Source: an uncultured bacterium (GTDB taxonomy: Bacteria; Hydrothermota; Hydrothermia; B15-G9; WFZT01). Taken from it: a stretch of DNA of 64,000 nt. A program made the translations under genes and the position numbers. The stretch is from the NCBI GenBank assembly GCA_964398355.1, contig CAYNMM010000082.1, forward strand, positions 711 to 64,710. The letters are read 5' to 3'. Shown here one piece after another: positions 1 through 64,000 of the stretch (positions within the stretch are counted from its first letter, which is position 1; every line of letters starts with the position of its first letter). The notes under the pieces were generated by a model. That model had not been told where the DNA came from. It worked only from the letters and a program-made list of their open reading frames with translations, and did no database searches.

Positions 1-76
1 ATCTTTTTACCCGGCTCAAAAGTTACAAGGTACTCTGCTTTTTTCCCTCCGTAAAGGAGGATCTTTTCTCCTGTCA
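1..76 (-). CDS. 5' end of an unidentified CDS that runs off the window; it begins [20 protein letters not shown] on the minus strand, immediately downstream of ribH
   Basis: An ATG at 74-76 (complement) abuts the ribH stop codon, and the frame stays open to the window edge. I recognise no family from 25 aa. Confidence 0.2.
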
Positions 77-538
77 TTAAATGTTCTCGACGACGGAGAG
101 TGTTTCGAGCAGGGTTATAACAGCGTCCCTCCCTTTGTTGCCCATTTTACCGCCGGCTCTATCCTCCGCCTGTTCAAGCGTGTCAGCGGTTATAACTCCG
201 TAAGCAACTGGTATACCCGCATCGAGCATAACTCTGGCAATCCCTTTAGTCACTTCCGCAGCAACATAGTCAAAGTGAGGAGTTTCTCCCCTGATAACGG
301 CAGAGAGTGCAACAAGACCGTCATATTTGCCCGATTCTGCAAGCTTTTTTAACACGAGAGGAACTTCAAATGCCCCAGGAACCCAGAAAATATCGACAAG
401 ATCCAGATCCCCTCCAAATTGTTCTACCGCATCAAGTGCACCATCGACCAGTCGAGAAGTAATAAAGTCATTAAATTTTGAAACAACTATCCCAATTCTC
501 TTACCAGCGGCATTTATCTTACCTTTATATTCAGCCAT
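77..538 (-). CDS. ribH: 6,7-dimethyl-8-ribityllumazine synthase
   Basis: The 153-aa ORF is colinear with the lumazine synthase family ([19 protein letters not shown]...[10 protein letters not shown]...[10 protein letters not shown]). It sits directly downstream of ribBA. Confidence 0.9.
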
Positions 539-1808
539 TTTTCTTCTCCTTTACGACTTTAAACCCTCCTCTTTTTTCTATCTCTCCAAGGAGGTGACCA
601 AGCTTATCCCTCTTAACTTTTAGATAAAACAAATTAACATCGTTGGGTTCGATAATAAGTGGTACTCGTTCGACCACCTTCAATCCATAACCTTCGAGTC
701 CGATAATCTTACGTGGGTTGTTTGTGATTAGTCTGATTGTAGACAAGCCAAGGTCTACGAGGATTTGGGCTCCTATGCCATAGTCTCTAAGGTCAGGTGG
801 AAAGCCGAGTTTCTCATTTGCTTCCACGGTATCGTATCCCATGTCCTGGAGTTCGTAAGCCTTGAGTTTATTGACAAGTCCGATACCTCTACCTTCTTGC
901 CTCATATATAGTAAAACACCGAGTCCTTCTCTGTCGATCATTTGCATGGCGGTGTGAAGCTGGTCTCCACAGTCACATCTTAATGACCCAAAAACGTCAC
1001 CTGTAAGACATTCGCTATGAACACGAACAAGTACATTCTGTTTCCCTCTGACATCACCTTTTACAAGTGCTACATGAACTTCTCCAGTAATTATATCCTG
1101 GTAGGCGTGTAGTCTGAAACGTCCATATTTCGTTGGGAGGTTTGTCTCAGCCACCTTTTTCACAAGTTTTTCTCTCTGGATTCTGTAGTGGATTAAATCT
1201 CTGATACTGATGATTTTCATACCAAATTTTCTGGCGATTTCGATCAGTTTTGGTAGACGTGCCATGTGACCGTCATCGTCAAGGATTTCACAGAGTACGC
1301 CAGCTGGCTTCAATCCAGCGAGACGGGCAAGATCGATGGACGCTTCAGTGTGTCCAGCGCGTCTTAAAACACCACCTTCTTTACCCATCAAAGTGTAGAC
1401 ATGCCCAGGCCTTGCAAAGTCTTCAGGACCTTTGGATGGATCTACCGCCTGTAGAATGGTGATGGCTCTATCAAATGCTGAAGAACCTGTCGTTGTCCCT
1501 TTTTTGGCGTCGATAGGAATGCCAAAATTTGTTCCGTGTTTGGAAGTGTTCGTGAGTGGTATGTCGAGCTCAAGTTCATGGAATCTATTTTCATCCAGAG
1601 CCAGGCAGATGAGTCCTTTTCCATGCGTGGCCATAAAGTTTATGATCTCGGGTGTTATCTTCTCTGCCGCAGCTATAAAGTCACCCTCGTTTTCACGATC
1701 CTCATCGTCAACGACAATGACCATTTTACCTCGTTTTATATCTTCAATTGCTTCTTCAATTGGTGAAAATATCTTTTCCTTTTCCATAGCACATTTCCTG
1801 TATTGCAA
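531..1808 (-). CDS. ribBA: Bifunctional 3,4-dihydroxy-2-butanone-4-phosphate synthase / GTP cyclohydrolase II
   Basis: At 425 aa it has an N-terminal DHBP synthase half ([25 protein letters not shown]) and a C-terminal GTP cyclohydrolase II half (CxCGDQL zinc motif, [17 protein letters not shown]). Confidence 0.92.
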
Positions 1809-1966
1809 TTGATTTGGCTAAAATTATACCTCATAGAATTTTTTTTCTCAAAAATTCATAAAATTTGGTGCAAATTGAACATTTAAGAAATGTGTAATTC
1901 TCTGATAGAAAAACTAACTTTTAAAAATTTGGGATTTAACTTATCATAAGAAAAAAGGAGGAAACC

Positions 1967-2755
1967 ATGGAGCTTGGACTTGAAGGTAAAGTTGCTATAG
2001 TTGGTGGAGCGAGTAAGGGGCTTGGAAAAGCTGTTGCTCTGGAACTTGCCAGGGAGGGAGTTCGGGTTACTATTGCAGCGAGAAGTGAGGATAGACTACA
2101 GCAGGTGGCTGAGGAGATTCGAAATCTCGGTGGAGAGGCTTTACCTGTGAAAGCAGATTTCAATATGCCTGGTGATATCAGGATGGTTGTGGATAAAACC
2201 TCAGAAAAGTTTGGAGATGTTGATATTCTTGTAACAAATACTGGTGGTCCACCTGCCGGTAATTTCTTTGATATTTCTGACAAACAGTGGATGAGCACAT
2301 TTAATCTGACATTTATGCATGTCGTTAGATTCGTGAGACATGTTGTTCCTCACATGCAGGGAAAGAGATGGGGAAGAATCATTAATCTAACCTCAATGAC
2401 TGTGAAACAGCCAAAAGATATGCTGATTCTTTCAAACTCTATCAGAGCCGCTGTTATTGGGCTTGCCAAGAGTCTATCTTTTGAGCTTGCAAAGTATAAC
2501 ATTACTGTGAATAACATTGCTCAGGGAGTATTTGAAACTGACCGTATTGTGGAGTTAACTGAAAAGCGCGCTGAAAGAGCAGGTGTAAGCTACGAAGAAG
2601 CTTTGAAAGAATGGACTTCCAATATACCATTGGGTCGCATGGGGAATCCCGAGGAACTCGCTGCCCTTGTGACTTTCCTGGCTTCAGAAAGAGCCGGTTT
2701 TATAACAGGTGCCACAATCCAGATTGATGGTGGTGAAATTAAATTTGTACTTTAA
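1967..2755 (+). CDS. Short-chain dehydrogenase/reductase (SDR) family oxidoreductase, 3-oxoacyl-ACP-reductase-like
   Basis: Glycine-rich NAD(P)-binding motif VAIVGGASKGLGKAV and a central NxxxG region; length 262 aa. Confidence 0.8.
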   Translation: MELGLEGKVAIVGGASKGLGKAVALELAREGVRVTIAARSEDRLQQVAEEIRNLGGEALPVKADFNMPGDIRMVVDKTSEKFGDVDILVTNTGGPPAGNFFDISDKQWMSTFNLTFMHVVRFVRHVVPHMQGKRWGRIINLTSMTVKQPKDMLILSNSIRAAVIGLAKSLSFELAKYNITVNNIAQGVFETDRIVELTEKRAERAGVSYEEALKEWTSNIPLGRMGNPEELAALVTFLASERAGFITGATIQIDGGEIKFVL

Positions 2756-4641
2756 TATTTCAAGAATTTTCCTTTTAAATGATCTCCAAGGATAAAGTAG
2801 AATCCTGGCTTTAGATCGCTGATGGTTACTTTCTGTGTTCCTCTACGGACAAATATTTTTTTCACGAGTCGGCCAGCTCCATCATAAACACGGAAATTCG
2901 AATTTTTTCTAAGTGGTGCTGATAAAAGTAAGAAATCTTTTCCAGCACTCGAGATGAGTTTTAATTCTTTGAAATTATTCTCAGAAACACCAAGAAAAGT
3001 ATGTTCTTCAAGGAGCCACTGATTGGGATCGAAAATAATCGTCGACGGGTGGCCTTCAACAAAAACTGTAAAGGTCTGGTGATCGAGACTATCCCACACG
3101 GTCACGTAGGAAATTCCGCGATCAGTTGAGATTTTGAACTGTATTGGCATCTTGTAAGTCGGTACACCATAGGCATGGGATTGTACCTGGTCAATTGTAA
3201 TGTCTACCCCAAAGGTATCACCTGAGACGGGATAAGATGTGTATGAATACTGATAGATTGGGTGTCCGGGTGCATAAACCCATTCGTTGAAGAACCAGTC
3301 AAGATTTTGTCCAGAAATTGAGTCAACTACGTGTATAAACTCTGATGTTACCGCATTGCCATAGGCATACATCTGTCCATAAGCCTTTAGAATCTGGAAG
3401 AATGTGGAGTCCCCAACAATATATCTCAGCATGTGTAAAACACTTGCCCCTTTTTGATAAACAACTACTCCCCACATGTAGTCTGGATTGTAAATAGAAT
3501 ATGGTGGGTAGGGTTCATTATAGAGATATTCATGAAAGATGTGGGTTATATAGGCTCTGAGTCCTGAATTTCCATATCTATGTTCAGACCATAAAGCCTC
3601 TGTGTAGGTTGCAAATCCCTCGTTAAGCCAGATATCTGCCCATGTCCCAAGCGTTACCCAATCACCCCACCACTGGTGACCCATTTCATGAACGATTACC
3701 CAATCCCAATTCGTCCCCCAGTTTGCATTTGTGTTTATAAAAGTGTTTGTCTGATTTTCCATAGCACCACTTATAGGAGTGGAAACATGACCGTACTTCT
3801 CTCCCATAAAGGGATATGTTCCGTAGATCTGGGATAAGAATTCCAGCATGTCCGGTGTTCTCGAAAATTTAGGTCTCAATCTTGCGGTATCAGAGACCTC
3901 AAAATAATTTAGAATTGGTAAAACCTGTCCGTTAATAATTGCTGAATCCCGCAGTACGGCAAATTGGTCAGAGGCTGCAAATACAATCAAATAATTAGCT
4001 ATTTCATAACTTTCCCGCCAGTGAAAGGTTACAGTATTGTCGTTGTTGAGTGTGGAGTCTACGAGGCTGCCATTTGCCACCACTGTGTACCCATCGGGTA
4101 CAGTGATAAATTGATCAACAGTAGCCTTGTCGGATGGTAAATCGTAAATTGGTACCCATCGTTTTGCCCCATAGGGCTCATCATCAATGAATACGAGGTG
4201 ACCACCGTTGTAAAAATGTAGTCCTCCACCGAATACACCACCACCAGTCTGAGCCGGACCATGATAGTAAACAATAACCCTTCCCGTATCGTTATTTCCA
4301 AGAGGGGTCTGGAGGGTTATATTCAATACGGAATCACCTCTGCTAAAAGATGCAGCACCTATCACACTGTCAATCTGGTAACCAACGAGATGGAGGAAAA
4401 TAGAGCTTAAATTGTTTACTTTACTTGTGAATTGAACTTCGTTAAAGGCATCGATACTTTCATTTGGAATGTCAAGTTTCACATGTATGTCATAGTGAAT
4501 TACGTCAAAATCGTGAAGAGTGTCTTCGTATGTAAGATTCTTAAATGCTTTTAGAAAGCGTGCCTCCGATTTCCACAATAACTTATGCTGTGCAAAGGTT
4601 GGAATTTGAAACACAAGCAACAATGCAAATAATGGGTTCAT
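2752..4641 (-). CDS. Secreted M1-family zinc aminopeptidase with a C-terminal T9SS sorting domain
   Basis: Signal peptide MNPLFALLLVFQIPTFAQ. Gluzincin motif HEMGHQWWGD...LNEGFATY. The C-terminal ~80 aa resemble a Por secretion tail (VYDGAGRLV...LKPGFYFI...KGKFLKY). Confidence 0.8.
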   Translation of the reverse strand: MNPLFALLLVFQIPTFAQHKLLWKSEARFLKAFKNLTYEDTLHDFDVIHYDIHVKLDIPNESIDAFNEVQFTSKVNNLSSIFLHLVGYQIDSVIGAASFSRGDSVLNITLQTPLGNNDTGRVIVYYHGPAQTGGGVFGGGLHFYNGGHLVFIDDEPYGAKRWVPIYDLPSDKATVDQFITVPDGYTVVANGSLVDSTLNNDNTVTFHWRESYEIANYLIVFAASDQFAVLRDSAIINGQVLPILNYFEVSDTARLRPKFSRTPDMLEFLSQIYGTYPFMGEKYGHVSTPISGAMENQTNTFINTNANWGTNWDWVIVHEMGHQWWGDWVTLGTWADIWLNEGFATYTEALWSEHRYGNSGLRAYITHIFHEYLYNEPYPPYSIYNPDYMWGVVVYQKGASVLHMLRYIVGDSTFFQILKAYGQMYAYGNAVTSEFIHVVDSISGQNLDWFFNEWVYAPGHPIYQYSYTSYPVSGDTFGVDITIDQVQSHAYGVPTYKMPIQFKISTDRGISYVTVWDSLDHQTFTVFVEGHPSTIIFDPNQWLLEEHTFLGVSENNFKELKLISSAGKDFLLLSAPLRKNSNFRVYDGAGRLVKKIFVRRGTQKVTISDLKPGFYFILGDHLKGKFLKY

Positions 4642-4919
4642 TTATTGCCTCCTTTCTGGTTTAATTTAAAAAATTATAATGAAATGACATGGTCATTTAT
4701 AGGTGTTTCAGGTTGTTTTTAGTGGCTTTTCCTTGAATCGGGATAGGTTAGAATGTTAAGTGAAAAACTGATAGTTTGGTTTTTTTCCAGCCTTTTCCGT
4801 AATACTTTGCATTACGTGGAAGGTTAAAAATTAAGCTATTTTTTTCAAATCAAATTTCTTGAACACCTTTTCACGCTCATTTGACAAAGACTTAGAGGTA
4901 GGTTAAATTACCAGCACTT

Positions 4920-5912
4920 ATGAAAGTTCTTGCCTTTGAAACTTCCTGTGATGAGACATCAGTTGCAGTGGTTGAGGACGGGTTCAGGGTGCTGTCGAAT
5001 GTCACGCAGACTCATGTGGAACATGCGAAATTTGGCGGTGTAGTTCCGGAGCTTGCCTCCCGTGCACATGTAAGACTTATATACCCATTAACTCAACTTG
5101 CTATCGAAAAGGCTGGTGTAACTTTGGGAGAAATTGACAGAGTTGCATTTACAAGAGGTCCTGGACTAATTGGCTCTCTCCTTGTCGGTGTGGTATTTGG
5201 AAAAACTCTTGCCCAGGCACTTAATGTGCCATTCCTCGGAATAAATCACCTTGAGGGACATCTTTTTTCAGTTTTTTTAAGTTATCCGGATTTGGAACCT
5301 CCAATCCTTTATCTTCTCGTTTCTGGTGGTCATACGGAGCTCATTTATGCGAAAGATTTCCTCGTTTATGAATATCTTGGAGGTACGATGGATGACGCAG
5401 CTGGGGAAGCATTTGACAAAGGGGGAAAACTGCTCGGCCTTCCATATCCATCGGGTCCCATCATTGATAAGCTTGCAAAAAAAGGTGATAAAGATTTCCA
5501 TCGGTTTCCCCGGGCCAGGACGTCCGGCTTTGATTTCAGTTTTTCGGGGCTTAAAACCTCTCTCCTGTATTATCTCAGAAAAAAAGATAGAGAATTTATC
5601 CAGAGTCATCTTGAAGATATTGCGGCGAGCTATCAGGAGGCGATTGTGGACATGCTTCTTGAAAAGACAATGAAGGCTTTTAAGAAATTAACACCTCCAT
5701 CACTTGCCGTTGTTGGTGGAGTCTCTCTCAATTCGCGTCTGAGAGAGGTTTTCACCGAGAATTTCGGAAAGATGACTCAAATTTTTTTCCCGGAGCCACA
5801 GTATTGTACTGACAATGCCGCAATGATTGGAGCTGCGGCTCTGTTAAGGTTTAAAAGAGGTGAGAAATCTGAACTCGAAATTAGTGCATCCCCCAATCTC
5901 CCACTCGTCTAA
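4920..5912 (+). CDS. tsaD: tRNA N6-adenosine threonylcarbamoyltransferase (Kae1/TsaD family)
   Basis: N-terminus MKVLAFETSCDETSVAVV and LEGHL, both typical of TsaD/Gcp; 330 aa. Confidence 0.9.
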   Translation: MKVLAFETSCDETSVAVVEDGFRVLSNVTQTHVEHAKFGGVVPELASRAHVRLIYPLTQLAIEKAGVTLGEIDRVAFTRGPGLIGSLLVGVVFGKTLAQALNVPFLGINHLEGHLFSVFLSYPDLEPPILYLLVSGGHTELIYAKDFLVYEYLGGTMDDAAGEAFDKGGKLLGLPYPSGPIIDKLAKKGDKDFHRFPRARTSGFDFSFSGLKTSLLYYLRKKDREFIQSHLEDIAASYQEAIVDMLLEKTMKAFKKLTPPSLAVVGGVSLNSRLREVFTENFGKMTQIFFPEPQYCTDNAAMIGAAALLRFKRGEKSELEISASPNLPLV

Positions 5913-5992
5913 TTTATCCACTATTAGTTCCACCTTTTGAGATATGTTAGATGCTTGAAGTCTCTGATACTTGAGGTTATTATTTCCCGCTC

Positions 5993-6943
5993 ATGGATGC
6001 GATTGAAAGGATTGTAAAAAGGATAAAATCTGAAGAAGGCAGAATTGGCATTATCTCTCACTTTGATCCCGATGGTGACGCGATTGGTAGTGTTCTCGGT
6101 ATGTACAATTTTTTAAAAAAATTTAAAACAAATGTAGAAGTAATTTTGAAGGATGAAGTGCCTTACCTGTTTGAATTCCTACCAGGATCAAAAGAAATTA
6201 AAAGGGAACCGGTAGGATTTTACAATTTGATGCTTTTACTTGATGCAAGTGATATAACAAGAACAGGCTTTGATAAGATTGAATACGGTGATCTTGTGAG
6301 GATAGATCATCATAAAACTGGGACAAGCTATAGTGATTTTGATTACCTTAACGAGAATGCCCCCAGTGCCACGGTTCTTGTCCTTGATATTCTGAAAAAT
6401 TACGATGAATCCGCGATCACTCGTGAGGTCGCTGAGCCCCTTTATACAGGTTTGTTAACGGATACAGGTGGCTTTAAGTATGGTAGAGATTTTACGATAT
6501 CCTTTGAAGCTGCCCTATACCTTGCAGGAAAGGGAATAGATTGTCAGGATATTGCCCAGAAGATTTTCCTCAGGAAGAAATTGCGTGTTTTTAAACTCCT
6601 GTCACTTGCTCTCGATACCCTCACGGTCGTAGATGATAAAATTGCTTATATTGTCCTTCGAAAGGAATTCTTTGAACAGACAGGGACGGATTCGAGTGAT
6701 TCTCAAAGCTTTGTTACTTATCCCCTATCTGTTGATGATGTCGCTGTGGGGATAAAGTTTACTGAAGCTGACGATAACTTCTGGAAAGTCAGTCTCAGAG
6801 GGAAAAACGTAATCGATCTTGCCACAATTGCAGAAGAATTTGGTGGAGGGGGACACAAAAATGCCGCTGGACTCAGGATCTCAGGAGATGAAAAATCAGT
6901 TGTTAATACAGTCGTTTCCAGAATTTTGAAAGAATTTCAATGA
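5993..6943 (+). CDS. nrnA: DHH/DHHA1 phosphoesterase, NrnA-like bifunctional oligoribonuclease/pAp phosphatase
   Basis: N-terminal DHH domain (HFDPDGDAIGS, DHH motif IDHH) and C-terminal DHHA1 with the GGGH motif (EEFGGGGHKNAAG). Confidence 0.8.
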   Translation: MDAIERIVKRIKSEEGRIGIISHFDPDGDAIGSVLGMYNFLKKFKTNVEVILKDEVPYLFEFLPGSKEIKREPVGFYNLMLLLDASDITRTGFDKIEYGDLVRIDHHKTGTSYSDFDYLNENAPSATVLVLDILKNYDESAITREVAEPLYTGLLTDTGGFKYGRDFTISFEAALYLAGKGIDCQDIAQKIFLRKKLRVFKLLSLALDTLTVVDDKIAYIVLRKEFFEQTGTDSSDSQSFVTYPLSVDDVAVGIKFTEADDNFWKVSLRGKNVIDLATIAEEFGGGGHKNAAGLRISGDEKSVVNTVVSRILKEFQ

Positions 6944-6947
6944 ATTT

Positions 6948-7754
6948 ATGATGAAATTGAACGATCTGCTGGATGAACTTTCCAGTGTTTCACCAGATCC
7001 TGAGTCAGAGCTTGATACCATTCTAAAAATTGAATTTTCCTCTTCTCTTGTAAATGCAAGGGCCTTCGGAATTCCGGAAGATGTATTTCCCAGATTGAAA
7101 CGCATTGTCAGGGAGCGTGTGCAATCTGGAAAACCTGTCCAGTATATTCTTGAAAGGGCTTTGTTCTGGAGTATGGAGTTCATTGTAAACGAGAACGTTT
7201 TAATTCCACGGATTGAAACAGAGCTCCTTGTTGATAAGACTATCGAAATCGTAAAGAAACACGGTGCAAGGGATATTCTGGATGTTGGAACTGGCTCCGG
7301 GATTATAGCGATAACGCTTAAAAAGGAGCTTAACAAGGTCAACGTTTTTGCCACTGACATTTCTATGAAGGCTCTGGATGTTGCCCGAAGAAATGCGGAG
7401 ATCCATGGTGTGGATATAAATCTTATCCAATGCAATTTGTTGTCCTGTTTTAAAGAAACCGCGTTTGATATTATAGTTTCTAATCCACCCTATGTCGGGC
7501 AGTCTGATCCATTTGAAAAATACAGAAGATTTGAGCCACCAATAGCCCTGTACGGTGGTGTAAAGGGATATGAACTCTCTTTAAAATTGATAAAACAGGC
7601 TTTAAATAGACTTAAAAAACATGGATACGTTATAATGGAAATTAATCCCTTTAATTATGAGGAACTTGTCAGATTGATTGATTTGCCATACAAAATTTAT
7701 AAAGATTTTAATGGGCTTGAAAGGATAATCGTAATAGAGAAATGGACGACATAA
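6948..7754 (+). CDS. prmC: Release-factor glutamine N5-methyltransferase (PrmC/HemK)
   Basis: SAM-binding GTGSGIIAI and catalytic NPPY motif (IVSNPPYV); 268 aa. Confidence 0.85.
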   Translation: MMKLNDLLDELSSVSPDPESELDTILKIEFSSSLVNARAFGIPEDVFPRLKRIVRERVQSGKPVQYILERALFWSMEFIVNENVLIPRIETELLVDKTIEIVKKHGARDILDVGTGSGIIAITLKKELNKVNVFATDISMKALDVARRNAEIHGVDINLIQCNLLSCFKETAFDIIVSNPPYVGQSDPFEKYRRFEPPIALYGGVKGYELSLKLIKQALNRLKKHGYVIMEINPFNYEELVRLIDLPYKIYKDFNGLERIIVIEKWTT

Positions 7755-8476
7755 CAAAGAAACTCTTTGAAAAGTTCAAAAAGGCATACAGATCGGGTGA
7801 TGTTGAAAATCTCAGGAAATACGCTGAAAAAATATCGGTGAGATTTGAGTATGTCGGTCGGGTGGGGGAGTATAATGAACTGTTTTTTGAACTTCTCGAT
7901 GATCTCGTCGATGCAGAAGAGATAGATCTTGCTTTAAGAATAGGTAAAAGGTTTCTCAATCCTGATGTCTACGAAGATGCCAAGAGGTTGACCGAGATTT
8001 ATCTGTTGAGCGGTGATCTTATGAGCGGTATCGAGATTATTTATCCACACCTTGATATAGTGAAAGAAGATCCTGAGTTTAAAGAAATTTTAAGTATTTT
8101 TGATGTCATAAGAGAGGAAGGTGGGCTGGATGAATTTTCTGCACATGGTTTTTCTGACAGAGTAGATTTAAACGAGATAGAGAGTGATCCATTAATTGCC
8201 CATATTGTACTGATCTTTGAAAAGCTGGGGGTAAAAATAGATGTGATGGATAGGTCTCTCCCCTACGTTTACAAACTTCTAAGAAAAGCCACCAACGATT
8301 TCAGAGGAAATAAAGATTCCTGGGCAGCCGCATTCGTTTATTTTTACAATGATATAATGGGGGATAACCATATTTCAGCAAGAAGAATCTCAAGTGTCAC
8401 CGGCGTTTCCCCTGGGGAAATCTATAGAAAATCAAGGATACTATACCAGAGATTTTTAGAGGAGGAGTTAATTTGA
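7742..8476 (+). CDS. Hypothetical protein with a possible C-terminal helix-turn-helix
   Basis: 244-aa ORF overlapping the prmC stop by 13 nt. No family recognised. The C-terminus (ISARRISSVTGVSPGEIYRKSRIL) looks HTH-like. Confidence 0.4.
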   Translation: MDDITKKLFEKFKKAYRSGDVENLRKYAEKISVRFEYVGRVGEYNELFFELLDDLVDAEEIDLALRIGKRFLNPDVYEDAKRLTEIYLLSGDLMSGIEIIYPHLDIVKEDPEFKEILSIFDVIREEGGLDEFSAHGFSDRVDLNEIESDPLIAHIVLIFEKLGVKIDVMDRSLPYVYKLLRKATNDFRGNKDSWAAAFVYFYNDIMGDNHISARRISSVTGVSPGEIYRKSRILYQRFLEEELI

Positions 8477-9159
8477 ACTGGAAACTTGTGAAGAACCCAA
8501 AAGGGAGATATTTTAGAATTGAGAAGGGAGATACAGAACTATATATAACAACGAAGGATGGTTTTGACCCTTTGAGAGAAGACGGATTTTATCATAACCC
8601 CATCAATCTGCATCAGATTCATAGTGACAGGATTTATATCGTAAATAAATATTTTCCACGTTCCGGTGTAGACGGCGATGGTCTTATTACATTTGAACCA
8701 GGGATATATATTGCGATAAAAACAGCTGATTGCTATCCAATTTTTGTCTTTGATGAAGATTCAAAAGTTGCCTCAGTTGTGCATGCCGGTTGGAGAGGGA
8801 CGGCTAAGCGGATATTGAAAAAGGCTGTGAGAATGATCAAAGATCTGGCAGGAATTGAGGCAGGAAAGCTGATCGTTGCGTTTGGCCCCGGAATTTCAGG
8901 TGAGAGCTATGAGATAGGAGAGGATGTTGCACGATTTTTTGACGTCGGGGTTATCAGAAAGGATGGAAAGATTTTTCTTGATCTTGTGAAGGAGAATGTG
9001 AAACAGGCAGAAGATTGTGGAATTAACAGGATTATTCTTCCTCCTGGTGATACTTATTTAGAAGAGAACCTGTTCTATTCTTATAGAAGGGAGAATGGAA
9101 ATAATGGTTTGATGTGGTCAATAATTGGTTTAGGAGGTCATCATGGGAAAAATCATTAA
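8473..9159 (+). CDS. pgeF: Peptidoglycan editing factor PgeF (YfiH/DUF152 laccase-domain protein)
   Basis: [29 protein letters not shown] core typical of YfiH; 228 aa. Confidence 0.8.
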
Positions 9160-9649
9160 AGGACGAGTTTGGAAATATGGTGATGATATTAACACAGATG
9201 TTATTTTCCCTGGAAAATATACCTATTCTATAATGACACCGGAGGAAATGGCAAAACATGCACTGGAAGATCTGGATCCAGACTTTGCCAGAAAGGTAAA
9301 ACCTGGAGACGTGATAGTAGCTGGTAAAAACTTTGGAATGGGATCTTCGAGGGAGCAGGCTGCTATCTGTCTTGTTGCAGCCGGCGTTGGAGCAGTTATT
9401 GCCCGCTCTTTTGCAAGAATTTTCTACAGAAATGCAATTAACAATGGTCTTCTCGCAATAGTCTCACCGGAAGCCTCCGATACCCTTGAAGATGGCGATG
9501 AGGTTGAGATAGATGTTGAAAAAGGTGAAATTCGCTCCTCGAAAGGTGTTTTTAACTTTCCACCGTTTCCCGAATCTGTAATGAAAATATTTGAAGACGG
9601 AGGATTGATTCCTCATACAATAAAAAAATTGAAGGAAGCAGAGAAGTGA
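9143..9649 (+). CDS. LeuD-type (aconitase family) small subunit, type 2 (archaeal-like), standalone
   Basis: 168 aa with [20 protein letters not shown]...[18 protein letters not shown], typical of 3-isopropylmalate/homoaconitate dehydratase small subunits. There is no large subunit in the window. Confidence 0.7.
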
Positions 9650-11295
9650 AAAGCGTAAAATTAAAACTCAAAGATGGGGAGATATTGGAGGTGCCTGAGG
9701 GTACCAGAATCATTGATGCAATTGAATCTGTTCCTGGTGACGTGATTGCAGCGAAACTTGATAACAAACTCGTTTCCTTGAATTACAGGGTTTTCATAGA
9801 TGGTGAACTTGAGTTCGTAAAATTTGACTCACCTGAAGGATACAGAGTCTATGAGAGGAGTCTAACTGCTCTGCTTGGATACGCCCTAAATAAAATCTCG
9901 CCTGAAGCAAAGTTATACGTTCTCCATTCATACAATAATGGTATTTACTGTGAGATCGAAGGTGTGGAGATCACCGAGGAATTGATCGCACATCTGAAAA
10001 GCATTATGGATGATGTGATCAGGAAGGATGTAGAAATCACTGTTGATGTCATCGATGAGGAGTCTGCGATTAAAGTTTTCCAGAAAATCCCGAGCAGGGA
10101 GGATGCTGTCAGATTGTTTAGATTCCTGCCAGAACATCAAAGAATATGTATTTTTACAATAGATGATTATGCGGATTATTCCTATATTCCACTTGCACAT
10201 AGAACAGGTGCTTTAAGGAAGTTTGATCTCTTGATAAGAAAGCCAGGAATCGTGGTTCTTCTTCCCGACGAGCACGATCCAGAGAAATTAGGTCCCCTTA
10301 AAGAATCTCCCAAATTGTTTAATACATTTGAGGAGTCATCAAGATGGGCGAGGATTCTTGGAGTGAATGATGCGGGGGCTCTCAATAGAGTCATAACAAC
10401 GGGTGACGTTTCAGATTTTATCAAGATTGCCGAAGCGCTGCACGAAAAGAAAATTGCACAAATTGCAGATGATATAACTCGAGAATATGGAAAAATTAAG
10501 CTGGTTTTAATTGCTGGCCCATCTTCATCGGGGAAGACGACATTTGCCAAAAGATTGGGCATACATTTACGTGTTAACGAGAAAAATCCAGTGGTAATCT
10601 CACTGGATAATTACTTTCTTGATAGAGATAAAACACCGAGAGACGAACATGGAAATTATGACTATGATTCAATTGAAGCTCTGGATCTTCAATTGATAAA
10701 CGAGCATTTGAGAGATTTACTTCTTGGAAAAGAAGTTGCCATACCTCATTTTGATTTTAAAAAAGGTAAAAGATCAGGGATTGAGAAGAAAATAAGATTA
10801 TCAAAAGGAGATATAATCGTTATTGAAGGAATTCATGGTTTAAATCCGAGATTAAGTGAGCTGGTACCCGACGAGGCAAAATTTAGAATTTATGTAAGTG
10901 CACTTACACAAATCAGTGTTGATTCTCATAACCGAATTTCTACCTCTGATACAAGATTAATAAGGAGGATAGTTCGGGATAAACTATTCAGGGGTCATTC
11001 AGCGCTCGAGACACTGAAGATGTGGCCAAACGTGAGGAAGAATGAAGAGAAGTACATTTACCCGTTCCAGGAAAATGCTGATGTTATGTTTAACTCATCA
11101 CTTGTCTATGAAATGGCCGTATTGAAGCTTTATGCAGATGCCATGCTTGAGCAGGTAACCCCTGACTACCCTGAGTATGGTGATGCTGTAAGACTGCTCT
11201 CAATCCTATCTCATTTCCTTGGTATAATGCCTACAGAAGTGCCTCCTACATCAATTTTAAGGGAATTCATTGGAGGTAGTAGTTTCAAGTATTAA
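9646..11295 (+). CDS. Fusion protein: TGS plus ThrRS-N2-like N-terminal domains joined to a uridine kinase / phosphoribulokinase family P-loop kinase
   Basis: The N-terminal ~200 aa resemble the threonyl-tRNA synthetase N-terminus (TGS fold [16 protein letters not shown]...). A Walker A motif ([17 protein letters not shown]) and a Udk/PRK-like core follow; 549 aa. Confidence 0.7.
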
Positions 11296-13631
11296 ATGTT
11301 TTCAGTGGTCTTTCTTAGTTCCCTTGCATGGGCATAAAATTCTTTGAGGCTCATGCGCTTCATAAAGACAAGACCACGAGTTGCCCTGATTAAAGGACTC
11401 ATGTGATTATGAAAGAAACCTCTGCCAAGTAAAGTCTTTATCGCCTGATACTGTTCAGTTTGGATTTTCTGTGATAACTCAGAAAATGGCCCGTCATGTT
11501 CATAGCTCGGGAATGATGCGTCTTTTTGAGAAACAAAGGCGTTTTTGAAGGCGTTCTCCATTATTGCAAACATGTTGAGTGAGACCGGGACATAGAAATT
11601 AGATTCTGCTGGATGGAATCTGTACCATACATTTCTGTATCCAAATACGGCAATATCGTGCTTTCCACTTTCAACCTCATATCTTTTTAGTGCTTCTGCG
11701 ACTGTTTGAAGCACCTTATAATGGGTGTCAGGACCACTGGCTTCAGGATCCAGTGCTACTGTTACAACGTCAGGCTCAACCTGTCTTAAAAGATTCAGGA
11801 CAGGCATTACGTCTCTCTCAACAGTTGGTTCTTCAGTAAATATATCACCCGTATAGAACCCAAGCCTGAGGTGCTTGACCGAGTCACATCTTATGCCGAG
11901 GTATCCCCATAGACAATCTGCTTCCCATTCCCTGATCATACCCTTGAGACGCTGTATGTCCGGTGGATCTTTCTTGCCAGGATAAGTACTTTCGAAATAT
12001 GCAATTATTTCATTTATTTTGTCATCAACCTCTTTTAAATTTTCAAGACCATAGTTTTCAACAAGGTTCCTCACCATCCTTCTTGCAGTACCCTCATCCT
12101 TCATATAAGGGCTATTAGCCGCTATACCGTCAAGATATTGCCATACGTCTCTATTTCTTCCCTCGCTATTAGCTGGATCAAAATACCCCGCTTCCCACAT
12201 TTCGATAAAGTCCGGTGTAAAGAGGAACTTTCTGACTTTCTTCAGGATCTGAGTCGTGAAAGAATTAGTAACAGCGGTGAATCCTGAGGTCATGTAAGCA
12301 AAAACGTGTCTGTTTGTGGCATTACGGATGTTTCTCACAACAAAGGGTAAATACCCGAGCATAATATCATCGTGATGAGGAGAAGTGTGTAAAAAGGTTG
12401 TGTTATTGAAAACTTCCATTCCATCTCCTATCTTTTGTTTGAGCGATCTCGAGGTTTCCATGAGTAGCTCTTCAGCTGTTTTCCCGGTTCTATAAAGTAT
12501 CAATTGAGTTTCTCTGTACCTTTTGAAATCCTCCTCTGTGAGGTTACTGACCCGTTTCTTTGTTTTTAAAGCAAGGTTAATTACTATTTTCTCAATTTCA
12601 CTTTTGGATATAGAATCCTTTTGTTGGAGTAGAAGATATTGCCTTTCTTTTAAGAGTTTGGCGGCTCCAAGTGTTATGTAAAATCGGGAATTTTTCAGTT
12701 TATGGAGAGCAGTGGCTGGATATCTGATGTGCGGTTCGTTTTCAATGGCGTCTCTTACCACCTTTGCCTTTGCCTCTCCAGCAGCGAATATAATTGCAAC
12801 GGCATCTGGATTAAAAGTTATCGTCGCGAGCCCTATTGTGATCACAGGCCTTTTTCTTGCAACCTCGATGCCACCAAGGTCCACAGCAGCCGCTGCCTGG
12901 GTCTCATAATTTGTATAGGTAAGTCTCGTTGTTGAATGGTGGTCAGACCCCTTGACATTAAAAGCAATATGTCCATCAGGACCTATTCCTCCAAGGAAAA
13001 ATCCAATTCCTCCCTTTTCCCTGATTTTTTCCTCGTATTCTTCACACCATTGATCTACCGACTCAAGAACCTTCTTTTGTAATCTTTCAAGTTTGTTTGC
13101 AGGGTGTCTGTACCTTAACGAGAGATCAACTTCGTATCCTGGCCATACATCTTCAAGACTGACACCATTCGGGATGCCAATTTTGGTCGCATCAATTAGC
13201 TGGGCTCTGGATGGATCGAGTCCAAATCCATCAATATAGAATCGCTTTACATAAAAATAAAAACTATTTTCCCACAATGGATAAATGGGATAAAATTCAT
13301 CAATCTGGACAAAATGTAATCCTCTTAAATCCGGCTTCCTCGCAGTGTCCAGACCGTTGCTACCAAGGTCCATCTGGGTTTCCTTTGTGTCCCATGTAGA
13401 GAGGAAATGATTTACCCATTTTATGAAATACTCCGGAGTTTTCCCCGTGGGTAATGAGATAACTCCTTCAGGATTTTCCTGAACCCATTCCAGGAAGCGT
13501 AGGGCAGTCAATTTACCAAGCTCAGGGAAGTTATTGACCACAATCAGTCCCATCTTCTCAGTTGGTGGATAATAAAGTTTGTCAAACTTGCTATTTCTCA
13601 GCGCTATATCTTCAACTTTTGAAATTCCCAT
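11292..13631 (-). CDS. nagB: Glucosamine-6-phosphate deaminase (NagB) fused to an LmbE/PIG-L-like putative deacetylase domain (long NagB-II-like form)
   Basis: The N-terminal half has PTGKTP and GGIGPDGHIAFN deaminase motifs. The C-terminal half has the LmbE-like HTSPHHDDIMLGY motif; 779 aa. Confidence 0.75.
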   Translation of the reverse strand: MGISKVEDIALRNSKFDKLYYPPTEKMGLIVVNNFPELGKLTALRFLEWVQENPEGVISLPTGKTPEYFIKWVNHFLSTWDTKETQMDLGSNGLDTARKPDLRGLHFVQIDEFYPIYPLWENSFYFYVKRFYIDGFGLDPSRAQLIDATKIGIPNGVSLEDVWPGYEVDLSLRYRHPANKLERLQKKVLESVDQWCEEYEEKIREKGGIGFFLGGIGPDGHIAFNVKGSDHHSTTRLTYTNYETQAAAAVDLGGIEVARKRPVITIGLATITFNPDAVAIIFAAGEAKAKVVRDAIENEPHIRYPATALHKLKNSRFYITLGAAKLLKERQYLLLQQKDSISKSEIEKIVINLALKTKKRVSNLTEEDFKRYRETQLILYRTGKTAEELLMETSRSLKQKIGDGMEVFNNTTFLHTSPHHDDIMLGYLPFVVRNIRNATNRHVFAYMTSGFTAVTNSFTTQILKKVRKFLFTPDFIEMWEAGYFDPANSEGRNRDVWQYLDGIAANSPYMKDEGTARRMVRNLVENYGLENLKEVDDKINEIIAYFESTYPGKKDPPDIQRLKGMIREWEADCLWGYLGIRCDSVKHLRLGFYTGDIFTEEPTVERDVMPVLNLLRQVEPDVVTVALDPEASGPDTHYKVLQTVAEALKRYEVESGKHDIAVFGYRNVWYRFHPAESNFYVPVSLNMFAIMENAFKNAFVSQKDASFPSYEHDGPFSELSQKIQTEQYQAIKTLLGRGFFHNHMSPLIRATRGLVFMKRMSLKEFYAHARELRKTTENI

Positions 13632-14085
13632 ATTTTATCTCCGTTTGAAGTTAAAGTTTACACCCAATAATAAGCACTTTCACCTCTGGAGGGTAGGAAA
13701 TTGAGAATCCTTTGAATGTTTATGTAATCTCAGAAATGTATTCCATTTTAGAATTTCCTCTCCGTGTGAATTTATTGCATTTCTTTGCAGTTTTTTGAAA
13801 ATTAATTTTTGAGCAGTAAGATTGCTGATTATATCGGGATGGATTCTTCAGTTAGATAAGGAATGGAAGTGTTTTTAAAAATCTTTTGATCATCGTTGAA
13901 ATTACACGTATTCGTTTCATTTTCCAATTGTGGGAGGTGTAAATGTAGGACGATTTCACTCCCTGCTTTTCTCTGTAGTCTTTATAGGGAAGGTGCTAAG
14001 AAAGTTTAATTTTTCCGGGTCATTTTCGAGCCCTCTATTTGGGTTGAATTCCAAAGAGGTGGTTTTACCTTTAAAATAAAAAATC

Positions 14086-14508
14086 ATGAGAAGACTAACG
14101 GTTGTATTTGGATTAATTTTCCTTTTTGGGGTTGCCTGTCAGAATGAATCAAAGGCAGCGGGGATAATTTCTTATAGCAGGGACCCTTACATTGGGGATA
14201 TTGAACTTGCGAAACATATAATAAGTGGATATCCGTCAGGTATAACCCAGTTCTTTGATTCAGGAGATACAGTCAATATATGGATTTTATGGTCGTCATC
14301 TGTAGATTCCCATCTGGTAACAACTAAATGGTACGACCCTGATAGCAATTTTGTGGATTCCTCAAGTGTGAAAATTCCTCCTGGAGATAACATTATAACC
14401 ATATTTTCACTGAGGGTGTACCAGCGAGGAGAATGGCACGTTAATGTGTTCGTTGATAGAACAGATTTCAGGGCTGGATTAGTTTTTTACGTAGATACCC
14501 TGAGATGA
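14086..14508 (+). CDS. Hypothetical secreted protein or lipoprotein
   Basis: Signal peptide MRRLTVVFGLIFLFGVAC with a possible lipobox Cys. A 4-nt ATGA overlap joins it to the downstream sppA. Confidence 0.45.
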   Translation: MRRLTVVFGLIFLFGVACQNESKAAGIISYSRDPYIGDIELAKHIISGYPSGITQFFDSGDTVNIWILWSSSVDSHLVTTKWYDPDSNFVDSSSVKIPPGDNIITIFSLRVYQRGEWHVNVFVDRTDFRAGLVFYVDTLR

Positions 14509-15350
14509 AGAGTCCCATCTTTAAATTTCTTATTCTCATATTTATCGCTGGAGCTTTATGGCTCATTTTGAGATCATCCCCTATCCTGAGGTTGAGGGAG
14601 TCAGGAGATATCGGTGTAGTGGAGATTAAGGGGGCAATTAAGAGTTCAGATTCTCTCGTATCATGGATAAATAGACTCAGAAAAATGTCTGGAGTGAAAG
14701 GGATCCTGCTTCGTATTGATTCACCCGGAGGTGCAGTAGCTCCTACTCAGGAAATATTGGAGGCGCTGAAAAAAGTCAAAAAATCAGGAAAACCTATAGT
14801 TGCCAGTTTAGGAAATGTAGCTGCCTCAGGAGGTTATTATGTTTCTCTCGCCGCAGATAAAATTGTTGCCAATCCGGGAACTGTAACAGGATCAATTGGC
14901 GTTATTGCAGAGTTCCCGGTTGTGTACGATTTTCTAAAAAAACACGGGATAGAATTTGAAATTATAAAAACAGGTCCATTTAAAGATACAGGTACTCCAT
15001 TTCGCAAAATGAAGCCTGAAGAGAGGAAGTTGTTTAGAGATGTTTTAATGGATGTCTATGATCAATTTGTTCAGGAGGTTGCCAGTGCCAGGAAAATGTC
15101 GATAGATAGTGTTAAAAAGGTTGCGGATGGAAGAGTTTTTACAGGGAGGATGGCATTAAAGATCGGGCTTATCGACACCCTTGGCTCTTTTGATGATGCT
15201 GTTGAAATCCTGAAAAAGATGTGTGGGATAAAAGGCTCTGCACATCTTCTTTATAAGAAAAGGAAGAAGCACCTCTCACTTATTGACCTTTTACTGGATA
15301 GAGTGGAAGATAGGGTTGAGACTCCACAATTTTTATACAGGATGTATTGA
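14505..15350 (+). CDS. sppA: Signal peptide peptidase SppA (36K type, S49 family)
   Basis: N-terminal membrane anchor and an S49 core (IDSPGGAV, LGNVAASGGYYVS); 281 aa. Confidence 0.85.
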   Translation: MKSPIFKFLILIFIAGALWLILRSSPILRLRESGDIGVVEIKGAIKSSDSLVSWINRLRKMSGVKGILLRIDSPGGAVAPTQEILEALKKVKKSGKPIVASLGNVAASGGYYVSLAADKIVANPGTVTGSIGVIAEFPVVYDFLKKHGIEFEIIKTGPFKDTGTPFRKMKPEERKLFRDVLMDVYDQFVQEVASARKMSIDSVKKVADGRVFTGRMALKIGLIDTLGSFDDAVEILKKMCGIKGSAHLLYKKRKKHLSLIDLLLDRVEDRVETPQFLYRMY

Positions 15351-15352
15351 AA

Positions 15353-16656
15353 TGATTGAGAGATACTGGAAAAAAGAGATAAAAAAAATATTTACGGATG
15401 AATTCAAGTACCGTAAATGGTATGAAGTGGAGCTTGCAGTTGCAGAAGCGGAAGCATCTCTCGGCATTATTCCAGAAAGTGTGCCTGATAAAGTAAAGGG
15501 GAAAATGGAGAATGTGGATTTTACAGAGGTATCCAAAAGGGCGAAAGAAATTGAAAAAGAAGTTGATCACGATGTGATAGCATTTCTGCTGACGATTGAG
15601 GAAATCGTTGGAGAGGCAGCTCGATACCTTCACTATGGACTTACATCGTCTGATGTTGTGGATACAGCGAATTCTTTGATTCTTAAAGAAGCTCTCAAAT
15701 TAAATCTAAATGCCCTTGAAGACCTACTTGGTAGTGTAAAAAGGAAAGCGGTGAAGTATAGATATCAACCAATAATGGGGAGAACGCATGGAGTATTCGC
15801 TGAACCTACGAGTCTTGGATTGAAATTTCTCTCTTACTATTCGGCATTCCTTAGAGACAGAGAAAACCTCACAAGAGCAATTGACATGATAAGTTTTGGG
15901 AAAATCTCAGGTGCAGTGGGCAATTATTCCTTTATTTCTCCTGAAGTGGAAAAACTTGCATTAAAAAAACTCGGGTTGAAACCTGAACCGGTTTCAACCC
16001 AGATTATCCCAAGAGATAGATACGCCTTTGTCTTCAATATAATAGCAATCTCTGCAGGAAATATCGAGAGATTTGCAACAGAGATTAGACTTCTTCAGAG
16101 AACCGAGGTTGGAGAGCTTGAGGAACCATTCAGGAAAGGACAGCGCGGTTCCTCAGCAATGCCACACAAGAGGAATCCGATTAAAAGCGAAAGATTATGT
16201 GGCCTTGCAAGGCTCTTACGTGGTTATGCACACACAACTAATGAAAATATTGCACTCTGGCATGAGAGGGATATTTCTCATTCATCTACTGAGAGATTTA
16301 TTATTCCAGATGCACTATCTATTTATTACTACGCACTTAGATTATTGAAAAGTATAATTGATGACCTTGTCGTCAATATTGAGAGGATCAATGAGAATCT
16401 CGTAAAGTATGGGAAGTTTTACCTATCGGAAGCCGTGTTGCTCGCTCTCGTTAAAAAAGGAGTCCCTCGCGGTAAGGCCTATGAATGGGTAAAGGAGTCA
16501 GCACACACTGCAATGAGCACAGGTATCCCCTTTGAAGATCTTATCAGAAAAAACGAAAAAATCAGGAAACATCTCACAGACAAGGAAATTGAGAAAGCTT
16601 TAAACCACGATTATCTTAAAAACGTGGACGAAATTTTTGCAAGATTTGGCCTTTAA
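15353..16656 (+). CDS. purB: Adenylosuccinate lyase
   Basis: Matches MIERYWKKEIKKIFTDEFKYRKWYEVELAVAEA and the fumarate-lyase signature region (GSSAMPHKRNP). I trimmed the start from the ORF-track start to the ATG just after the sppA stop. Confidence 0.9.
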
Positions 16657-16657
16657 A

Positions 16658-18181
16658 ATGGATCCCGGGAAGATTGTATTAACTGGCATGATGTGCAGTG
16701 GCAAAACCACTGTGGGTAAACTACTTTCAAAAATTCTCGGTTGGACTTTTATTGATACGGATTATTTAATTGAGAAAAAGGTTGGCAGGAAAATTCCACA
16801 TATTTTTGAAATAGACGGAGAGAGAGTATTTAGACAGTATGAAAAAGAAGTTATTTCAGAAGTAGTGCGTCTAAAAAATGTAGTCATTGCAACAGGTGGT
16901 GGGGCTGTCCTTGATGAGGAAAACTTTAGATTATTACAGAAAGATTCGCTGATGGTGTATCTGCATGCAACAACAGATGAACTTGTGAAAAGGTGTAAAA
17001 AACAAGCATATTTGAGACCACTTCTTAAAGCAGATGCAGAAAAAAATATCAAATCAATTCTCAAGAAGAGAGAATCGATTTACTCACAGGTTCCGATTCA
17101 TGTAAAGACTGATAGAATAAAACCAGAACTGATAGCTCAGAGGATTCTGTATTATATTGATTTTAAGGATAAAATGAGAATTGATGGTATTGAGAATATC
17201 TTTGTAGAACCTGGGGGGATCACGAAGATCCCGGGATTTGTGGAAGGCAGACGGATTTTTGTTATTCAAAAAAAAGTGTGGAAGATTTTTAGAGATCTAT
17301 TCAGAGGCGAGGATGTTGTAATTATCCCTGATGGTGATATAGCTAAAGGGATGGGGGTTGCAAAAAAATTATATAAATCTTTGATGAAATCAGGTATAGA
17401 TAGGGATGGAACTCTTGTGTCTGTAGGTGGTGGAGCGGCTTCAGACCTTGGAGGATTTGTCGCTTCGACTTACAAGAGAGGGATCAGGTTTGTAAATGTT
17501 CCCACGACTTTACTTTCTCAGGTAGATGCTGGAATAGGAGGCAAAAATGCATTGAATTTTGGAGGAGTAAAAAATGTTATTGGAACATTTTACCACCCAC
17601 TCAGAGTCTACATTGATCCTTTGACCTTGATTTCTCTCGATTCACGCGCGTACAGGCAGGGATTTGCAGAGATCATAAAATCTGCCATCATCGGGGATCC
17701 TCCCCTCATTGATTTTCTTGAAAAACACACAGAAGAATTACTCAACAAGAATATCCCCCTACTTTCTCAGGTCATTTATAGAACTGTTAAGATTAAGATG
17801 AATATTGTTAAAGATGATTTTGAAGAAAGATCAGGTAGAAGAAAACTACTTAATCTCGGACATACATTCGGACATGCCTATGAAGTTTCTCTGGGTATTT
17901 ATCATGGAGAAGCCGTGGCACTTGGCCTTGTTAAATCTCTTGAAATAGGGATGAAACTCGGATTCACTGACCAGAGATTTGCGAGCAGGATCATAACCCT
18001 TCTTGATAAGTTTAAATTGCTGAATAAACTATCAGATGTAGAAAGTCTTGATCGAGATTTACTGGCTGAAAAAATTGCCCACGATAAAAAGATGAAAGAC
18101 GGAAAAATTGATTTCGTGATCCCGGTGTCACCGGGCAAAGTTATTATCAAGTCTCTGACCATAAATGAAATTTTTGCCTGA
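16658..18181 (+). CDS. aroKB: Bifunctional shikimate kinase / 3-dehydroquinate synthase (AroK-AroB fusion)
   Basis: N-terminal ~170 aa with Walker A GMMCSGKTTVGK (shikimate kinase). A DHQ synthase core follows (GGGAASDLGGFVASTYKRGIRFVNVPTTLLSQVDAGIGGKNALN, metal-binding HTFGHAYE). It is a single 508-aa frame. Confidence 0.85.
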   Translation: MDPGKIVLTGMMCSGKTTVGKLLSKILGWTFIDTDYLIEKKVGRKIPHIFEIDGERVFRQYEKEVISEVVRLKNVVIATGGGAVLDEENFRLLQKDSLMVYLHATTDELVKRCKKQAYLRPLLKADAEKNIKSILKKRESIYSQVPIHVKTDRIKPELIAQRILYYIDFKDKMRIDGIENIFVEPGGITKIPGFVEGRRIFVIQKKVWKIFRDLFRGEDVVIIPDGDIAKGMGVAKKLYKSLMKSGIDRDGTLVSVGGGAASDLGGFVASTYKRGIRFVNVPTTLLSQVDAGIGGKNALNFGGVKNVIGTFYHPLRVYIDPLTLISLDSRAYRQGFAEIIKSAIIGDPPLIDFLEKHTEELLNKNIPLLSQVIYRTVKIKMNIVKDDFEERSGRRKLLNLGHTFGHAYEVSLGIYHGEAVALGLVKSLEIGMKLGFTDQRFASRIITLLDKFKLLNKLSDVESLDRDLLAEKIAHDKKMKDGKIDFVIPVSPGKVIIKSLTINEIFA

Positions 18182-18193
18182 TAGGAGGTTCTC

Positions 18194-18625
18194 ATGAAAA
18201 TTGCCGTCATAAATGGGCCGAATTTAAATCTTCTCGGGGAAAGGGAACCTGAGATTTATGGAAATATGACACTCGAGGACCTGAAAAAGATGCTAATGGA
18301 AGCTGCTGAAGGGAAAGGAGTGGAAATTGAATTTTTTCAATCAAATAGTGAGGGAGAAATTGTAAGTTTTATCCACAAAGTTATTGGTAAAGCACACGGG
18401 TTGATTATAAATCCAGGTGCATATTCTCACTACAGCATTGCCATATTTGATGCGCTTAAAGCCTTTCCTGGTAAAATTGTAGAAGTCCATATAAGCAACA
18501 TATTTGCCAGAGAAAATTTTCGGCAGAATCTTGTTACTGCGAAGGCAGCAGATGCCGTAATAGCTGGTATGGGATTTGACTCTTACGTTTTTGCACTTTT
18601 TTATTTGCTTGATGAACTTTCCTGA
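18194..18625 (+). CDS. aroQ: Type II 3-dehydroquinate dehydratase
   Basis: MKIAVINGPNLNLLGEREPEIYG...HISNIFARE, typical of type II DHQase; 143 aa. Confidence 0.9.
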   Translation: MKIAVINGPNLNLLGEREPEIYGNMTLEDLKKMLMEAAEGKGVEIEFFQSNSEGEIVSFIHKVIGKAHGLIINPGAYSHYSIAIFDALKAFPGKIVEVHISNIFARENFRQNLVTAKAADAVIAGMGFDSYVFALFYLLDELS

Positions 18626-19518
18626 CAACTTTTGAGAATTGCGTGTCTGAATCCTCTGTCACTCACTATGAGCTCATTTATCCCGGATAATCGTAAAATG
18701 GAAAGGACGATTATCAAACCCGGGATGATCAACTCAGCCCTTTCCGGCTGAAGCCCCGCTATTATTTTTCTGTACTCTATTGGTTGTGAAGCCAGGATTT
18801 TAAGTATGTTTATAATCTCATTGACTTGAACTTTTAGACCATGTACTTTATTTCTATCGTATTCCCTTAGTCCCAATTTAATTGCGGCGAGATTTGTGAC
18901 TGTTCCGCCAATTCCGACTATAACCTCCGCATCTAAAAGAGGAAAGGATTTTGAAAGTATATTCATGGTTAACTTTTCCAACTTTTTTAATTGGTCTTCA
19001 GATACTGGTTTTCTAAAATCAATTTTTGAAGTTTCGAGGAGTGTTAAGGCGCCTAAATTAATACTCTTCAGATACGCCGGATTTCCATTTTCCCCCACGA
19101 TGATCTCTGTACTTTTACCACCTACATCAAAAACTTCAATATTTTGTTTCTGGATTTGCAGACTCGATATTGCGGCTTCAAAAGATAGTTGCGCTTCCTC
19201 TTTACCACTTAAAACTTTAATATTTAATCCGCATTTTTCCTTAACTTTCAAAAGAAAGACGTCCCTATTTTTTGCCATTCTCAGGGCCATTGTACCGACA
19301 GCTATTATTTTTTCGGCACCATGTTCGATGGCGAGTTTATAGAATTTACAAGTTGCATTTACTGTTCTTTCCATGGCTTCTGGCCGGAGATATGAGGATT
19401 CACCAAGTCCTTCACCAAGTTTTGTAACCCTATCGAGATCAAGGATTATCCTCCCCTCATCATCAGATACAGTTAATAGTACAGAATTCGACCCAATATC
19501 AATTACAGCACATTTCAT
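18601..19518 (-). CDS. ppx: Ppx/GppA family phosphatase (exopolyphosphatase / pppGpp phosphohydrolase)
   Basis: N-terminal MKCAVIDIGSNSVLLTV actin-like ATPase-fold motif typical of Ppx/GppA; 305 aa. Confidence 0.8.
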   Translation of the reverse strand: MKCAVIDIGSNSVLLTVSDDEGRIILDLDRVTKLGEGLGESSYLRPEAMERTVNATCKFYKLAIEHGAEKIIAVGTMALRMAKNRDVFLLKVKEKCGLNIKVLSGKEEAQLSFEAAISSLQIQKQNIEVFDVGGKSTEIIVGENGNPAYLKSINLGALTLLETSKIDFRKPVSEDQLKKLEKLTMNILSKSFPLLDAEVIVGIGGTVTNLAAIKLGLREYDRNKVHGLKVQVNEIINILKILASQPIEYRKIIAGLQPERAELIIPGLIIVLSILRLSGINELIVSDRGFRHAILKSCQESSSSK

Positions 19519-19768
19519 TGAGATTAATTTTAATAGCTGGACTTATTATCTTTCCATTAATCTTTGGAGAATTTTTGAAAAATTTTATTTTCGACGGGGA
19601 ATTTCCTCTTCATCCTGCTTATTCGAATAAGTAATTACATATTTATTCCACCCTCCCACGCCTTATTGTTTTTAAAATGGGATTTGAAAAAACGGTTATT
19701 TTCCAAAATATCTCCTCACCCCCTCATTAACCATTGAAATAGCAAGATCTTGAAGTCATAATTTTTAG

Positions 19769-20575
19769 GTGACGGATCTTGAACATTTTCTTGTACTTTT
19801 GCATAGTGTTCCAGGGATTAGAGATAGAACAATTTATAAAATCCTCAAGTTCCTTTATTTTGAAGGAATTTCCCCAACACGTTTCCTTGAATTTGATGAA
19901 AACACTTACCAAAAAAGAGTTGGACTTTCTCGTGTATCTTCATCCGTACTCGCTAATAATCTTGTAAAGTTACTGGATAATACCCAAAAGCTCGTTGACA
20001 AAATGGAGGAGAGGGGGTTCAAAGTACTTTCCATTTTTGAAGAAAGTTATCCATCAAAATTGAAAAAATACATGGAAAGCCCTCCACCGATACTATACAT
20101 CCGTGGTGATATAAAATTGTTAAGTGAGGAATTGCTTGCTCTTTTTAATTCACGTAACAGTAGGATTGCTTGTAATAAACTGGCTATAAAAGTGGCCAAA
20201 AGATTCGGTAACGCAGTAATTACTGGTCTTTATGGTAAGAATTATTCTTTCAGAGATTACATTGAATCAAAACTTATTGGGATTTCCGACAGGGGAATTT
20301 TACAAATTTCAAAGAAAAAGCTTGATAGATTTGATCTGGTAGTTACATTCTCCGGCCTGGATGATATGGGGACCCCCTCATCTATGGTTTACAGAGACAG
20401 AATGATAATGTCTCTTGGAGATATTATTGTCGGTTTATGCATAAGAGAAGGTGGGAATATGGTAGATCTGTTTAAAAAGGCCCTCAAAATGGGTAAGAAG
20501 GTGTTTGTTCTTGAAAACGAAATTGGTGGAAATATAGAATTACTGAAACTCGGCATAAGGCCTTTAAAAATATAG
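19769..20575 (+). CDS. Divergent DprA/Smf-like (SLOG-fold) protein with a degenerate active-site motif
   Basis: PPILYIRGDIKLLSEELLALFNSRNS matches the start of the DprA Rossmann domain. The downstream GID motif is not conserved; 268 aa. Confidence 0.45.
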   Translation: MTDLEHFLVLLHSVPGIRDRTIYKILKFLYFEGISPTRFLEFDENTYQKRVGLSRVSSSVLANNLVKLLDNTQKLVDKMEERGFKVLSIFEESYPSKLKKYMESPPPILYIRGDIKLLSEELLALFNSRNSRIACNKLAIKVAKRFGNAVITGLYGKNYSFRDYIESKLIGISDRGILQISKKKLDRFDLVVTFSGLDDMGTPSSMVYRDRMIMSLGDIIVGLCIREGGNMVDLFKKALKMGKKVFVLENEIGGNIELLKLGIRPLKI

Positions 20576-20583
20576 TTTTTAGC

Positions 20584-20612
20584 TTGACAATTGGGTTTTA
20601 TGAATTTAAAAT
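20584..20612 (+). promoter_or_regulatory. Sigma-70-type promoter upstream of exbB (TTGACA-N17-TAAAAT)
   Basis: TTGACAAT at 20584-20591, a 17-nt spacer, then TAAAAT at 20607-20612, about 40 nt upstream of the exbB ATG. Confidence 0.55.
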
Positions 20613-20650
20613 GGACTATTGCGAAAAACAAAACTCAAGGAGGTTAGATA

Positions 20651-21289
20651 ATGCAAGGACTTGTTGAATATTTCAATAAGGGCGGTTCAATGATGTGGTT
20701 ACTCCTCATCCTGGCTATACTTGGAACCGTAATCATCATAGAGAGAATCATCACATTGCTCATTAAAGCAAGCACTAACCCAAGAAAACTTGTGGAAAAA
20801 GTCAAGACATTAATAGAAGAAGATGGCATTGATGCCGCAGTTGAATATTTGCAGAAAAATAAAAAGCCTATTGCAAAAGTTTTGCTTGCAGGACTTGAGA
20901 AAGTTCATAGGGGGAGAACAGTTGTTGAGGAAGCTATGGCAGCAAAAGCTTCCGCAGAAATGGGTTTTCTTGACAGAGGCATGATCTATCTTTCAGCAAC
21001 AGCGACCCTTGCACCAATTATCGGATTCTTGGGAACTGTTACTGGAATGATCAAAGCATTCCAGGCTATAGCACTTGCTGGTGAGGTGGAGCCAACACTG
21101 GTGGCTTCGGGTATTTCTGAAGCATTGATTACAACGGCTTCAGGTCTTTTAATAGCAGCTCCAGTATCTCTTTTTTATGCAATTTTCCAGTCAAAAATTA
21201 ATGGATATTCCAGGGCAACTGAAGAAGCTGCCAACGAACTTATTGAGTATTTACTCGAAAAAGAATATATTAAAGAAGAAAAAGCCTGA
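20651..21289 (+). CDS. exbB: MotA/TolQ/ExbB proton-channel family protein
   Basis: 212 aa with three transmembrane helices and the MotA/TolQ/ExbB C-terminal core (ALITTASGLLIAAPVSLFY). Confidence 0.85.
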   Translation: MQGLVEYFNKGGSMMWLLLILAILGTVIIIERIITLLIKASTNPRKLVEKVKTLIEEDGIDAAVEYLQKNKKPIAKVLLAGLEKVHRGRTVVEEAMAAKASAEMGFLDRGMIYLSATATLAPIIGFLGTVTGMIKAFQAIALAGEVEPTLVASGISEALITTASGLLIAAPVSLFYAIFQSKINGYSRATEEAANELIEYLLEKEYIKEEKA

Positions 21290-21303
21290 GGGAGGTAATA
21301 AAA

Positions 21304-21723
21304 TTGGCAATCTTTAGAAAAAGCAGGCCTCCTGAAGAAGCTGAAATCCCGACTGCTTCCATGGCAGATATAGCATTCCTGCTGATCATTTTTTTCATGA
21401 CTACCACAATATTTGCAAGAGATAAAGGTCTTAAACTTGTCTTGCCTGAGAAAACAACTGAAATTGTTAAAATAAAATCAAAAAACATTATAAAAATCTC
21501 TATCAATGATCAGGGGCAAATATTTGTAGGAGATAAACAGGTCACACTTGATCAAATCCAGCCTATTCTGAAAGAGAGACTTGCGAAGAACCCCAAGCTG
21601 ATAATTCTGATTAAGACACACGAGAAGGCACCTTACGATCGGATGATTCAGGTCTTTGACCAGGTGAAACAGGTGCCAGAAGCCAAAAGAGTGGCTCTCG
21701 GTATGATAAAAGCCGGAGGTTAG
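21304..21723 (+). CDS. exbD: ExbD/TolR biopolymer transport protein
   Basis: Single N-terminal transmembrane helix (IPTASMADIAFLLIIFFMTTTIF) plus a periplasmic domain; 139 aa. Confidence 0.85.
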   Translation: MAIFRKSRPPEEAEIPTASMADIAFLLIIFFMTTTIFARDKGLKLVLPEKTTEIVKIKSKNIIKISINDQGQIFVGDKQVTLDQIQPILKERLAKNPKLIILIKTHEKAPYDRMIQVFDQVKQVPEAKRVALGMIKAGG

Positions 21724-21728
21724 AAGAG

Positions 21729-22139
21729 ATGAAAATCGAACGGAAAAGAGAAATGAAAGTTAATATTCCCACTGCTTCAATGTCAGATATTGCTTTCCTG
21801 CTCCTTATCTTCTTTATGGTAACGACTGTCTTTAGAAAGGAAATCGGCCTAAAAGTTATCCTGCCAACCGCTAAAACGACCGAGCGCTTGATTAAGCAAA
21901 GGGACCTTGCTCATATCTATATTGATAAGGATGGTAGAATATCTGTCGATGATAAGATTGTTACACCAGAACAGGTGAAAGTAGCGTTTAAGATTAAACT
22001 TGCTGAGAACCCCTCAACGATTGCTTATATAAAAGCTGATAAAAGGGTCGAGTATAAATATGTAAATGAGGTAATGGACGCCCTACGAGATGCTCAGGCT
22101 TTCAGAGTGGTATTTGCTACCCTTTATCCCAAGAAATAA
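21729..22139 (+). CDS. exbD: ExbD/TolR biopolymer transport protein (second copy)
   Basis: A paralogue of the preceding gene (IPTASMSDIAFLLLIFFMVTTVF); 136 aa. Confidence 0.85.
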   Translation: MKIERKREMKVNIPTASMSDIAFLLLIFFMVTTVFRKEIGLKVILPTAKTTERLIKQRDLAHIYIDKDGRISVDDKIVTPEQVKVAFKIKLAENPSTIAYIKADKRVEYKYVNEVMDALRDAQAFRVVFATLYPKK

Positions 22140-22144
22140 ATAGG

Positions 22145-22172
22145 TTGACAATTAAGTTTGACGGAATATATA
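22145..22172 (+). promoter_or_regulatory. Sigma-70-type promoter upstream of tonB (TTGACA-N16-TATATA)
   Basis: TTGACAAT at 22145-22152, then TATATA at 22167-22172, about 30 nt upstream of the tonB ATG. Confidence 0.5.
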
Positions 22173-22202
22173 TACATTAACGAATCCATGTGAGGTGATT
22201 CT

Positions 22203-22853
22203 ATGAGTGAGAAAGAAAAAAAGAACCTATCCCTTGAGGATGAGTATGGCACAAATGTTTTGCTATCCTTGGGGATAGCACTTGCCTTATTTATAGCAAT
22301 TTTCGCCGGGATTAAAAAAGTTGAAGTAAGCCCTTATAAGCCAAAATCTGAAGTTACAACGATAGTTGAGGAAATAAATACGCAGGTGGAAGAGTTGAAA
22401 GAACCTCCTCCACCACCTAAACCTAAATTGCCCGTTGAAATTAAGGAGTCAAATGAAGTTTCTGATGAAGAGGAGAATCAGCAGGAAGAGCAGGAAATAG
22501 ATTTTTCTCCAACAACTACATTTAATGAGCTTGAGGCACCACCTCCGCCAAAAGTGGAGAAGACGTATGAGTTTTTCGCTGTCGAAGTTAAGCCAAAGGT
22601 AGTGAAACAGGTTGAACCTCAGTATCCTGATCTTGCGAGGAAAGCCGGGATTGAAGGTAGAGTATTTGTTAAGGTACTTGTAAACGAACAGGGGAGAGTA
22701 GATTCAGTTGTAGTTCTTAAAGCCACAAATCCAATTTTTATTAAACCAGCAATTGCGGCAGCTAAACAATTTGTTTTCACTCCTGGCAGGCAGAGGGATA
22801 AACCCGTAAAGGTCTGGGTGGCAATACCTTTTATCTTTAAACTTGAACAGTGA
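22203..22853 (+). CDS. tonB: Energy transducer TonB
   Basis: N-terminal transmembrane anchor, a Pro-rich spacer (EPPPPPKPKLP...APPPPK) and a C-terminal TonB domain (VEPQYPDLARKAGIEGRVFVKVLVNEQGRV); 216 aa. Confidence 0.85.
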   Translation: MSEKEKKNLSLEDEYGTNVLLSLGIALALFIAIFAGIKKVEVSPYKPKSEVTTIVEEINTQVEELKEPPPPPKPKLPVEIKESNEVSDEEENQQEEQEIDFSPTTTFNELEAPPPPKVEKTYEFFAVEVKPKVVKQVEPQYPDLARKAGIEGRVFVKVLVNEQGRVDSVVVLKATNPIFIKPAIAAAKQFVFTPGRQRDKPVKVWVAIPFIFKLEQ

Positions 22854-22877
22854 TGAGAAAAATAGGAGGTATGTAAT

Positions 22878-25800
22878 ATGCCCGTTAAAAAGTTAGTGGG
22901 AGTAATCTTGGCGTTAGGTGTGTTGTTTCAGCTTAATGCTGGAACAACGGGAAAAATAATGGGGAGAGTAATTGACGCAAAAACGAAGGAGCCCCTCCCC
23001 GCTGCAAATGTAATGATTGAAGGTACTAATATGGGAGCAGCTACAGATGTAGATGGTTACTATGTAATTCTAAATGTTCCCCCTGGTACATATACTCTTA
23101 AAGTTACATATCTGGGCTACAAAGAAAAAATCATTGAAGGTGTCCAGGTTAATATTGATAGAACAACTGAAGTTAATATTGAAATGGAGCCTGCTGTCTT
23201 GAAAACCAAAGAGGTGGTTGTTAAAGCTAAGAGACCGATAATTAAGAAAGACGTTACAGCAAGTGTAAATATTATCAGTAGTAAAGACATTAGCAATATT
23301 CCAGCTGTTAATAACGTTCAGCAAGTTGTAGCTCAGCAGGCAGGTGTTATTCTGGGTAGAGGAGGAGATTTACATATTAGAGGTGGTAGACAGGATGAGG
23401 TCGTATATATCATCGATGGTGTTGTAGTTAGGGATCCTTATGGAGGAGCAACTTTTGGGGCAGTTCCATTGCTATCACTTGAAGAGACTGAAATTAGTAA
23501 AGGTGGATTTGATGTTGATCAGGGATCAGCAGCGTCCGGTGCCATTTCAATTGTTACAAAAGAGGGACGTGATAAATATGCGATTAATCTGGCTTTAACA
23601 ACACATGACTTTTCATTCCTCGGAGATAAGGGATATGCATTTTTTGATAGAAATATTGGAGATCCCTATCTGGATTTTCTAACAGGAAAGAATCTTGATC
23701 TCACTTCCCTGGAAAATAGACATAGAGATCAGATGAAAAGGCTGGAATTCTCGTTCAGTGGGCCTTTTATCCCTTCTTATAGAAAAGGTCCCAAATTTTT
23801 CGTCTCAGGAGATATAACTTACGATAAAGGAAGATTCCCTGTATCCAATGACCCAGATTGGTATAATAAGAGTTATACTTATCAGTGGAAGTTTACGTTC
23901 CCTTATAAATCCATAAAGCTTTTCTATAGCGGTTTTCGTAGAACGAGACATGATGGTGGAGGGTATAGCGCAACATGGAGGTTGGCTCTTGATCACCAGA
24001 CATATTATGATGAGGAGCTAATGCAACATGTATTTGGAATTAATTATTTGATCACGCAGAGATCCTATCTGGAAGTTAGAGTGGGATTGTTCAAGGATTA
24101 TTTCTTGTATAATGATAAAGAGGATGTTGATGGCGATGGTGTAGATGACTTTGCTGATCGTGATAAAGATGGATTCATAGAGATTGATAAAAGTTATTTT
24201 GTAGATTCTCTTGGTAATTTTAGACGGGACATTCTTGATTCTCTATATCCTGGCTGGGAAGATCACGGGTCTTATGTTGAAGTTCCATATTATTGGTGGG
24301 AATCCAGAGTTGAGCAATTGTATCCTTCATTTGGTACCGGTCCTTCATGGTGGTCCAATGATTCGACAGGTCGCTATGCCCCTTATAACCACTTTGGTTG
24401 GGGGACAAGAGTACGTGTAGATATTTATGTTTTAGCTCTTGATAATGGTGACACAATTGCAATGATTAACAATAACTATTACACATTTCCGCTCAATGAT
24501 TTACCAAATCTAACACCTTATGTCCCACCTGATCCGACATGGACTACTGATTCAATTTCTGCTCATGTAGTTGATACAGTCCTTTTTGTCGGAAACCAGT
24601 ATATGCCGTTCAATTACGTATGGGATAGAAGTCAGTGGTATGAGGGTGAGAGTAAGTCTTTCAGTGTGAATGTAAGGTATACAAATCAGATCACAAGGCA
24701 TCACGAAATCCTGGCTGGCGTTGAATACAAGAGGAATGATATCGTTAGAGTAGGTGCTGATTACGCCAGTGGGGGGAATGTTTATTTAACACTCACAAAT
24801 CCATGGTACACAATAAGGAATAGATTTCCTCAGGATACGGCATACAATTTCTTGAAATGGTATAGAGATCACAAGATTTATCCTTGGACTTTCGCTGCCT
24901 ACTTGAGAGATAAGATAGAGATCGAAGGGATGGTTGCAAAGGTGGGGTTTAGATTTGATTACTTTAATCCGGATGGCTGGGTTATAAGCGATACTGCTAA
25001 TCCTTTTATGAGTGATCCTGAATGGGGTAATTTAGGGATTAAAATGATGAGAGATCCTAAGAAGGCATCTCCTAAATGGTATATTAGTCCAAGGATCGGT
25101 GTGTCCCATCCAATATCTGATAGAGATCTCTTACATTTCACTTATGGCCATTATTTCCAGATCCCCACGTTTAATACTATGATTAGAGATTTTGCATTTT
25201 CCGGTGCTTTCCCAATAATTGGAAATTCTGATATCGATCCAGAGAAAATAGTCTCTTATGAATTCGGTGTTAAGCACGCTTTCACTGACAATTTCGCTAT
25301 TGATGTGACAGCATACTACAAAGATATCCGTGACTGGGTTAGAATAAAACAGTTTAGTTATGGAATATCAGCAAACTACTCAACTTATGTAAATGAAGAT
25401 TACGGTTCATCCAGAGGAATAGAATTACAGATTTTGAAGAGACCTGGTGGTCGTTATCTCCCTAACATAGGAGTAAATATTAATTACACCTTCCAGGTTG
25501 CTCGTGGAAGTTTCTCAAGTCCCAGAAACGCTTATGACTGGATGTGGAGAGGCTATCCTTTACCCACACATGAATCACCACTTGATTGGGATGAAAGACA
25601 CCATGTAACAGCTACTGTAATGTATCTGGTAGGTAATAATGGCATACTGGGTGGGAGACTGAGGAACTTTGGTGTAATACTTCATTATCTATATGGAAGT
25701 GGATTCCCGTATACACCACCAATCAGGACAGAAAGGGATGCAGTGGAAAAGATAAATTCTGAGAGACTGCCAGCATATTCACGCACTGATTTAAGAATAT

Positions 25801-26006
25801 ACAAAGATTTTGGATTCAAGCTTCTTAAGGGGAAGATATATATTGATATAACAAATCTATTTAATAAAAAAGAACTCAGGACGTTCAATGATGTTAATAC
25901 ATATTATGTGCTTCATGAACCTGAAGGTGAGGTGAAAAATCCAACAGTGTGGTATCCGAGAAGGCAGACGACCCTTGGAATTCAATTTAGTATTAAAGGG
26001 TTTTAA
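22878..26006 (+). CDS. TonB-dependent outer-membrane receptor with an N-terminal carboxypeptidase-regulatory-like domain (SusC/RagA-like architecture)
   Basis: Signal peptide, then a CarbopepD_reg-like domain (GKIMGRVIDAKTKEPLPAANVMIEGTNMGAATDVDGYYVILNVPPGTYTL). A plug domain follows, then a long beta-barrel ending in an aromatic residue (…SIKGF); 1042 aa. Confidence 0.85.
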   Translation: MPVKKLVGVILALGVLFQLNAGTTGKIMGRVIDAKTKEPLPAANVMIEGTNMGAATDVDGYYVILNVPPGTYTLKVTYLGYKEKIIEGVQVNIDRTTEVNIEMEPAVLKTKEVVVKAKRPIIKKDVTASVNIISSKDISNIPAVNNVQQVVAQQAGVILGRGGDLHIRGGRQDEVVYIIDGVVVRDPYGGATFGAVPLLSLEETEISKGGFDVDQGSAASGAISIVTKEGRDKYAINLALTTHDFSFLGDKGYAFFDRNIGDPYLDFLTGKNLDLTSLENRHRDQMKRLEFSFSGPFIPSYRKGPKFFVSGDITYDKGRFPVSNDPDWYNKSYTYQWKFTFPYKSIKLFYSGFRRTRHDGGGYSATWRLALDHQTYYDEELMQHVFGINYLITQRSYLEVRVGLFKDYFLYNDKEDVDGDGVDDFADRDKDGFIEIDKSYFVDSLGNFRRDILDSLYPGWEDHGSYVEVPYYWWESRVEQLYPSFGTGPSWWSNDSTGRYAPYNHFGWGTRVRVDIYVLALDNGDTIAMINNNYYTFPLNDLPNLTPYVPPDPTWTTDSISAHVVDTVLFVGNQYMPFNYVWDRSQWYEGESKSFSVNVRYTNQITRHHEILAGVEYKRNDIVRVGADYASGGNVYLTLTNPWYTIRNRFPQDTAYNFLKWYRDHKIYPWTFAAYLRDKIEIEGMVAKVGFRFDYFNPDGWVISDTANPFMSDPEWGNLGIKMMRDPKKASPKWYISPRIGVSHPISDRDLLHFTYGHYFQIPTFNTMIRDFAFSGAFPIIGNSDIDPEKIVSYEFGVKHAFTDNFAIDVTAYYKDIRDWVRIKQFSYGISANYSTYVNEDYGSSRGIELQILKRPGGRYLPNIGVNINYTFQVARGSFSSPRNAYDWMWRGYPLPTHESPLDWDERHHVTATVMYLVGNNGILGGRLRNFGVILHYLYGSGFPYTPPIRTERDAVEKINSERLPAYSRTDLRIYKDFGFKLLKGKIYIDITNLFNKKELRTFNDVNTYYVLHEPEGEVKNPTVWYPRRQTTLGIQFSIKGF

Positions 26007-26020
26007 TGGAGGTTTTTGAC

Positions 26021-28075
26021 ATGAGGAAATTATTCATTATAGGGATATTTTTGGTGGGGATTTCTTTTGCGAGAGACAAAGGAATATCTCAGTATCAAAT
26101 TAAAGGCACGAGACCTTCAGATAAGATAATCAATCAAACGGTTGGACAGGTGTGGAATTACTTATCAAATTATGGGTCTCTTGGGGGTCAGGCGGGAGCA
26201 GATTATTATGGATTAAGCTGGCCTGGTGGTGCAGCTGTAAATAATTACTATCTATGGAACAGTTATTTTACAGTTGGGGCAAAGGTAGAAGGTACTCCTT
26301 ACATTTCCTACTATAATTATTATTTCTCGAACTGGAGCCCCTCGGATAATCCACCTATCTACGCCGGTCCAGGTAAATCTCCCTTTGATGTAGTTATGGC
26401 CTTTGATGACTTCAAAGACAGTCCGAGGCAGAGTCCGGGTAATCATCTTGGTGTTAAAGTGATTATTAGAAGTATGCAATGGCCGCAACCCCCCTATAAT
26501 AATTTTGTGGCTTATGAATTCTATATAACCTATGATGCTTCACAGTGTGATATTCCAGGCCATACGGATGTTCTACATGATGTCTTTATCGGGATGTGGT
26601 ATGACTGTGATGTTTCGGGAGCCGATCCAACAGAGCCACATATTGATGACCTTGTGTGTTTTGATGGGTGGACAAATGGAGAATGGGCAGATCTTGCGAA
26701 TTTCCCATCTCCTTCTGACCATCTGACAATCCTCCCGGATTCTGTAATCGACCAGCCAGATGGAGTTCCTGATCAATATATAATCTGGGGAGATGAACCT
26801 GGAGAGCTTGTTCTTGATTCTTCTCTTGCGGTTCCTTATGTAAGAAATGATACAACGTATATGGTTTACATTTTCCCACGCGGAGCATCATATATTTATG
26901 ACGGGGATAACCCTGCAGATCCTGGTGATGATACAGGAGAACACGGTATGTCTGCGGGTTATGTAGGTGGCATGTGGATTTATACTCCTCCATCTCCATC
27001 AGACTCTGTAATAGGTGATGCAAGGTTTGTTAGACCTTGGGCACATCAATGGTGGAACTGGAGTAGTGACCCTGCGACTCCAACAGATATTTATAATTAT
27101 TTAAGAGGGCATCATTCTGCAACAAAGTTTTACAGATATGCCCCTCATCCGTTTGATCTTGGAGCAGGCCCTTTCGATTACAGATTCCTGAACAGTGTGG
27201 GTCCATTCAACATAAGGAGTGGCGATACGCTCAAATTCGTATGGGTTGCTGGTGTAGGTCAGGGTTTAAGCGGAGGTTATGATTCATACTGGGGTAGAGG
27301 GTGGCTTCCTGGTTTGAGACAGGTTCTTGATGATGCTCTAAAAGCTTATTATGCAGGCTCAACTCATTCTGATCCGGCACATCCCTCAGCACCAGATGAA
27401 GATCAGCACTGGAGAATTCCGGTTCCTCCACCATCACCGCTCCTTGTATACTCTGTAACTTCTGATGGTATAAGACTGGTATGGGATGATCTCCCTGAGA
27501 GGACACCTGATCCATTGAAGGGTTATCCGGATATGGTTGGATATATTGTATATAGAGCTGTATATCAGCCGATAAACTGGACTGTCCTTGACACCATTAA
27601 AAGAAATCCAGACGGCACATTCACTCACACATATCTTGATACAACGGCTATTCCTGGATTTCAGTACTATTATGTGGTCACAGCTTATGATGAAGATAGT
27701 CTCGAATCTTCCAAGAATAATTATATGAAGGACGAGAATGGGAATCCGATGTATGTTACCATGAAATCCAAGATTGGTCGAAGCGTCGATGATGTGACGG
27801 TTGTACCTAATCCATATAAGGGCTCTGCCCCGTGGACAGCGACTGAGATAGCAGATAAGGTTGAATTTATTAATCTTCCTTCGACGTGTAGAATCACTAT
27901 TTATACACTTTCAGGATACAAAGTTAAAACTCTTGAGAATAAGGAAGGTAAAGGTTCTCTTGCCTGGAACTTATTGACAGATGCTGATATTAAAGTTCAG
28001 AGTGGAATATATATTTACAAGGTTGAGACCCCGGATGGCAAATATAAATTAGGGAAATTGGTAATTTTGAAATAA
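26021..28075 (+). CDS. Hypothetical secreted protein with an FN3-like region and a C-terminal T9SS sorting domain
   Basis: The start is placed at MRKLFIIGIFLVGISFA (signal peptide), 7 nt downstream of GGAGG. The protein is rich in W/Y/P/D. The C-terminal ~80 aa match the Por secretion tail pattern (VVPNPYKG...ITIYTLSGYKV...SGIYIYKVE...KLVILK). I recognise no catalytic motif. Confidence 0.7.
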   Translation: MRKLFIIGIFLVGISFARDKGISQYQIKGTRPSDKIINQTVGQVWNYLSNYGSLGGQAGADYYGLSWPGGAAVNNYYLWNSYFTVGAKVEGTPYISYYNYYFSNWSPSDNPPIYAGPGKSPFDVVMAFDDFKDSPRQSPGNHLGVKVIIRSMQWPQPPYNNFVAYEFYITYDASQCDIPGHTDVLHDVFIGMWYDCDVSGADPTEPHIDDLVCFDGWTNGEWADLANFPSPSDHLTILPDSVIDQPDGVPDQYIIWGDEPGELVLDSSLAVPYVRNDTTYMVYIFPRGASYIYDGDNPADPGDDTGEHGMSAGYVGGMWIYTPPSPSDSVIGDARFVRPWAHQWWNWSSDPATPTDIYNYLRGHHSATKFYRYAPHPFDLGAGPFDYRFLNSVGPFNIRSGDTLKFVWVAGVGQGLSGGYDSYWGRGWLPGLRQVLDDALKAYYAGSTHSDPAHPSAPDEDQHWRIPVPPPSPLLVYSVTSDGIRLVWDDLPERTPDPLKGYPDMVGYIVYRAVYQPINWTVLDTIKRNPDGTFTHTYLDTTAIPGFQYYYVVTAYDEDSLESSKNNYMKDENGNPMYVTMKSKIGRSVDDVTVVPNPYKGSAPWTATEIADKVEFINLPSTCRITIYTLSGYKVKTLENKEGKGSLAWNLLTDADIKVQSGIYIYKVETPDGKYKLGKLVILK

Positions 28076-28090
28076 ACAGGAGATAGTGTC

Positions 28091-29074
28091 ATGAAGAGGG
28101 TTTTAATAATTTTATCGATAGTCTTTCTGATTACATTGCCCAATGCTCTTACTGCCCAATCCAAAGTTGGTACCGCTGGAGCTAATTTTTTAGCGGTGCC
28201 TATTAATCCTGTTGCAATGGGTATGGGGGGAGCTTATGTTGCAGTTGCAGATGGTCCTTTAAGCAGTTTCTGGAATATAGCTGGAGTTGCGAATGTTAAA
28301 GATAATCTTGCCACTGGATTTGGTTATGTCAATTATGTGGCAGGAATTAACATTGGTGGTTTTGGTGTTGTTAAGAAGTTAGGATTAAGAGGTAACATTG
28401 CTTTCTTTGTCGGTGGATTAAACTCAGGTAGTATGGATAAATACAGTATTTCTCAAGATAGGGGAATTATAAATGAAGGTACGTTTACTTATTCAAGTGA
28501 ACAAATTGGTATAGGATTTGCCAGATACTTTACCGATAAGTTTGCCTCAGGTGTTGCGGTAAAATTAATCCATGAGAGTGTTAGTGGAGAAACAAGCTCA
28601 CTTGGATTTGCTGTTGATGTTGGAACCTATTTCTGGACTGGATTCAAAAGTCTACGAATCGCAATGTCTATGCAAAATATTGGTCCGGATATGAAATTTA
28701 GCGGAACCTATAAACAATACATTTACTCCGGTAATGAGGTAGTTACTGAAGATAGGGAATATAATTCGTATCCGATTCCTCTTAATTTCAGACTTGGAGC
28801 TGCTATGGAGATTATAGATCAACCAGATAAACGTTTAACAGTTTCAGTTGAGAGTAATCATCCCAGTGATTTTGATCAGACCTTTGCTGTAGGAGCAGAG
28901 TTTGCATTCAGGAATATGCTCTATTTGAGAGGAGGATATAATTTTGGATTAGACCTTGGTGGTCTTGGTCTTGGTTTTGGAATTAAATTGAAGTCAATTT
29001 CTTTTGATTACGCGTATTCTGACATGGGTGAGTGGCCTGATGTCCATAGGATCTCAATAAACTTTGTCAAATAA
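28091..29074 (+). CDS. PorV/PorQ-like outer-membrane beta-barrel protein (probable T9SS-associated)
   Basis: Signal peptide, then a conserved N-terminal segment GTAGANFLAVPINPVAMGMGGAYVAVADGPLSSFWNIAG of the kind seen in PorV/PorQ-family proteins. The rest alternates G/aromatic beta-strands; 327 aa. Confidence 0.5.
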   Translation: MKRVLIILSIVFLITLPNALTAQSKVGTAGANFLAVPINPVAMGMGGAYVAVADGPLSSFWNIAGVANVKDNLATGFGYVNYVAGINIGGFGVVKKLGLRGNIAFFVGGLNSGSMDKYSISQDRGIINEGTFTYSSEQIGIGFARYFTDKFASGVAVKLIHESVSGETSSLGFAVDVGTYFWTGFKSLRIAMSMQNIGPDMKFSGTYKQYIYSGNEVVTEDREYNSYPIPLNFRLGAAMEIIDQPDKRLTVSVESNHPSDFDQTFAVGAEFAFRNMLYLRGGYNFGLDLGGLGLGFGIKLKSISFDYAYSDMGEWPDVHRISINFVK

Positions 29075-29080
29075 AATGGA

Positions 29081-30220
29081 GTGGGAATTATGAAAAGGTT
29101 AACAGGTATAGGAATTATTTTAATTGCTTTAGCGTTTGTAGGGTGTGGCGTGAAAAATAATCCTCCTACAGGACCTTCTGTAATTGACAGAGGGGCTGAC
29201 TATTTTAATGAACAGGGTTGGCTGAAGTATAGTCAGGGGGATTATTATGCTGCAAAGGCAAATTTTGACACTGTGTTAAGCATGATTTCTCCTGAGAATA
29301 TAGATGCTTATCTCGGTATTTCAATGGCCATGAAGCAGATTGGTGAATACAGTAGAGCTCATGGTTATGTAACTATGGCTATTACAGTTGCCAACCAGGA
29401 GAGACAGGTGATAGAAAAATTGAGGAAATTCCTTGTGCAAACTGTGAGTCCTATTAACGATACACTTGCATGGATGACTTTTGATACGACAAATATCGCC
29501 TTTGTTAATAAAATGGAAATTTCAGTAACCCTTGCAAATACGAGATACCATAATCTGGATTCAGCTGCGGTTTATGATACATTATACGGTGGGCCGGCTG
29601 GCGCGAAGATTTACTTTAAGGTAATGAGTTACAGCTTTGATGGTGATTCAGTGCTTATTTCATGGGACAATGAGAAGAACTTTACTTCAAACACTACGTA
29701 TTTTTACGAACGCACAGATTTACCACCAGACAGTATGTCCGTGGACACAACTTTGTATTTACCTGATAGCATAGTAGTTGATACAACTTATTATTATCCT
29801 ATAGATACCCTTCAGCTCGTTCGTTGTTTACCCCTCCCCGGTGATACGGTTGTTGCTAATGTGGCGTATGTTATTGGGGGTAATAATGACGTAGAGAATG
29901 CTGCTCATATAGTAGATGGTGCCGTCTACTTCGCTGCCGGTGATTATCTGAATGCGATAAAATGGATGAGAGCCAGTATGTTGATGAGTGATAATTTTGC
30001 ATATAATGCTCCGTATGCGGATTCACTCCCAGGAAAACTTATAAACACAAGAAACGCCAAGATTCTATTAGCACAGTCTTTTTACAATCTCGGTATGTAT
30101 AGGGATGCAGCCTATGTGGTCAATAATCTTTATGGTCGAATCGTTGTAGATCCTGAAAACCCTGATATTCATCTTTTATTTAACAGCATTGTGGAATTGA
30201 GAAACCAGGGAGGTCTATAA
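29081..30220 (+). CDS. TPR-like lipoprotein of unknown function
   Basis: Lipobox ALAFVGCG. The N-terminus has TPR-like helices (QGWLKYSQGDYYAAKANFDTVL...AYLGISMAMKQIGEY); 379 aa. Confidence 0.55.
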   Translation: MGIMKRLTGIGIILIALAFVGCGVKNNPPTGPSVIDRGADYFNEQGWLKYSQGDYYAAKANFDTVLSMISPENIDAYLGISMAMKQIGEYSRAHGYVTMAITVANQERQVIEKLRKFLVQTVSPINDTLAWMTFDTTNIAFVNKMEISVTLANTRYHNLDSAAVYDTLYGGPAGAKIYFKVMSYSFDGDSVLISWDNEKNFTSNTTYFYERTDLPPDSMSVDTTLYLPDSIVVDTTYYYPIDTLQLVRCLPLPGDTVVANVAYVIGGNNDVENAAHIVDGAVYFAAGDYLNAIKWMRASMLMSDNFAYNAPYADSLPGKLINTRNAKILLAQSFYNLGMYRDAAYVVNNLYGRIVVDPENPDIHLLFNSIVELRNQGGL

Positions 30221-30221
30221 A

Positions 30222-33200
30222 ATGAGAAGGGTTCTATATTTCTTCATCAGTATCTCCTTTGTTTTTATTGGGAGAATGAACGCCCAGCAATTTTCGGTAG
30301 GAGATACAGCCACTTTTAAATACTATGACGCAGGATTCTTTAGCGGTTTTTATACTGCAAAATATTTGTGTAGAGCTGTCACAGATAATGCATACATATT
30401 TAGCGAAGAGGTTCCATATCAAATAACAAAAGTCTACGTGGGTAATGGCCAGGTCATAGTTTTCGATCCCGCTAAGAAGTACTATCGCAAATTAAATGAT
30501 AACGACGTATTTTCTATTTTCGGTTATTCTGAGGATACGACATCATTGATCTATAACCTGAATCACACCGGGAAAGCTGCAATAAAACTTCTTAGAACGG
30601 GTGGTATTCAATTTTATACAGTGACGACGCAAGGATTATACCTTTATAACGTTTCTAATTGGTCCCTCAGATTGCCAAGACGTGATCTTGTTGATGTTGC
30701 CGTTTCTCCTAAAGTTCCTACATCTATAATAGGGTATTTCCCGTATTTCCTTGCAAAATATTCAATACTTACCACACTGAGAACGCCTTTAGGCAGAGTA
30801 ATCAAGTTGCCTCATGACCTCTTTATCGATGATGGATTTGAACCCGATTATTCCGAAGATACTTTACTTACTGATTGGACAACATCAGGAAACGTTAGCG
30901 TTGTCAGGTCTATTTTAATTTCCATACCCCACTATTTGATGCACCTCTCTGGGAATGCCAGTGCTTCAAAGTCATTTTCCTTACCAGCTACTATGTTTAA
31001 ATTTGAAATAACCCCAGTAATCACCCGCAACACTCCTGATGGTGTTGTTAGTTTCGAGGATCAATCCGGCACTTCAGCATTTTCTCTTACGTTCTTAGGT
31101 GATTCACTATTTTTGAATGGCAATAATTTGGGTGAATTCCAGCCATATAGTGTGCAGAAGATTGAGGGTGTCGTTAATATAAATGATGGATTATTGCAGA
31201 TTTATTTGAATGACTCCCTCGTCTACGATGATTCGAACTATACATTTGATGTCTCTCAGGTGTCCAAATTACAGATTTCATTAAATAGTGGTGAGCTGTT
31301 TTTAGATGACATCGCTGCTCAACCTATCGTATATACTATTGTTGGACATCATTCTAACAAGAACGCTTTTTATCTTGGTGCTGCGGATGGGCTTTATTTA
31401 TATAACTCTGGCACCTGGTCGAAAATTTATGACGGAAATGTGAGAATTGTGAGGCCAGTTAGTGACAACACTGTCTACATATTGTCTGATAATCTTATAT
31501 TGAAGACTGAGGATGGTGGAGCGAGCTGGGATACGTTGCCATCAACTACACTTGACTCAGTATATGATTTTGCGGTAAATCCTGATAATACTGACTTGTT
31601 GGTTGCTGTGGGAGTACCAGGAATTGTTAAATTTGCAGATGGTAGCTGGCAAAATATATCCGACTCTTTACTCAATTGGTCACCTCCAGAATTTGTTGAT
31701 ACAATTTACTCCGTTGGCTATTTAGATGATTCTACTATTGTTATTGGTACAGGACAGGGTGTTTTTATGAGTGAGGGAACCATTGAAAATCTTGTTGAGA
31801 AAAATAAAGGTATCTTAAAGAGTTTTATCACGAATGATGGTGTACAGTTGCTTGCTCAATATGTGGATAGTGCGTATACGACTATGAACACTTTCTTTGA
31901 TGGACTTGCAAGGGATGTGGATAATGATCCCAGAGTTTACGTGCTTGCAGGTGACTTGTCTGCAAAGCTTACCTCCGGGGAGACCAAAATTATTCCCATT
32001 CTCGGTGTCATGAATCCTGAACTGAATTATGTAGAGGATGCCAATCATCCACATGGCGATGGTCATGAAATAATAGAGATTGATGTGTATGATGATAGTT
32101 TAAATCAGTACGTTTCTTCAGCTTATGAGACCTGGAAATATGCGACTTATAGAGCAATGGCCAAACTGTTTTTCTGGACGCATGATACTAAGGAGGAGAA
32201 CTGGTTAATTGAAGGAATCGGGGGACTTGGTGAATACCTTGCAAAATACAATCCAGGTGATCCAGATACCGCAGAATATGAATTGAGCCCCCTTTATAGC
32301 TTGAAAAAAATCTTGGTAACTCCTTATAAGGTTGATCAATACGTTGCCAGTTTAAATAGACCATATCTCTTCCTTCTCCATTTATGGGCGAAATATGGCA
32401 TTCAGACACTACAATCTATTTATTCAGACGCAACTATTCCATCATCAGTTGTGGGATTAGCAAGAATAGCAAGAATTACTGGAGTCGATCAAAACGATCT
32501 TTATAAAGAATGGATTCTGGATGTATTTAAACATGAGAATATGGATCTCACACCTAATTTGAATGTTAATCTTATCGAAAGGTTGTTCCCTCCTTATTAT
32601 TCCACGATACAGTCATTATCTGATTGGTCATTCGGTGGATTTCAAATAGTGTTGACACAAAATGATACTCTCAATTATCTGAGATTTAACGGTGTCAATA
32701 TTAATGATTCAAGTGAATTTGATGTTTATTATGGGATCAGTGGTGGTACTCTCCACCATGTAACAGATTGGGGAGCTAATGGTGATAGAGTAATAACAGG
32801 ACTGACGAATACACAAGACACAACGGTATATAACTTCATTGTATTTTTTGCTGATAGTCAATTGTCTGACAATACTGCACTTTCTTATGCTGTTAAGAAG
32901 GATACAATTCCACCAACGGTGGATGTTGGTTATTTCCAGAATAGCCTTGCTGATAGGAATATTAATGTTTATTTATTTACAAATGAGCGGTTATTCGATG
33001 AGGTTATTGACACCATACCATCTCTTTATCTTATTTCAGGTCTTGATACAACGACAGCAGATCTCTCAATCTTCGACTCTTATAACGATACAATTATTTA
33101 TTCTTCAAACTTTACTCTCTCAAGTACCGGTAAGATTTATCTCAAAGCATCGCTACAAGATTTTGCTGGAAATGCAGTAGAAATAAGTGATTCTGTCCTT

Positions 33201-33830
33201 GCCTGGTATTTGCAGAGCGGTAGCAAACTCACTTTCACTGGATTTGATGGTGAAATATTACTCGAAATACCGGAAAACGCGATCTCAGTAGGGGGTTATG
33301 CTATTTACTCTATCTCAAATGGTGGTTTCTATAAAGTCTCCAATCCGGTTTATGTCTTCCCAAATGTACAGCTGAAATCGCCTGCTCGTGTGGAGTTAAA
33401 TTTGCCCAATGATGGAAAGAAAGATTATCACGTTTATGTCTGGTACAAAGGAACCTGGCATGACGCTGGTGGAATGCTGACGCCATCTGGAGACAGAATA
33501 GTTGCTTATATTAATACTCTTGGCCCATTAACATTGATGCAGACAAATGGTATTATACCACGGAGGTTTGCGTTTAAGCTTCTGGGCTCTCCAGTGATTC
33601 TCTCTAAAAAAGTATCCTTTGAGGTCTCTGTCCCTCATCCTACAAAGTTGAGCGTAAAAGTATACAACTTAAGTGGTAGAGAAGTCGCAAAATTGTTCGA
33701 TGGTAACATTAGTTCTGGTAAGTACAACTTTAGCTGGAGGGTTGAAAGTTTGCGTAATGGAGTATATTTCATTGTCGTAAAAGATTTGAGGAGTGGCGTA
33801 AGATTTTCTAAAAAAGTTGTAAAGTTTTGA
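30222..33830 (+). CDS. Large hypothetical secreted protein (1202 aa) with a BNR/Asp-box-like repeat and a C-terminal T9SS sorting domain
   Basis: Signal peptide MRRVLYFFISISFVFIGRMNAQQ. Asp-box-like TEDGGASWDT. C-terminal Por tail (KLSVKVYNLSGREVAKLFDG...NGVYFIVVKD...KVVKF). Confidence 0.7.
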   Translation: MRRVLYFFISISFVFIGRMNAQQFSVGDTATFKYYDAGFFSGFYTAKYLCRAVTDNAYIFSEEVPYQITKVYVGNGQVIVFDPAKKYYRKLNDNDVFSIFGYSEDTTSLIYNLNHTGKAAIKLLRTGGIQFYTVTTQGLYLYNVSNWSLRLPRRDLVDVAVSPKVPTSIIGYFPYFLAKYSILTTLRTPLGRVIKLPHDLFIDDGFEPDYSEDTLLTDWTTSGNVSVVRSILISIPHYLMHLSGNASASKSFSLPATMFKFEITPVITRNTPDGVVSFEDQSGTSAFSLTFLGDSLFLNGNNLGEFQPYSVQKIEGVVNINDGLLQIYLNDSLVYDDSNYTFDVSQVSKLQISLNSGELFLDDIAAQPIVYTIVGHHSNKNAFYLGAADGLYLYNSGTWSKIYDGNVRIVRPVSDNTVYILSDNLILKTEDGGASWDTLPSTTLDSVYDFAVNPDNTDLLVAVGVPGIVKFADGSWQNISDSLLNWSPPEFVDTIYSVGYLDDSTIVIGTGQGVFMSEGTIENLVEKNKGILKSFITNDGVQLLAQYVDSAYTTMNTFFDGLARDVDNDPRVYVLAGDLSAKLTSGETKIIPILGVMNPELNYVEDANHPHGDGHEIIEIDVYDDSLNQYVSSAYETWKYATYRAMAKLFFWTHDTKEENWLIEGIGGLGEYLAKYNPGDPDTAEYELSPLYSLKKILVTPYKVDQYVASLNRPYLFLLHLWAKYGIQTLQSIYSDATIPSSVVGLARIARITGVDQNDLYKEWILDVFKHENMDLTPNLNVNLIERLFPPYYSTIQSLSDWSFGGFQIVLTQNDTLNYLRFNGVNINDSSEFDVYYGISGGTLHHVTDWGANGDRVITGLTNTQDTTVYNFIVFFADSQLSDNTALSYAVKKDTIPPTVDVGYFQNSLADRNINVYLFTNERLFDEVIDTIPSLYLISGLDTTTADLSIFDSYNDTIIYSSNFTLSSTGKIYLKASLQDFAGNAVEISDSVLAWYLQSGSKLTFTGFDGEILLEIPENAISVGGYAIYSISNGGFYKVSNPVYVFPNVQLKSPARVELNLPNDGKKDYHVYVWYKGTWHDAGGMLTPSGDRIVAYINTLGPLTLMQTNGIIPRRFAFKLLGSPVILSKKVSFEVSVPHPTKLSVKVYNLSGREVAKLFDGNISSGKYNFSWRVESLRNGVYFIVVKDLRSGVRFSKKVVKF

Positions 33831-33861
33831 AATTAATCAAACTAAAAAGGAGGTAAATGTT

Positions 33862-36087
33862 ATGAAGAAGTATAAAGTGTTAGGTCTAATAGCTGCTCTG
33901 ATGTTCGTTGTTGGAACATCGAGAGCTGAGCTCGCTATCCTGACACCGGTGAATTCCAAAACGGGCCACAGTGATATTATCCCACTGAAAGATGCCAGAA
34001 AGGTGTCAGCTTTTATGCACAGTATACAGGCTAAGGGAGTGATAGACACCATTTCCTATTTCGATGTGAACAGTTTCTATATATATTCAGGTATAGATGT
34101 TGGTGATACAATGGTTGAGTGGTTTAAATCGGTAGCGGCATGTTCACTCCAGGCTGCTTACATGTATGTATTGAACAAGTATACTGCAAATAGTCAGGCA
34201 TACTTCTTCGTCTCTGGAGTTCCTGATTCACTTGCGCCAGTGTTTGATTCAACGTGGTATTATGGGATTGGACATCACTGGTATGACTATCACTTTGGTG
34301 CATCTTACTCTCTTCCTCCTGGTCCCTCTCCTATTGCGTATGATTCTGTATATTATAGCACAACTGTAAATGTCACTGGAGATACTTTGTTTTTACTCGG
34401 TAATTCTCTTCCGAACGCAGTTGATGTAGGAACGAAACCATTCCTTGTGGGATTCACACCTCTTACAGATGGGAGTGGTAGTTCTGATGAGCCCTGGGCA
34501 ATTATCAGTGCTGGTGCAGCTGGAAATAATTACGGATATCATGCCCTTGTATATCAACAGGATTTTGGTTCATCTTTCCCTGGAGCATCCCCTGGATGGT
34601 ATGCTAACTGGCATACATATTGGGCATACGCCATAGTTAATATTTATGAAAACCCGGCTCCATTCATCAATTCCGTTACGAAGTTACCCTGGACTTACGA
34701 CCTCGATGGTCCATTTACCATTCAGGCAGATTTGAATGATTTTGGTGTCCCTTCTGATTCATCAGGAGTTGCTTATGCAGAACTGGAAGTTTGGGTCGGC
34801 TCAGATGCCACTGATACTCTCCATATCCCAATGACGCTCGTAAGTGGAGATTCTACAGCAGGAATATGGCAAGCAGTTTATACACCTTCGACTGCTTTGA
34901 ACGTTGGTGACACTGTATTCTACACAGTAATGGCAAGAGATGTTCAGGGAGCTGAATCATACTATAGTCATATCTATTTCTTCTCCACGCTTCAGCAGAC
35001 CACAAACCAGATTCTTTATGTACTTGATGCAGGTGCAGCTACAAGGGATAGGGATGTAGATTTTGCCTCTGTATTCCAGGCATTGGGTTATCAGGTTGAC
35101 GTGTACGATGCTTATCATTGGGGTTCACCAGATGCGACTGTTCTCCTTGGTCAAGGTGGATATTCCCAGCCTTATCAGATGGTTTTCTGGACAGGTTGGG
35201 GAAGTGGAGCTTTCGCTGCTGACACAGCTTTAATTGCCCAGTATCTCGACAATGGTGGAAAACTTGTAATCTCTGATGAAGATTTTGTCGTTGGTGGATT
35301 TGGACTTGGAGACTATGGTCAGTGGACTGACATACCAGAGGGAAGTTTCCTTTACAACTATCTGAAGATCGCTTCCGTATTTGATGATTATGTTGGTACA
35401 TCCCCTGATGATGGAGGATACACTGCAAACTCCGATACAATTATCAGCCTCACTGGAGAGGCAACGAATCCAGTTGGACAGGCTTTCGCTAACGATTCAA
35501 TAACACTCTATCCTTACGCTCATCAGGTCGACAGTACAACCTACGGCAGTTACAACTACGTCGGTGCTGTGATTAATAATGGTGAAGCAAGTGATGCATT
35601 CTATATGCCTGATGGAACCCCAACAGCTATTACTTACAATGGTACATACAGAGCTGCAGTTCTTTATTGGCCATTCACTTATCTTGTTGACTCTGTGACT
35701 GTTGATACATCAGGTGCTGTAACAGGATTTGTTTATGATCAAACAAGGACACAGACACTTATGTCAGCACTCATAAACTTCCTCACTACTGGAGTTGCAG
35801 AATCCAATCCTACTCCGGTGAATGGGCTGAAACTTGCTGTAAGGAACAACCTTGCCCTTAACGGAAAAGTTTCCATAAGCTTTGCTATTCCTACGGCTGG
35901 TAAAGTGGATGTTTCCGTATTCGATGCGTCTGGAAGGAAAGTGACAACACTGTTTAGTGGAAATCTCAATAAAGCCGGACTGTACACTACGCACTGGAAT
36001 GCAGATGGTGTAAGACCAGGTGTGTACTTCGTGAGATTGCAGACGAATGCAGGTTCTCTCACAAAGAAAGCGATGATCCTTAAGTAA
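33862..36087 (+). CDS. Hypothetical secreted protein (741 aa) with a C-terminal T9SS sorting domain
   Basis: Signal peptide MKKYKVLGLIAALMFVVGTSRA. The central region has a GATase1/ThuA-like flavour (GGKLVISDEDFVVGG). C-terminal Por tail (KVDVSVFDASGRKVTTLFSG...PGVYFVRLQTNAGSLTKKAMILK). Confidence 0.7.
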   Translation: MKKYKVLGLIAALMFVVGTSRAELAILTPVNSKTGHSDIIPLKDARKVSAFMHSIQAKGVIDTISYFDVNSFYIYSGIDVGDTMVEWFKSVAACSLQAAYMYVLNKYTANSQAYFFVSGVPDSLAPVFDSTWYYGIGHHWYDYHFGASYSLPPGPSPIAYDSVYYSTTVNVTGDTLFLLGNSLPNAVDVGTKPFLVGFTPLTDGSGSSDEPWAIISAGAAGNNYGYHALVYQQDFGSSFPGASPGWYANWHTYWAYAIVNIYENPAPFINSVTKLPWTYDLDGPFTIQADLNDFGVPSDSSGVAYAELEVWVGSDATDTLHIPMTLVSGDSTAGIWQAVYTPSTALNVGDTVFYTVMARDVQGAESYYSHIYFFSTLQQTTNQILYVLDAGAATRDRDVDFASVFQALGYQVDVYDAYHWGSPDATVLLGQGGYSQPYQMVFWTGWGSGAFAADTALIAQYLDNGGKLVISDEDFVVGGFGLGDYGQWTDIPEGSFLYNYLKIASVFDDYVGTSPDDGGYTANSDTIISLTGEATNPVGQAFANDSITLYPYAHQVDSTTYGSYNYVGAVINNGEASDAFYMPDGTPTAITYNGTYRAAVLYWPFTYLVDSVTVDTSGAVTGFVYDQTRTQTLMSALINFLTTGVAESNPTPVNGLKLAVRNNLALNGKVSISFAIPTAGKVDVSVFDASGRKVTTLFSGNLNKAGLYTTHWNADGVRPGVYFVRLQTNAGSLTKKAMILK

Positions 36088-36114
36088 ATTAGGATGAGAT
36101 AGATTTGGAATATT

Positions 36115-36151
36115 GGCGGGGCAGGCCACATTAGTGGCCTGCCCCGCCTTT
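36115..36151 (+). terminator. Rho-independent terminator hairpin (13-bp GC-rich perfect stem, 8-nt loop, then TTT)
   Basis: GGCGGGGCAGGCC-acattagt-GGCCTGCCCCGCC followed by TTTCAATC, directly after the 741-aa T9SS cargo gene. Confidence 0.75.
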
Positions 36152-36160
36152 CAATCTACT

Positions 36161-37222
36161 ATGAAAGATCTCTTCGCTGGTGTTATGGCCGGTGGCAAAG
36201 GGGAGCGTTTGTGGCCCCTTTCCCGCGAATCCCACCCAAAACAATTCCTGAAAATAGGACGAAAAAAAACTCTTATCGAACTTACAGTTGAGAGACTTGA
36301 AAATCTTGTCCCACCTGAAAACATTTTCTTTATCACTACAGAAAAACTTAGAAAAAAATTTGAAGAGTATTTCCCCGATTACCACAAACTTTATGAACCA
36401 GTGGGAAAAAATACAGCAGCTGCATGTGCCTTCGTAGCACAGGTGGTTCAACAGGTTGCAGGAGATAATGCTATTATCTTTATGGTGCCTGCTGATCACG
36501 TTATCGTTGACCTCGAGGGATTCAAAAAAACGGTTGAATTTGCAACCGATGTCGCCAGAAAAGGATTTCTGGTTACGCTTGGGATCATACCTGATAGACC
36601 TGAGACTGGTTACGGTTACATTGAACGAGATGGAATTTTACAGGAAAAAGAGGATTTAAAGGCATTTAAAGTGAAAAAGTTTCACGAGAAACCATCAAGG
36701 GAGAAGGCGATAGAATATCTGAGATCGGGTAATTTTTATTGGAATAGCGGGATGTTTGCGTGGCGTGTAGGCGATATAATGAACGCTTTTAAAATGTATA
36801 TGCCCGGGCTTTATGCATTACTTGAAAAATATGATCTCACGAAAACAGAGGATATCCTTGCTTTTTATGGAGAAGTTGAGGAAACATCAATTGACTATGG
36901 TATTATGGAAAAAGCAAAGAATATTGCAGTTGTAGAAGCGTTGTTTGACTGGGAAGATGTGGGCTCTTTCTCTTCGTTTGATCGGGTTGTTGAGACCGAT
37001 GAAAATGAGAACGTAATAATTGGTGATGCAGTTGTTCTCGGTGGAAGGAAAAATATAGTGGTTTCAAGTGGAGGACTTGTAGCAATTTATGGTGTTGAAG
37101 ATATGGTGGTTATCCATACTCAGGATGTTACCCTTGTAATACCACGTGAAGAAGCTCAGAATGTCAAAAAATTACTTAGGGAAGTCAGGAAAATAGAGGG
37201 ATTCGAAAGCTATTGGAAATGA
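36161..37222 (+). CDS. manC: Mannose-1-phosphate guanylyltransferase (GDP-mannose pyrophosphorylase)
   Basis: MKDLFAGVMAGGKGERLWPLS...PKQFL nucleotidyltransferase N-terminus with a left-handed helix/cupin-type C-terminus. I placed the start after the terminator hairpin rather than at the ORF-track ATG inside the hairpin. Confidence 0.8.
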   Translation: MKDLFAGVMAGGKGERLWPLSRESHPKQFLKIGRKKTLIELTVERLENLVPPENIFFITTEKLRKKFEEYFPDYHKLYEPVGKNTAAACAFVAQVVQQVAGDNAIIFMVPADHVIVDLEGFKKTVEFATDVARKGFLVTLGIIPDRPETGYGYIERDGILQEKEDLKAFKVKKFHEKPSREKAIEYLRSGNFYWNSGMFAWRVGDIMNAFKMYMPGLYALLEKYDLTKTEDILAFYGEVEETSIDYGIMEKAKNIAVVEALFDWEDVGSFSSFDRVVETDENENVIIGDAVVLGGRKNIVVSSGGLVAIYGVEDMVVIHTQDVTLVIPREEAQNVKKLLREVRKIEGFESYWK

Positions 37223-38634
37223 GTAATGTACTTGCGACTGTAGTACTTTTCTTTGCTATTTTTGGACTTGTTGGTTTCTCCGAAATACTCCACAGAAGAG
37301 GATTAGTTTCTGCAGAAATCTCCAGGAAAATTGTACATATTGGGGTTGGGACTCTCATATTTTTTGCATATCCATTTCTCAAAGGGCCTCTCCCGGTAAT
37401 TATTCTTTCTACACTCTTTATAGTCATAAATTCTATTACACTTATGCTGGGTGTATTTAAAGGGATGGAAGGTGTAGATAGAGAGTCTTTGGGCACAGTT
37501 TTGTATCCTCTGTCTGTTTTGATTATCACATTTATATTCTTCTGGGATAGAATGATTTATTTTACGAGCCTCTCAGCACTATTTTATGGAGATGCTTTTG
37601 CGGCTATTATTGGTAGGAAGTGGCCTTTGAAGGTTTTCCGTACCAGGATGGGGACGAAAAGTCTGGCAGGATCTCTTACACTCGGAGTTATTGTATTTGG
37701 AATTTTGGTCGTTATTTTTAAACTAAATCTCTTTGCTGCTCTTGTTTTATCGATTCTTGCGATTGCACTCGAAGCAGGGTTTTATGGTGGAATTGACAAC
37801 TTATCACTTCCACTGGGTCTCGCTTTTTTTCTTTTCTATTTTAAACAATCCGGATTAAGCCCAAATTTTGTGTATGGTTTTATTCTTGCCTTTATTCTTG
37901 CTGTAATTTCCATTTCATTAAAATTCCTCACATTTGATGGAAGTGTTGTGATGTTTCTTGTTGGTGTTCTTATTTTTTCTATCGGTGGTGTAAAATGGGG
38001 ATTTCCAATAATTACCTTCTTTATAACATCGAGCATTTTGACAAAATTAGTCAAAGGGAAGAGTGTTGTAAAAAGTGGTGAAGCCAGAGATTCTATTCAG
38101 GTTCTGGCCAATGGAGGATTACCCGCTTTGTTTGTCCTCTTAAATTATCTGACTCCATGGAAGTACTGGTATGTATTGTATATAGTGAGTCTTGCAGTTG
38201 TTAATTCTGATACCTGGTCTACAGAAATTGGTACTTTAAGTAAATTCATGCCAAGATCTATAATAAATTGGAAGGAACTTCCCAAAGGAAGTTCAGGGGC
38301 AGTTTCAATTTGTGGCTCTCTTGGTGGATTTATTGGTAGTTTTCTAATCGCCTCCTTTTTGCTCATTTACGGATTTAACTTCAAACTCTTTTTCATTGCC
38401 GGATTCGCGGGATTCCTGGGGAATATTATCGATAGTTTGCTTGGAGCAACTGTAGAAGTTCAATACTTATGTAGAAACTGTGGTGGAATTTTTGACATTG
38501 ACACTCACTGTGGAGAAAAGCTTGAGTATTTACGAGGAATTAAATGGTTTGGTAATAACATGGTCAATTTTACTGCGTCCCTTCTTGGTAGTATAATAGC
38601 AGCATTGATTTTCTGGATCGGAGGTATAAAATGA
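37213..38634 (+). CDS. Polytopic membrane protein: CTP-dependent polyprenol/dolichol-kinase-like N-terminal half, DUF92-like C-terminal half, and a C-terminal CxxC...HC zinc-ribbon-like motif
   Basis: 473 aa with at least 12 predicted transmembrane helices. The N-terminus ([17 protein letters not shown]...[14 protein letters not shown]) resembles the DolK/phytol kinase/CdsA-like family. It ends with [16 protein letters not shown]. Confidence 0.45.
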
Positions 38635-39044
38635 AATCATTCACAAGATATTTGACCTTCAACACGAAAAAATTGAGGGAGATCATAAATATTACTCCTG
38701 AAGTTGAAAAAGCTTTAATGGATAGTGGCATCAAAGAGGGTCTAATACTTGTCTCTGCAATGCATGTAACAGCAGGAGTTTATATTAATGATGACGAACC
38801 CGGGATTATTCAGGATATTCTTGAGTGGGTGGAAAAACTTGCGCCAACAAGGAAAGATTACAGACACCACCTAACAGGTGAAACGAATGGGGACGCCCAT
38901 CTCAAAAGCCTTCTTATTCATCATCAGGTCGTTATTCCAGTAACTGAGGGGAGGTTGGACTTTGGACCATGGCAGCAAGTGTTTTACGCAGAGTTTGATG
39001 GACAACGCCCCAAAAGAGTTTTGATTAAAATTATTGGAGAGTAA
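38631..39044 (+). CDS. yjbQ: YjbQ/UPF0047 family protein (secondary thiamine-phosphate synthase-like)
   Basis: [21 protein letters not shown]...[26 protein letters not shown], typical of UPF0047; 137 aa. Confidence 0.75.
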
Positions 39045-39098
39045 GAGGATCGATTAAGTAAACTGAGTTAGGGGATTTTTTGATAGGGAGGATCTTTT

Positions 39099-40439
39099 AT
39101 GAAAAGTCTTCTTTTCACAGTATCAGGGCTTAGAGGTATCGTGGGTGAAACTTTAACTCCGGATGTGATAATGAAGTACACACATGCATTCTCAAGAGTT
39201 AATGGAACAGGTACCTATTACATTGGAATGGATACACGCCCACATGGAGAGATGGTTAAATCTTCAGCTGTTTCAACACTCCTTGCGTCAGGAAACAATG
39301 TGATTGACGTAGGCATTGTTCCCACACCTACACTATTGTTTGTGGTCAGAGACCGGGGAGCAAAGGGGGGAATTGTGGTCACTGCAAGTCATAATCCCGT
39401 TGAATGGAATGCACTTAAATTGGTTAAAGAAGGGGGCATATTCACCTTTGATGAAGATGTTAAGAGAATAAAAAATTTTCTTCAGGAAAAATTTTTATGG
39501 GCCAGTTGGAATAGAGTAGGAAAATTTAGTGAGTACACATCTGCAATAGATGACCACATAGATAAGATTTTGAGGTCGAGATTTATCGATAAGAACAAGA
39601 TTAAAAAGTCCAATTTTAGAATTGCGGTGGATGTGGTAAACGGCGCAAATTATTACGCTCTACCCCATCTTCTTGATAGAATAGGAATTACTGATGTAAC
39701 CTGTTTAAATTGTAATCCCACGGGGATTTTCCCTCACCCACCAGAGCCCAAAAAAGAAAACTTGAAAGAGTTGGACGAGCTTCTTCTGAAAGGTGAGGCG
39801 GATATAGGGTTTGCCACCGATCCTGACGGAGATAGACTCCTTGTTGGATTTAGAGAAGTAGGATTACTCACCGAGGAGCATACAATTGTTCTTGCTGCTC
39901 CACAAATATTGAAATACAGAAAGGCTGATATTGTCGTGAATCTTTCCACCTCCATGATGATTGAAGAAGTAGCCGAAAAATTTGGAGTAAGAGTTTTAAG
40001 GAGCAAAGTAGGGGAGGCGAATGTTGTTCAAAAAATGCAGGAGATCGGGAGTGTATTCGGGGGTGAGGGGAACGGTGGAGTTATAGTTCCTGAGATTAAC
40101 GCCACGAGAGATTCTCTTGTTGGTACGGCACTGATTCTTGCAAGGGTGGCTGAGGAAGGGATAGATAGAATAATAGAAAGTTTACCCCGTGGGTTTGTCC
40201 TGGTAAAAGAAAAAGTGGGCTTCAGAGTGGAAATTCCTGAGGATATGCTAATAAAAGAGTTTAATCCAGAGTATGTTGATAAATCAGATGGTCTTTATTT
40301 ACGTGGAAAAGATTACTGGATTCACGTCAGGCCTTCCAATACCGAGCCGATAATGAGGATATATGCTGAAGCGAGGAATGATGACTTTGTCAGGAGACTT
40401 GTGGAGAGGACACGGAGAATACTCGAATTGGTTAGGTAG
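39099..40439 (+). CDS. Phosphomannomutase/phosphoglucomutase (alpha-D-phosphohexomutase family)
   Basis: Active-site motif TASHNP (GIVVTASHNPVEWNALK) and metal-binding GFATDPDGDR; 446 aa. Confidence 0.8.
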   Translation: MKSLLFTVSGLRGIVGETLTPDVIMKYTHAFSRVNGTGTYYIGMDTRPHGEMVKSSAVSTLLASGNNVIDVGIVPTPTLLFVVRDRGAKGGIVVTASHNPVEWNALKLVKEGGIFTFDEDVKRIKNFLQEKFLWASWNRVGKFSEYTSAIDDHIDKILRSRFIDKNKIKKSNFRIAVDVVNGANYYALPHLLDRIGITDVTCLNCNPTGIFPHPPEPKKENLKELDELLLKGEADIGFATDPDGDRLLVGFREVGLLTEEHTIVLAAPQILKYRKADIVVNLSTSMMIEEVAEKFGVRVLRSKVGEANVVQKMQEIGSVFGGEGNGGVIVPEINATRDSLVGTALILARVAEEGIDRIIESLPRGFVLVKEKVGFRVEIPEDMLIKEFNPEYVDKSDGLYLRGKDYWIHVRPSNTEPIMRIYAEARNDDFVRRLVERTRRILELVR

Positions 40440-40448
40440 TATTGGATA

Positions 40449-40511
40449 GGGACAAGAAGGAAGGGGTTGGGCGTCGCCTCTGGCGACGCCCAACCCCTTC
40501 CTTCTTGTCCC
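40449..40511. repeat. 30-bp perfect inverted repeat with a 3-nt loop between convergent genes. It may be a bidirectional terminator or a palindromic element.
   Basis: GGGACAAGAAGGAAGGGGTTGGGCGTCGCC-tct-GGCGACGCCCAACCCCTTCCTTCTTGTCCC has exactly complementary arms. Confidence 0.8.
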
Positions 40512-40531
40512 CTGAGTTTCTCCCTCTCTTT

Positions 40532-42253
40532 TTACGCTACCTCTTCCTCTTCGGCTGCTGGAGCCGATAGGTACTTTCCAAGTGCAATTATTGCCTCTAT
40601 GATCATCCAGATCTCGAGTAAGAAAACGATTACTCCGATCGTAAGGAGCAACGTGTTGTGCGTCCTCGCAAACTTTTCAATATTCAAAATCATTGCCCAT
40701 CCAGTCATGAAGATCATGAATACCATTGGTAATGCGGCAAACCAGATGGGTTTTTTCAAACGAGCAAGATAAACCGTTGCGACAAGAAGTGCGAGTCCTG
40801 CAAGGAGCTGGTTAACTGTTCCAAAGAGTGGCCAGAGGATCAGAGCGCCTTTTCCACCCTTCTGAGCAAAAGCCAGCAGGAATGCAGTGAATACGGCCAG
40901 GAATGTAGCAATCCACCTGTTTGCAAGAGCTGGAATGCCGAGGTCGGTGAAGAATTCACCAATAACGTATCTCTGAATACGGGTCGCGGTATCCAGGGTT
41001 GTTCCTGCAAAGGAAACCAGGAATACGGCCATAATGGTCATTCCAATAACATGTGGAATTCCAAAAGAATGCATCAAATTGGCTGAGCCTGTGATAACAG
41101 CCCCCAGTTTTGCAGATAGCCCCTTTGCAGCCTGCCAGCTTGAGTAGTGAGCATGCCAGGCCGCATATCCTGTAAGTATTTGTCCTCCCTTTGTGACATA
41201 CCTCAATCCTATAGCGGCGGTAGTGGCAACAATTACAAGTACAGAAAGTGAACCCTCCATTAACATACCACCATAACCAACGAATAGAGCATCAGGCTCT
41301 TTGTCTATTTGCTTTGAGGATGTTCCGGAGCTAACAAGAGAATGAAATCCTGAAATTGCACCACATGCAATCACCACAAACAGGAATGGCCAGATCGGAG
41401 GAGCACCTGCAGCATGAAGATTTGTAGCAGGAGCAACGATCTTTGGGTGCGCAACTATTGTGCCGATAAAGAGTAAAGCCATAGCAATCAACAACTCATG
41501 AGCGTTGATATAATCTCTTGGCTGGAGTAATGTCCATACCGGGAGTGTAGATGCAATAAACGCATATATCAAAAGGATTATGAGCCATGTTTCAATGGCA
41601 TTAAGACCAAAAAGACCAGGTAACTTGAGGGGCCAGTACGCACCAATTATAACCGTGACGTACATCAATATGACAGCGATGATAGAAACTGTATTTAGAT
41701 TGCTGCCTTTCCGGTAAATTGAGTAGCCAGCCCAGATGGCAATAGGAATTTCCATCCAGACCGGAAATACTGACTGTGGATACTTCGCAAAAAGAATACC
41801 CATTATGAGAGCGAAAATTGCAATAACGATCCATAGTTCGAAGAAGATGATCAACAGGAACAAATATCTCGTTCTTGAATTTATGAGATTCGCCGTAAGC
41901 TCACCGATGGAAACACCTTTATTCCTCATGGATGCGACGAGTGCAGAGAAATCATGCACACCGCCGAGGAATATCGGTCCAAGAGCTACCCATAATGCAG
42001 CTGGTACCCAGCCCCATATAACTGCTATTGCCGGTCCGACTATTGGTCCCAGTCCGGCAATTGATGTAAAATGATGACCGAACAGGACCTCTTTTTTCGC
42101 CGGCATATAGTCAATGTCATCTCTTAACTCGTGGGCAGGTGTCACCCTGTTGGGATCCAGCTTGAATATCTTGTTAGCCAGATACTTCCCATACGTATGA
42201 TAGGCAATTAGATAAGCTGCAAATACAATTACGGCTAACAATAAAGAGTTCAT
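40532..42253 (-). CDS. cstA: Carbon starvation protein A (CstA family peptide/pyruvate transporter)
   Basis: MNSLLLAVIVFAAYLIAYHTYGKYLANKIF N-terminus and a multi-pass CstA-like topology; 573 aa. Confidence 0.85.
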   Translation of the reverse strand: MNSLLLAVIVFAAYLIAYHTYGKYLANKIFKLDPNRVTPAHELRDDIDYMPAKKEVLFGHHFTSIAGLGPIVGPAIAVIWGWVPAALWVALGPIFLGGVHDFSALVASMRNKGVSIGELTANLINSRTRYLFLLIIFFELWIVIAIFALIMGILFAKYPQSVFPVWMEIPIAIWAGYSIYRKGSNLNTVSIIAVILMYVTVIIGAYWPLKLPGLFGLNAIETWLIILLIYAFIASTLPVWTLLQPRDYINAHELLIAMALLFIGTIVAHPKIVAPATNLHAAGAPPIWPFLFVVIACGAISGFHSLVSSGTSSKQIDKEPDALFVGYGGMLMEGSLSVLVIVATTAAIGLRYVTKGGQILTGYAAWHAHYSSWQAAKGLSAKLGAVITGSANLMHSFGIPHVIGMTIMAVFLVSFAGTTLDTATRIQRYVIGEFFTDLGIPALANRWIATFLAVFTAFLLAFAQKGGKGALILWPLFGTVNQLLAGLALLVATVYLARLKKPIWFAALPMVFMIFMTGWAMILNIEKFARTHNTLLLTIGVIVFLLEIWMIIEAIIALGKYLSAPAAEEEEVA

Positions 42254-42284
42254 GATAAAACCTCCTTATTTGTTTTAACCCATC

Positions 42285-42623
42285 CTAACACGGATCCTGC
42301 ATAATTGATCTATCTGCCACCTCCTCCAATTTTCTAACAGCCACCTTATAATTGGGAGTTTCAAGCTGTTTTCTCATCTGCTGAGCAAATTCTTTTGGAT
42401 TCTGTGAGATCATAATTTCGACATGATTCTTTTCCGCCTCTTCATAAACTTTTTGTGTGGGCTCTTTCTTTACAATCGCAATCCCCCTCTCGAGTTTAAA
42501 CCTCTTTATAAGTTTTCCGAATTCCCACACATCAAAGATTCCAAGGGCATCCCCATAAGCAATTAATACTCTATGATCCCCTTCTATCTTCTCCTTCTTT
42601 TTAAAAAGTCCCATTTCTATCAC
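42285..42623 (-). CDS. Small conserved hypothetical protein, paralogue 1 (upstream of cstA)
   Basis: 112 aa, roughly 35% identical over its full length to the adjacent ORF 42667-43041 (shared FKKK, VLIxYxD, NPxxFAxxMxK, DP motifs). Confidence 0.55.
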   Translation of the reverse strand: MIEMGLFKKKEKIEGDHRVLIAYGDALGIFDVWEFGKLIKRFKLERGIAIVKKEPTQKVYEEAEKNHVEIMISQNPKEFAQQMRKQLETPNYKVAVRKLEEVADRSIMQDPC

Positions 42624-42666
42624 CTGCCTTATTCTAAAAATCGTACACTGGTCTTGTCAAGTTTTT

Positions 42667-43041
42667 TTACATAGGGTCCATAGTAAAATTTCTTTCACTT
42701 ATATCCTCTATGCTTTTGACGACGCTTCTTATACCTTTTCTTTCAAATTCTTTCTTCATTAATTTTGCAAATGACCTGGGATTTTCATGAACATGAAGCT
42801 CCACTTCTTTCAATATGGCCTGCTTTTCTACAATTTTGTTTGGTTTTTCCCTGATTACAAGAATGGTTTTTCTCAGGCCCCATCGTTTCCTCAACTTCTC
42901 AATGTCCCAGATATCTCTCACCCCTCCCCTGTCTGCATAGATAATCAGTACACTATCCCAGTAGTTATAGCGTTTCTTCTTTTTAAATTTCGGTAAGTGT
43001 ACAAAAATTTCCATCAGTATAATTATTAAAAAACAATGCAT
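42667..43041 (-). CDS. Small conserved hypothetical protein, paralogue 2 (an alternative start at the MEIF Met, 43014, is possible)
   Basis: Homologous to the 42285-42623 product. It is in tandem and on the same strand as cstA. Confidence 0.5.
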   Translation of the reverse strand: MHCFLIIILMEIFVHLPKFKKKKRYNYWDSVLIIYADRGGVRDIWDIEKLRKRWGLRKTILVIREKPNKIVEKQAILKEVELHVHENPRSFAKLMKKEFERKGIRSVVKSIEDISERNFTMDPM

Positions 43042-43164
43042 TCATAGTCAAGGATTTTTTAGAGGTTGTTCGAAAAATATTTTGCCGGTGATCATTTTCC
43101 CCTTTCACTTAGTAAAAAAACTTCATATTGCCACTCCCGCTTCCAGGAAGATCTACCCACAGCG

Positions 43165-43360
43165 TCACCTCCCACAAAGTGGGAGAGATTACATCCAATT
43201 TCCTCTCCCGCTTGTAAGAAGGGATTGAGGGAAGGGTATTAAGAGGAAAATTTTTGCTTCTCTCTGTAAAATCTGCCATTTTTGACCCCTCCCCAGTTCT
43301 CCCCCCGCAAAGCTTTGCGGGGGAGGACGTTATTTTGTTCATCTCATTCAAGTGCAAAGA
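43165..43360 (+). repeat. Intergenic structured element A: hairpins each followed by a T-rich conserved tail. It is related to the element at 61545-61675.
   Basis: Hairpin ctcccac-aaa-gtgggag (43169-43185). Hairpin TTTCCTCT...AGAGGAAA (43199-43249) followed by ATTTTTGCTTCTCTC. A 20-nt perfect palindrome CCCCGCAAAGCTTTGCGGGG (43303-43322) followed by GAGGACGTTATTTTGTTCATCTCATTCAAGTGCAAAGA. Confidence 0.5.
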
Positions 43361-43625
43361 TATACAAATCTTGAATATTCATACATCATCCTGAAAGACA
43401 TGATTGATGTTAGGTGTGGGAGATGGTTAAAAAATTACATTCTTCCTTTACCCTCTAAATCGATTTTTCCAACAACCCTCAGGAGGACTTTTTAAGATGC
43501 ATTTAAACAGAGAACTCACGTGTCAATTACTGACCTTCCTGCTCAGTATTTCGATAGATTTGTTTATAGTGGAGTTAATCAGGACAAATGTAAATTCAGA
43601 AAGAATTCTCTATAATTCTAAAACT

Positions 43626-44519
43626 ATGAAGTGTAAAATCTGCGGTAGAAAAGCCGTTGTTAAACTTCGTTCTTATAATTTATCTTTATGCGAAGAGCAC
43701 TACGTGGAATTTGTGAAAAGAAGAGTTGAGAAAGCTATTAAAAAGTTCAAAATGTTTAAAAAGGATGATAGAGTACTTGTGGCTGTGTCAGGTGGGAAAG
43801 ATTCTATTGTTCTGTGGCATGTTCTCAACTCACTCGGATATAACACAACAGGATATTTCCTGAATCTTGGTATTGGAGATTTTTCTGAAAAATCTCAGGC
43901 AATCACAGAGGAATTCGCGGGGAAATTTGGTCTTCAGCTAAAAATTGAATATTTGAAGGACGAGCTTGGAGTCGGCATACCCGAAATTGCAAAAGTTTCT
44001 AAAGGGAAACCGTGTTCAACATGTGGAATGATAAAGCGATACATGATTAATAGGGCGGGTCTCAGTTTTGACGTTGTTGCCACAGGGCACAATCTTGATG
44101 ATGAATCATCGGTGCTCTTTGGAAACATACTCCATTGGCAGGTTGAATATCTTGATAGACAGAGTCCGGTATTACCGAAGGATAGAACACTGGCAAGGAA
44201 AGTTAAACCCTTAATTTTGTTAACCAATTTCGAAATAAAATTTTATGCAGATTTATTGGGCCTTCCTTACATTGGAGAAAAATGTCCCTTCTCTTCTGGT
44301 GCAACAACTTTTTTCTACAAGGCTATTCTTGATGAAATCGAGGAAAAGATGCCCGGGGCAAAGATTAGATTCCTTCTTGGTTTCTTTGAAAATAAAAAAG
44401 GTTTTAATACACCCAAAAAAGAACTAAAACCATGTATAAAATGTGGCTATCTTACGACTGCGGGAGTTTGCTCTTTTTGTAGGTTGAAAGAGAGAATATC
44501 TCAGTTCATCTTGCGCTGA
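43626..44519 (+). CDS. ttuA: PP-loop ATP pyrophosphatase of the TtuA/Ncs6/TtcA family (tRNA thiolation enzyme) with N- and C-terminal zinc ribbons
   Basis: N-terminal CKICGRK...CEEH zinc finger, PP-loop SGGKDS (LVAVSGGKDSIVLWH) and C-terminal CIKCGY...CSFC. I placed the start at MKCKICG, not at the ORF-track ATG at 43497. Confidence 0.7.
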   Translation: MKCKICGRKAVVKLRSYNLSLCEEHYVEFVKRRVEKAIKKFKMFKKDDRVLVAVSGGKDSIVLWHVLNSLGYNTTGYFLNLGIGDFSEKSQAITEEFAGKFGLQLKIEYLKDELGVGIPEIAKVSKGKPCSTCGMIKRYMINRAGLSFDVVATGHNLDDESSVLFGNILHWQVEYLDRQSPVLPKDRTLARKVKPLILLTNFEIKFYADLLGLPYIGEKCPFSSGATTFFYKAILDEIEEKMPGAKIRFLLGFFENKKGFNTPKKELKPCIKCGYLTTAGVCSFCRLKERISQFILR

Positions 44520-44935
44520 CAATCAGGGCAGATGCCATAGAATACAATGTTGTATCCCTGAACTTTGAATCCTTTGCTTTCCCCCTGTGTCAAATGCATT
44601 TCAGGAATTGGCTTATCCACATCAACTATTCTTCCACACATCGTACAGACGAGGTGGATGTGGGGTTTTGTAAATGGATCGTAATGTGCCTTACCGCCTA
44701 TAACTTCGAGCTTTAAGATTCCACCAATTTTGTGTAAAAGCTCAAGAGTGTTATACACAGTAGCAAGTGAAATATCCGGCATTGATTTTTTTACTTTGTT
44801 GTAAACATCTTCGGCTGTTGGATGAGAAGTGTCATCATGTAGGGCTTCTATAATCGCCCGCCTTTGAGGCGTCATTTTAAATCCTCTTCTCTTCAATTCC
44901 TTTATTCTTTCTTCTATGGTTATCATAGTAATCAC
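44501..44935 (-). CDS. fur: Fur family transcriptional regulator (Fur/Zur/PerR)
   Basis: Winged-helix N-terminus (RRAIIEALHDDTSHPTAEDVYNKV) and a C-terminal metal site (HxHLVCTMCGRIVDV...CPDC); 144 aa. Confidence 0.85.
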   Translation of the reverse strand: MITMITIEERIKELKRRGFKMTPQRRAIIEALHDDTSHPTAEDVYNKVKKSMPDISLATVYNTLELLHKIGGILKLEVIGGKAHYDPFTKPHIHLVCTMCGRIVDVDKPIPEMHLTQGESKGFKVQGYNIVFYGICPDCQRKMN

Positions 44936-45407
44936 CTCTTATAAAATTTTGGCTGGAAATATTCTAAACTAAAAATTATATAAAATCAACTTTCGGTTGA
45001 AAACTCTAAAAATTAAATTACAAATAAAAGTCGAATCTCTGTGCCGGCTACCATTTAAATAATCTATCTTCTGGCTTCTGGATTTGCCGGCTACTTCTAA
45101 ACTTGATAAATTATAAAGCTGAAAATGAGAATTTCATGAAAAAATTATCAAGTATTTTATGGATTTGAAATCAGATTTGCGTGAATAAAGTCAAGGACTA
45201 TGGTGAAGCAAAATTGTGATGATTGTTTTTAATATGAACTTTCTATGAGATATGATTTTTTGTGGGGGTCGGATGCTTTTTCAATTTAAAAAAACTTTTT
45301 TAATGTAGTGACCACTTCTGGAATTTAATGCCAGGGTTTGATTGATAGTTTACAGAAAAGTGAATAAAATTTTTCCAATAATAAAAATCTCACGATGAGG
45401 GAGGATC

Positions 45408-45893
45408 ATGAGTAAGACGAAAAAAGTGGCATATTCTGTAGTTTTGACAGCGCTTGCGGTTGTATTGTCACCGATTTTTATACCAGTTGGAGTATCCAAG
45501 GTATTCCCTGCTCAGCACATGGTTAATGTAATTGCCGGTGTTATAGTAGGTCCCTGGTATGCTATGACTATCGCTGGAGCTGCTGGATTAATCAGAAACA
45601 TACTTGGTACAGGTACAATTTTCGCCTTTCCTGGAGGGATGATAGGAGCATTTCTGGCAGGTTACGCATATAAACTTACAAAAAACATCATAATTGCAGC
45701 TCTCGGAGAAATTGTTGGTACAGGCCTCATCGGAGCTACTGTAAGTGCTCTTGTTGTTGGCCCTGTATTCCTGCATAAGAGCATGGCACTTGCTACTTTC
45801 ATCGTTGCTTTTTCCATGTCTACCATAGCCGGTTCCGTGATCGGTGTTGTTGTTCTCTATTTGCTCAGGAAAGCGGGTGTTGCTATTGAATGA
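45408..45893 (+). CDS. Small polytopic membrane protein, probably the substrate-specific (S) component of an ECF transporter (ThiW/QueT-like size)
   Basis: 161 aa with 5-6 transmembrane helices, Gly-rich (FAFPGGMIGAFLAGY). It lies immediately upstream of, and overlaps, a tandem-ABC ECF ATPase gene. Confidence 0.5.
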   Translation: MSKTKKVAYSVVLTALAVVLSPIFIPVGVSKVFPAQHMVNVIAGVIVGPWYAMTIAGAAGLIRNILGTGTIFAFPGGMIGAFLAGYAYKLTKNIIIAALGEIVGTGLIGATVSALVVGPVFLHKSMALATFIVAFSMSTIAGSVIGVVVLYLLRKAGVAIE

Positions 45894-47422
45894 TAATTTT
45901 TAAAAATGTTTCGTTTACCTACAAGAAGTCCCCGGAACCTGTCTTAGAAAATTTAGGAGAACAGATTACCTCAAATCTTGTAATTACAGGACCAAGTGGA
46001 AGTGGAAAATCGACTATCCTCAGATTGATAAATGGCCTTATTCCCCATTTTTACGAGGGGAAATTTACAGGTGATGTAGTTGTAGCAGGTAGAAATACAA
46101 AAGAGCTGACTACATGTGAATTATTTAAACTCGCCGGTTATGTCCATCAAAATGCAGACGCTCAGATATTCAACGATAACATTGAGAATGAAATAATCTT
46201 CACTCTGGAAAATGCAGGATTATCCCCGGATGTTATTGAAGAGAGATTACAATGGGTAATTGAAGAATTCGGACTTAATAGTATACTCAAGAAACGAACT
46301 CATGAGTTATCAGGTGGAGAAAAGAGAATTGTGACACTCGCTTCGGCAATTTCTCTAAGGCCATCGATAATTTTACTCGATGAGCCTTTCTCGACCCTTG
46401 ATGGCCTTTATCGGGAAAAACTCATGAAACTACTTCAAAGAATGGACGATACCCTGATCGTTCTCACTGAGCATAGAATCGATGGAGTGGAAAAATTCGC
46501 AAAGAAATTCATGTTCATTAAAGATAGTGTTAATCGTATTGTCACAGATAACCTTCTTAAAATAAATTTTGCAAATTTTAGAGTAAGGGAACCGGAGCTA
46601 TTAAGACTCTCCAAGTTGGCTGGATTCAATAAAATCCCTGATTTAAACGTCTTAATAAAAAAACTTCTGGATATGTCGTATTCACCTGAATTTGTTTATC
46701 CCTTGTATCATGGAGAAAAAATTCTCTCTCTTTACGATGTTTCTTTCAATTACAATCATTCATTTTCCCTTGAAAAAATCAACATAGAGCTTCATAGGGG
46801 AGAAGTTGTCACCTTGCTTGGTCCAAATGGAGCAGGTAAGACGACAGTTATGAAACTCATGGCAGGAATTAAAACGCCTCACAAGGGGATTATTACCCGT
46901 AATGAACTTACGGGGTTTGTACCGCAAAATCCCCAGGATATCTTCTTTAAATCGAGTGTTGCAGAAGAAATCAGAGTGAATTTAAGAGGAGGAGATACAT
47001 GGATAGAAAAAATAATCCATCTATTTGGTCTTGAGAAATTACTTCACAGGTCTCCATTTTTACTATCGGAGGGTGAGAAGAAGAGAGTTGCCATGGCCGC
47101 TATTCTGGCTATGAAACCAGGTATTTTGTTGCTCGATGAACCAACTATTGGACAGGATGGAGAAACTATTCGAGCCATGGAAGATATCATTACCACCCTC
47201 TCGAAGGAGGGTGTTACTGTTGTGGTGTCAACCCATGATCTCGAATTTGCAAGGAAAATTTCGGGAAGATGGTTACTTATGAGAAATGGAAGAATTGTAA
47301 GTGAAGTAAATCCAGTAGATGTAACTCAAAGGGATCTCGAAATTTTTGAAGAATTACATCTCGATCCCGGGATATCACTTCGTATACAGGCCCTAAGAAA
47401 TGACAGTAGATCCAAGAGCTAA
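45890..47422 (+). CDS. ECF transporter ATPase with two fused ABC domains (EcfA-EcfA')
   Basis: Two Walker A motifs (GPSGSGKST; GPNGAGKTT), two LSGGE signatures and two Walker B/D-loop regions; 510 aa. Confidence 0.85.
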   Translation: MIIFKNVSFTYKKSPEPVLENLGEQITSNLVITGPSGSGKSTILRLINGLIPHFYEGKFTGDVVVAGRNTKELTTCELFKLAGYVHQNADAQIFNDNIENEIIFTLENAGLSPDVIEERLQWVIEEFGLNSILKKRTHELSGGEKRIVTLASAISLRPSIILLDEPFSTLDGLYREKLMKLLQRMDDTLIVLTEHRIDGVEKFAKKFMFIKDSVNRIVTDNLLKINFANFRVREPELLRLSKLAGFNKIPDLNVLIKKLLDMSYSPEFVYPLYHGEKILSLYDVSFNYNHSFSLEKINIELHRGEVVTLLGPNGAGKTTVMKLMAGIKTPHKGIITRNELTGFVPQNPQDIFFKSSVAEEIRVNLRGGDTWIEKIIHLFGLEKLLHRSPFLLSEGEKKRVAMAAILAMKPGILLLDEPTIGQDGETIRAMEDIITTLSKEGVTVVVSTHDLEFARKISGRWLLMRNGRIVSEVNPVDVTQRDLEIFEELHLDPGISLRIQALRNDSRSKS

Positions 47423-48041
47423 AATACTCATTTTGATTCTGGCAGATTTCCTTATCATTGCTAAGAATTTTGTTTACTTTCATGTAGCTCTGTTTGTTGT
47501 ACTAATTACAATTGATTTAATAATAGGCCAAAGGAAATTTTTGAAATTTTTCAAGGGTTTTGCTCCAATGATGCTCACCGTTTTTCTTATTGGATGGATT
47601 TTTATTTCTCAAAAAGAGGGGGTCATTTTAACCTTGAGATTTGGAGAGCTTGTTCTATCTGCTTTTGTATTCTTCCAAACAACCACAGTTGATGAGATGT
47701 CAAAGGCATTGCTTGCATTGAAGTTGCCATACAGTTTTGTCTTTATTTTTTCTTCTTCAGTGAGATACGTTGAATTGATTTCCGTAAAGTTTAGAGAGAT
47801 AAAGGAAGCTCAAAAGGCACGAGGAATCGACGTGAAACTCAGAAATTTCCATTCTATACTTTTACCACTTGTTGTTGGTATATTTGTTCTGGCTGAAGAT
47901 CTTGCTGAAGCACTGGAATCTCGCGGATTCACGTGTAAAAAGAGGACAATTTATAGACCTCTAACATGGAGATTTGGGGATACTTTAATAAGTGTAGGAG
48001 TCCTATTACTTTTTATTGTTTTGATGATTGTAGTTAAATGA
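47400..48041 (+). CDS. ECF transporter transmembrane (T) component (EcfT/CbiQ family)
   Basis: 213 aa with 4-5 transmembrane helices and an ARG-containing coupling region (AQKARGIDV), downstream of the EcfAA' gene. Confidence 0.7.
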   Translation: MTVDPRAKILILILADFLIIAKNFVYFHVALFVVLITIDLIIGQRKFLKFFKGFAPMMLTVFLIGWIFISQKEGVILTLRFGELVLSAFVFFQTTTVDEMSKALLALKLPYSFVFIFSSSVRYVELISVKFREIKEAQKARGIDVKLRNFHSILLPLVVGIFVLAEDLAEALESRGFTCKKRTIYRPLTWRFGDTLISVGVLLLFIVLMIVVK

Positions 48042-48774
48042 AGTTAAGGAGTTCCTTTATATTGGGGATTTTTATAGCACCGGGATATTCTTTATTACCA
48101 AGAAGGAATGATTTGTCGGCAAGTTCAAACATAGGGAAATCGTTTTCTCCATCACCTGCAGCGTATACCTCGATATTCGGGAATTTTTTTCTATAGAAAT
48201 TAAGAAGTGTCTCCATTCCTTTGCCTTTGTTTGTTTTTCCAAGAACTGCTACAAACCTGCTACCCATCTGACAGGTTAATCCTTTCTCCCTCAAAACATC
48301 CTGAAATCCTATGTTTTTATATCTGAATATAGTTTCTGAATATTCGCGTTTCATAGCGAGTTCAGCGAGTTTTTTGTTCATACCGAGAAAATTCATAACC
48401 TCTTCAAGTGTAGAGTTTGCATAGTATTTCAAGCCAAAGGTTTTTTCGATAGCTTTCAGATGTTTTACAATCGTTTTGTATGGAGTTCCCAGTTCTAAAA
48501 CATGGTATTCATCGCGTTTCAAAGAATTTATATCATCAAAATATTCAGCAGGGATATAAACTGCACTTCCATTTTCAACGATAAAGGGTGTATTAAGTCC
48601 AAATATTTTTCGGTAATATTCCTGTTCGAATCTGGTCTTGGATGAATTGAGAATCACTTCTACCGCCTGTTTTTTTAGTTCCTCAATAACATAAAGGCCA
48701 TCCTGGTAATTATAATCTTCATCTACGAGGGTTTTGTCTATGTCAAAAAAGATAATTTTCTTCAGCCCTGTCAT
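48034..48774 (-). CDS. mpgP: Mannosyl-3-phosphoglycerate phosphatase (HAD-IIB, YedP/MpgP family)
   Basis: HAD motif I IIFFDIDKTLVDE and a C-terminal GDGENDFPMF motif. It lies immediately downstream of the mpgS-like gene. I placed the start at MTGLKK to avoid a 70-nt overlap. Confidence 0.65.
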   Translation of the reverse strand: MTGLKKIIFFDIDKTLVDEDYNYQDGLYVIEELKKQAVEVILNSSKTRFEQEYYRKIFGLNTPFIVENGSAVYIPAEYFDDINSLKRDEYHVLELGTPYKTIVKHLKAIEKTFGLKYYANSTLEEVMNFLGMNKKLAELAMKREYSETIFRYKNIGFQDVLREKGLTCQMGSRFVAVLGKTNKGKGMETLLNFYRKKFPNIEVYAAGDGENDFPMFELADKSFLLGNKEYPGAIKIPNIKELLNFI

Positions 48775-48775
48775 T

Positions 48776-49960
48776 TTACTCAAGAATGACGAGTGTATCA
48801 GATTTTTTCTTAACAGTTCTGAACCATTTTTTTGTATCCAGTTCACCGATCGGACTCATAGGTGAGGGTTTAGGTGGTATTTCCCCTCTATTTAATATTT
48901 TACGGGAATATAGCTCTTCGAGGATTCTCTTTTTCACATTATCTGAGCACAGGGAGCAGTGATAGATTTCCGCGAGGGAGACGAGGATCATTTCGTTTAT
49001 ATGTTCCGTACCCTTCTCCTCGTGTATATGTGGGTTTAAAGTCTCAATTTGAAATATCTCAATACCCTGCTCATAGACGTCCTTATATTTCTCGGGTTGT
49101 GGTGGATTTGTCATTTCGTCGAGCAGGAATACAAGCTGATGGGTTTCAACAGAATAACCGGATGAGAATGACATTATATCAGCGAGTTGCATTGACATGG
49201 CATGTTCACCTGCGTTACCAGTGACAAAAATGTCAGTTTCAAATCCTGTTCTATCTGCGATCATCAGATTAAGATATTTGTTGGTGATCTCACTCACCCT
49301 TCCTCTTCTTCTGAAGTAAAGTCCTCTTTGCATAACTTTGGGTTTATGTCTCCATTTTAGCCTGACCATTGTGTATTCGCTTTCGCTCATCAAAATACCT
49401 GCGGCGTAGTCTTTAACATATTCATTAACTGAGCCAGGTATGTAGTTATCTGCGTCGATGAAACCTACATACTTTGCGCCGATCGCCTTTGCCAGCATTA
49501 CTCCGAGGAGCATCCCTTCCCCTTTCCCATAACGGATCAGTCCATCCTCTTCATCTATGATGTCGAAGTATTGTTGCTCTTTAAATGCTTCAGATGCTCC
49601 GAGATCTTTTTGGTGAATAATGAATACTCTGGAGTGTGTAAGAGAATAGTAGTGCTTGATTAATTCGATTTCCATTTTGAAATGGTTGGGTATATCTTTC
49701 TGACTTGCAGAAACTACAATGATGGGACATTTGTGGGGAATTGCCTTCAATACCCCATCGAGAAGGTGTAATTTTTCATTTTTCAAAGGTATTACAATGG
49801 CAAGGTCCTTAAAAACGTTGTAAATTTCTTCACGCGGAATGTTGCTTATAAGTGAACTCTCAACCTTCTCTGTCTCCGTGTCAAATTTGATAACCTTTTG
49901 AGATTCGTGAACTATTAAAGGGCCAAAAATTTCCTTATAAACTGAAGATTCAAGGATCAT
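48776..49960 (-). CDS. mpgS: Mannosyl-3-phosphoglycerate synthase (GT55 family)
   Basis: 394 aa. GT-A fold with a DAD motif ([25 protein letters not shown]). By my recollection it is colinear with archaeal/thermophile MpgS (KEIFG...KFDTETE...[27 protein letters not shown]). It is paired with a HAD MpgP-like gene. Confidence 0.65.
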
Positions 49961-50128
49961 ATAATCCTCCTTATGGATTCAGTATAACACAGACGGGCAT
50001 AATTTTCAACTTACTTGATTTTTAAATTTGAAATTAATTGTAATGAAAATATGTTCTTATAATGAAAAAATTTGCAATTAGTGACGGCTTAATTTATATT
50101 TAAGTGGAATTACAGGAGGTGAATCACG

Positions 50129-51145
50129 TTGAATATTTCACACAGGGTAACATTGATACCGGGAGATGGCATTGGCCCTGAAATTACGAAAGTAGCTGTT
50201 GAAGTAATTGAAGCATCAGGAGTTAATATTGAGTGGGAAAGTGTACTTGCAGGTGAATCCGCATTGTGCGAGTATGGTGATCCACTCCCGGATGATACTA
50301 TTGCCTCTATCAGAAAGAACAGGGTCGCATTGAAAGGTCCTCTTACCACTCCTGTTGGAGGAGGATTTCAGAGCGTCAATCTCAGGATTAGAAAGGCCCT
50401 CGATCTATATGCGAATCTAAGGCCTGTTAGGAAGTTTAAGGGAATAAATACACCGTTTGATGATATAGACATGATCATAGTGCGGGAGAATACAGAGGAC
50501 TTATATTCAGGACTTGAACATATTGTTGTCCCTGGTGTTGTGGAAAGTCTGAAAATAATAACCGAAAAAGCATCAAAGAGAATCTCTCAGTTCGCCTTTG
50601 CTATAGCGGAAAAGTGGAATAGAAAGAAAGTTACGGTGGTTCACAAAGCAAATATCATGAAACTCTCTGACGGTTTGTTCCTTAAAACTGTCAGAGAAGA
50701 GGCTGTGAAACATCCAGACATTGGGTACAACGAGCTTATTGTTGATAACGCGGCCATGCAGATGGTCATTGATCCTGGTCAATTTGATATCCTGCTCACG
50801 GAGAATCTGTATGGTGATATATTTTCCGATCTCGCAGCAGGATTGATAGGTGGATTGGGTCTTGCTCCAGGTGCAAATATTGGCGATGAAATAGCTGTTT
50901 TTGAAGCCGTCCACGGTAGTGCCCCGGATATAGCAGGAAAAAATGTAGCTAATCCCATAGCTATTATACTTGCTGGCGCCCTTATGCTTGAGTGGATCGG
51001 TGAAGTAAATGCAGGTAAAAAGATAAAGAAAGCTGTTGAAAAGGTAATTGCTGATGGGAAGGTTCGAACTCGTGACCTCGGTGGAAATTCAAATACGACT
51101 GAGATGGGAGAAGCTATTATTAGAGCTATGCATGAGTTAGAATAA
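50129..51145 (+). CDS. NAD-dependent isocitrate dehydrogenase-like member of the isocitrate/isopropylmalate dehydrogenase family (TTG start)
   Basis: LIPGDGIGPEI...TPVGGGFQSVNLRIRKALDLYANLRP...NLYGDIFSDLAAGLIGGLGLAPGANIG; 338 aa. Confidence 0.75.
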   Translation: MNISHRVTLIPGDGIGPEITKVAVEVIEASGVNIEWESVLAGESALCEYGDPLPDDTIASIRKNRVALKGPLTTPVGGGFQSVNLRIRKALDLYANLRPVRKFKGINTPFDDIDMIIVRENTEDLYSGLEHIVVPGVVESLKIITEKASKRISQFAFAIAEKWNRKKVTVVHKANIMKLSDGLFLKTVREEAVKHPDIGYNELIVDNAAMQMVIDPGQFDILLTENLYGDIFSDLAAGLIGGLGLAPGANIGDEIAVFEAVHGSAPDIAGKNVANPIAIILAGALMLEWIGEVNAGKKIKKAVEKVIADGKVRTRDLGGNSNTTEMGEAIIRAMHELE

Positions 51146-51248
51146 ATCCTGACATTTACCTGCGATGATTTGACAATTGAAATTTTCGCTGGTTGAAAAT
51201 TCGTTTTAAAATTTAAAACTCAAAGGTCTGAAACTCCTGTATCTTACG

Positions 51249-51277
51249 TTGACAATGTAATTTGAGGACATTATATT
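51249..51277 (+). promoter_or_regulatory. Sigma-70-type promoter upstream of thrS (TTGACA-N17-TATATT)
   Basis: TTGACAAT at 51249-51256, a 17-nt spacer, then TATATT at 51272-51277, about 36 nt upstream of the thrS ATG. Confidence 0.55.
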
Positions 51278-51313
51278 AAGACCTGTTTAAATCTAATAAA
51301 ATGAGGTGTCAAG

Positions 51314-53206
51314 ATGAAAGTTAAGCTCCCGAATGGAGAAGTATTGGAAATTTCACGTGAGGAGATTTTGAAATTTGCAAGGGAAAGAGGTTTTTTTGTC
51401 GCGCGAGTTGACGGTAAGTTGGTGGATCTCGCTCTGATTCCTGAGGATGTGGATAATATTGAACTTCTCGACTTCTCATCTCCTGAAGGCAGAGAAGTGT
51501 ATTGGCATACAACTTCTCATATCATGGCCCAGGCTGTAAAAGAACTCTTCCCGGATGTTAAAGTTACAATAGGACCTGCAATTGAAAATGGTTTTTACTA
51601 TGATTTTGATACAGGTGGACGGGCGTTCACCCCTGAGGATTTAAAAAAGATTGAAAAAAGGATGAAGCAAATTATAAAGAAAAGAATTCCACTCAAGAGG
51701 GAAGAACTTCCAAAAGAAAAAGCTATTGAGCTTTTTAGAGATCTCGGAGAGAATTACAAAATTGAGATCCTTGAAGAAATTGAAGATGATACAGTGTCAG
51801 TTTATTGGCAGGGGGATTTTGTGGATCTATGTAGGGGACCTCATCTCCCGGATACGGGATTTGTAAAGGCGGTAAAGCTCCTCTCCTCATCTTCCAGTTA
51901 CTGGCGCGGTGACGAGCATGGCCCTGTATTACAGAGGATTTATGGAATTTCCTTCCCTTCAAAAGAGCAGTTAAACGAATACCTTAAAAAACTCGAAGAG
52001 GCAAAGAAAAGGGATCATAGGAAACTTGGTAAAGAGCTCGATCTATATTCGATAAACGAGGATGTGGGACCAGGGTTGGTACTGTGGCATCCGAAAGGTG
52101 CAAGAATCCGCCTTGAAATAGAGAGATTCTGGATAGAAGAACACATTAAGAGAGGGTATGAACCTGTTTATACTCCACATATAGGTAGATCAAAGTTGTG
52201 GGAGATCTCAGGGCATCTTGGATTTTACCAGGAGAATATGTTTTCTCCTATCAAAGTTGAAAATGATACCTATTACGTGAAGCCAATGAACTGTCCATTC
52301 CACATATTGATTTATAAATCAAAGCTCAGAAGTTACAGGGATCTACCTATACGCTATGCGGAGCTTGGTACAGTTTACAGATATGAGAGGTCAGGCGTGT
52401 TACATGGTCTTCTCCGTGTGAGGGGTTTTACTCAGGATGATGCTCATATTTTTGCCCGACCTGATCAGGTTGAGGACGAGATTATAGGAGTTATAGATCT
52501 GTCTCTATTCATCTTGAGAAGTTTTGGCTTTGAGGATTATGAAATTTACATTTCCACCAAGCCTGAGAAGTATGTCGGTGATGATGAGATGTGGGAGCTT
52601 GCAACAAATTCTCTCATAAAGGCTGTGGAAAAGGCGGGGTTGAAGTATGATATTGATGAGGGAGGAGGTGCGTTTTACGGTCCCAAGATTGATATCAAGA
52701 TAAAAGATGCATTGGGTAGGGCGTGGCAGTGTTCCACTATTCAATTTGATTTCAATTTGCCGGAGAGATTTGATGTTACGTATAGAGACAAAGATGGTAA
52801 GGAAAAGAGGCCGTACATGATTCACAGAGCTCTTATGGGATCACTTGAGCGCTTTTTTGGAACACTGATCGAGCACTATGGCGGTAATTTCCCCGTATGG
52901 CTTGCCCCGGTGCAGGTTAAAATTCTTCCGATAACGGATCAAAACATTGATTATGCACGAAAAATCTTTGATAATCTATTCTCACACGGATATCGTGTTG
53001 AGCTTGATGAAAGGTCAGAAAAGATTGGATATAAGATCCGAGAGGCGGAAAAACAAAAGATTCCCTTCATGATAATAGTTGGGAAGGAAGAGGAAGAGAA
53101 AAATATTATTGCCGTAAGGAAGCACGGTGAAGGGGATATCGGGAAAATGAGTCTGGATGATTTTAAGTCCTTACTGGATGATTTAATAAAAAATAAAAGG
53201 AGGTAG
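51314..53206 (+). CDS. thrS: Threonyl-tRNA synthetase
   Basis: N-terminal TGS domain, editing domain, class II core (motif 2/3, [11 protein letters not shown]) and a C-terminal anticodon-binding domain; 630 aa. Confidence 0.92.
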
Positions 53207-53235
53207 GTAAAATTAGAGGAAGATTTTACAGAAGG

Positions 53236-53766
53236 GTGAGAAGAGACCCGGAGGAGCATAGAGTTAATGAAAGAATAAGGGTCCCAGAAGTAAGGGTTAT
53301 AGGACCTGACGGAAAGCAGCTTGGGGTGATGAAGACAAGAGATGCTATTGAACTTGCCTATTCAATGAATCTTGATCTTGTGGAGGTTGCTCCCAATGCA
53401 AAGCCTCCAGTTGCCAAGATCATGGATTATGGGAAGTTCAAATATGAGGAAAAGAAGCGTAAAAAGGAGGCAAAGAAGAAACAGGCCGGTGAAGTAAAGG
53501 AAATTTCCTTCAGACCCTCAATAGACAAACATGACCTGGAGACAAAATTGAAAAAAGTTAGAGAATTCCTTTAAGATGGGCATAAAGTAAAAGTGAAAAT
53601 TTTCTTTAAAGGACGTGAAATTGTCCATCAGGATAAAGGATTTAAGCTTATTAATTCTATTCTGGAGGAACTCTCTGATATGTCAGCTGTGGAAGTTCCT
53701 CCCAAAATGGAAGGCAGATACATCACATCAATGATTAGACCAACAATTAAAAAGAAAGGAGGATGA
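53236..53766 (+). pseudogene. infC: Translation initiation factor IF-3 (GTG start). It is interrupted by an in-frame TAA at 53572-53574, and the frame continues through the complete C-terminal domain.
   Basis: The N-domain ([22 protein letters not shown]...[18 protein letters not shown]) is intact up to REFL-stop. The same frame then continues: [63 protein letters not shown]. The TAA occupies the position of a conserved Glu (GAA). Confidence 0.75.
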
Positions 53767-53771
53767 TTAAT

Positions 53772-53972
53772 ATGCCAAAATTTAAAACAAAAAGATCAGC
53801 CGCAAAAAGATTCAAAGTTACAGGATCTGGAAAGATTAAAAGGAGGCATGCTTTTAAGAGTCACATACTTACAAAGAAAACCCGTAAAAGGAAGAGACAT
53901 TTAAGACAGGCTGCATTGGTGGATAAAGCCGATTACAAAAGAATTCGTATGATCATACCTTATGAGTTTTAA
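53772..53972 (+). CDS. rpmI: 50S ribosomal protein L35
   Basis: [36 protein letters not shown]; I placed the start at the second ATG. Confidence 0.9.
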
Positions 53973-53975
53973 ACA

Positions 53976-54530
53976 ATGAAAAAGTCCCTGATAGCATTTA
54001 TCCTTATTGTTGCGATCATAGCATTGCCTGTAATGGTGACCTACAACCAGCTTGTGAGTTTAAGGGAACAGGTTGACCTGAGCTGGTCCCAGATTGAGAC
54101 TCAAATGCAGAGGCGCGCTGATTTAATTCCAAATTTAGTAAATACAGTGAAGGGCTACGCCAAACACGAGAAAGAAATTTTTGAATATGTCGCTGATGCT
54201 CGCGCAAAACTCGCTGGAGCACGTACCCGTTCTGATCAAATCAGGGCCAACAGAGAGCTCGACATCGCCCTATCGCGACTTCTTGCCATAGCTGAAAATT
54301 ACCCTCAGTTGAAGGCTGATCAGACTTTTATGAGACTTATGGATGAACTCGCAGGCACCGAAAATCGTATCGCTGTTGCAAGAATCAGGTACAACGAGGC
54401 AGTCAGAAACTATAATGTTGCAATTAAAAGGTTCCCCACAAATTTAATTGCCAGAATTTTTGGTTTTGAAGAGCAACCCTACTTTGAGGCAGAACCTGGT
54501 AAGAAAGCTGTCCCGAAAGTAAAATTCTGA
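53976..54530 (+). CDS. lemA: LemA family protein
   Basis: N-terminal transmembrane helix plus a LemA core (YNQLVSLREQVDLSWSQIETQMQRRADLIPNLVNTVKGYAKHEKE); 184 aa. Confidence 0.85.
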   Translation: MKKSLIAFILIVAIIALPVMVTYNQLVSLREQVDLSWSQIETQMQRRADLIPNLVNTVKGYAKHEKEIFEYVADARAKLAGARTRSDQIRANRELDIALSRLLAIAENYPQLKADQTFMRLMDELAGTENRIAVARIRYNEAVRNYNVAIKRFPTNLIARIFGFEEQPYFEAEPGKKAVPKVKF

Positions 54531-54805
54531 TGGCTCTCATTACCGTAAAAGTTAAACCATCTTCTCGTGTTACAAAATTTCAGGGAATACTGGAAAAGAC
54601 AGGAGATGTAGTCCTGAAAATTGATGTCGCTGCCCCTCCCGAGAAGGGGAAGGCCAATGAGGAGCTAATCAAATTCCTTGCGAAGAAATTAGGAATTCCT
54701 AAAAATCGCATAGTGATAAAAACAGGTGCTACAGCGAGAAAAAAGAAAATTGAGATTGAAGGCCTTGACGTAAAGGATATTCTTGCAATGCTTAAAGGAA
54801 GTTAA
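54530..54805 (+). CDS. DUF167 (YggU) family protein
   Basis: VKVKPSSRVTKFQG...LKIDVAAPPEKGKANEELIKFLAKKLGIPKNRIVIKTGATARKKKIEI; 91 aa. Confidence 0.8.
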   Translation: MALITVKVKPSSRVTKFQGILEKTGDVVLKIDVAAPPEKGKANEELIKFLAKKLGIPKNRIVIKTGATARKKKIEIEGLDVKDILAMLKGS

Positions 54806-54808
54806 ATT

Positions 54809-56137
54809 ATGGGTAGAAGAATAAAACCGGCCATACTCAAAGGTACGCGAGATTACCTTCCAGAAGATGCTGTAAGACGCGAGTTTATTATTGACAGATT
54901 AAAGAAGATTTTTAGAAAATACGGCTTTGACCCTCTTGAAACACCATCAATTGAACTATGGGATACCCTCGGAGGTAAGTATGGAGAGGACGCTGAAATT
55001 CTGATATATCGTTTCAAAGATCACGGGGGAAGAGATGTCGGACTGAGATACGACCTGACTGTTCCCCTATCAAGAGTCATTGCAATGCACCAGGATATTC
55101 CGAAACCCTTCAAACGATACCAGATTGCTCCTGTATGGCGGGCGGATAGCCCTCAAAAAGGACGTTACCGTGAGTTCTATCAGTGCGATTTTGATATTGT
55201 AGGATCATCTTCCCTTATGGCAGATGCTGAAATTTTGGCGATTGTCTATGAAAGTCTGTCTTCACTCGGATTTGAAGACTTTTCCATAAGGATAAATTCC
55301 CGCAAAATTATAAGAGGACTTGTTGAGGTATCAGGTATACCGATTGAACGAGAACATGAAACCGCAAGAATTATCGATAAACTCGACAAGATAGGCGTTA
55401 CCGGTGTCTTGAATGAGCTTGAGAGCAATGGATTTAAAAAAGAAAGCATTAAGAAAATTGAAAAGATCATTACTCTGAAGTTCGAGAGTAATGTTGAGGC
55501 CATTGAGTTCGCAAGAGAATTTTTCAAAGATTCAGAATCTGGATCTGCTGGTGTTGAGGAATTGGAACAACTCCTGGAATTTATCGATATTCTTGGTGTT
55601 CCAGAAGGAAATGTTTCGGTAGATTTGAGTCTTGCGCGGGGACTCGACTATTATACAGGACCAATCTACGAAGCAGTGCTAAAAGGGGTCAGTTTACCGA
55701 GTGTTAGTGGAGGTGGACGTTACGACGGTCTCATCAAGATATTCTCTGGCAGGGACTTCCCGGCCACAGGTGGAAGTCTTGGTCTTGAGCGTATTTATCA
55801 GGGATTGATAGATCTTGACCTGTTACCGGATTCATTGAAAACCCATACTCACGTCCTGGTTACAGTTTTCAACAAGAAATTTATGAAGGAATCAGCCTCT
55901 CTCGCCAGAAAATTAAGAGAGGAGGGTTTGAATGTTGATCTCTACCTTGGTAAGAAAAATCTCAGGGCTCAGCTTGGATACGCCAACGATCGCGGTATAA
56001 GATTTGCAATCTTTTATGGCCCTGATGAAATGCAGGCGGGTGTAGTTACACTGAAAGATTTGAAACTCGAGACACAAAAACAGGTCAAGATTAATGAAGT
56101 AGCGGAAATTATAAAAGAGGCTATTTATGGAAATTGA
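54809..56137 (+). CDS. hisS: Histidyl-tRNA synthetase
   Basis: Class II HisRS N-terminus (LKGTRDYLPEDAVRREFIIDRL), motif 2 (FYQCDFDIVG) and a C-terminal anticodon-binding domain; 442 aa. Confidence 0.88.
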   Translation: MGRRIKPAILKGTRDYLPEDAVRREFIIDRLKKIFRKYGFDPLETPSIELWDTLGGKYGEDAEILIYRFKDHGGRDVGLRYDLTVPLSRVIAMHQDIPKPFKRYQIAPVWRADSPQKGRYREFYQCDFDIVGSSSLMADAEILAIVYESLSSLGFEDFSIRINSRKIIRGLVEVSGIPIEREHETARIIDKLDKIGVTGVLNELESNGFKKESIKKIEKIITLKFESNVEAIEFAREFFKDSESGSAGVEELEQLLEFIDILGVPEGNVSVDLSLARGLDYYTGPIYEAVLKGVSLPSVSGGGRYDGLIKIFSGRDFPATGGSLGLERIYQGLIDLDLLPDSLKTHTHVLVTVFNKKFMKESASLARKLREEGLNVDLYLGKKNLRAQLGYANDRGIRFAIFYGPDEMQAGVVTLKDLKLETQKQVKINEVAEIIKEAIYGN

Positions 56138-57785
56138 TGGTCACTCCCTAACCATCGATGATGTAGTAAAGCTTTCAAGGTCTCAGCCTGGATATATCCC
56201 TGTCTCGATATCTGTCAAGTCTTTGGAACGTGTAAAGAGATCCCGTGAGGTGATAGACAGAGCCCTGAAAGACAATCAAATCGTATATGGCGTTACAACT
56301 GGTTTCGGTGCAAATGCTGAAAAAACGATCCCTGTGGATGAAGTTAGACTCTTGCAACGATACCTTATTCTCTCTCATTCAACTGGAGTTGGGGAGCCTG
56401 TTTCACCTGAAATATCAAGAGCTACAATGCTTATAAGATTAAATTCTCTTGCGATAGGATTTTCAGGTGTAAGGCCCATAGTTCTTGAAACTATAGCAAG
56501 TATGCTCAACAAAGGAGTTACCCCTGTAATTCCATCGAAAGGCTCAGTAGGGGCGAGTGGAGACCTTGCTCCACTTTCTCACATGGCTCTGACATTTACG
56601 AAAGATCCAAGGCCAGAAATACAGAAAAAAGAGGAAATTCTGCTTGGGAAACTCCTGAATGGAATAGATTTGAGTGCTGAGGAACAAAAGGAGATTCTTC
56701 AGCTTGGAGGTGAAGTTTTTCTCTGGAGGAATGGTAAATGGCAGAGGATGCCAGCAATTCTTGGAATGCATCTTGCAGGAATTTCAAGAATAGTTCTTGA
56801 GGCAAAGGAAGGACTTGCTCTAAATAATGGAACTGCATTTACGTCTGCCGTTTCAATTTTCGCCATCGATCTTGCAAAGAAGCTGATAGATGCGGCTATT
56901 CTTTCAGCTGCCATGAGTTTTGAAGCGGTGGGGGGCTTTGAAAGTGCGTTTAATGAGCAGGTTATGAAACTCAGAGGACATGAAGGTCAGCTCAGAATTG
57001 CAAGAAAATTCAGGAAATTAATTGATGGAAGTAACCTTATCAGGTCTGAAGAGAAAGTTCAGAATTCAGGTAATGTTAGGAGAGAGTTTGGGCATGTGCA
57101 GGATGCCTATTCATTGAGATGTGTCCCTCAGGTATACGGACCGGTGCTGGAGACACTTGAGCTTGCGGAGAAATGGCTTACTGAAGAAATTAATGGAGTA
57201 ACGGATAATCCAGTCATTATACCTGAAGCTCCTTATTCTAACAAGGCGTTTTCTGCGGGTAATTTTCACGCTGAATATCCCGGGATGGCGATGGATTTTT
57301 TGAGAATCGCCTTTGCAGAGATCGGCAATATGGCGGAAAGGCGGATATTTAGATTGCTTGACAAAAGGTTGAATAGAGGTTTACCTGCATTCTTGGCTCT
57401 TGAGCCTGGTTTGATGAACGGCCTGATGCTTGCGCAGTACACAGCTGCGAGTCTTGCCTCGGAAAACAAAATACTCTCTCATCCCTCTGTGGTTGACTCG
57501 ATTCCCACCAGTGCGAACAGGGAGGATCATGTGAGTATGGCTCCCAATTCAGCTTTTAAAACCCTTGAATTGCTTGAAAATGTTACAAAGATTATAGCTA
57601 TTGAATTCCTTGTTGCCCACAGGGGACTGAGGTTCAGAAAGGATAATCCTGGAAGAATCACAGGTAAAGTTGCAGAGATTCTTGACGGATATATCAACAA
57701 AGAGCTTGAAGATCATGTTTTATCGCATGAAATCGAGGAAATTTCAAGTTTGATCAAATCGGGGACTTTCTCTAAACTTTTCTAA
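56127..57785 (+). CDS. hutH: Histidine ammonia-lyase (MIO-dependent aromatic amino acid lyase family)
   Basis: MIO-forming Ala-Ser-Gly triad in GSVGASGDLAPLSHMA. The Ser-His selectivity pair (LILSHSTG) favours a histidine substrate. There is a ~35-aa insertion after the MIO loop; 552 aa. The start overlaps the hisS stop by 11 nt. Confidence 0.8.
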   Translation: MEIDGHSLTIDDVVKLSRSQPGYIPVSISVKSLERVKRSREVIDRALKDNQIVYGVTTGFGANAEKTIPVDEVRLLQRYLILSHSTGVGEPVSPEISRATMLIRLNSLAIGFSGVRPIVLETIASMLNKGVTPVIPSKGSVGASGDLAPLSHMALTFTKDPRPEIQKKEEILLGKLLNGIDLSAEEQKEILQLGGEVFLWRNGKWQRMPAILGMHLAGISRIVLEAKEGLALNNGTAFTSAVSIFAIDLAKKLIDAAILSAAMSFEAVGGFESAFNEQVMKLRGHEGQLRIARKFRKLIDGSNLIRSEEKVQNSGNVRREFGHVQDAYSLRCVPQVYGPVLETLELAEKWLTEEINGVTDNPVIIPEAPYSNKAFSAGNFHAEYPGMAMDFLRIAFAEIGNMAERRIFRLLDKRLNRGLPAFLALEPGLMNGLMLAQYTAASLASENKILSHPSVVDSIPTSANREDHVSMAPNSAFKTLELLENVTKIIAIEFLVAHRGLRFRKDNPGRITGKVAEILDGYINKELEDHVLSHEIEEISSLIKSGTFSKLF

Positions 57786-57822
57786 AAGGGCTTGAATTCT
57801 AAGAATTTAAGGGGGAAAAGTC

Positions 57823-57851
57823 TTGACAGGATTTGAAGAATCCCTTAAATA
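57823..57851 (+). promoter_or_regulatory. Sigma-70-type promoter upstream of the HU gene (TTGACA-N17-TAAATA)
   Basis: TTGACA at 57823-57828, then TAAATA at 57846-57851. The spacer contains the inverted repeat GGATT...AATCC. Confidence 0.45.
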
Positions 57852-57913
57852 TTAACAAAATCTGAGAAAATGTCGAAAGTTATTGAATTATAAGCAAAAC
57901 AAGGAGGTAGGTT

Positions 57914-58189
57914 ATGAATAAGCAAGAATTGGTTGCAGCAGTTGCCGAAAAGGCAAACATGACAAAGAAAGAAGCAGCCAAGGCCGTCGAGGCCGTGGTT
58001 GAAGTTGTGAAAGAGGCCCTCGCCAAGGGAGAGCCTGTAAGAATCATCGGCTTTGGTACATTCTTGGTGAGAGAGAGAGGAGAGAGGAGAGGAAGAAATC
58101 CAAGGACGAGAGAGGAGATCACAATTCCAGCGAGAAAGGCTCCTGTCTTCAAGGCTTCGAGCCAGCTGAAAGAACTGGTGAACAAGTAA
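57914..58189 (+). CDS. hup: HU family DNA-binding protein
   Basis: MNKQELVAAVAEKANMTKKEAAKAVEAVVEVVKEALAKGEPVRIIGFGTFLVRER...RNPRTREEITIPARKAPVFKAS; 91 aa. Confidence 0.92.
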   Translation: MNKQELVAAVAEKANMTKKEAAKAVEAVVEVVKEALAKGEPVRIIGFGTFLVRERGERRGRNPRTREEITIPARKAPVFKASSQLKELVNK

Positions 58190-58212
58190 GGGATAGAGTT
58201 GAGAGAGAGTTG

Positions 58213-58250
58213 GGGGGCGGGCGGCCTGCGGCCGCCCGCCCCCTTTCTGA
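58213..58250 (+). terminator. Rho-independent terminator (14-bp GC stem, 3-nt loop, then TTT)
   Basis: GGGGGCGGGCGGCC-tgc-GGCCGCCCGCCCCC followed by TTTCTGA, 24 nt after the hup stop. Confidence 0.8.
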
Positions 58251-58905
58251 TAGTATCTCTTCCATAATTCTCAATAGTCACGAGTCTGGGTAGGATTGTG
58301 TTATCCAGACATAGAGTCTCCTGTAGGGATTCTGATGAAATCCTGGAAGCTCAAATTTCGATTTTTATCCAGGGTTTCTGACTGAATGCATTGTATTAAC
58401 GAGTAGTCGGTGAGTTTAAATCTCGTTCACAATCATAAGAGATGTCAGATATATATTGTCCTTTTGCAGATAAGTCCGAATTCGGCATTCACACATTCCC
58501 TATTGAATAAAATGGGGATCGATATTTGGGAAGAATCACCTATTTAATACGCGATTATATCTCTGCCCTTGATAGTAATCACTATAGGGGATTTTACAAG
58601 GAGCAAAAAACTACTCTTTAATTTGTGTTTCCTAATTACCTCTTTCAATCTTTTCTTGTAGAGGATGTTTTCCCGCAAAATGAAAAGGGAAGAAATTACT
58701 TGTAAAATATTTTTGGAACGCCTTTACTATGGGATACTTTTATCCTGGCACTCAGGGAAAGGAATTGCCAGAAAATTTTTTAATTTTTTAAGCCCGTATA
58801 CAACTTTTATGAAAATATTGGAAGTTTATTGAGGGTAAAGGAGGGAAGCTTTTTAACTGTAAATAGATTGGTGATGAATTATCAATTTCCTCCTGTTGGT
58901 GAAAG

Positions 58906-61128
58906 TTATATCTTGATGTCTTTAGGTGAGAAGGTTTTTTTGCATGAAGGACATTGAAGATAGAATTTTTTACCGCGTCTTACTTCCATGAGTAGAGGGT
59001 ATCCACACTCCGGACAGGCAATAGCTACAGGTTTATGAGGTAGCGTAAACTTGCACTTTGGGTAGTTGGAGCATGCGTAAAATACCTGCCCCTTTTTATT
59101 TCTTCTCTCAACAATATCTCCTCCGCATTCAGGGCATTTTACGCCGGTGGATAATGGTTTAACTCCTGGACATCGTGGATAATCGATACATGCAAGGAAA
59201 CGGCCATATTTTCCATTTCTTATCACCATGGGTTTACCACATACAGGGCACTTTTCACCCTCAACGATTTCCTGTTCGAGTGGTCTTGTGTATTTACATT
59301 CCGGGTAGCCTGAACAGGCTATAAATTTTCCATATCTCCCCCATCTTACGACAAGAGGACGTCCGCAGAGGGGGCATTTTTCATCGAGGATCTCCACATT
59401 TTCTTTCTTAATATTCGGTAAGTCTTCTGATGCTCTGTCAAATTCCTCAGTGAATCTTTCATAAAATTCTTTTAGAAGGTCCTGCCAGGAAAGTTCGCCA
59501 AGTTCCACTTTGTCGAGTTCATTTTCCATTTTTGCAGTGAATCCATAGTCAAAGATTTCCTTAAATCTCGGGATAAGGATGTTGCTCACAAGCTCTCCAA
59601 GTTCAGTTGGTTTCAAGAATTTACCGTCTTTTTCGATATAACCACGTTCGAACAAGGTGGATATTGTGGGTGCATAGGTTGATGGACGTCCAATCTCACG
59701 TGCTTCGAGTGTTTTTATTAGTGTGGCTTCTGTATATCTCCTTGGTGGTTCTGTTTGTTTCTTCTCTATTTTAAGGTCATGAAGCTTTACGGATTCACCG
59801 ATTTGGAGCGCAGGAATTATGATTTCTCGGGGTTTTTCTCCTGTTATTCTGTAAAATCCGTCAAATTTCAGGGTCTCACCTTCTACTTTAAACTGGTAAC
59901 CTTCGCCCTCAATGATGCCTTTTCTTACCCGAAAGATTGCCTCTTTTGCCTGAGAGGCGACGGCTCTTTTCCAGATTAAGTTGTAGAGAGAGAATTGTTC
60001 CTTCGTTAAATATTGTTTGATGTTTTCAGGTGGTTCGAATCCGGTTGGCCGAATAGCTTCATGGGCATCCTGAACGGCGGAGCCGCGAGATTTGAAGTTT
60101 CTTGCCTTTGCCGGAAGATATTCTTTGCCAAACTTTGTTTTTATCAACTCTCTTATCGTTTCAATGGCTTTCTCAGCCATTCGCAGAGAGTCTGTTCTCA
60201 TATAAGTTATAAGTCCTTTTCTTTCTCCACCAAGATCGACCCCCTCGTACAATTCCTGTGCTATCTTCATTGTTCTTTTGGGAGCATAACCGAGTTTAGA
60301 GGAGGCTTCTTGCTGTAGCGTCGAAGTTTTATAGGGTGGTGGAGGGGATTGTTTCCTATTTCTTTCCTGGAAGTTTTTAACGGAAAATGAAGTTTTTCTA
60401 AGTTTTTTGAGGATTTCATCTGCAAGTTTTTTATCCTTGATCTTCTGGAGATTTTCCCCTGATGGTCCCTTTACGAGTGTTCCAGTGAATTGTACACCGT
60501 CTTTTTCAAAAATTGCCTTTATTACGTAAAATGTTTCTGGTTTAAAATCTCTAATTTCTTTTTCTCTTTCGACGATAAATCTGAGGGCAACTGTCTGCAC
60601 GCGGCCAGCCGACAGACCCTTTTTGATAGCTTTCCAGAGTAGAGGGCTGATTTTGTACCCGACGATTCTATCAAGGATTCTTCTCGCCTGCTGGGCGTTA
60701 AATTTATTGATGTCTATCTCACCAGGATGTTTTATAGCGTTTTTAACTGCCTCCTTTGTTATCTCAAAAAATAGTACTCTTTTTATCTCTTCGGGTTTTT
60801 TAATTCTCTTTATAATGTGAGCAATGTGATATGCTATTGCTTCTCCTTCTCTGTCCGGATCACTTCCAATGTAAATTTCAGATGCCTTTTTTGCAGCTTC
60901 CTTGATCTCACTGACAACGTCTCTCTTTTCCTTCATTATTACATAAGATGGTTTAAAGCCATTTTCATCGATTTTTACACCAAATCTGTTTGGGGGTAAA
61001 TCTCTGATGTGACCCTTTGATGCAATAACGGAGAAACTTCTCCCAAGATATTTACTCAAAGTTTTTGCTTTTGTGGGAGATTCCACAATAAGTAGTTTTT
61101 TACCGTTTTTTTTGCCACTTTTTCCCAT
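58906..61128 (-). CDS. topA: DNA topoisomerase I with C-terminal zinc-ribbon repeats
   Basis: N-terminal Toprim domain (KKLLIVESPTKAKT), a catalytic Tyr region and at least four C4 zinc ribbons (CPLCGRP...CPVCGKP...CPECGGD...CPECGYP); 740 aa. Confidence 0.92.
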   Translation of the reverse strand: MGKSGKKNGKKLLIVESPTKAKTLSKYLGRSFSVIASKGHIRDLPPNRFGVKIDENGFKPSYVIMKEKRDVVSEIKEAAKKASEIYIGSDPDREGEAIAYHIAHIIKRIKKPEEIKRVLFFEITKEAVKNAIKHPGEIDINKFNAQQARRILDRIVGYKISPLLWKAIKKGLSAGRVQTVALRFIVEREKEIRDFKPETFYVIKAIFEKDGVQFTGTLVKGPSGENLQKIKDKKLADEILKKLRKTSFSVKNFQERNRKQSPPPPYKTSTLQQEASSKLGYAPKRTMKIAQELYEGVDLGGERKGLITYMRTDSLRMAEKAIETIRELIKTKFGKEYLPAKARNFKSRGSAVQDAHEAIRPTGFEPPENIKQYLTKEQFSLYNLIWKRAVASQAKEAIFRVRKGIIEGEGYQFKVEGETLKFDGFYRITGEKPREIIIPALQIGESVKLHDLKIEKKQTEPPRRYTEATLIKTLEAREIGRPSTYAPTISTLFERGYIEKDGKFLKPTELGELVSNILIPRFKEIFDYGFTAKMENELDKVELGELSWQDLLKEFYERFTEEFDRASEDLPNIKKENVEILDEKCPLCGRPLVVRWGRYGKFIACSGYPECKYTRPLEQEIVEGEKCPVCGKPMVIRNGKYGRFLACIDYPRCPGVKPLSTGVKCPECGGDIVERRNKKGQVFYACSNYPKCKFTLPHKPVAIACPECGYPLLMEVRRGKKFYLQCPSCKKTFSPKDIKI

Positions 61129-61544
61129 TAAGACCTCACTTCCTAAAGAATAGTTAGAGAATAATACATGAACCCATCACTCAAGACAAGTGGTATATGA
61201 AGGTGTTTGAAAAATTTTTCCATTAATCATCTGTCCCTTTTAATTTTCGGATAAACCTTCTTATGTTTCTATTCTACTTGCAAGAAGATTCACTATAGTC
61301 TCTCCCTCCAATTTCATAAGTGGATTCATTTCATAAGTGGATTAAGGAGCTGACATTACCCATGAAAATTTTAAAAATGATTACAAAAACGGTTATGTAT
61401 TGAGAGGAAGGGGCTACACATAATTTTGTCCTCAGAATGCGAAATTATACAGATTTTATGATCAAAGCAAAGAGAGGCTATCTTCAGGGTTAAGAGTAGT
61501 ATCCATTATTTTCCTCATCTATTTTGCGTGATACTTCATCCTCA

Positions 61545-61675
61545 ATTTCCCCTTCAGCCCTGTGGGAGTGGATAAAGGAAAAGGCGAGAGTTAACCTCTT
61601 TTTATCCTCTCCCGCACGGCAAAGCATTAAGGGAGAGGAAGTTTTTTGTTCATTTCATTCAAAGTGCGAAAATTC
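61545..61675 (+). repeat. Intergenic structured element B: a hairpin with a T-tract and conserved tail, homologous to element A at 43165-43360
   Basis: Upstream GTGGGAG box, then the hairpin CCTCTCCC-gcacggcaaagcattaa-GGGAGAGG (61606-61638), then AAGTTTTTTGTTCATTTCATTCAAAGTGCGAAAA. Compare A: GAGGACGTTATTTTGTTCATCTCATTCAAGTGCAAAGA. Confidence 0.5.
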
Positions 61676-61915
61676 ATTCTAAAAAACATGTCAGGATTGA
61701 AGTGGGCAACAGGAGCCTCCGTCATTTGTCTCTGTCAATATTCTCCTGTCAATTCTCCCCTTTTGCCCTCTCAATTATCTCATCATCCACAGTGCTAAAC
61801 GAGAGATAAAAAGTTACATTCCTCCTTTTCCCAGAAGCATTTTTTGGACTGTCTCGATGGTATATTTGCAAGTACATGATTTTGCTTTTAAACTTCATTA
61901 AGGAGGAAGACGCTT

Positions 61916-62347
61916 ATGAAAGACTTCTACGTGGATACTAAGTTTAGAGTAAGATATGCAGAGACAGATGCTATGAGGATTGTTCATCATTCTTCCTACA
62001 TTGTGTGGTTTGAAGAAGGTCGTTCTGAATTCATGAGGCAGATAGGTTTACCGTACAGTAAAATAGAAGAGAATGGATATTTTTTCTCAGTTGTAGAAGT
62101 GAAAGCTCAGTATAAGAGACCCGCTGTTTATGACGAGGAAGTTGTTATTAGAACCAGGCTTGTTGATGTTAAAACAAGGAAGGTGGTATTTTATTATGAA
62201 GTCTTCCGTGCGAGTGACTGGACTCTTTTGTCACGGGGGAAATCCGTTCATGTGTCAGTCGACGAGGATAATAAGGTTACTACTATCCCGGATGATTATA
62301 GGGAGTTACTTTTGAGATTTTTGTCTACGGTAGAATACGAATTCTAA
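61916..62347 (+). CDS. Acyl-CoA thioesterase (hotdog fold, YbgC/4HBT family)
   Basis: KFRVRYAETDAMRIVHHSSYIVWFEEGRSEFMRQIG; 143 aa. Confidence 0.8.
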   Translation: MKDFYVDTKFRVRYAETDAMRIVHHSSYIVWFEEGRSEFMRQIGLPYSKIEENGYFFSVVEVKAQYKRPAVYDEEVVIRTRLVDVKTRKVVFYYEVFRASDWTLLSRGKSVHVSVDEDNKVTTIPDDYRELLLRFLSTVEYEF

Positions 62348-63835
62348 TCAGGACGGTTGGAGACGGCGTATTTCTGAAATTCGGAATTTTCTGAAAATTA
62401 TATTAAGCTTTTCGTTTATGTCTTTATCATGTAATTTATCACCTGTGTAGCGCCAATCTTTGCAGATCTTTTGAAGTTTGTCTTTAAGTTGCCACTTATA
62501 AATGAAGAGTTGGCCATGGAGCTTTTTTAATGATTTTAGCTGGCAATAGGTAAACATGTCTGGGTCAAGGATTTGATTAACAAGATTGGAATCAATCAGG
62601 ATGCTGTCCACTTCGGATAGTTCGATGACCTTGAGGATCTGATCACTATTCAAGCTTGTTTTTTCTTTCAGGACACTTTTAAGTTTCACCTGGGTCTTGA
62701 AAATTTTATCCTCGAGTTCTATGAGGTTGGGGTCTTTTATTCCCATATTTGAAAGTTTTTCTATGACATCCTGAGTTATAATGTGTGGTTTTGGATAATA
62801 AACGGGTTGAGTAAACACGTTCTGCATGATGAATAGAGAAAAGAAAGTCAGGAGGCCAGAGCTTACGGGTGTGAAGATCCATCCCATAACGATTTTAATA
62901 AGGAGTCTGTAATTAATCATTTTCCAGCCTTTTTTTGCGAATGCCACTCCGATAACTCCACCTACTACTGCCTGTGAGCTGGAAACAGGGACAAGTGGAA
63001 TTGGAGGTAATCCAATGGATATAAGGAGTCTTTCAAGTTTTTGAGACGCGAAGATAAATAAGACAATTGATTCTGACAGAAGGGTGATTAATGCAGCGAT
63101 AGGGGAGAGTTTGAAGATATCATTTCCCACAGTTTTAATGACCCGATAGGAGTATGTGAAAATACCGATAGCAATGAAAACACCACCTGTCAGGAATAGG
63201 ACCTGGATATCTTTCAGCCTAAAGAGACCGAGATCAAGGCTCTTGAATGGATTTGAAGATATGAAAACCCCCATAACATTAGCGATGTTGTTTGCTCCGA
63301 GACTGTATGCTCCGAAAGCGGCTATCAAAATAAGACCGATGCGTGTGTATAGGTCCATTTCGAGGATATGAATTCTTACTCGTGCAAGATAGTGTCTCAG
63401 TGCGATGTAGAATACAAAGGCGAAAATTCCGGATAGTATAGGTGAGGCGACCCAGGTAGAGAGTATTTTGGATAGGGTTGTTGTATCTATCAGATTTCCG
63501 CTGAAGACATCCCAACCAATGATGGCTCCTACTATGGCCTGAGTTGTTGAGACGGGTAATCCGAGTTTGGTCATCCAGAATACCGTGAGTGCGGCTGAGA
63601 GTGCTGCTGTAAAACTTCCGGCGATCGCATTGATTGCCCCCAGTTTTCCATAGGTATGAGCAGCGCCAGCGCCGCTTATGACTGCTCCCAGGATAACGAA
63701 AATAGAGGCAATGGCAGCAGCAGTCCTGAATTTGACCATTCTTGTCCCGACAGCTGGTCCAAATATATTTCCCGCGTTATTAGCACCAAGTGACCAGCCA
63801 AGCAGGAACCCACTACTTAGAAAAATCCATGTCAT
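62348..63835 (-). CDS. pit: Inorganic phosphate transporter of the PiT (PHO4) family with a ~160-aa hydrophilic C-terminal extension
   Basis: N-terminal GANNAGN (WSLGANNAGNIFGPAVGT) and an internal repeat typical of PiT. The C-terminal Lys/Glu/Leu-rich soluble tail has no recognised domain; 495 aa. Confidence 0.8.
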   Translation of the reverse strand: MTWIFLSSGFLLGWSLGANNAGNIFGPAVGTRMVKFRTAAAIASIFVILGAVISGAGAAHTYGKLGAINAIAGSFTAALSAALTVFWMTKLGLPVSTTQAIVGAIIGWDVFSGNLIDTTTLSKILSTWVASPILSGIFAFVFYIALRHYLARVRIHILEMDLYTRIGLILIAAFGAYSLGANNIANVMGVFISSNPFKSLDLGLFRLKDIQVLFLTGGVFIAIGIFTYSYRVIKTVGNDIFKLSPIAALITLLSESIVLFIFASQKLERLLISIGLPPIPLVPVSSSQAVVGGVIGVAFAKKGWKMINYRLLIKIVMGWIFTPVSSGLLTFFSLFIMQNVFTQPVYYPKPHIITQDVIEKLSNMGIKDPNLIELEDKIFKTQVKLKSVLKEKTSLNSDQILKVIELSEVDSILIDSNLVNQILDPDMFTYCQLKSLKKLHGQLFIYKWQLKDKLQKICKDWRYTGDKLHDKDINEKLNIIFRKFRISEIRRLQPS

Positions 63836-64000
63836 ACGAGTCTCTTAATCCTGTAAATATCAACTCTGTCACCTACATCTTCTGCCAGATCTGCTATTTT
63901 CTCGAGTCTTAGTACAAAGTCTCTGAGTTGCATTTTTTGGCAGAGATCAAGATCATTTCTCCTGAATATCTTCCGCCTCATTCTTTCCCCGATCTCATCA
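63832..64000 (-). CDS. 3'-terminal fragment of a DUF47-like (PhoU-like, Pit accessory) protein; the gene continues beyond the window
   Basis: The minus-strand frame ...LRLEKIADLAEDVGDRVDIYRIKRLV ends with a TGA that overlaps the pit ATG (ATGA). DUF47/TIGR00153 genes typically precede PiT genes. Confidence 0.45.
   Translation of the reverse strand, partial: DEIGERMRRKIFRRNDLDLCQKMQLRDFVLRLEKIADLAEDVGDRVDIYRIKRLV

Follow-up and report, generated by a model that had tools for sequence, protein, structure and literature searches.

A conserved TonB-dependent transporter locus with putative T9SS-sorted partner proteins in an uncultured Hydrothermota bacterium

The window analyzed here, that is, the whole 64-kb stretch of contig CAYNMM010000082.1 from an uncultured bacterium of the Hydrothermota, contains an array of ten genes at 20651-36087, all on the + strand with intergenic gaps of -1 to 63 nt (open reading frame positions confirmed). 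An earlier, sequence-only reading had counted nine of ten genes on one strand in near-contiguous order; the tight packing was borne out, while the count was corrected to all ten. The gene order is exbB-exbD-exbD-tonB, followed by genes for a TonB-dependent transporter (TBDT), a 689-aa T9SS protein, a PorV/PorQ-family barrel, a TPR lipoprotein and two further T9SS proteins of 1202 and 741 aa. The genes flanking this operon are housekeeping genes, the one on its 3' side probably starting at ATG 36162, and no genes for SprA/Sov or GldK-N (the T9SS translocon and motor) were found within the 64-kb window. The features of the locus are as follows.

20584..20612, + strand: sigma-70-like promoter candidate TTGACA-17 nt-TAAAAT, the best regional match (11/12), inside the 75-nt gap 5' of exbB
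20637..20643, + strand: Shine-Dalgarno AAGGAGG, 7 nt 5' of the exbB ATG, read from sequence
20651..21289, + strand: ExbB/TolQ-family proton channel (PF01618, MotA_ExbB, 99.5 bits)
21304..21723, + strand: ExbD/TolR family protein 1 (PF02472, 91.7 bits)
21729..22139, + strand: ExbD/TolR family protein 2 (PF02472, 96.8 bits)
22203..22853, + strand: TonB, C-terminal domain at residues 138-214 (PF03544, TonB_C, 70.7 bits; TIGR01352, 54.4 bits)
22878..26006, + strand: TonB-dependent transporter, 1042 aa (PF13715 81.2, PF07715 41.2 and PF00593 79.1 bits)
26006..28075, + strand: 689-aa T9SS protein, proposed surface partner of the transporter; likely true start Met6 at 26021
26123..27355, + strand: galactose-mutarotase-like beta-supersandwich of the 689-aa protein, residues ~40-450, a glycoside-hydrolase-type carbohydrate-binding fold
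27437..27700, + strand: FN3-like domain of the 689-aa protein, residues ~478-565
27797..28072, + strand: special PorZ/PorU-like C-terminal domain of the 689-aa protein, residues ~598-689, by profile and HMM cross-scoring
28091..29074, + strand: PorV/PorQ-family outer-membrane barrel, 327 aa, proposed docking barrel of the 689-aa protein (NF033709, 179.5 bits)
29081..30220, + strand: TPR lipoprotein, starting with GTG at 29081 or ATG at 29090; lipobox ...AFVGC
30222..33830, + strand: 1202-aa T9SS protein, matched end to end by a profile from 29 other-clade relatives (E 7e-150)
31347..31808, + strand: BNR/sortilin-type beta-propeller core of the 1202-aa protein, residues ~376-529, by family profile matches
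31824..32606, + strand: M30 (hyicolysin/lugdulysin)-like domain without zinc site, 1202-aa protein, residues ~535-795
33573..33824, + strand: generic T9SS type A C-terminal domain of the 1202-aa protein, residues ~1118-1201 (TIGR04183, 27.1 bits)
33862..36087, + strand: 741-aa T9SS protein, fold of the N-terminal ~280 residues unassigned
34708..34986, + strand: Ig-like domain of the 741-aa protein, residues ~283-375 (limits approximate), like the domain preceding the P. gingivalis PPAD tail
35008..35781, + strand: GATase1/ThuA/GIFT-like alpha/beta domain of the 741-aa protein, residues ~383-640, weak model, apparently without the nucleophile Cys
35830..36084, + strand: generic T9SS type A C-terminal domain of the 741-aa protein, residues ~657-741 (TIGR04183 37.0, PF18962 28.3 bits)
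36115..36148, + strand: 15-bp GC-rich hairpin with loop ATTA, then TTTCAAT; likely operon end (-43.6 kcal/mol)

The regulatory signals that had been called at this locus fared unequally. A strong promoter had been placed at the start of the operon, where the best sigma-70 match of the region does lie, although it is a consensus match and a scan for such sites shows no overall enrichment (48 observed versus 54.7 expected). An internal promoter before tonB was not recovered: the perfect TTGACA at 22145 is paired with a -10 element that is merely TATATA-like, and the site fails the scan. As for the strong terminator, the GC hairpin is indeed stable (z -7.3 for its minimum free energy, matched by none of 200 shuffles), but the U-tract that follows is weak.

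All four Ton genes have Pfam matches, in agreement with the view that a full exbB-exbD-exbD-tonB set lies beside the receptor; the ExbB-family protein scores under both the ExbB and the TolQ equivalog cut-offs. The transporter consists of a signal peptide, a CarboxypepD_reg (CarbopepD_reg_2) N-terminal extension, a plug and a 22-strand-type barrel, and exceeds the cut-offs of both general TBDT models (23.9 bits for PF07715 and 27 bits for PF00593). Its description as a SusC-like receptor had to be abandoned, and SusC/RagA identity was rejected, as the score on TIGR04056 is 91.8 bits where the cut-off is 368.25, and the alignment pairs residues 26-193 with model positions 2-167 of 981, corresponding to the N-terminal extension only.

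The 689-aa protein has 207 homologues, all unnamed or hypothetical, and was modeled by AF2 with a pLDDT of 87 and a pTM of 0.80. No catalytic domain is attached to its supersandwich, and because the YidC periplasmic domain also matches this fold, the latter is no proof of sugar binding. Its tail represents a separate subclass: it reaches 26.3 bits on TIGR04183 (cut-off 23), HMM cross-scoring of the tails gives 117 bits for its own type versus ~25 bits for generic tail HMMs, and the only PDB matches of the family profile are the tails of PorZ (5m11) and PorU (6za2). The protein is nevertheless not PorZ, with 15.8 bits on NF052228, in the tail only, against a cut-off of 260, and a PorZ-type double beta-propeller was likewise rejected since the body is a supersandwich followed by FN3.

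The presence of a PorV/PorQ-like outer-membrane barrel was upheld by NF033709 (cut-off 90 bits), which also matches 36 of 36 relatives tested, and PDB entry 6h3i (PorV) is matched with E 8e-4. Assignment to PorQ proper (NF033711, 97.5 bits against 220), PorV proper (NF033710, 63.6 against 250) or PorV2 (55 against 325) was rejected in each case. It had been proposed that this barrel serves as a PorV-like shuttle for all three cargo proteins, a proposal in need of revision. Among the three T9SS families the PorZ/PorU-like tail is confined to that of the 689-aa protein, so that a fixed barrel on which this neighbor docks, in the manner of PorQ and PorZ, is a better reading than a roaming shuttle. 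In PorZ and PorU the tail is retained, PorZ binding PorQ and PorU binding PorV (review PMC10202324), and by analogy we infer that the 689-aa tail is kept uncleaved and bound to the neighboring barrel.

The TPR-like lipoprotein was also confirmed: it has a signal peptide, and its Cys is conserved without exception in 33 relatives; TPR matches of the single window protein are weak, while its family profile strongly matches canonical TPRs. As had been noted, there is no recognizable SusD, either in a Pfam search of the ten proteins or in a comparison of the TPR lipoprotein family profile with the PDB.

The other two large proteins carry ordinary cargo tails. All three pass TIGR04183, as expected from their earlier description as T9SS-sorted proteins, and the 1202-aa family profile matches cargo tails 8glj_D and 8glk_D, its tail being interchangeable with that of the 741-aa family, whose profile also matches generic cargo tails. 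The propeller of the 1202-aa family resembles the HTCS sensor propeller 3ott (E 2e-15) and GH74 xyloglucanases (E 6e-14 to 1e-13), and NF045728 matches residues 415-476. The family profile further matches lugdulysin 7bb8 over 266 profile positions (E 1.2e-31), a match that the window protein alone does not give. An active M30 peptidase was rejected: none of the 33 members examined contains HExxH, the aligned positions being occupied by different residues, and the third zinc ligand is not conserved either, which makes this domain a binding or structural pseudoenzyme. For the 741-aa protein, six full-length homologues were found and the AF2 model is poor overall (pLDDT 46.6); the family profile matches PPAD (5ak8/4ytg, E 2e-6). 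Family-model searches of the ten proteins matched no GH, PL or CE family. All three large T9SS proteins look non-catalytic, and in line with the statement that no catalytic motif could be recognized, neither family searches nor profiles identify any of them as an ordinary enzyme.

Conservation of this gene order had been put forward as a test, and linkage is indeed kept across several candidate phyla rather than scattered. The order TBDT, 689-like, PorV-like, 1202-like, TPR and further CTD protein recurs in the genomes of 80 species, which represent at least nine candidate lineages, including WOR-3, Calditrichota, KSB1, LCP-89, Zixibacteria, Marinimicrobia and Cloacimonadota. A TBDT gene lies directly 5' of the 689-aa family gene in 58 of 60 loci (median gap 13.5 nt) and a PorV-like gene directly 3' in 67 of 71 (median gap 10 nt), while the TPR protein is present in 49/53 loci, the 1202-like protein in 45/53 and Ton genes in 27/53, the last in the WOR-3/Hydrothermota lineage only. 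Identity across relatives falls to 32-35% in the 689-aa family and to ~18% in the 1202-aa family, so that the preserved order is not accidental. Moreover, a protein with the special tail of the 689-aa family but another head is encoded between a TBDT and a PorV-like barrel in two paralogous tandem units (L026, L068) and, independently, at four loci (L087, L089, L090, L091); the head of a fifth protein of this kind is an M28 peptidase, on a contig (L088) too short for neighbors. Judging from these sequences, the conserved functional core is the three-gene unit of TBDT, special-tail protein and PorV-like barrel, recurring with other heads. The complete type with six genes is usually present once per genome, among housekeeping genes (tig-clpP-clpX-engB, surA-lptE, rny), for which reason a core envelope function fits better than a nutrient-specific locus.

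Since its order is kept across many candidate phyla, the core seems to be a previously undescribed equivalent of the complexes by which SusC and SusD of Bacteroides take up nutrients. SusC/SusD-type uptake systems likewise combine a constant transporter and anchor with heads that diversify. We consider it about an even chance (probability roughly 0.5) that the products of the locus form a TonB-dependent uptake complex, the surface parts of which are placed by T9SS rather than as lipoproteins. In such a complex, the 689-aa protein would cross the outer membrane via T9SS and its uncut tail would remain on the adjacent PorQ-like barrel, like PorZ on PorQ or PorU on PorV, holding the supersandwich head beside or over the transporter; this head would capture substrate and pass it to the pore, the role of SusD in SusCD or BtuG on BtuB. 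The 1202-aa protein (propeller and dead M30) and the 741-aa protein (Ig and GATase1/GIFT-like) would probably be surface-attached accessory binding proteins, with the TPR lipoprotein as a scaffold. Going by the folds, the substrate may consist of glycans or of glycosylated or peptide material. We infer the physical association, surface location and import function of this complex from its genes, and surface location together with tail retention also by analogy with PorZ and PorU. Of the novel surface acquisition system that was originally envisaged, the linkage, the non-catalytic cargo and the lack of SusD thus stand; the SusC-like receptor does not, and the general PorV shuttle is the weaker reading.

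Alternatively, the module could be housekeeping T9SS secretion and attachment machinery of these phyla rather than a nutrient importer, a reading that we regard as unlikely but arguable. Here the barrel would act as PorQ, the 689-aa protein as PorZ (carbohydrate-binding, with a retained tail, supplying the anchoring glycolipid), the TonB-dependent barrel as PorF (PG0534), the TPR lipoprotein as a PorW-like connector and the two generic-tail proteins as major surface-coat cargo. This agrees with the 689-aa family tail being closest to those of PorZ and PorU, with the description of PorZ as carbohydrate-binding and with the higher score of the barrel on the PorQ than on the PorV model (97.5 versus 63.6 bits), although the PorZ, PorQ, PorV and PorU equivalog models all fail by wide margins and the head is a supersandwich instead of a double propeller. 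PorF (PG0534/PGN_1437) is a conserved, poorly characterized TonB-dependent-receptor-like T9SS component of P. gingivalis, making a secretion-related role for the TonB-dependent barrel possible; on the other hand, the porF, porZ and porQ tags of P. gingivalis are far apart (PG0534, PG1604, PG0602), and the window transporter has a normal plug and a full Ton operon 5' of it. Similarly, the full module is deeply conserved, mostly one per genome and adjoins housekeeping genes, and in LCP-89 a PorU-like C25 peptidase gene lies 3' of it, but duplicate copies of the three-gene unit carry different heads, and its special tail also occurs on an M28 head, variation that is hard to square with a single machine component.

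It is improbable that the TonB-dependent barrel works outward in an Oar-like, Ton-energized manner, with the special-tail neighbor or other cargo exported or inserted at the outer membrane and received by the PorV-like barrel. Oar of Myxococcus xanthus is a TBDT with the same CarboxypepD_reg extension and its own ExbB/ExbD/TonB genes adjacent, and is needed for PopC secretion (PMC6434023). The window locus shares this subclass architecture (extension, plug and barrel, adjacent Ton cluster), which might hint at an export role, and the special tail always accompanies a TBDT and a PorV-like barrel. However, importing SusC-type transporters all have this extension as well, little more than half of the loci have neighboring Ton genes, and the TIGR04183-passing tails of all three large proteins already imply an export route other than the TBDT. 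Finally, an operon of convenience, in which a general Ton system and transporter share no function with the T9SS cargo and the spare PorV paralogue beside them, accords with promoter and terminator calls that are consensus matches only but is very improbable, being strongly disfavored by the synteny, with order kept across phyla at 18-35% identity and gaps of ~10 nt, tail class tracking gene position and the three-gene arrangement recurring independently with other heads.

Compared with known systems, the central domain of the 1202-aa protein is homologous to M30 (hyicolysin, lugdulysin) at the profile level; unlike M30, the family lacks HExxH and the third zinc ligand and combines this domain with a propeller and a T9SS tail. 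The likeness to Oar is one of architecture alone, and Oar, implicated in PopC export, comes without a PorV-like barrel or CTD proteins. PorF is comparable by its description, as a TBDT-like barrel with a functional link to T9SS cargo. Like PorQ-PorZ and PorV-PorU of P. gingivalis, the locus pairs a PorV/PorQ-family barrel and a T9SS protein, the latter with a tail similar to the retained ones of PorZ and PorU, and the 689-aa protein has a carbohydrate-binding-type fold, as PorZ is carbohydrate-binding; unlike these pairs, the window proteins fail all four equivalogs, the head is folded differently from that of PorZ, the genes adjoin each other and a TBDT, and the unit is multiplied with different heads. 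In common with SusC/SusD (RagA/RagB) and BtuB-BtuG, the gene of a CarboxypepD_reg-extended TBDT immediately precedes that of a non-catalytic protein acting, or here proposed to act, as its binding partner at the surface; other such binding proteins are encoded in the same operon, as in Bacteroidota SusC/SusD utilisomes, and there are paralogous units with different binding heads. With no SusD gene beside the transporter and no carbohydrate-active enzymes, the locus does not qualify as a polysaccharide utilisation locus, and it also lacks the glycoside hydrolase, lyase or regulator of SusC/SusD loci. In contrast to SusC/RagA and SusD, the transporter scores 91.8 versus 368 bits on the model, the partner is a beta-supersandwich with a T9SS tail instead of a SusD-fold lipoprotein, and a PorV/PorQ-family barrel is an obligatory third member. 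Whereas the classical systems belong to Bacteroidota, the present type is found in WOR-3, Calditrichota, KSB1 and related lineages.

The segment 20651-36087 (+) is filled by ten open reading frames (ORFs) with intergenic gaps of -1 to 63 nt. The sequence-only reading had placed nine of ten nearly contiguous genes on one strand; the tight packing stands, although all ten genes lie on the forward strand. HMM searches also confirmed the gene identities that it had proposed, namely Ton genes, a TonB-dependent transporter, three T9SS proteins, a PorV-like barrel and a TPR lipoprotein, as listed below.

Genes of the locus at 20651-36087, in gene order except that the last two large proteins share a line (HMM cut-offs: TIGR04183, 23 bits; NF033709, 90 bits)
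ExbB/TolQ protein, +, PF01618 99.5 bits
Two ExbD/TolR proteins, +, 91.7 and 96.8 bits
TonB, +, TonB_C 70.7 bits
TonB-dependent transporter of 1042 aa, +, with CarboxypepD_reg N-terminal extension, plug and barrel
689-aa protein, +, TIGR04183 T9SS tail 26.3 bits, its sole recognisable HMM feature
PorV/PorQ-family barrel, +, NF033709 179.5 bits
TPR protein, 29081-30220, +, carries a lipobox
1202-aa and 741-aa proteins, +, type A T9SS tails, 27.1 and 37.0 bits

The transporter had been described as SusC-like, but TIGR04056 gives it 91.8 bits against a cut-off of 368 bits. A near-consensus promoter site (20584-20612) and an AAGGAGG ribosome-binding site precede exbB, although the case for a strong promoter is tempered by the finding that promoter-like sites are not enriched in the region. 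The internal promoter suspected before tonB did not hold up, as its perfect -35 box is accompanied by a poor -10 box, and the terminator regarded as strong consists of a 15-bp GC hairpin at 36115-36148 (-43.6 kcal/mol, z -7.3) after the last gene, but with a weak T-run.

The locus is embedded among housekeeping genes, both upstream (aroK/aroB, aroQ, ppx and a dprA-like gene) and downstream (manC-like, DUF92, pgm, cstA and tRNA synthetases). Upstream, a single 514-aa ORF at 16637-18181 (+) fuses shikimate kinase to 3-dehydroquinate synthase (aroK-aroB) and is followed by a type II dehydroquinase gene, while the 268-aa DprA-like ORF at 19769-20575 (+), which matches only positions 2-72 of 212 (the first third) of DNA_processg_A, may be truncated or divergent. 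Elsewhere in the window, a 779-aa ORF (11292-13631, -) gives a Glucosamine_iso match below threshold and nothing else, and a 244-aa ORF (7742-8476, +) has no Pfam match. Mannosyl-3-phosphoglycerate synthase, which makes a compatible solute typical of thermophiles, is encoded at 48776-49960 (-; PF09488, 486 bits), and this fits a thermophile of hydrothermal or hot-spring origin. The window also holds genes for the carbon starvation protein CstA, a peptide transporter (40532-42253, -), and an M1 aminopeptidase (2752-4641, -), which together hint at a peptide-using lifestyle.

The gene order is conserved far beyond the window. Through alignment of the 689-aa family, 80 loci were fetched from one-genome-per-species contigs and their ORFs were classed by profiles seeded from the window proteins. 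The 689-aa homologues, the nearest species representative being 83% identical, occur in metagenome-assembled genomes labelled candidate division WOR-3, Hydrothermota/Hydrothermales, Caldipriscus, Stahlbacteria, TA06, Cloacimonadota, Calditrichota, KSB1, LCP-89, Zixibacteria and Neomarinimicrobiota, and these relatives assign the window to a genome of WOR-3/Hydrothermota type. A near-universal order was found, consisting of transporter, 689-like, PorV-like, 1202-like, TPR lipoprotein and a further protein with a T9SS C-terminal domain (CTD), with median gaps of 13.5 nt between transporter and 689-like gene and 10 nt between the latter and the PorV-like gene.

Linkage among fetched loci with enough flanking sequence
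Transporter directly upstream of the 689-like gene: 58/60
PorV-like barrel directly downstream of the 689-like gene: 67/71
TPR lipoprotein present: 49/53
Recognisable 1202-like protein present: 45/53
Ton genes directly upstream: 27/53, in WOR-3/Hydrothermota-type loci only

This order is kept while identity drops to 32-35% in the 689-aa family and to about 18% in the 1202-aa family, so that a scattering of these genes among relatives, which would have spoken against a functional locus, is clearly not what is seen. The TPR gene lies ahead of the 1202-like gene in the window and a few relatives, and after it elsewhere. Upstream neighbours in other phyla are again housekeeping genes (tig-clpP-clpX-engB, gltX-surA-lptE-pilT-pilT, or rny). 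Some 689-like genes stand alone (L005/L006 of Stahlbacteria, and L031), and long forms of 1400-1600 aa (L085, 196-4434; L086, 1049-5572; and further profile-search matches) have the galactose-mutarotase-like supersandwich close to the C-terminus, together with a T9SS tail; neither in L085 nor in L086 is a transporter or PorV-like gene adjacent. The small ORFs downstream of the 689-like genes in L005, L031 and L085 showed no relationship to each other.

The most informative result is that the locus combines two classes of T9SS tail. Searched against the whole PDB, the 689-aa family profile matched solely the tails of PorZ (5m11, E 1.7e-4) and PorU (6za2, E 1.5e-3), whereas the 1202-aa and 741-aa family profiles matched ordinary cargo tails (8glj_D, 8glk_D and RgpB) and not PorZ/PorU. 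Cross-scoring with HMMs built from the last 95 residues of each family indicated that the 1202-aa and 741-aa tails are mutually interchangeable and separate from that of the 689-aa family.

Mean scores (bits) of family tails against the 689-, 1202- and 741-type tail HMMs
689-aa family: 117; about 25; about 24
1202-aa family: 32.5; 94.6; 79.4
741-aa family: 38.1; 96.4; 115.3

Precisely two T9SS proteins keep their tails, PorZ and PorU, and these remain bound to PorQ and PorV; it has been proposed that cognate PorV-like barrels shield such tails from cleavage (PMC10202324). The barrel encoded beside the 689-aa gene belongs to the PorV/PorQ family and scores below every equivalog cut-off (PorQ 97.5, <220; PorV 63.6, <250; PorV2 55, <325).

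The special tail also recurs with other heads. In L026 and L068, the trio of transporter, CTD protein and PorV-like barrel occurs a second time in tandem. The CTD proteins of these extra units, 995 and 1107 aa long, are unrelated in their heads and score 72.5 and 63.7 bits with the 689-type tail model versus about 18-21 with the generic ones. An exhaustive search with the 689-aa family profile returned 1090 cluster representatives at E <= 1e-30, many of which match its FN3-plus-tail part alone. Five such proteins were looked up: the four with flanking sequence (L087, L089, L090 and L091) all lie between a CarboxypepD_reg-type transporter and a PorV-like barrel, and the fifth, on a contig too short to reveal neighbours, bears a head of the Peptidase_M28 family (117 bits). 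No relatives of the 1202-aa, TPR and 741-aa genes were present in these looked-up loci. This recurrence with other heads and without the other genes defines the minimal conserved unit as transporter, head-FN3-special-tail protein and PorV/PorQ-family barrel, of which the window locus is one deeply conserved type with three further genes. In L089 and L090 the paralogous units are followed by genes for GWxTD-domain proteins (PF20094; L089, 9145-10548; L090, 7862-9448 and 10863-12230) and, in L090, for an outer-membrane efflux protein.

None of the three T9SS-tailed proteins is an enzyme by HMM or fold results, in agreement with the earlier failure to recognise a catalytic motif. The 689-aa protein gave a good model (pLDDT 87, pTM 0.80), in which the supersandwich is followed by an FN3 domain and the tail. 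The 1202-aa protein, with four close full-length relatives in word-indexed searches, is an end-to-end member of a very divergent family (a profile of 29 other-clade members matches it at E 7e-150). Searched alone against the PDB it had no match; the family profile matched BNR/sortilin-type propellers (HTCS sensor 3ott, E 2e-15; GH74 xyloglucanases, E 6e-14 to 1e-13) and, most strongly, the M30 metallopeptidase lugdulysin (7bb8, E 1.2e-31). In the protein of the window, residues ~376-529 correspond to the propeller core, ~535-795 to the M30-like domain and ~1118-1201 to the tail. HExxH occurs in none of the 33 members examined, nor is there conservation of the third zinc ligand, so an active metallopeptidase was rejected and the domain is a conserved pseudopeptidase. 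The 741-aa protein has few relatives (five close full-length ones by the same searches) and hence a poor model (pLDDT 46.6); its family profile matched an Ig-like domain of the type preceding the tail in P. gingivalis PPAD (E 2e-6) and a fold search pointed to a GATase1/GIFT-like domain, both tentative assignments. A PorU/C25-like sortase was discarded, as neither C25 nor NF033707 matched and the fold search favoured GATase1/GIFT.

The TPR lipoprotein is not related to SusD, which upholds the earlier remark that the locus is without a recognisable SusD. Members of its family were also located in L004 (17390-18331), L068 (17114-18268), L054 (17090-18208) and L073 (17559-18452). Outside WOR-3 they carry a conserved acidic motif just past the lipobox Cys (such as CEDQSENIP, CDESSEDVPT and CSDKSDNIPT), reminiscent of the acidic lipoprotein export signals of Bacteroidota, while WOR-3 members have CGVKNNPP at this position; by this analogy the lipoprotein could be surface-exposed in some lineages.

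The best-supported reading, to which we assign a probability of about one in two, is that the locus encodes a TonB-dependent uptake complex. The 689-aa protein would be delivered as a surface partner by the T9SS and kept in place by docking its retained tail on the dedicated PorQ-like barrel, so that it would fill the role of SusD or BtuG. The two proteins with generic tails, of 1202 and 741 aa, would serve as accessory binders attached to the surface, with the TPR lipoprotein as a scaffold. To judge from the folds, the substrate could be glycans or some glycosylated or peptide material. What the data show is the gene content, its conservation, the folds, the missing catalytic motifs, the tail classes and the modular recurrence of the unit; the route of secretion, the retention of the tail, the physical contacts, the direction of transport and the substrate are inferred. 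An attachment-type module of the T9SS itself, rather than an importer, is unlikely but deserves consideration, given that the full module is mostly single-copy and deeply conserved among housekeeping neighbours, that in LCP-89 a PorU-like gene directly follows it (L004, NJBN01000004.1, 21679-22271: a 1276-aa Propeptide_C25/Peptidase_C25 protein with T9SS tail, adjoining the six-gene module downstream), and that P. gingivalis PorF/PG0534 is a conserved TonB-dependent-receptor-like T9SS component of unknown role. Uptake is favoured over such a secretion-machine role because the plug and barrel of the transporter are intact, a full Ton operon accompanies it in WOR-3, the heads vary while transporter and anchor stay constant, and the special tail is found on a peptidase head as well. 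Export by the transporter appears improbable, even though a transporter that shares this domain architecture and has a Ton cluster of its own, Oar of M. xanthus, is required for protein export. It is similarly doubtful, and if anything more so, that transporter and PorV/PorQ-like barrel form their own TonB-energised route exporting or inserting the special-tail protein, a route that would function either as an outward transporter of the Oar type or as a simpler relative of the SprA-PorV translocon; on that view the three genes would make up a self-contained device for secretion and display and not an importer served by the classical T9SS. An operon of convenience is very improbable.

If the uptake reading is true, the PorZ-PorQ docking principle would no longer be confined to a single component of a secretion machine but would hold for a family of uptake systems, and a function would be suggested for many "hypothetical" or "T9SS sorting domain" proteins in WOR-3, Calditrichota, KSB1, Zixibacteria, Marinimicrobia and Cloacimonadota. 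The combination of transporter, special-tail protein and PorV-like barrel would also provide a simple genomic signature by which loci for nutrient uptake could be found in uncultured lineages that escape the susC/susD rule. To the known non-catalytic surface modules the locus adds a conserved pseudo-M30 domain and, tentatively, a GIFT-like one. These implications, relevant to the T9SS, TonB-dependent transport and the physiology of uncultured FCB lineages, derive wholly from sequence inference.

Searches of the open-access literature on this gene arrangement and on the T9SS of these phyla yielded no earlier description, which does not prove novelty. As a parallel, the BAM complex of Bacteroidota, which includes the FadL-like BamG, was set aside, no BamA or BamD being involved. 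The locus falls outside the SusC/SusD and polysaccharide utilization systems, as neither of their two defining features was found; its barrel is neither PorV nor PorQ proper, and its M30-like domain differs from M30 peptidases in lacking their defining catalytic motif. TonB-dependent transporters of Bacteroidota have as surface partners lipoproteins that are flipped to the cell exterior, and we know of no account of how transporters obtain such partners in the sister phyla of the FCB group. The locus suggests another solution, in which a T9SS-secreted partner would be fixed by its uncleaved tail to a PorQ-like barrel of its own next to the transporter. It would work by uniting two principles already known, the pairing of a transporter with a surface binding partner and the holding of a retained-tail protein on a PorV-like barrel.

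Follow-up and report, generated by a model that had tools for sequence, protein, structure and literature searches.

In the FCB superphylum, TonB-dependent uptake and type IX secretion count among the major systems of the cell envelope, and they are usually studied separately and nearly only in Bacteroidota. On the uptake side, the closest described arrangements are the SusC-SusD, RagA-RagB, and BtuB-BtuG pairs of Bacteroidota, in which the gene of a receptor with a CarboxypepD_reg-like N-domain, a plug, and a large barrel is immediately followed by the gene of a partner that has a signal peptide and no catalytic domain, with more surface proteins encoded downstream. On the secretion side, cargo with type-B C-terminal domains (CTDs; e.g. 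SprB-SprF) is encoded next to its own anchor, an outer-membrane barrel. PorP binds type-B cargo (PMC12704123), and in the attachment complex of the Porphyromonas gingivalis type IX secretion system (T9SS) a FadL-like barrel of the PorV/PorQ family anchors a T9SS protein at the cell surface (PMC5562754). The same bacterium encodes PorF (PG0534), which is described in general terms as a plug-domain protein (PMC12704123). The unit of receptor, CTD protein, and PorQ-like barrel described here links both systems and is near-invariant across mostly uncultured phyla. All points named above for the Sus, Rag, and Btu pairs recur at this locus, which lies in a window of 64 kb (the whole stretch of DNA analysed, from an uncultured bacterium of the Hydrothermota) and comprises the following features:

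20584 to 20612, plus strand: promoter-like site TTGACA-17-TAAAAT, 11/12 match, about 40 nt upstream of exbB
20651 to 21289, plus strand: ExbB/MotA-family proton channel (Pfam PF01618, E 1.6e-28)
21304 to 21723 and 21729 to 22139, plus strand: tandem ExbD genes (Pfam PF02472, E 4.8e-26 and 1.3e-27)
22203 to 22853, plus strand: TonB with a Pro/Glu/Lys-rich linker and a TonB_C domain (Pfam PF03544, E 1.4e-19)
22878 to 26006, plus strand: TonB-dependent receptor, 1042 aa (Pfam PF13715, PF07715, PF00593)
26008 to 26012, plus strand: Shine-Dalgarno sequence GGAGG of the target gene, 8 nt ahead of the ATG at 26021
26021 to 28075, plus strand: target gene, 684 aa counted from the ATG
28091 to 29074, plus strand: PorV/PorQ-family (FadL-like) outer-membrane barrel, 327 aa (NF033709, 179.5 bits, cut-off 90)
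29081 to 30220, plus strand: TPR protein with a lipobox-like AFVGC (weak TPR matches)
30222 to 33830, plus strand: T9SS cargo of 1202 aa with a Ycf48/BNR-like propeller, an M30-like domain, Ig-like domains, and a CTD
33862 to 36087, plus strand: T9SS cargo of 741 aa (TIGR04183, 37 bits)

The maximal open reading frame of the target gene runs from 26006 to 28075 on the plus strand and begins within the stop codon of the receptor gene (TAA, 26004-26006). The 689 residues given in an earlier note on this DNA are those of the maximal frame. The protein itself is likely to have only 684 residues, because GGAGG is located 8 nt upstream of the ATG at 26021 and because the corresponding Met6 of the frame is nearly invariant in 57 homologues. 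Judged from these features, 26021 is likely the true start; residue numbers in the following are those of the 689-aa frame. The gap to the receptor gene is 14 nt, in agreement with the adjacency noted before, and the gap to the barrel gene, which has its own AGGAG, is 15 nt. Full-length homologues are found at 32-85% identity, and a chance open reading frame can therefore be excluded; together with the GGAGG and the near-invariant Met6 they support the gene at the position that had been proposed. The described richness in W, Y, P, and D is also borne out: these residues make up 28.7% of the target, the highest value of the window, compared to 14.2 ± 3.4% in the 38 other open reading frames, and its W and Y fractions are each the highest among all frames of the window. 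The gene is real and encodes a secreted protein, probably a non-enzymatic one of the cell surface. Its domains are arranged as follows:

26021 to 26071, plus strand: Sec (SPI-type) signal peptide MRKLFIIGIFLVGISFA, read from the sequence, with the putative cleavage site between MRKLFIIGIFLVGISFA and RD
26111 to 27415, plus strand: N-domain, residues 36-470 (435 aa), an all-beta supersandwich in the AF2 model
27416 to 27805, plus strand: FN3 domain and a conserved extended segment, residues 471-600
27854 to 28075, plus strand: type-A T9SS CTD and stop codon, residues 617-689

The signal peptide, which the earlier note had listed, is directly visible and appears in the full-length model as a low-confidence helix of residues 7-20. 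A lipobox cysteine is absent in and after it on inspection of the sequence. The FN3-like segment was recognised correctly as well: Foldseek matches the full-length model to the FN3 tandems of contactin, titin, and integrin, and by sequence there are weak matches to titin FN3 and an 'Fn3-like protein' (3mpc). A low-confidence linker (residues 603-616) leads to the CTD, of which residues 617-689 are modelled as a beta-sandwich. The CTD scores 26.3 bits with TIGR04183 over residues 621-687 (cut-off 23) and 16.2 bits with Pfam PF18962, which is under the cut-off of 27. The assignment as a type-A T9SS CTD is accordingly a borderline pass, and of the 'canonical Por tail' claimed earlier, the tail itself is confirmed, while 'canonical' goes a little far. 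The profile of the target family matches the CTDs of PorZ (5m11, E 2e-4) and PorU (6za2, E 1.4e-3), although this likeness may just mirror the scarcity of solved structures that bear a T9SS CTD. Within the family the CTD has a mean pairwise identity of 46.7%, the protein body one of 43.6%. As a proof that the CTD is retained this conservation had to be downgraded, because in the family of the 741-aa neighbour the CTD is likewise the best-conserved part.

The target does not match any Pfam family at E<0.01 and, beyond its tail, has no match in Pfam with E-values up to 10 or in NCBIfam with E-values up to 1. Searches of the PDB by sequence, with the single sequence and with the 57-sequence profile, gave matches confined to the FN3 and CTD parts. 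Because FN3 tandems dominated the Foldseek results of the full-length model, the N-domain was modelled (AF2, pLDDT 94.9, pTM 0.94) and searched separately. Its matches are the N-terminal domains of dextran dextrinase, GH116, and GH94, and galactose mutarotase, with E-values of 1.7e-5 to 1e-3 and probabilities of 0.85-1.0 at a TMq of merely 0.27-0.41 and an rmsd of 8-16 Å. The viral library BFVD yielded a GH65 N-domain and a phage FN3 protein and nothing else. The predicted fold thus seems nearest, if weakly, to the non-catalytic accessory supersandwich domains of GH116, GH94, GH15, and GH65 enzymes, and since the similarity is weak a carbohydrate-binding role is a mere lead. Compared to these galactose-mutarotase-like N-terminal domains, which are the best structural matches, the sequence identity is 7-12% and the target has long extra loops rich in Asp. 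The catalytic (alpha/alpha)6 or TIM domain of the glycoside hydrolases and phosphorylases is absent, and the N-domain is trailed by FN3 and CTD only. The comparison with SusE/F- or SGBP-like proteins, which had been proposed earlier, did not hold: SusD, SusE/F, and SGBP are absent among the top 50 Foldseek matches listed for the full-length and the N-domain models, and the supersandwich is found instead. An identity of the target with any of these proteins was rejected on the fold and the missing lipobox. A match to a characterised enzyme family, the finding that the earlier note had set against a binding role, was obtained neither by profile nor by fold (Pfam, NCBIfam, PDB, Foldseek), and its statement that there is no recognisable catalytic motif agrees with the Pfam result and with NCBIfam matches on the tail only.

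The loops of the N-domain are long and rich in Asp, Gly, and Pro. Conserved motifs are WPGG..NYYLW, YDxDV, PHIDDLV, PDGxPD, YDGDNP, HQWWNW, and FDYRF, so that the aromatic motifs HQWWNW and NYYLW are both among them, and D128, D200, D202, D252, D256, H347, D355, D391, Y392, and R393 are invariant in the alignment of the homologues, as is W349. Such a set of Asp, His, Tyr, and Arg residues could belong to an undescribed extracellular enzyme that processes a polymer at the cell surface and whose products would enter via the receptor; a peptidase or a polysaccharide lyase or hydrolase dependent on Ca2+ would be examples. In some families the galactose-mutarotase fold has a catalytic role, a dockerin like those of cellulosomal enzymes is present in one relative, and real peptidase domains (M28) occur in some proteins that share the C-terminal FN3-CTD module. 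However, there is the lack of any match to an enzyme family by profile or fold, and the structural domains that are matched are the non-catalytic ones of their enzymes. In addition, the invariant Asp residues are found in loops of the DxDxxG-, PDGxPD-, and DGDNP-types, which are typical for structural Ca2+ sites, and invariant Asp in Gly/Pro-rich loops would be the pattern expected of such sites. His347 is replaced by T or M in two of twelve paralogues in which the N-domain is fused to other modules, which argues against a catalytic His. We therefore regard an enzymatic N-domain as quite improbable.

Upstream of the target, the receptor comprises a CarboxypepD_reg N-domain followed by a TonB-box-like KEVVVKA, a plug, and a barrel of the 22-strand type. 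Based on these parts and on the ExbB-ExbD-ExbD-TonB genes directly upstream, it looks like a functional transporter. The two ExbD proteins are about 41% identical to one another, and exbB and the following motor genes are found in the same place directly 5' of the receptor gene in WOR-3 and Hydrothermota loci. The promoter-like site ahead of exbB is the best match of the region in a sequence whose overall count of such sites is not above the shuffled expectation; it could possibly be the start of the operon but is a candidate only. Membership of the receptor in the SusC/RagA group was rejected because TIGR04056 covers residues 26-193 only and reaches 91.8 bits, far from the cut-off of 368. An Oar-like, secretion-linked transporter was also considered and dismissed, because there is no match to PF25183 at E<0.01. 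One homologous receptor has just a 'faint' PF25183 match on record.

Downstream, the barrel scores higher with the PorQ model (97.5 bits) than with the PorV model (63.6 bits), both values being under the respective equivalog cut-offs, and has a weak match to the F. johnsoniae PorV (6h3i_F). The earlier note had missed this gene, which is as tightly linked to the target as the receptor gene is, and the cluster of 6-10 genes around it. The TPR protein is a probable lipoprotein, as suggested by its lipobox-like motif, and TPR proteins are likewise encoded downstream in two other clusters (L002 and L017). The M30 domain of the 1202-aa cargo is of the lugdulysin/hyicolysin-like kind; the profile of the cargo's family (A3) matches lugdulysin (7bb9/7bb8, E 1e-20) and Ycf48, and HExxH is missing from this protein and from every examined neighbour. 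Its CTD has 27.1 bits with TIGR04183. The 741-aa cargo does not match any PDB entry by sequence, and its relatives are found downstream in many clusters. Besides the PorV/PorQ-family gene, no genes of the T9SS core (SprA/Sov, PorK/L/M/N, PorU) were found in the 64-kb window, the remainder of which is housekeeping. A riboswitch or another RNA that could hint at the substrate was not detected in the window by Rfam matches.

The target family does not have a Pfam or NCBIfam model. Relatives are present in 360 species genomes, which by their labels belong to WOR-3, Hydrothermota, Calditrichota, KSB1, LCP-89, Zixibacteria, Cloacimonadota, Marinimicrobia, and others. The order of TonB-dependent receptor, target, and PorV/PorQ-family barrel is found in 65 of the 66 loci that could be assessed on both sides, and the barrel gene alone follows the target homologue in 71 of 72 assessable loci. 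This order persists down to 32% identity and in MAGs labelled as about ten (candidate) phyla, with median gaps of about 18 nt between receptor and target and about 15 nt between target and barrel, and the unit sits in a conserved cluster of 6-10 genes. The proposal that the target is a surface binding partner of the receptor is thus supported as far as the genomic partnership is concerned, but binding itself is putative. In the literature on WOR-3, including its genome and isolate papers, on T9SS and TonB, on PorV-like barrels with TonB-dependent receptors, and on T9SS in FCB phyla we did not find a description of the cluster. For WOR-3 an isolate now exists, strain sy37 (PMC12285271).

The N-domain is also found outside this unit. 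In other proteins it is accompanied by a CTD alone, preceded by a pseudo-M30 module, or combined with a dockerin, and paralogues of 1400-1600 aa have it fused to a propeller and an inactivated M30 module like that of the 1202-aa neighbour. This makes the N-domain a mobile extracellular module, and such mobility is the behaviour of binding modules. The genes of the cluster do not share a single history. The ExbBD-TonB proteins are 98-99% identical to those of another locus (L010), and the receptor is just 54% identical. A recent transfer of ExbBD-TonB was rejected on the basis of the DNA identity to L010, which is only 82-83% and which instead implies an old divergence, strong purifying selection, and incongruent histories. 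That the cassette from the receptor onward diverges out of step with exbBD-tonB among the closest relatives would be expected for exposed surface antigens, and the target might accordingly be a structural subunit of a surface coat or an adhesin that is delivered by the T9SS and linked to the receptor by co-expression only. The architecture of FN3 and Ig-like domains, the extreme aromatic and Pro content, and the encoding of several large CTD proteins together would be in line with this. Yet the coupling to receptor and barrel at 15-18 nt across phyla is hard to explain without a functional link, and the target has neither repeats nor self-assembly motifs, and we consider such a role very unlikely.

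The tight linkage of the barrel and the conserved cluster open another explanation, which is the main rival. The cluster could be a T9SS attachment or anchoring module of FCB phyla outside the Bacteroidota, in which receptor, barrel, and target would take the places of PorF, PorQ, and PorZ, respectively. The target would then be a surface protein that retains its CTD and presents a glycan or LPS anchor to a sortase, and the 1202-aa protein with its propeller and pseudo-protease domain would be a further subunit of the attachment complex. The better score of the barrel with the PorQ model and the closeness of the target CTD to those of PorZ and PorU point in this direction, as does the fold of the N-domain, which is of a sugar-handling type, given that PorZ is thought to bind A-LPS. 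In addition, the cluster is kept as a unit in many phyla without catabolic genes, the three large neighbours are all T9SS cargo, and in LCP-89 the cluster is followed by a protein with a C25 peptidase and a CTD, PorU-like in domain content. However, this last neighbour was seen in one lineage only, and the PorZ and PorU models match the tail only of a target that has neither a propeller nor a C25 domain. Numerous paralogues of the N-domain stand in unrelated contexts and architectures, something unusual for a part dedicated to one machine, and uptake systems are typically marked by a complete TonB motor together with a receptor that has a plug. Taken together, a T9SS module of this kind seems unlikely.

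The best explanation, which we favour tentatively, is that the target is a T9SS-exported, non-catalytic partner that captures ligands for the adjacent receptor and uses its CTD to dock on the neighbouring PorQ-like barrel. The conservation of the order of the three genes in nearly all loci, down to low identity and across about ten phyla, argues for it, as do a transporter that looks functional with its motor genes upstream, the missing enzyme signature in an accessory-type fold without (alpha/alpha)6 domain, the conserved aromatic motifs, and the mobility of the N-domain across architectures. Docking on the barrel is suggested by the barrel's preference for the PorQ model and by the PorZ CTD as the best PDB match of the target CTD. 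In such an assembly, the target, whose signal peptide is seen directly, would be exported by Sec over the inner membrane and carried by the T9SS through the outer membrane via its type-A CTD. By analogy to PorQ-PorZ and PorV-PorU in Porphyromonas, the PorQ-like barrel encoded 15 nt downstream would retain the CTD. The FN3 domain could serve as a stalk that places the aromatic-rich, probably Ca2+-stabilised supersandwich over or beside the 22-strand receptor, where it would bind a polymer that serves as nutrient; a glycan is the most likely ligand, a glycopeptide or peptide a possible one. The receptor would then take up the nutrient, powered by the ExbB-ExbD2-TonB motor encoded just upstream. 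Functionally, such an assembly would equal the arrangement of susC-susD or btuB-btuG, except that the lipoprotein is replaced by a beta protein anchored via the T9SS; the 1202-aa pseudo-protease and the 741-aa cargo would probably be additional surface subunits. The locus thus suggests an undescribed way to build a nutrient-capture complex. Against a capture function it has to be said that a single conserved cluster per lineage without linked catabolic enzymes looks more machinery-like. Concerning the glycan, the neighbour with the protease-like domain points to peptides rather than glycans, and the class of the ligand is therefore uncertain.

It is possible, though doubtful, that the candidate FCB-related phyla (WOR-3, Calditrichota, KSB1, Zixibacteria, Marinimicrobia, Cloacimonadota, and others) share an ancient and undescribed outer-membrane machine, in which surface subunits delivered by the T9SS, each held by its retained CTD on a dedicated PorQ-like barrel, are permanently coupled with a 22-strand receptor powered by TonB. 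Such a machine would be either the counterpart, built with T9SS parts, of the SusCD 'utilisome' of Bacteroidota or the functional context that the enigmatic PorF still lacks, as a TonB-dependent step of cargo attachment. Should the target act as a cap or feeder of the receptor, this would reveal how a surface assembly for nutrient capture is made in bacteria without SusD-type lipoproteins, and PorV/Q-family barrels would be general anchors for retained CTDs. A cluster that is part of the T9SS machinery would instead hint at what PorF-type receptors do. In either case there is a large family new to Pfam and NCBIfam and a concrete complex that can be tested.

Compared to the known systems, the likeness to Sus is one of gene order only, because the receptor fails the SusC/RagA model TIGR04056. 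The target is all-beta, composed of supersandwich and FN3, whereas SusD is helical, and it does not match the SusD Pfam family. Unlike the Sus, Rag, and Btu partners it is not a lipoprotein and has a T9SS CTD in place of the lipobox; furthermore, the cluster contains a PorV/Q-family barrel as an obligate third gene and is found outside cultured Bacteroidota. With SprB-SprF the locus shares the logic of a T9SS cargo gene adjoining the gene of an outer-membrane barrel, here its putative anchor, but the target CTD is of type A (TIGR04183) and not of type B/CHU_C, there is no match to PF13585, and the barrel belongs to the PorV/PorQ and not to the PorP/SprF family. The target itself is neither PorZ, for which NF052228 gives 15.8 bits on the tail only (cut-off 260) and the models lack a propeller, nor PorU, for which NF033707 gives 20.3 bits, again on the tail only (cut-off 420), and Peptidase_C25 is not matched. 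The PorQ-PorZ and PorV-PorU pairs resemble the target and its neighbour in the family of the barrel, which is best matched by the PorQ model, and in the CTD, whose nearest matches are the CTDs of PorZ and PorU; in contrast to these pairs, the genes of target and barrel are adjacent to each other and tied to a TonB-dependent receptor.

The target is a real, conserved gene with a defined domain architecture and a T9SS-type tail. Its open reading frame extends over 26006..28075 on the + strand and encodes 689 residues, the length given in the earlier note. Because a GGAGG (26008-26012) precedes the ATG at 26021, and the methionine at this position is nearly invariant across 57 homologues, the product most likely comprises 684 residues from 26021, the start already proposed there. 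The adjacency to the TonB-dependent receptor gene is as described, with the receptor's TAA at 26004-26006. On the other side, 15 nt separate the target's stop codon from the next gene, which has its own AGGAG. The N-terminus, MRKLFIIGIFLVGISFA followed by RD, is the expected signal peptide, a plain Sec signal without lipobox. The reported richness in W, Y, P and D is also borne out (28.7% against 14.2 +/- 3.4% in the 38 other ORFs of the window), and W and Y each reach their maximum in the target.

An AlphaFold2 model of the full-length target, built on the 57 homologues, is confident (pLDDT 87.8, pTM 0.82) and contains the following parts:

Residues 6-22: signal peptide
Residues ~36-470: large beta-rich domain (N-domain)
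Residues ~471-600: FN3 domain with a conserved extension
Residues 603-616: disordered linker
Residues 617-689: beta-sandwich C-terminal domain (CTD)

The FN3-like segment noticed earlier is thus a modelled domain, and the tail passes TIGR04183 with 26.3 bits (cut-off 23), though PF18962 stays below threshold (16.2 bits, cut-off 27). This T9SS type-A tail is the only family-level match of the target; the Pfam search gave no match at E<0.01, in line with the earlier statement that a catalytic motif is not recognisable. When the family profile was compared with the PDB, the CTDs of PorZ (5m11, E 2e-4) and PorU (6za2, E 1.4e-3) were matched, and the matches listed by Foldseek for the whole model are confined to FN3 tandems and to PorZ, which is matched via its tail. 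SusD, SusE/F or SGBP structures are not among the matches listed for the whole model or for the N-domain alone; the comparison with SusE/F-like and SGBP-like proteins that the earlier note proposed thus gives no support for such a likeness.

Modelled alone, the N-domain is very confident (pLDDT 94.9, pTM 0.94). The PDB structures that match it best are the N-terminal supersandwich domains of dextran dextrinase, GH116 beta-glucosidase, cyclic glucan synthase, the GH94 cellobiose, cellodextrin and laminaribiose phosphorylases, and galactose mutarotases, with E-values from 1.7e-5 to 1e-3 but TMq of just 0.27-0.41 and identities of 7-12%; a search of a viral structure library added a GH65 N-domain. 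The resembling parts of these enzymes are accessory and not catalytic domains, and nothing in the target corresponds to the catalytic (alpha/alpha)6 domain. The invariant aromatic motifs are WPGG..NYYLW, HQWWNW and FDYRF, and many invariant Asp residues lie in Gly/Pro/Asn-rich loop motifs (YDxDV, PHIDDLV, PDGxPD, YDGDNP), which look like structural Ca2+ sites. The receptor (22878-26006) carries an Asp-rich insertion, DKEDVDGDGVDDFADRDKDGFIEID, at about residues 400-430 in a presumed extracellular loop. The insertion is similar to thrombospondin-type-3 or calcium-binding loops and recalls the loops rich in Asp that the target has.

In the window, the genes on the + strand are arranged in the order ExbB, ExbD, ExbD, TonB, receptor, target, PorV/PorQ-family barrel, probable TPR lipoprotein, 1202-aa CTD protein, and 741-aa CTD protein. 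Upstream of exbB there is a near-consensus promoter-like site. An Rfam search of the window found no riboswitch or other element. The receptor has 1042 residues (CarboxypepD_reg, plug, and barrel); it falls outside the SusC/RagA family (91.8 bits, cut-off 368) and does not match the Oar-like barrel family. The downstream barrel reaches 179.5 bits with the model of the PorV/PorQ family, enough to pass, and scores higher with PorQ (97.5 bits) than with PorV (63.6 bits), both under the equivalog cut-offs. The linkage of the target to a plugged receptor upstream and a PorV/Q-family barrel downstream is near-obligate. Searching the cluster proteins with tblastn against all fetched loci, of which 76 contain a full-length target homologue, placed the receptor upstream in 68 of 69 and the barrel gene downstream in 71 of 72 assessable loci; both flank the homologue in 65 of the 66 loci where either side could be assessed together with the other, and the gaps have medians of ~18 nt and ~15 nt, respectively. 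Independently called genes give the same arrangement in LCP-89 and three other lineages. Only L028 deviates; it is a paralogue surrounded by genes for TPR proteins and cyclases. The TonB motor lies directly upstream in WOR-3, Hydrothermota and some other loci, and the usual downstream neighbours are a large CTD protein, a TPR protein, and another CTD protein.

In L001 (LCP-89, 21679-22271) the cluster is closed by a 1276-aa protein that has Propeptide_C25/Peptidase_C25 domains and a T9SS tail and is PorU-like in domain content; the equivalent position in L084 is taken by a CTD-bearing S8 peptidase. In L023, from a MAG labelled Cloacimonadota, a second pair (1000-5036) directly precedes the receptor-target pair, consisting of a 995-aa protein without Pfam match and, after it, a FadL/UPF0164/PorV-like barrel. 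A large surface protein paired with a PorV-like barrel may be a building block that recurs.

The N-domain also occurs in other contexts. Short paralogues, distant from any receptor, consist of N-domain and CTD without FN3, and in proteins of 1400-1600 residues (P0128, P0130, P0132 and similar) it is found near the C-terminus ahead of the CTD. The first ~800 residues of these fusions are homologous (BLASTP E 1e-11; alignment) to a neighbour of the target:

30222-33830, + strand: 1202-aa T9SS cargo protein that combines a Ycf48/BNR-like propeller with a metalloprotease domain of M30 (lugdulysin/hyicolysin)-like type

The profile of this module matched the M30 metalloprotease lugdulysin (7bb9/7bb8, E 1e-20) and Ycf48/BNR-type propellers. 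The 1202-aa protein has TYRAMAKLF where HExxH would stand, and HExxH is missing in every neighbour homologue examined, including the syntenic ones, which makes it a conserved pseudo-protease. The fusions combine the propeller, pseudo-M30 and two-FN3 module with the N-domain and a CTD. They are paralogues because one of them (L086, 4741-9024) sits in an unrelated neighbourhood of a MAG (JAPDKE01) that also carries a canonical receptor-target-barrel triad (L032). Even so, they show the N-domain and the neighbour's module working together in one polypeptide. In the N-domain relative P0156, a type-I dockerin at the end takes the place of the T9SS tail, and the module is therefore used in cellulosome-like systems too, presumably outside the FCB group. 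Together, these forms let the N-domain appear as a mobile extracellular module. Many proteins of 600-900 residues (P0163-P0223) share just the C-terminal FN3-linker-CTD module (200+ bits) and differ in their mostly unannotated N-terminal parts, one of which is an M28 peptidase; FN3 stalk and CTD tail may thus be a reusable display module.

The dockerin-bearing relative could indicate that the target is a new enzyme, as could its invariant Asp, His, Tyr and Arg residues. However, sequence and structure searches detected no enzyme family at all, the matched structural domains are accessory in kind, and two fusions have T or M at the position of His347, evidence against a catalytic His. We therefore consider a new enzyme improbable, and a surface coat or adhesin more improbable still.

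A word-indexed protein search returned 207 relatives, all unnamed or merely called 'T9SS type A sorting domain-containing protein'. Scanning one genome per species yielded 360 encoding stretches; the best 80 of these, all from MAGs, are labelled WOR-3, Hydrothermota/Hydrothermales, Caldipriscus, Stahlbacteria, TA06, Cloacimonadota, Calditrichota, KSB1, LCP-89, Zixibacteria and Neomarinimicrobiota, besides a few probably wrong labels (for example Thermotogota, Actinomycetota, Woesearchaeota). With 83-85% identity to the closest relative, the window can be assigned to an organism of the WOR-3 or Hydrothermota type. An exhaustive profile search gave 1095 representative clusters at E<1e-30, a count partly due to the FN3-CTD module alone. 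The target family thus has no model of its own, and its members belong to a conserved unit of three genes outside Bacteroidota. Within the window, 48776-49960 (-) encodes a mannosyl-3-phosphoglycerate synthase (PF09488, E 8e-146). The compatible solute produced by this enzyme is characteristic of (hyper)thermophiles, in keeping with a WOR-3 or Hydrothermota organism from a hydrothermal setting. A 779-aa ORF at 11292-13631 (-) is unannotated except for a weak glucosamine-6-phosphate isomerase-like match that stays below threshold (24.1 bits).

Comparing 20651-29074 with the loci L010, L008 and L004 revealed incongruent histories. ExbD2 and TonB share 98-99% protein and 82-83% DNA identity with L010, but receptor, target and barrel just 54, 58 and 43%; in L004, TonB is less similar (86%) and receptor and target are far more so (84 and 83%). 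By these identities, purifying selection on the TonB motor is unusually strong, and block exchange or diversifying pressure seems to have acted on the cassette from the receptor gene onward.

We tentatively favour the target as a T9SS-exported capture partner of the receptor, docked on the adjacent barrel. It would be exported by Sec and then by T9SS, and its CTD would dock on the PorQ-like barrel, as PorU and PorZ of Porphyromonas gingivalis are surface-anchored through PorV and PorQ (PMC5562754). The supersandwich would thereby be brought to the receptor, where it would bind a polymeric substrate for subsequent import by the TonB-energised receptor. Fold and aromatic motifs suggest a glycan ligand, the pseudo-protease neighbour a peptide or glycopeptide. 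Of the earlier proposal, the partnership with the receptor is supported at the level of the genome by the near-obligate linkage. The cluster might instead be a T9SS attachment or anchoring module, which we regard as rather unlikely. The PorQ-like barrel, the PorZ/PorU-like CTD, the machinery-like conservation without catabolic genes and the C25 protein with CTD after the cluster in LCP-89 speak for it, as does PorF of P. gingivalis, a predicted plug-domain receptor-like protein of unknown function needed late in secretion (PMC12704123). However, the kinship of the receptor with PorF is only putative, the N-domain paralogues are numerous, and the body domains of PorZ and PorU are absent from the target.

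Outside Bacteroidota, the three-gene unit links TonB-dependent transport with display at the surface by T9SS. There is some, though less than even, chance that the cluster forms an outer-membrane machine, a TonB-T9SS hybrid that spans phyla, or that it gives PorF its functional context. A literature search of incomplete coverage found no paper describing the cluster. In its proposed role, the arrangement resembles susC-susD and btuB-btuG but is built with T9SS parts. The cluster would work like pairs of a TonB-dependent transporter and a cap, and its docking would resemble that of PorQ-PorZ, yet it is a member of neither family.

Follow-up and report, generated by a model that had tools for sequence, protein, structure and literature searches.

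A PorV/PorQ-family outer-membrane barrel whose conserved gene cassette also encodes a TonB-dependent receptor and a secreted protein bearing a PorZ/PorU-like sorting tail

The gene at positions 28091–29074 (+ strand) of the window, the whole 64,000-nucleotide (64-kb) stretch of DNA analysed, encodes an outer-membrane barrel that sits among large genes with T9SS sorting domains, and it raises the question of which protein, if any, this barrel serves. The known roles in this family differ: PorV is the general carrier of type A cargo and PorQ is the anchor of PorZ, with the related SprF/PorP proteins acting as type B carriers. The original prediction was of a PorV/PorQ-like shuttle specific for the cargo of its own gene cluster.

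The barrel and its family

The barrel ORF encodes 327 amino acids from an ATG start that an AGGAG ribosome-binding site precedes by 8 nt, and comprises a signal peptide (residues 1 to ~23), a hatch (~27–70) and the barrel itself (73–326). It is a genuine member of the PorV/PorQ family of outer-membrane barrels, as had been predicted; HMM, sequence-profile and fold searches concur on this and on a FadL-type fold. The NCBIfam PorV/PorQ family model NF033709 matched with 179.5 bits (cutoff 90; E = 1.2e-52) over residues 28–325, equivalent to profile positions 1–324 of 326, and also matched 58 of the 58 aligned homologues. Pfam PorV (PF19572) reached 33.1 bits (cutoff 27), and a profile built from the 58 homologues retrieved PorV (6h3i_F) from the PDB sequences at E = 2.6e-32. 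Placement within the family was less direct, with the barrel scoring below the cutoffs of the equivalog models for PorV (NF033710; 63.6 bits, cutoff 250, residues 18–256 only), PorQ (NF033711; 97.5 bits, cutoff 220) and PorV2 (NF052325; 55 bits, cutoff 325). The PorQ model outscores the PorV model on this protein, the length is also PorQ-like, and the best match to NF033711 among the 58 relatives had an E-value of 1.5e-33. The PorP/SprF model TIGR03519 found no match in the barrel at E ≤ 1 and only one weak match (3e-6) among the 58 relatives.

The AlphaFold model of the barrel (pLDDT 92.4, pTM 0.84) was closest in Foldseek to Flavobacterium johnsoniae PorV (8gl6_F and 6h3i_F, TM 0.72), followed by FadL, TbuX, TodX and CymD (TM ~0.6), with the BamG structures 9hjm_F and 9hiv_F also among the matches (TM ~0.5). 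The DSSP string of the model contains 18 beta segments, which were parsed from the string rather than from coordinates as 14 strands plus a hairpin (residues 206–223); this hairpin lies within a long extracellular loop and is indel-variable across homologues. The N-terminal motif cited when family membership was first proposed, GTAGANFLAVPINPVAMGMGGAYVAVADG...FWNIAG, is present and aligns with the hatch at the N-terminus of F. johnsoniae PorV (residues ~25–70).

The operon and its conservation across genomes

The barrel gene belongs to an operon of genes on the same strand in the order ExbB-ExbD-ExbD-TonB, TonB-dependent receptor (TBDR), X, barrel, TPR lipoprotein, Y and Z, with intergenic gaps of 1–31 nt from the TBDR through Z. 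A candidate sigma-70-like promoter (TTGACA-17-TAAAAT; 20584–20612, + strand) is the best match in the region (11/12) and lies 39 nt upstream of exbB; only its position is suggestive, because promoter-like sites were no more numerous in the region than in shuffled sequence, and a terminator scan likewise gave no result above the shuffle background. The TBDR and the complete ExbB-ExbD-ExbD-TonB set directly upstream form a context that was absent from the original prediction. ExbB/TolQ-type proton channel homology was assigned to the ORF at 20651–21289 (PF01618, 99.5 bits), which is in the same position in four related loci (L002, L004, L006 and L008); the ORFs at 21304–21723 and 21729–22139 are the two ExbD genes, the homologues of which in the same four loci have PF02472; and TonB is encoded at 22203–22853 (PF03544 TonB_C, 70.7 bits; TIGR01352, 54.4 bits). 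The TBDR itself (22878–26006), of 1042 aa, has a CarboxypepD_reg domain at its N-terminus as well as a plug and a barrel (PF13715, PF07715 and PF00593); the SusC/RagA model TIGR04056 matched its N-terminal part only, at 91.8 bits (cutoff 368).

Downstream of the barrel are a TPR lipoprotein (29081–30220; lipobox ...FVGC, weak TPR matches), which has homologues in loci L002, L004, L008 and L023 and is kept in the operon as it occurs in WOR-3/Hydrothermota, and two cargo proteins with ordinary type A CTDs. These are the 1202-aa Y (30222–33830; TIGR04183, 27.1 bits) and the 741-aa Z (33862–36087; TIGR04183, 37.0 bits; PF18962, 28.3 bits). Y is lineage-restricted, and the only four homologues found, all close relatives, carry no functional name that would hint at a substrate. 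X, encoded between the TBDR and the barrel, also has a type A signature, so that three large flanking ORFs (X, Y and Z) pass the TIGR04183 cutoff of 23 bits and the description of the barrel as lying amid T9SS cargo genes holds. T9SS core genes (SprA/Sov, GldKLMN/PorKLMN, PorU) were not seen within the 64-kb window, and scanning it for tRNAs and Rfam families returned nothing; a Peptidase_C25 gene with a CTD was found on the contig of one relative.

A genome scan with 18 closer barrel sequences identified 75 related loci in one-per-species genomes. A TBDR and/or an X homologue was found beside the barrel in all 68 of the 68 loci with more than 2.2 kb of upstream sequence, the contigs of the remaining seven ending early (≤ 2.2 kb upstream), and the TBDR adjoined the barrel gene on the same strand in 57 of the 75. 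This cassette spans at least 10 phyla of the FCB group, including MAGs labelled Bacteroidota. Gene order was identical in relatives whose barrels have 65%, 49%, 46% and 40% identity; the 65% relative is the nearest to the window barrel, the source genome not being a species representative. The combination of TBDR, large protein and barrel was also present in KSB1 and Marinimicrobia. Adjacency of X is not obligatory, because no X was detected in seven loci in which the TBDR adjoins the barrel, and in five others it lies several kb upstream; on a metagenome contig of 2.1 Mb the TBDR is followed directly by the barrel, with X further upstream. A pair of loci in a single MAG (L077 and L078) was considered as evidence for paralogues and rejected, as their barrels are 84% identical and could be strain variants. 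None of the neighbourhoods inspected had PorU/Peptidase_C25 or sprA beside the barrel. A literature search returned no account of PorV-family barrels tied to TBDRs, an absence that does not prove such a link to be unpublished.

The most serious alternative to a dedicated function is that the barrel is the organism's general PorV, the type A carrier taking all CTD cargo from the translocon to the attachment complex, and that it merely happens to lie in a highly expressed, cargo-rich uptake operon. This would be consistent with PorV in the SprA translocon being the closest solved structure, with the inclusion of two ordinary cargo genes, Y and Z, in the operon and with the barrel being the single PorV-family gene within the window. 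We nevertheless consider it unlikely, given a score so far under the PorV equivalog cutoff and higher on the PorQ model, the absence, between the positions equivalent to 252 and 261, of some 60–70 residues present in F. johnsoniae PorV, and the failure of PorU/Peptidase_C25 to adjoin the barrel in any neighbourhood inspected. Further, the strict linkage of the cassette extends to MAGs labelled Bacteroidota, in which one would expect a canonical PorV and PorQ besides the cassette barrel, and a general carrier leaves unexplained the distinct CTD class that occurs once per cassette (see below). Were the barrel the only general PorV of these organisms, its identification would amount to ordinary annotation.

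Protein X and its sorting tail

X (26006–28075, + strand) is a secreted protein of 689 amino acids with a signal peptide, a beta-rich N-domain of ~440 residues, an FN3 domain (~475–585) and an X-type CTD (~596–689); translation probably begins at the ATG at 26021, which has GGAGG upstream. The type A sorting domain was recognised by TIGR04183 (26.3 bits, cutoff 23), while PF18962 remained below its cutoff (16.2 bits, cutoff 27). In Foldseek the AlphaFold model of X (pLDDT 87.9) matched mostly FN3 tandems and the C-terminal part of PorZ, the latter ranking second, and no match covered residues 40–450 convincingly; searches of PDB sequences with X, Y and Z likewise returned CTD matches alone. 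The N-domain is a novel beta-rich domain, with no beta-propeller signature in the secondary-structure output and no similarity to PorZ, and no SusD-family match was found in X with Pfam or NCBIfam. The X family has 1147 representatives at E ≤ 1e-30, among which the N-domains differ widely between phyla and the tail is retained.

It is this tail that sets X apart from the other cargo. Against PDB sequences the X-CTD had only two matches below E = 0.01, to the CTDs of PorZ (2e-4) and PorU (7e-4), both weak (E 1e-3 to 1e-4), and the NCBIfam search of X also matched the PorU and PorZ C-termini. PorZ and PorU are the two T9SS proteins with retained CTDs, bound to PorQ and PorV respectively (PMC10202324). 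A profile of the X-CTD scored at least 56 bits on X-family proteins only, with all other CTD proteins of the same loci at 37 bits or below, and neither of the window's other cargo proteins, Y and Z, was matched by it even at E ≤ 10. There is one X-type CTD per cassette. By these sequence comparisons the X tail forms a separate subclass of type A CTDs. It is also the best-conserved part of the cassette, with a mean p-distance of 0.62 compared with 0.67 for the barrel, 0.71 for the TBDR and 0.76 for the N-terminal part of X. Paralogues of X that have the N-domain with an ordinary PF18962 CTD and no FN3 sit away from any TBDR or barrel, an arrangement seen in two loci only.

In mirror-tree comparisons the distances for the barrel, X-CTD, X N-terminal part and TBDR all correlated (r = 0.80–0.95), and the cassette has therefore been inherited as a unit. 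Pair-specific co-evolution was not detected in this analysis, the partial correlation between barrel and X-CTD given the TBDR being 0.02; this value does not discriminate, because the 94-aa CTD is noisy.

The likeness of the tail to PorZ allows a second alternative, in which the barrel and X are the PorQ–PorZ equivalents of these phyla, belonging to the T9SS attachment complex, by which the sortase is presented with the LPS anchor, and in which the linkage to the TBDR is incidental or regulatory. PorQ is the best equivalog match of the barrel and of similar length, the X-CTD is closest to that of PorZ, and PorZ is second among the fold matches of X. We regard this explanation as quite improbable: the barrel is under the PorQ cutoff, the likeness of X to PorZ is confined to the CTD region, the only part matched by either the PorZ model NF052228 or the structure 5m11, and the N-domain is without a propeller signature. 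An attachment complex also offers no rationale for a TBDR in 57 of 75 loci, and variable N-domains on a retained tail are more in keeping with a variety of substrate-handling heads than with one housekeeping role.

A proposed carrier and anchor beside the receptor

The barrel might instead be a channel of the FadL type, through which a hydrophobic or amphipathic compound enters by lateral diffusion, in parallel with the TBDR and without binding cargo. Conservation of the NPA motif of the hatch in most homologues of the barrel (consensus FWNPAG), the FadL-superfamily fold (TM ~0.6 to FadL, TbuX, TodX and CymD) and the fact that some homologues have precomputed PF03349 matches or the JGI label 'long-subunit fatty acid transport protein' make up the case for a channel; it is a poor candidate given that the FadL/TodX model PF03349 found no match in the window barrel at E ≤ 1, that FadL relatives reached only 1e-3 to 1e-4 in the profile search that gave PorV 2.6e-32, that the proline of NPA is replaced in the window barrel and its closest relatives (NIA/NVA), and that the X-type CTD would be left unexplained. 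The NPA motif is required for transport in FadL, of which the mutants N33A, P34A and delta-NPA appear in the PDB match list of the barrel.

The explanation that we favour, with a probability of about 0.45, is that the barrel serves as a dedicated T9SS carrier and anchor holding X beside the TBDR, in a function like that of a SusD partner. It is suggested by gene context and sequence similarity, and we prefer it because of the conserved cassette with the TBDR and the unusual PorZ/PorU-like tail of X. The proposal of a cargo-specific shuttle pointed in the right direction but was incomplete, as the conserved context is the TBDR-X-barrel cassette and not a generic cargo cluster; because of this cassette, and of a special CTD in X only among the neighbouring cargo, the barrel is more likely to be the carrier and surface anchor of X, tied to nutrient uptake.

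On this proposal X would pass the inner membrane via Sec and arrive at the type IX translocon, where the barrel, as its cognate carrier, would bind the PorZ/PorU-like CTD through conserved extracellular loops and draw X from the translocon. Binding of the CTD by extracellular loops is documented for PorV (PMC10994853). The tail would stay uncleaved, with X not being handed to the sortase, and the barrel would retain X non-covalently on the cell surface, as PorQ does PorZ and PorV does PorU. Cognate carriers that later anchor their own cargo are established for type B CTDs (PMC10994853). The N-domain of X, placed beside the co-encoded TBDR, could then capture or process the substrate imported via ExbB-ExbD-TonB, a SusD-like role performed by unrelated proteins. 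Binding of X by the barrel, retention of the tail, contact with the TBDR and the existence of such a substrate are each predicted from context and similarity.

On a broader and more tentative level, many phyla of the FCB group may build TonB-dependent uptake systems in which the T9SS delivers a surface partner and a PorV-family barrel of its own holds that partner, via a sorting tail of a third class that has so far gone unrecognised and has a cognate carrier; such a system would have evolved independently as a counterpart of SusCD. If true, this would show how bacteria without SusD-type surface lipoproteins seat a substrate-handling protein over their transporters, and would join the T9SS and TonB-dependent transport, two systems that are normally studied separately. 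It would also define a concrete complex of three proteins in lineages that are abundant though largely uncultured, and the tail signature (FN3 plus X-type CTD) would predict which secreted proteins are kept anchored to a barrel as opposed to being released or linked to LPS. The phyla concerned would include WOR-3, Hydrothermota, Zixibacteria, Ignavibacteria, KSB1, Krumholzibacteria, Marinimicrobia, Delongbacteria, Calditrichota and Gemmatimonadota.

Several known systems resemble parts of this arrangement. BamG, of the Bacteroidota BAM complex, is a FadL-fold barrel of 14 strands that is used as a platform to which surface proteins attach and not as a channel (PMC12578637); the likeness to it is much weaker, however, with a TM of ~0.5, NF053685 matching 4 of 58 relatives only (1e-7) and no BamA context. 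With the SusC/SusD pairs of Bacteroidota the cassette shares the gene order of a transporter followed by a surface partner, and the TBDR has a SusC-like N-terminal CarboxypepD_reg domain, but the TBDR fails the SusC/RagA model and X is a beta-rich protein with FN3 and a CTD rather than an alpha-helical SusD lipoprotein. Display of X is proposed to occur via the T9SS and the barrel and not by a lipid anchor, and the analogy would be one of function only.

PorV (LptO), the closest solved structure (F. johnsoniae 6H3I and 8GL6, TM 0.72), shares the hatch motif and the FadL fold with the barrel, which is by contrast only 18% identical to it, ~60–70 residues shorter in one region, without a porU neighbour and tied to one distinct CTD class instead of to all type A cargo. 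The SprF/PorP carriers, in the pairs SprF–SprB and PorP–PorE, offer the parallel of a dedicated barrel gene beside its cargo, a distinct CTD class and subsequent anchoring at the surface (PMC10994853, PMC10202324), despite belonging to another barrel family; the X-CTD passes the type A and not the type B model, and there is no gliding context. In PorQ–PorZ of the Porphyromonas gingivalis attachment complex, the N-terminal part of X has no counterpart in the two beta-propellers of PorZ, the barrel is under the PorQ cutoff, and the barrel–X pair is linked to a TBDR instead of to sortase machinery and found mostly outside the classical Bacteroidota. That pair nevertheless consists of a small PorV-family barrel (~330 aa) and a surface protein tethered by a retained CTD (PMC10202324), as we infer for X, with PorQ the best equivalog of the barrel and the PorZ CTD the best PDB match of the X tail. 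PorQ–PorZ or SprF–SprB is thus a closer parallel for this barrel than a shuttle to the attachment complex.

The barrel gene and its operon

The barrel is encoded by an ORF at 28091–29074 (+), exactly as in the original prediction; its 327-amino-acid product carries a Sec signal peptide of the usual type (…PNALTA|QS), and an AGGAG Shine-Dalgarno sequence precedes the ORF by 8 nt. Its predicted membership of the PorV/PorQ family was confirmed by a whole-length match to NCBIfam model NF033709 'PorV/PorQ family protein' (179.5 bits, cutoff 90; E = 1.2e-52) and by a match to Pfam model PF19572 PorV (33.1 bits; cutoff 27). The equivalog cutoffs were missed for PorQ (97.5 versus 220), PorV (63.6 versus 250) and PorV2 (55 versus 325), and none of 58 relatives comes near them. 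The N-terminal motif on which the prediction relied also held, as the segment containing FWNIAG lines up with the hatch at the N-terminus of F. johnsoniae PorV. FWNIAG is a local form, with proline replaced by isoleucine, of the family consensus FWNPAG, which contains the NPA motif of the FadL superfamily; Asn62 of the motif is invariant in the 58 homologues. The barrel lacks approximately 60–70 residues present in F. johnsoniae PorV between positions equivalent to 252 and 261.

The barrel gene is seventh in a compact same-strand (+) operon that encodes ExbB (20651–21289), two ExbD proteins (21304–21723 and 21729–22139), TonB (22203–22853), a TonB-dependent receptor with a SusC-like CarboxypepD_reg N-extension (22878–26006), cargo protein X (26006/26021–28075), the barrel, a TPR lipoprotein (29081–30220) and cargo proteins Y (30222–33830) and Z (33862–36087), with gaps of 1–31 nt from the receptor onwards. 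Immediately 5′ of exbB is the region's best promoter-like site, which is suggestive only. The predicted type IX secretion (T9SS) cargo cluster is real because X, Y and Z each score above the cutoff of the type A sorting-domain model, but its description overlooked the transporter half of the operon. The mechanically called start of X, ATG 26006, is probably wrong; the alternative ATG at 26021 has GGAGG 8 nt upstream, and homologues align from this Met (MRKLF…). Y, a 1202-amino-acid protein with a C-terminal sorting domain (CTD), has only four homologues (57–100% identity) in a database of 5.8 billion proteins versus thousands for the neighbouring X family, a very uneven evolutionary rate within one operon.

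The window holds a single gene each of the PorV and X families; no T9SS core genes were seen in these 64 kb, the remainder of which is housekeeping. A mannosyl-3-phosphoglycerate synthase gene (PF09488, 486 bits) overlaps an HAD-type phosphatase gene by approximately 70 nt (48034–49960, –), and the pair constitutes the two-step pathway to the compatible solute mannosylglycerate, which is typical of thermophiles and halophiles. Loci 39099–40439 (+) and 43497–44519 (+) jointly account for an archaeal-type phosphoglucosamine mutase (TIGR03990, 450.6 bits; cutoff 439) and a TtuA-type tRNA 2-sulfurtransferase similar to that of Pyrococcus (306.7 bits). Neither is usual in bacteria, and the two hint that the host is thermophilic and deep-branching. 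Two fusions are assigned jointly to loci 16637–18181 (+) and 9646–11295 (+): shikimate kinase with 3-dehydroquinate synthase in one 514-amino-acid ORF, and a 549-amino-acid protein with uridine kinase as its C-terminal half and an N-terminal part of approximately 280 amino acids. A 779-amino-acid ORF (11292–13631, –) had no family match except a weak, below-cutoff one to Glucosamine_iso (24 bits).

Conservation of the receptor–X–barrel cassette

Homologues of the barrel were found in WOR-3, Hydrothermota, KSB1, Krumholzibacteriota, Marinimicrobia and other groups. At barrel identities of 65%, 49%, 46% and 40% the full order is retained (ExbB-ExbD-ExbD-TonB, receptor, a protein of approximately 700 amino acids, barrel, CTD proteins); at 34% and 29% (KSB1, Marinimicrobia) it is reduced to a core of receptor, large protein and barrel; and on a 2.1-Mb metagenome contig (31%) the receptor directly adjoins the barrel with X further upstream. 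A genome scan with one genome per species gave 75 barrel loci, from WOR-3, Hydrothermota, Gemmatimonadota, Calditrichota, Zixibacteria, Ignavibacteria, KSB1, Krumholzibacteriia, Neomarinimicrobiota, Delongbacteria, Latescibacterota, Cloacimonadota and several MAGs labelled Bacteroidota, and their ORFs were searched with the window proteins and with profiles. The source organism, an uncultured bacterium of the FCB group, is closest to WOR-3/Hydrothermota MAGs. In all 68 loci whose upstream DNA exceeds 2.2 kb, the barrel has a same-strand receptor and/or X homologue as its neighbour; the seven of 75 with neither are all truncated contigs. The arrangements were receptor-X-barrel (33 loci), receptor-X-(extra gene)-barrel (nine), receptor-barrel (seven), X…receptor-barrel (five), barrel-receptor-X (two), receptor…barrel (one) and X-barrel with no receptor seen directly upstream (11, mostly truncated contigs); X was not detected adjoining the barrel in seven loci. 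This linkage is not a selection artefact because the search patterns were derived from the barrel alone. The mirror-tree test showed the cassette to be co-inherited and did not show co-evolution specific to barrel and tail.

Variant orders occur in Delongbacteria and others (loci L070, L073, L074 and L079–L081), Delongbacteria having an extra gene of approximately 1,300–1,500 amino acids between X and the barrel; in Neomarinimicrobiota (L082, L085) the order is barrel-receptor-X-second receptor; and in Krumholzibacteriia (L059, L060, L064, L069, L072) the ExbB-ExbD(-TonB) genes lie downstream, not upstream.

Protein X and its sorting domain

The AlphaFold model of X (pLDDT 87.9) has four parts: a signal peptide; a beta-rich N-domain of approximately 440 amino acids in which many Asp, His and Trp residues are invariant and for which family and fold searches gave no convincing match; an FN3 domain (~475–585); and a C-terminal beta-sandwich sorting domain (~596–689). 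Clustered at 50% identity, the X family comprises 1147 representatives at E ≤ 1e-30, rising to 6069 at E ≤ 1e-10; many have only the FN3+CTD end in common and differ in their heads. This end is the still-recognisable part of X in distant phyla, and no other element of the cassette is as conserved as the tail.

The tail scores below the Pfam CTD cutoff (16.2 versus 27), and an X-CTD profile matched neither the Y nor the Z CTD, even at E ≤ 10. Over all loci this profile split cleanly, X-family proteins scoring at least 56 bits (one per cassette) and every other CTD protein at most 37. Only two PDB sequence matches had E < 0.01, both modest: the CTDs of PorZ (5m11, 2e-4) and PorU (6za2, 7e-4), followed by that of NucA (0.08); an NCBIfam search independently matched the tail to the C-terminal ends of the models for PorU and PorZ. 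The PorU and PorZ CTDs are uncleaved and bind PorV and PorQ, and cognate PorV-like barrels have been proposed to shield such CTDs against cleavage (PMC10202324). Two X paralogues share the N-domain (54% identity, residues 1–472) and carry an ordinary PF18962 CTD without FN3; both (n = 2 only) lie in unrelated neighbourhoods without receptor or barrel. A relative's contig with such a paralogue (L089) also encodes, at 10298–14785, a 1495-amino-acid Propeptide_C25, Peptidase_C25 and CTD protein that could be a gingipain-like protease or a PorU-like sortase candidate of the lineage.

That the barrel is simply the general PorV of the organism is unlikely, as this would leave the universal transporter linkage unexplained and account neither for the separate CTD class nor for the cassette in MAGs labelled Bacteroidota. 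Equivalence of barrel and X to PorQ and PorZ agrees with the similarities of tail and barrel, but the X head bears no relation to PorZ and there would be no rationale for the transporter linkage, making it very improbable.

Barrel model and proposed role

From 58 homologues, AlphaFold gave a confident model of the barrel (pLDDT 92.4, pTM 0.84). Among solved structures this model best matched the PorV chains 8gl6_F and 6h3i_F of the F. johnsoniae translocon (E = 1.8e-15, TM 0.72), followed by FadL, TbuX, TodX and CymD (TM about 0.6), with a weaker fold match to the BamG subunit of the Bacteroidota BAM. A FadL-type channel, with which the fold and the NPA motif agree, is highly doubtful given that PorV/PorQ models match the barrel far better, PF03349 gives no match and the proline of NPA is missing in its clade. 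The secondary-structure string of the model, read without coordinates, parses into 14 strands, with an extra hairpin (206–223), indel-variable among homologues, in a long extracellular loop. Parsing also places the conserved motifs GPDMK…YPLP, HPxD and SDMGxLPDxHR in extracellular loops, the topology being inferred without coordinates, and this position would fit a conserved external partner.

Automatic annotation of the barrel would read 'PorV/PorQ family protein', and its family membership is therefore already known. The literature searched yielded no description of an obligate cassette with a TonB-dependent receptor, of the X-type FN3+CTD tail or of the spread of either over FCB-group phyla, and within it these appear to be undescribed.

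Building on the established family, fold, operon, cassette linkage and distinct PorZ/PorU-like tail, we put at roughly 45%, on comparative evidence only, the reading that the barrel is the cognate T9SS carrier of X and its anchor beside the receptor. PorV extracts type A cargo, and alternative carriers serve type B cargo (PMC10994853). The barrel would likewise recognise the X-type CTD at the translocon, through a putative barrel–tail contact, and pull X out; with the tail presumably retained, it would stay on as a non-covalent outer-membrane anchor. Anchoring may set the variable X head beside the co-encoded receptor, where the head could bind or process the substrate that the receptor imports. 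X over the receptor would thus be functionally like SusD over SusC, although the parts are unrelated.

Follow-up and report, generated by a model that had tools for sequence, protein, structure and literature searches.

Two non-coding segments between divergent genes

The stretch of DNA analyzed here, referred to as the window, spans 64,000 nt. Named relatives of its TopA protein are only 51–58% identical and are labelled Candidatus Hydrothermota, Hydrothermia or WOR-3, from which the lineage was tentatively assigned to WOR-3/Hydrothermota. Two intergenic regions of the window were compared: one between a hypothetical gene of 115–124 aa on the minus strand and ttuA (locus of copy A), and the other between topA, also on the minus strand, and a gene for a 4HBT thioesterase (locus of copy B). 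An earlier note had described a recurrent element at both places, consisting of hairpins followed by a T-rich tail, and had proposed that it might represent paralogous small RNAs or 5'-leader regulators.

The individual parts of this description were examined at the sequence level. The CTCCCAC-AAA-GTGGGAG hairpin located upstream of the others in copy A is present at 43169–43185, and the match between the tails of both copies is real, since blastn aligned 43298–43361 with 61610–61673 (78% over 65 nt, E 4e-8). In copy A, the tail at 43329–43361 (GTTATTTTGTTCATCTCATTCAAGTGCAAAGAT) is T-rich and lies directly 3' of a G+C-rich hairpin, while in copy B the hairpin at 61605–61639 is followed by AGTTTTTTGTTCATTTCATTCAAAGTGCGAAAAT. 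The tail pattern occurs twice in the window, in A and in B, where none was expected (100 shuffles). Further, four of the seven CTCCC...GGGAG hairpins in the window are found at these two loci, a fifth lies immediately within topA, and an unrelated one is located elsewhere. Both regions fold better than shuffled sequences (z of -4.65 for region A and -2.88 for region B), and the G+C-rich stem passes into a U-tract within 0–3 nt (8 U per 12 nt), an arrangement which has the anatomy of an intrinsic terminator, as the earlier note had suggested.

Two other statements held only in part. Copy A had been regarded as a double unit with two tails; the second tail is indeed found at 43329–43361, but the supposed first one (43243–43275) forms the interior loop of a long hairpin and resembles the second only loosely. 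Likewise, the distance from the tail end to the next start codon is similar in both copies (266 nt in A vs. 244 nt in B), but this is a coincidence of unlike parts, as the remainder of the element accounts for 124 nt in A and 185 nt in B, and the flank for 142 nt and 58 nt, respectively.

With regard to the extent of the element, the homology of hairpin and tail was confirmed; however, it is far longer than reported and covers whole intergenic segments, including a left module and a right block. Copy A (423 nt) and copy B (659 nt) are one non-coding element composed of the same modules, namely a left module, degenerate CTCCC/GGGAG hairpin units, the hairpin with its tail and a right sub-terminal block. 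The left modules at 43062–43134 and 61199–61268 were detected by nhmmer with E 7e-18 and 1e-13, and a collinear right block (43428–43453 vs. 61807–61832) showed 88% identity over 26 nt by blastn. A global alignment and the nhmmer profile further backed the homology of A and B. The reported hairpin-plus-tail is an internal piece of two inserted non-coding elements.

MITEs are non-coding, non-autonomous DNA transposons that depend for their movement on a DDE transposase supplied in trans from another locus of the genome. The features of the two copies, which we interpret below as members of such a family, are the following (relatives and contigs used for comparison bear L numbers):

43052–43061, no strand: direct repeat flanking copy A on the left, GGATTTTTTA, possibly a target-site duplication (9/10 match to 43485–43494)
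43062–43484, plus strand: probable MITE copy A, an insertion without counterpart in L069, L072 and L073, which holds the hairpins and tails first reported
43062–43078, plus strand: left terminal inverted repeat, GAGGTTGTTCGAAAAAT (inverted repeat of 15 nt, 93% complementary, arms 384 nt apart)
43062–43134, plus strand: left module, GAAAAATATTTTGCCGGTGATCATTTTCCCCTTTCACTT... (nhmmer E 6.6e-18; homologues at 61199–61268, at 58724–58657 on the minus strand and at 1313–1385 of L077)
43169–43185, plus strand: intact hairpin unit CTCCCAC-AAA-GTGGGAG, homologous to the tandem 30–36-nt units of L075 and L077
43221–43300, plus strand: purine/pyrimidine hairpin forming the long core, interior loop ...TTTTTGCTTCTCTCTGTAAAATCTGCC... 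(minimum free energy structure; E 6e-37 with the nhmmer core model; alignable with L075, L076 and L077)
43296–43328, plus strand: G+C-rich terminal hairpin, GTTCTCCCCCCGCAAAG/CTTTGCGGGGGAGGAC (-24.0 kcal/mol; kept in L075, L076 and L077 with variable loops)
43329–43361, plus strand: T-rich tail common to A and B (blastn; tail pattern)
43428–43453, plus strand: right sub-terminal block, AAAAAATTACATTCTTCCTTTACCC (88% to 61807–61832; also in L075; nhmmer right-module model E 9e-17)
43463–43480, plus strand: right terminal inverted repeat, ATTTTTCCAACAACCCTC (inverted-repeat search; shared termini)
43485–43494, no strand: direct repeat flanking copy A on the right, GGACTTTTTA, 4–5 nt off the inverted-repeat end and less clean than in copy B
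43589–43616, plus strand: ttuA promoter-like site TGTAAA, 16-nt spacer, TATAAT, outside the element and to its right, 9 nt before the ATG at 43626
58657–58724, minus strand: solo left module, the remnant of a third copy (nhmmer E 1.8e-16), with no hairpin units after it
61191–61198, no strand: left target-site duplication of copy B, TGGTATAT, identical to 61858–61865
61199–61857, plus strand: probable MITE copy B, composite and degenerate, with 2–3 core remnants (insertion relative to the L078 spacer)
61199–61268, plus strand: copy B left module with the end GAAGGTGTTTGAAAAAT (nhmmer; shared termini)
61605–61639, plus strand: copy B hairpin, CCTCTCCC...GGGAGAGG (-18.9 kcal/mol; long alternative pairing of 61557–61576 with 61601–61620)
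61640–61673, plus strand: T-rich tail of copy B, matching 43329–43361
61743–61796, plus strand: second core remnant of copy B, CTGTCAATTCTCCCCTTTTGCCCTCTC... (78% over 55 nt to the L077 core, 1767–1819)
61807–61832, plus strand: right sub-terminal block of copy B (blastn; nhmmer right-module model)
61858–61865, no strand: right target-site duplication of copy B, TGGTATAT, with the thioesterase -35 box TTGCAA directly after it

The modules follow the order left module, a number of hairpin units, core hairpin, terminal hairpin with tail, and right block with the end. Around the intact unit of copy A, those at approximately 43133–43157 and 43203–43220 are degenerate. A tandem repeat finder detected no hairpin-unit arrays in the window copies, whose units are too degenerate, while such arrays are clear in L075 and L077. 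Copy A was also recovered with 99.5% identity in an independent assembly (L001). The solo left module sits downstream of topA.

Inverted ends and flanking duplications

The ends of copy A form terminal inverted repeats (15 nt at 93% complementarity, or 17–18 nt with one indel), and those of copy B are weak (about 10/17). The same termini were found in the metagenome contig L077, which the left end of copy A matches from position 1 of the element, in the relative L079 (GCA_027053075.1) and, for the right end (...TTATCGAACAGCCTTC), in the relative L075 (GCA_964571845.1). In L079, a segment of 296 nt (18847–19142) that shares these termini has inverted ends matching at 14/16 positions, although its interior shows no detectable similarity to the window copies; another copy begins right after it.

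The 8-bp sequence TGGTATAT stands unaltered on either side of copy B (8/8), a direct repeat expected by chance in 0.13% of random 659-nt segments, even with a slack of ±3 nt. In copy A the flanking repeats, GGATTTTTTA and GGACTTTTTA, agree at 9/10 positions, the right one being offset by 4–5 nt from the inverted-repeat end. The L079 segment at 18847–19142 has a perfect 9-bp duplication (AGGACCCGG, 9/9), and no clear flanking duplication was seen around a further L079 copy at 6030–6443. Given the inverted ends and the flanking duplications, we attribute the recurrence of the motif to transposition, a mechanism which we infer from these marks. An IS200/IS605-type element (PATE) had been considered because the hairpins have TTAC and TCAA motifs nearby, and was ruled out by the same two features.

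Both insertion sites are empty in close relatives

The two insertion sites were also examined in related genomes. In L069, L072 and L073, which have the same gene order and 85% TtuA identity, the gap on the ttuA side is 27–75 nt, compared to 585 nt in the window. These element-free relatives keep the minus-strand promoter box TTGACT as well as the ttuA promoter-like site (TGTMAA, a spacer of 16–17 nt, TATAAT, 9 nt, ATG), without a Shine-Dalgarno sequence. In the window, approximately 505 nt (43054–43557) are inserted between the minus-strand box and the ttuA promoter-like site, and the left flanking repeat of copy A adjoins the -35 box TTGACT (43051–43046) of the minus-strand gene.

A similar picture was obtained at the second locus. 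The relative L078 (GCA_054021575.1; TopA 93% identical) shares the gene order PhoU-PHO4-thioesterase-topA, with a thioesterase-topA spacer of 120 nt that aligns end to end with the flanks of the window (58/66 and 28/33 identical positions) and leaves 61196–61861 over as an insertion. The target 8-mer occurs once at this empty site, as TGGTGCAT. In L079, an 84% relative, the corresponding gap is 174 nt. The thioesterase promoter (TTGCAA-17-TAAACT plus AGGAGG) is kept in the element-free relatives. The two -35 boxes of L078 are separated by only 9 nt, 8 of which became duplicated on insertion of the element. Both copies abut the -35 box of a minus-strand promoter, near which the left module is A+T-rich. 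Judged from these alignments, copies A and B are insertions.

Further copies in other genomes and contigs

That the element is recurrent and homologous was borne out by additional copies in the window, in other metagenome-assembled genomes (MAGs) and in metagenome contigs. A scan with the core motif CTGTNAAATCWGCCNTTTNTGNCCCCTCC, derived from copy A and the homologous segment of L075, retrieved two metagenome contigs, L076 and L077. In L075, whose TtuA is 79% identical, the element lies upstream of fur and not of ttuA. In L076, an rpoD-like gene is followed downstream by two copies in succession. In L077, the left module is followed by approximately nine tandem hairpin units of 30–36 nt, of the type CTCCCCTCCCGCTTGCGGGAG, and then by the core; an inverted solo left module adjoins this copy. 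A CRISPR-like array was ruled out, the 30–36-nt units being separated by semi-conserved linkers of 12–14 nt. Three copies were present within 22 kb of L079, together with solo hairpins of the same style in its intergenic regions, and the 64 kb of the window comprise two full copies plus a solo end.

The sequence of contigs L076 and L077 stops within a copy, and that of L075 shortly after one, as would be anticipated for a multicopy repeat at which assemblies break. Across species with approximately 79% TtuA identity, the interior of the element is 66–79% identical over 200–280 nt. A scan with a 19-mer of the tail, in a collection of genome contigs that evidently does not include the source genome, gave 67 single matches in unrelated taxa, all of which were judged to be chance, and scans of viral contigs with the left-module and core patterns gave 2 chance matches in coding regions and 0 matches, respectively.

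Possible readings of the element as RNA gene, leader, palindrome cluster or promoter region

The RNA readings were confronted with several searches. The proposed covariance-model search against Rfam yielded 0 matches for the whole window at gathering thresholds. With permissive settings, all that emerged for the two regions and for L076/L077 were chance matches of hairpins, below threshold, to eukaryotic miRNA and snoRNA models, and a scan for tRNAs and tmRNA found none. No sigma-70-like promoter oriented into the hairpins was found at either locus, nor was a convincing outward-facing one seen by eye in the right module, and a simple terminator scan called neither the hairpin of A nor that of B, into which no known transcription unit reads. 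In a comparison of the core and hairpin that comprised only 4 sequences and had low power, 1 of 32 pairs showed a double change. Copy A breaks 5 of the 32 core pairs kept in three relatives, mostly through G-to-A changes, and its hairpin units are visibly degraded forms of those in relatives. Folding of the bottom strand was at least as good as that of the top strand in every copy. The ORFs of the element (50–82 aa) had no Pfam match at E<=1, and the indels between A and B are non-triplet and frame-breaking.

According to one explanation, each element would encode a structured small RNA ending at the hairpin and U-tract as its intrinsic terminator. Such RNAs could be carried by a MITE, so that this explanation partly overlaps with our own, and MITE-derived small RNAs have been documented in Coxiella (PMC10969869). 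The strong stem, the closely following U-tract and the better folding than in shuffles are in line with it, as is the G+C content of the core in the relatives (59–61% vs. 40% in the window), which would be expected of structural RNAs in a thermophile. However, nothing was found in favor of dedicated small RNA genes when promoters, Rfam, covariation, strand and orthologous sites were considered: a correctly oriented promoter-like site and an Rfam match were both lacking, a single pair is compensatory and the changes in copy A break pairs, the opposite strand folds at least equally well, the U-rich tail is not kept in L075, L076 or L077, and the sites are empty in close relatives. We regard this possibility as unlikely. 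A role as attenuator or riboswitch in the 5' leaders of ttuA and the thioesterase gene, as also put forward in the earlier note, would fit the shared orientation of element and downstream gene, the similar distance to the start codons and the alternative pairings in copy B, where GGCGAGAG and GGGAGAGG could both pair with CCTCTCCC. Nevertheless, both genes have promoter-like sites that element-free relatives retain and that separate the element from the start codons; the element is placed upstream of both promoters and has no transcribed-leader position, which virtually excludes a leader or riboswitch. Further, ttuA appears to be leaderless, with TATAAT 9 nt before the ATG and no Shine-Dalgarno sequence, the two genes are functionally unrelated, and the element was not found upstream of their orthologues in relatives, that of L075 preceding fur. 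Such a role is scarcely credible.

Two further readings concern DNA rather than RNA. The short G+C-rich hairpins arrayed in L075 and L077, with loops of GAA or CTTG, and the solo intergenic hairpins of the same style in L079, are reminiscent of REP/BIME palindrome clusters, which would have been spread by a RAYT (a Y1 transposase) acting on single-stranded hairpins and not by a DDE transposase. Yet the conserved non-palindromic end modules, the inverted ends and the 8–9-bp duplications are foreign to the spread of REP/REPIN sequences, no RAYT gene was seen in the 64-kb portion of the genome, and we consider this origin very unlikely. Alternatively, the two regions might share only a promoter or operator architecture, such as binding sites of a common regulator or UP elements of divergent promoters, a suggestion that would be consistent with the position of both copies against a minus-strand -35 box and with the A+T-rich left module near this box. 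In contrast, the homology spans 420–660 nt, both copies are bounded by duplications, their sites are empty in relatives with intact promoters, and a solo left module is located downstream of topA, all of which makes a mere sharing of promoter architecture highly improbable.

A putative MITE family with a modular hairpin interior

Taken together, the inverted ends, the target duplication, the small non-coding size and the dispersed copies with presence/absence differences argue that both sites hold copies of a new MITE family whose interior is made up of hairpin modules, a reading to which we assign a probability of approximately 80%. Each copy would end in an imperfect terminal inverted repeat of 17–18 nt (GAGGTTGTTCGAAAAAT ... 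ATTTTTCCAACAACCCTC) and contain short G+C-rich hairpin units of the form CTCCC-loop-GGGAG, varying in number, and its insertion would have duplicated approximately 8–10 bp of the target. The target of both full copies may have been the short neutral interval that separates the -35 boxes of divergent promoters, where an insertion would be tolerated, and the copies may since have decayed by point mutation and by internal duplication or deletion. The hairpin and tail would be carried passively instead of serving as a selected regulator of the host.

The parent insertion sequence of the proposed MITE family would be expected to have ends of the form GA(R)GNTGTTCGAAAA and to encode a DDE transposase like that of IS5/IS903. 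The approximately 9-bp duplication and the ends resembling GGAAGGTG.../GGCTTTGTTGAA... point to an IS5/IS903-group-like source as a lead and not as a demonstration. In annotated E. coli genomes, an IS5 end starts with GGAAGGTGCGAA..., and in an IS903-like element of the IS5 family the inverted end comprises 18 bp (GGCTTTGTTGAATAAATC...) and the duplication 9 bp (GGTTAACTA). Of the ends of the present family, GAAGGTGTTTGAA and GAGGTTGTTCGAA, the former, from copy B, is similar to the IS5 end GGAAGGTGCGAA; the similarity to IS5/IS903 amounts to about 11/18 by eye, is short and could be due to chance. No transposase or autonomous parent was detected among the 38 ORFs of the window that were scanned, a set that left out the ORFs at 21.7–38.6 kb and the genes for an ECF-transporter ATPase and CbiQ (45.9–48.0 kb).

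The family shares several properties with IS5/IS903-derived MITEs: it is non-coding, measures a few hundred nt, has inverted ends of approximately 17–18 nt and a duplication of approximately 9 bp, and occupies intergenic sites that are empty in relatives. It differs from them in that no parent element was found here, the ends are only about 60% identical over 18 nt, the duplication length is apparently variable (8–10 bp), and the interior is a modular hairpin array and not a deleted transposase gene.

Other known repeats share its modular design. BrickBuilt from Porphyromonas gingivalis is a MITE that consists of a leader, internal tandem repeats of variable copy number, a tail and small inverted-repeat ends, is always intergenic and has been shown to have promoter activity (PMC4596501). 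The leader-array-tail layout, the small inverted ends and the intergenic location are common to both families, and the host of BrickBuilt is FCB-related, as the present lineage probably is. In BrickBuilt, however, the repeats are of 23 nt without spacers, whereas hairpins of 30–36 nt with linkers are followed by a long core hairpin here, and there is no sequence similarity between the two. The pneumococcal BOX (boxA-boxBn-boxC) and SPRITE elements, which carry terminator-like modules (PMC10969869, PMC3049150), are likewise small interspersed repeats of modular design, in which the middle modules vary in number and a strong secondary structure is predicted. The hairpin of SPRITE, similar to a rho-independent terminator, resembles the hairpin with T-tail described here, and the clustering and adjacent insertion of BOX and SPRITE are paralleled in L076 and L079, although sequences and hosts differ. 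REP, BIME and REPIN sequences are also short, G+C-rich extragenic hairpins that are often arrayed, but they are without the long non-palindromic end modules, terminal inverted repeats and 8–9-bp duplications present in this family.

The conservation of the interior of the proposed MITE family exceeds what neutral intergenic DNA would keep. The interior may matter for mobility or for something else. There is an outside chance that the conserved G+C-rich multi-hairpin interior, with its GAA- and CUUG-looped stems, long core and terminator-like hairpin, is a functional cargo used by the host or the element at divergent promoters in thermophilic bacteria of the WOR-3/Hydrothermota type. Such a cargo might act as a transcriptional insulator or terminator that is mobile, or else as a structured-RNA or single-stranded-DNA module, and would explain interior identities of 66–79% where ordinary intergenic DNA no longer aligns.

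Recognition of the family averts a mis-annotation, as the motif would otherwise have been catalogued as a candidate riboswitch or small RNA upstream of ttuA. It also adds a previously undescribed putative MITE family from an uncultured, probably thermophilic lineage in which mobile elements are barely characterized. The family breaks metagenome assemblies, with three contigs ending in or right beside a copy, and this property, along with the precise insertion between back-to-back -35 boxes, is useful for MAG curation and for studies of promoter-region evolution. The biological surprise is small, given that comparable modular hairpin-rich MITEs with terminator-like modules, such as BOX, SPRITE, BrickBuilt and Correia, are already known.

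Two minor observations were made on the element itself. It is present in the sequencing run SRR8542060, and the minus strand of its right block contains a 'start-stop' mini-ORF, AGGAGGAATGTAA, in which the spacing from the Shine-Dalgarno sequence to the ATG is too short.

Gene starts beside the element and the fur-thiW gap

In the start region of ttuA (43589-43628), a TATAAT box is separated from the ATG by 9 nt and a Shine-Dalgarno sequence is missing, an arrangement that is kept in three relatives. Judged by sequence, ttuA appears to be leaderless. The small gene divergent from ttuA is preceded by TTGACT-18-AATAAT, which leaves approximately 7 nt to its ATG (43014), and on this promoter placement it may also be leaderless.

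The gap between fur and thiW, which encodes a thiamine-precursor transporter, spans 472 nt (44936-45407), compared to 150-359 nt in relatives. Neither a TPP riboswitch nor any other Rfam match was detected within it at E<=1.

In-frame stop in infC

53236-53766, plus strand: infC (IF3), with an in-frame TAA at 53572-53574

In three relatives, this position is occupied by GAA (Glu), in the context ...REFL[E]DGHKVKV..., and the IF3 protein is essentially identical to theirs both before and after the stop. Possible explanations of the TAA are an error in sequencing, a nonsense mutation of very recent origin, and read-through.

Solo modules, right block and neighbours of the proposed MITE

58657-58724, minus strand: solo left module of the MITE, downstream of topA

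A 133-aa ORF, for which no Pfam match was found, lies approximately 380 nt downstream of this module. A similar solo left module, inverted, was found at 1210-1266 in L077, a contig carrying family members.

'Start-stop' in the conserved right block:
43439-43449, minus strand, window
61818-61828, minus strand, window
about 8548-8560, minus strand, L075 (a further family-bearing contig)

The minus strand of the block reads AAAGGAGGAATGTAA, that is, a Shine-Dalgarno-like sequence followed by ATG and then TAA, and is kept in all three copies. The spacing between the Shine-Dalgarno-like sequence and the ATG looks too short for initiation.

In L079, which also carries family members, the minus strand carries two tRNA-like genes (5830-5980) that directly adjoin the left end of the member at 6030-6443, and a further tRNA-like sequence adjoins the copy at 18847. 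These neighbours may point to a preference of the family for inserting close to tRNA genes or promoters.

G+C-rich hairpins across the lineage

Perfect hairpins of very high G+C content, their loops of the GAA/TTC or UUCG type, such as GGCCCGCGCAC-GAA-GTGCGCGGGCC, occur repeatedly in intergenic regions of the lineage:
6353-6391, 9895-9935 and 19300-19335, L079
5290-5340, L076 (family-bearing contig)
58209-58240, window

These hairpins could be terminators or REP-like units; part of them lie at gene ends without a T-tract.
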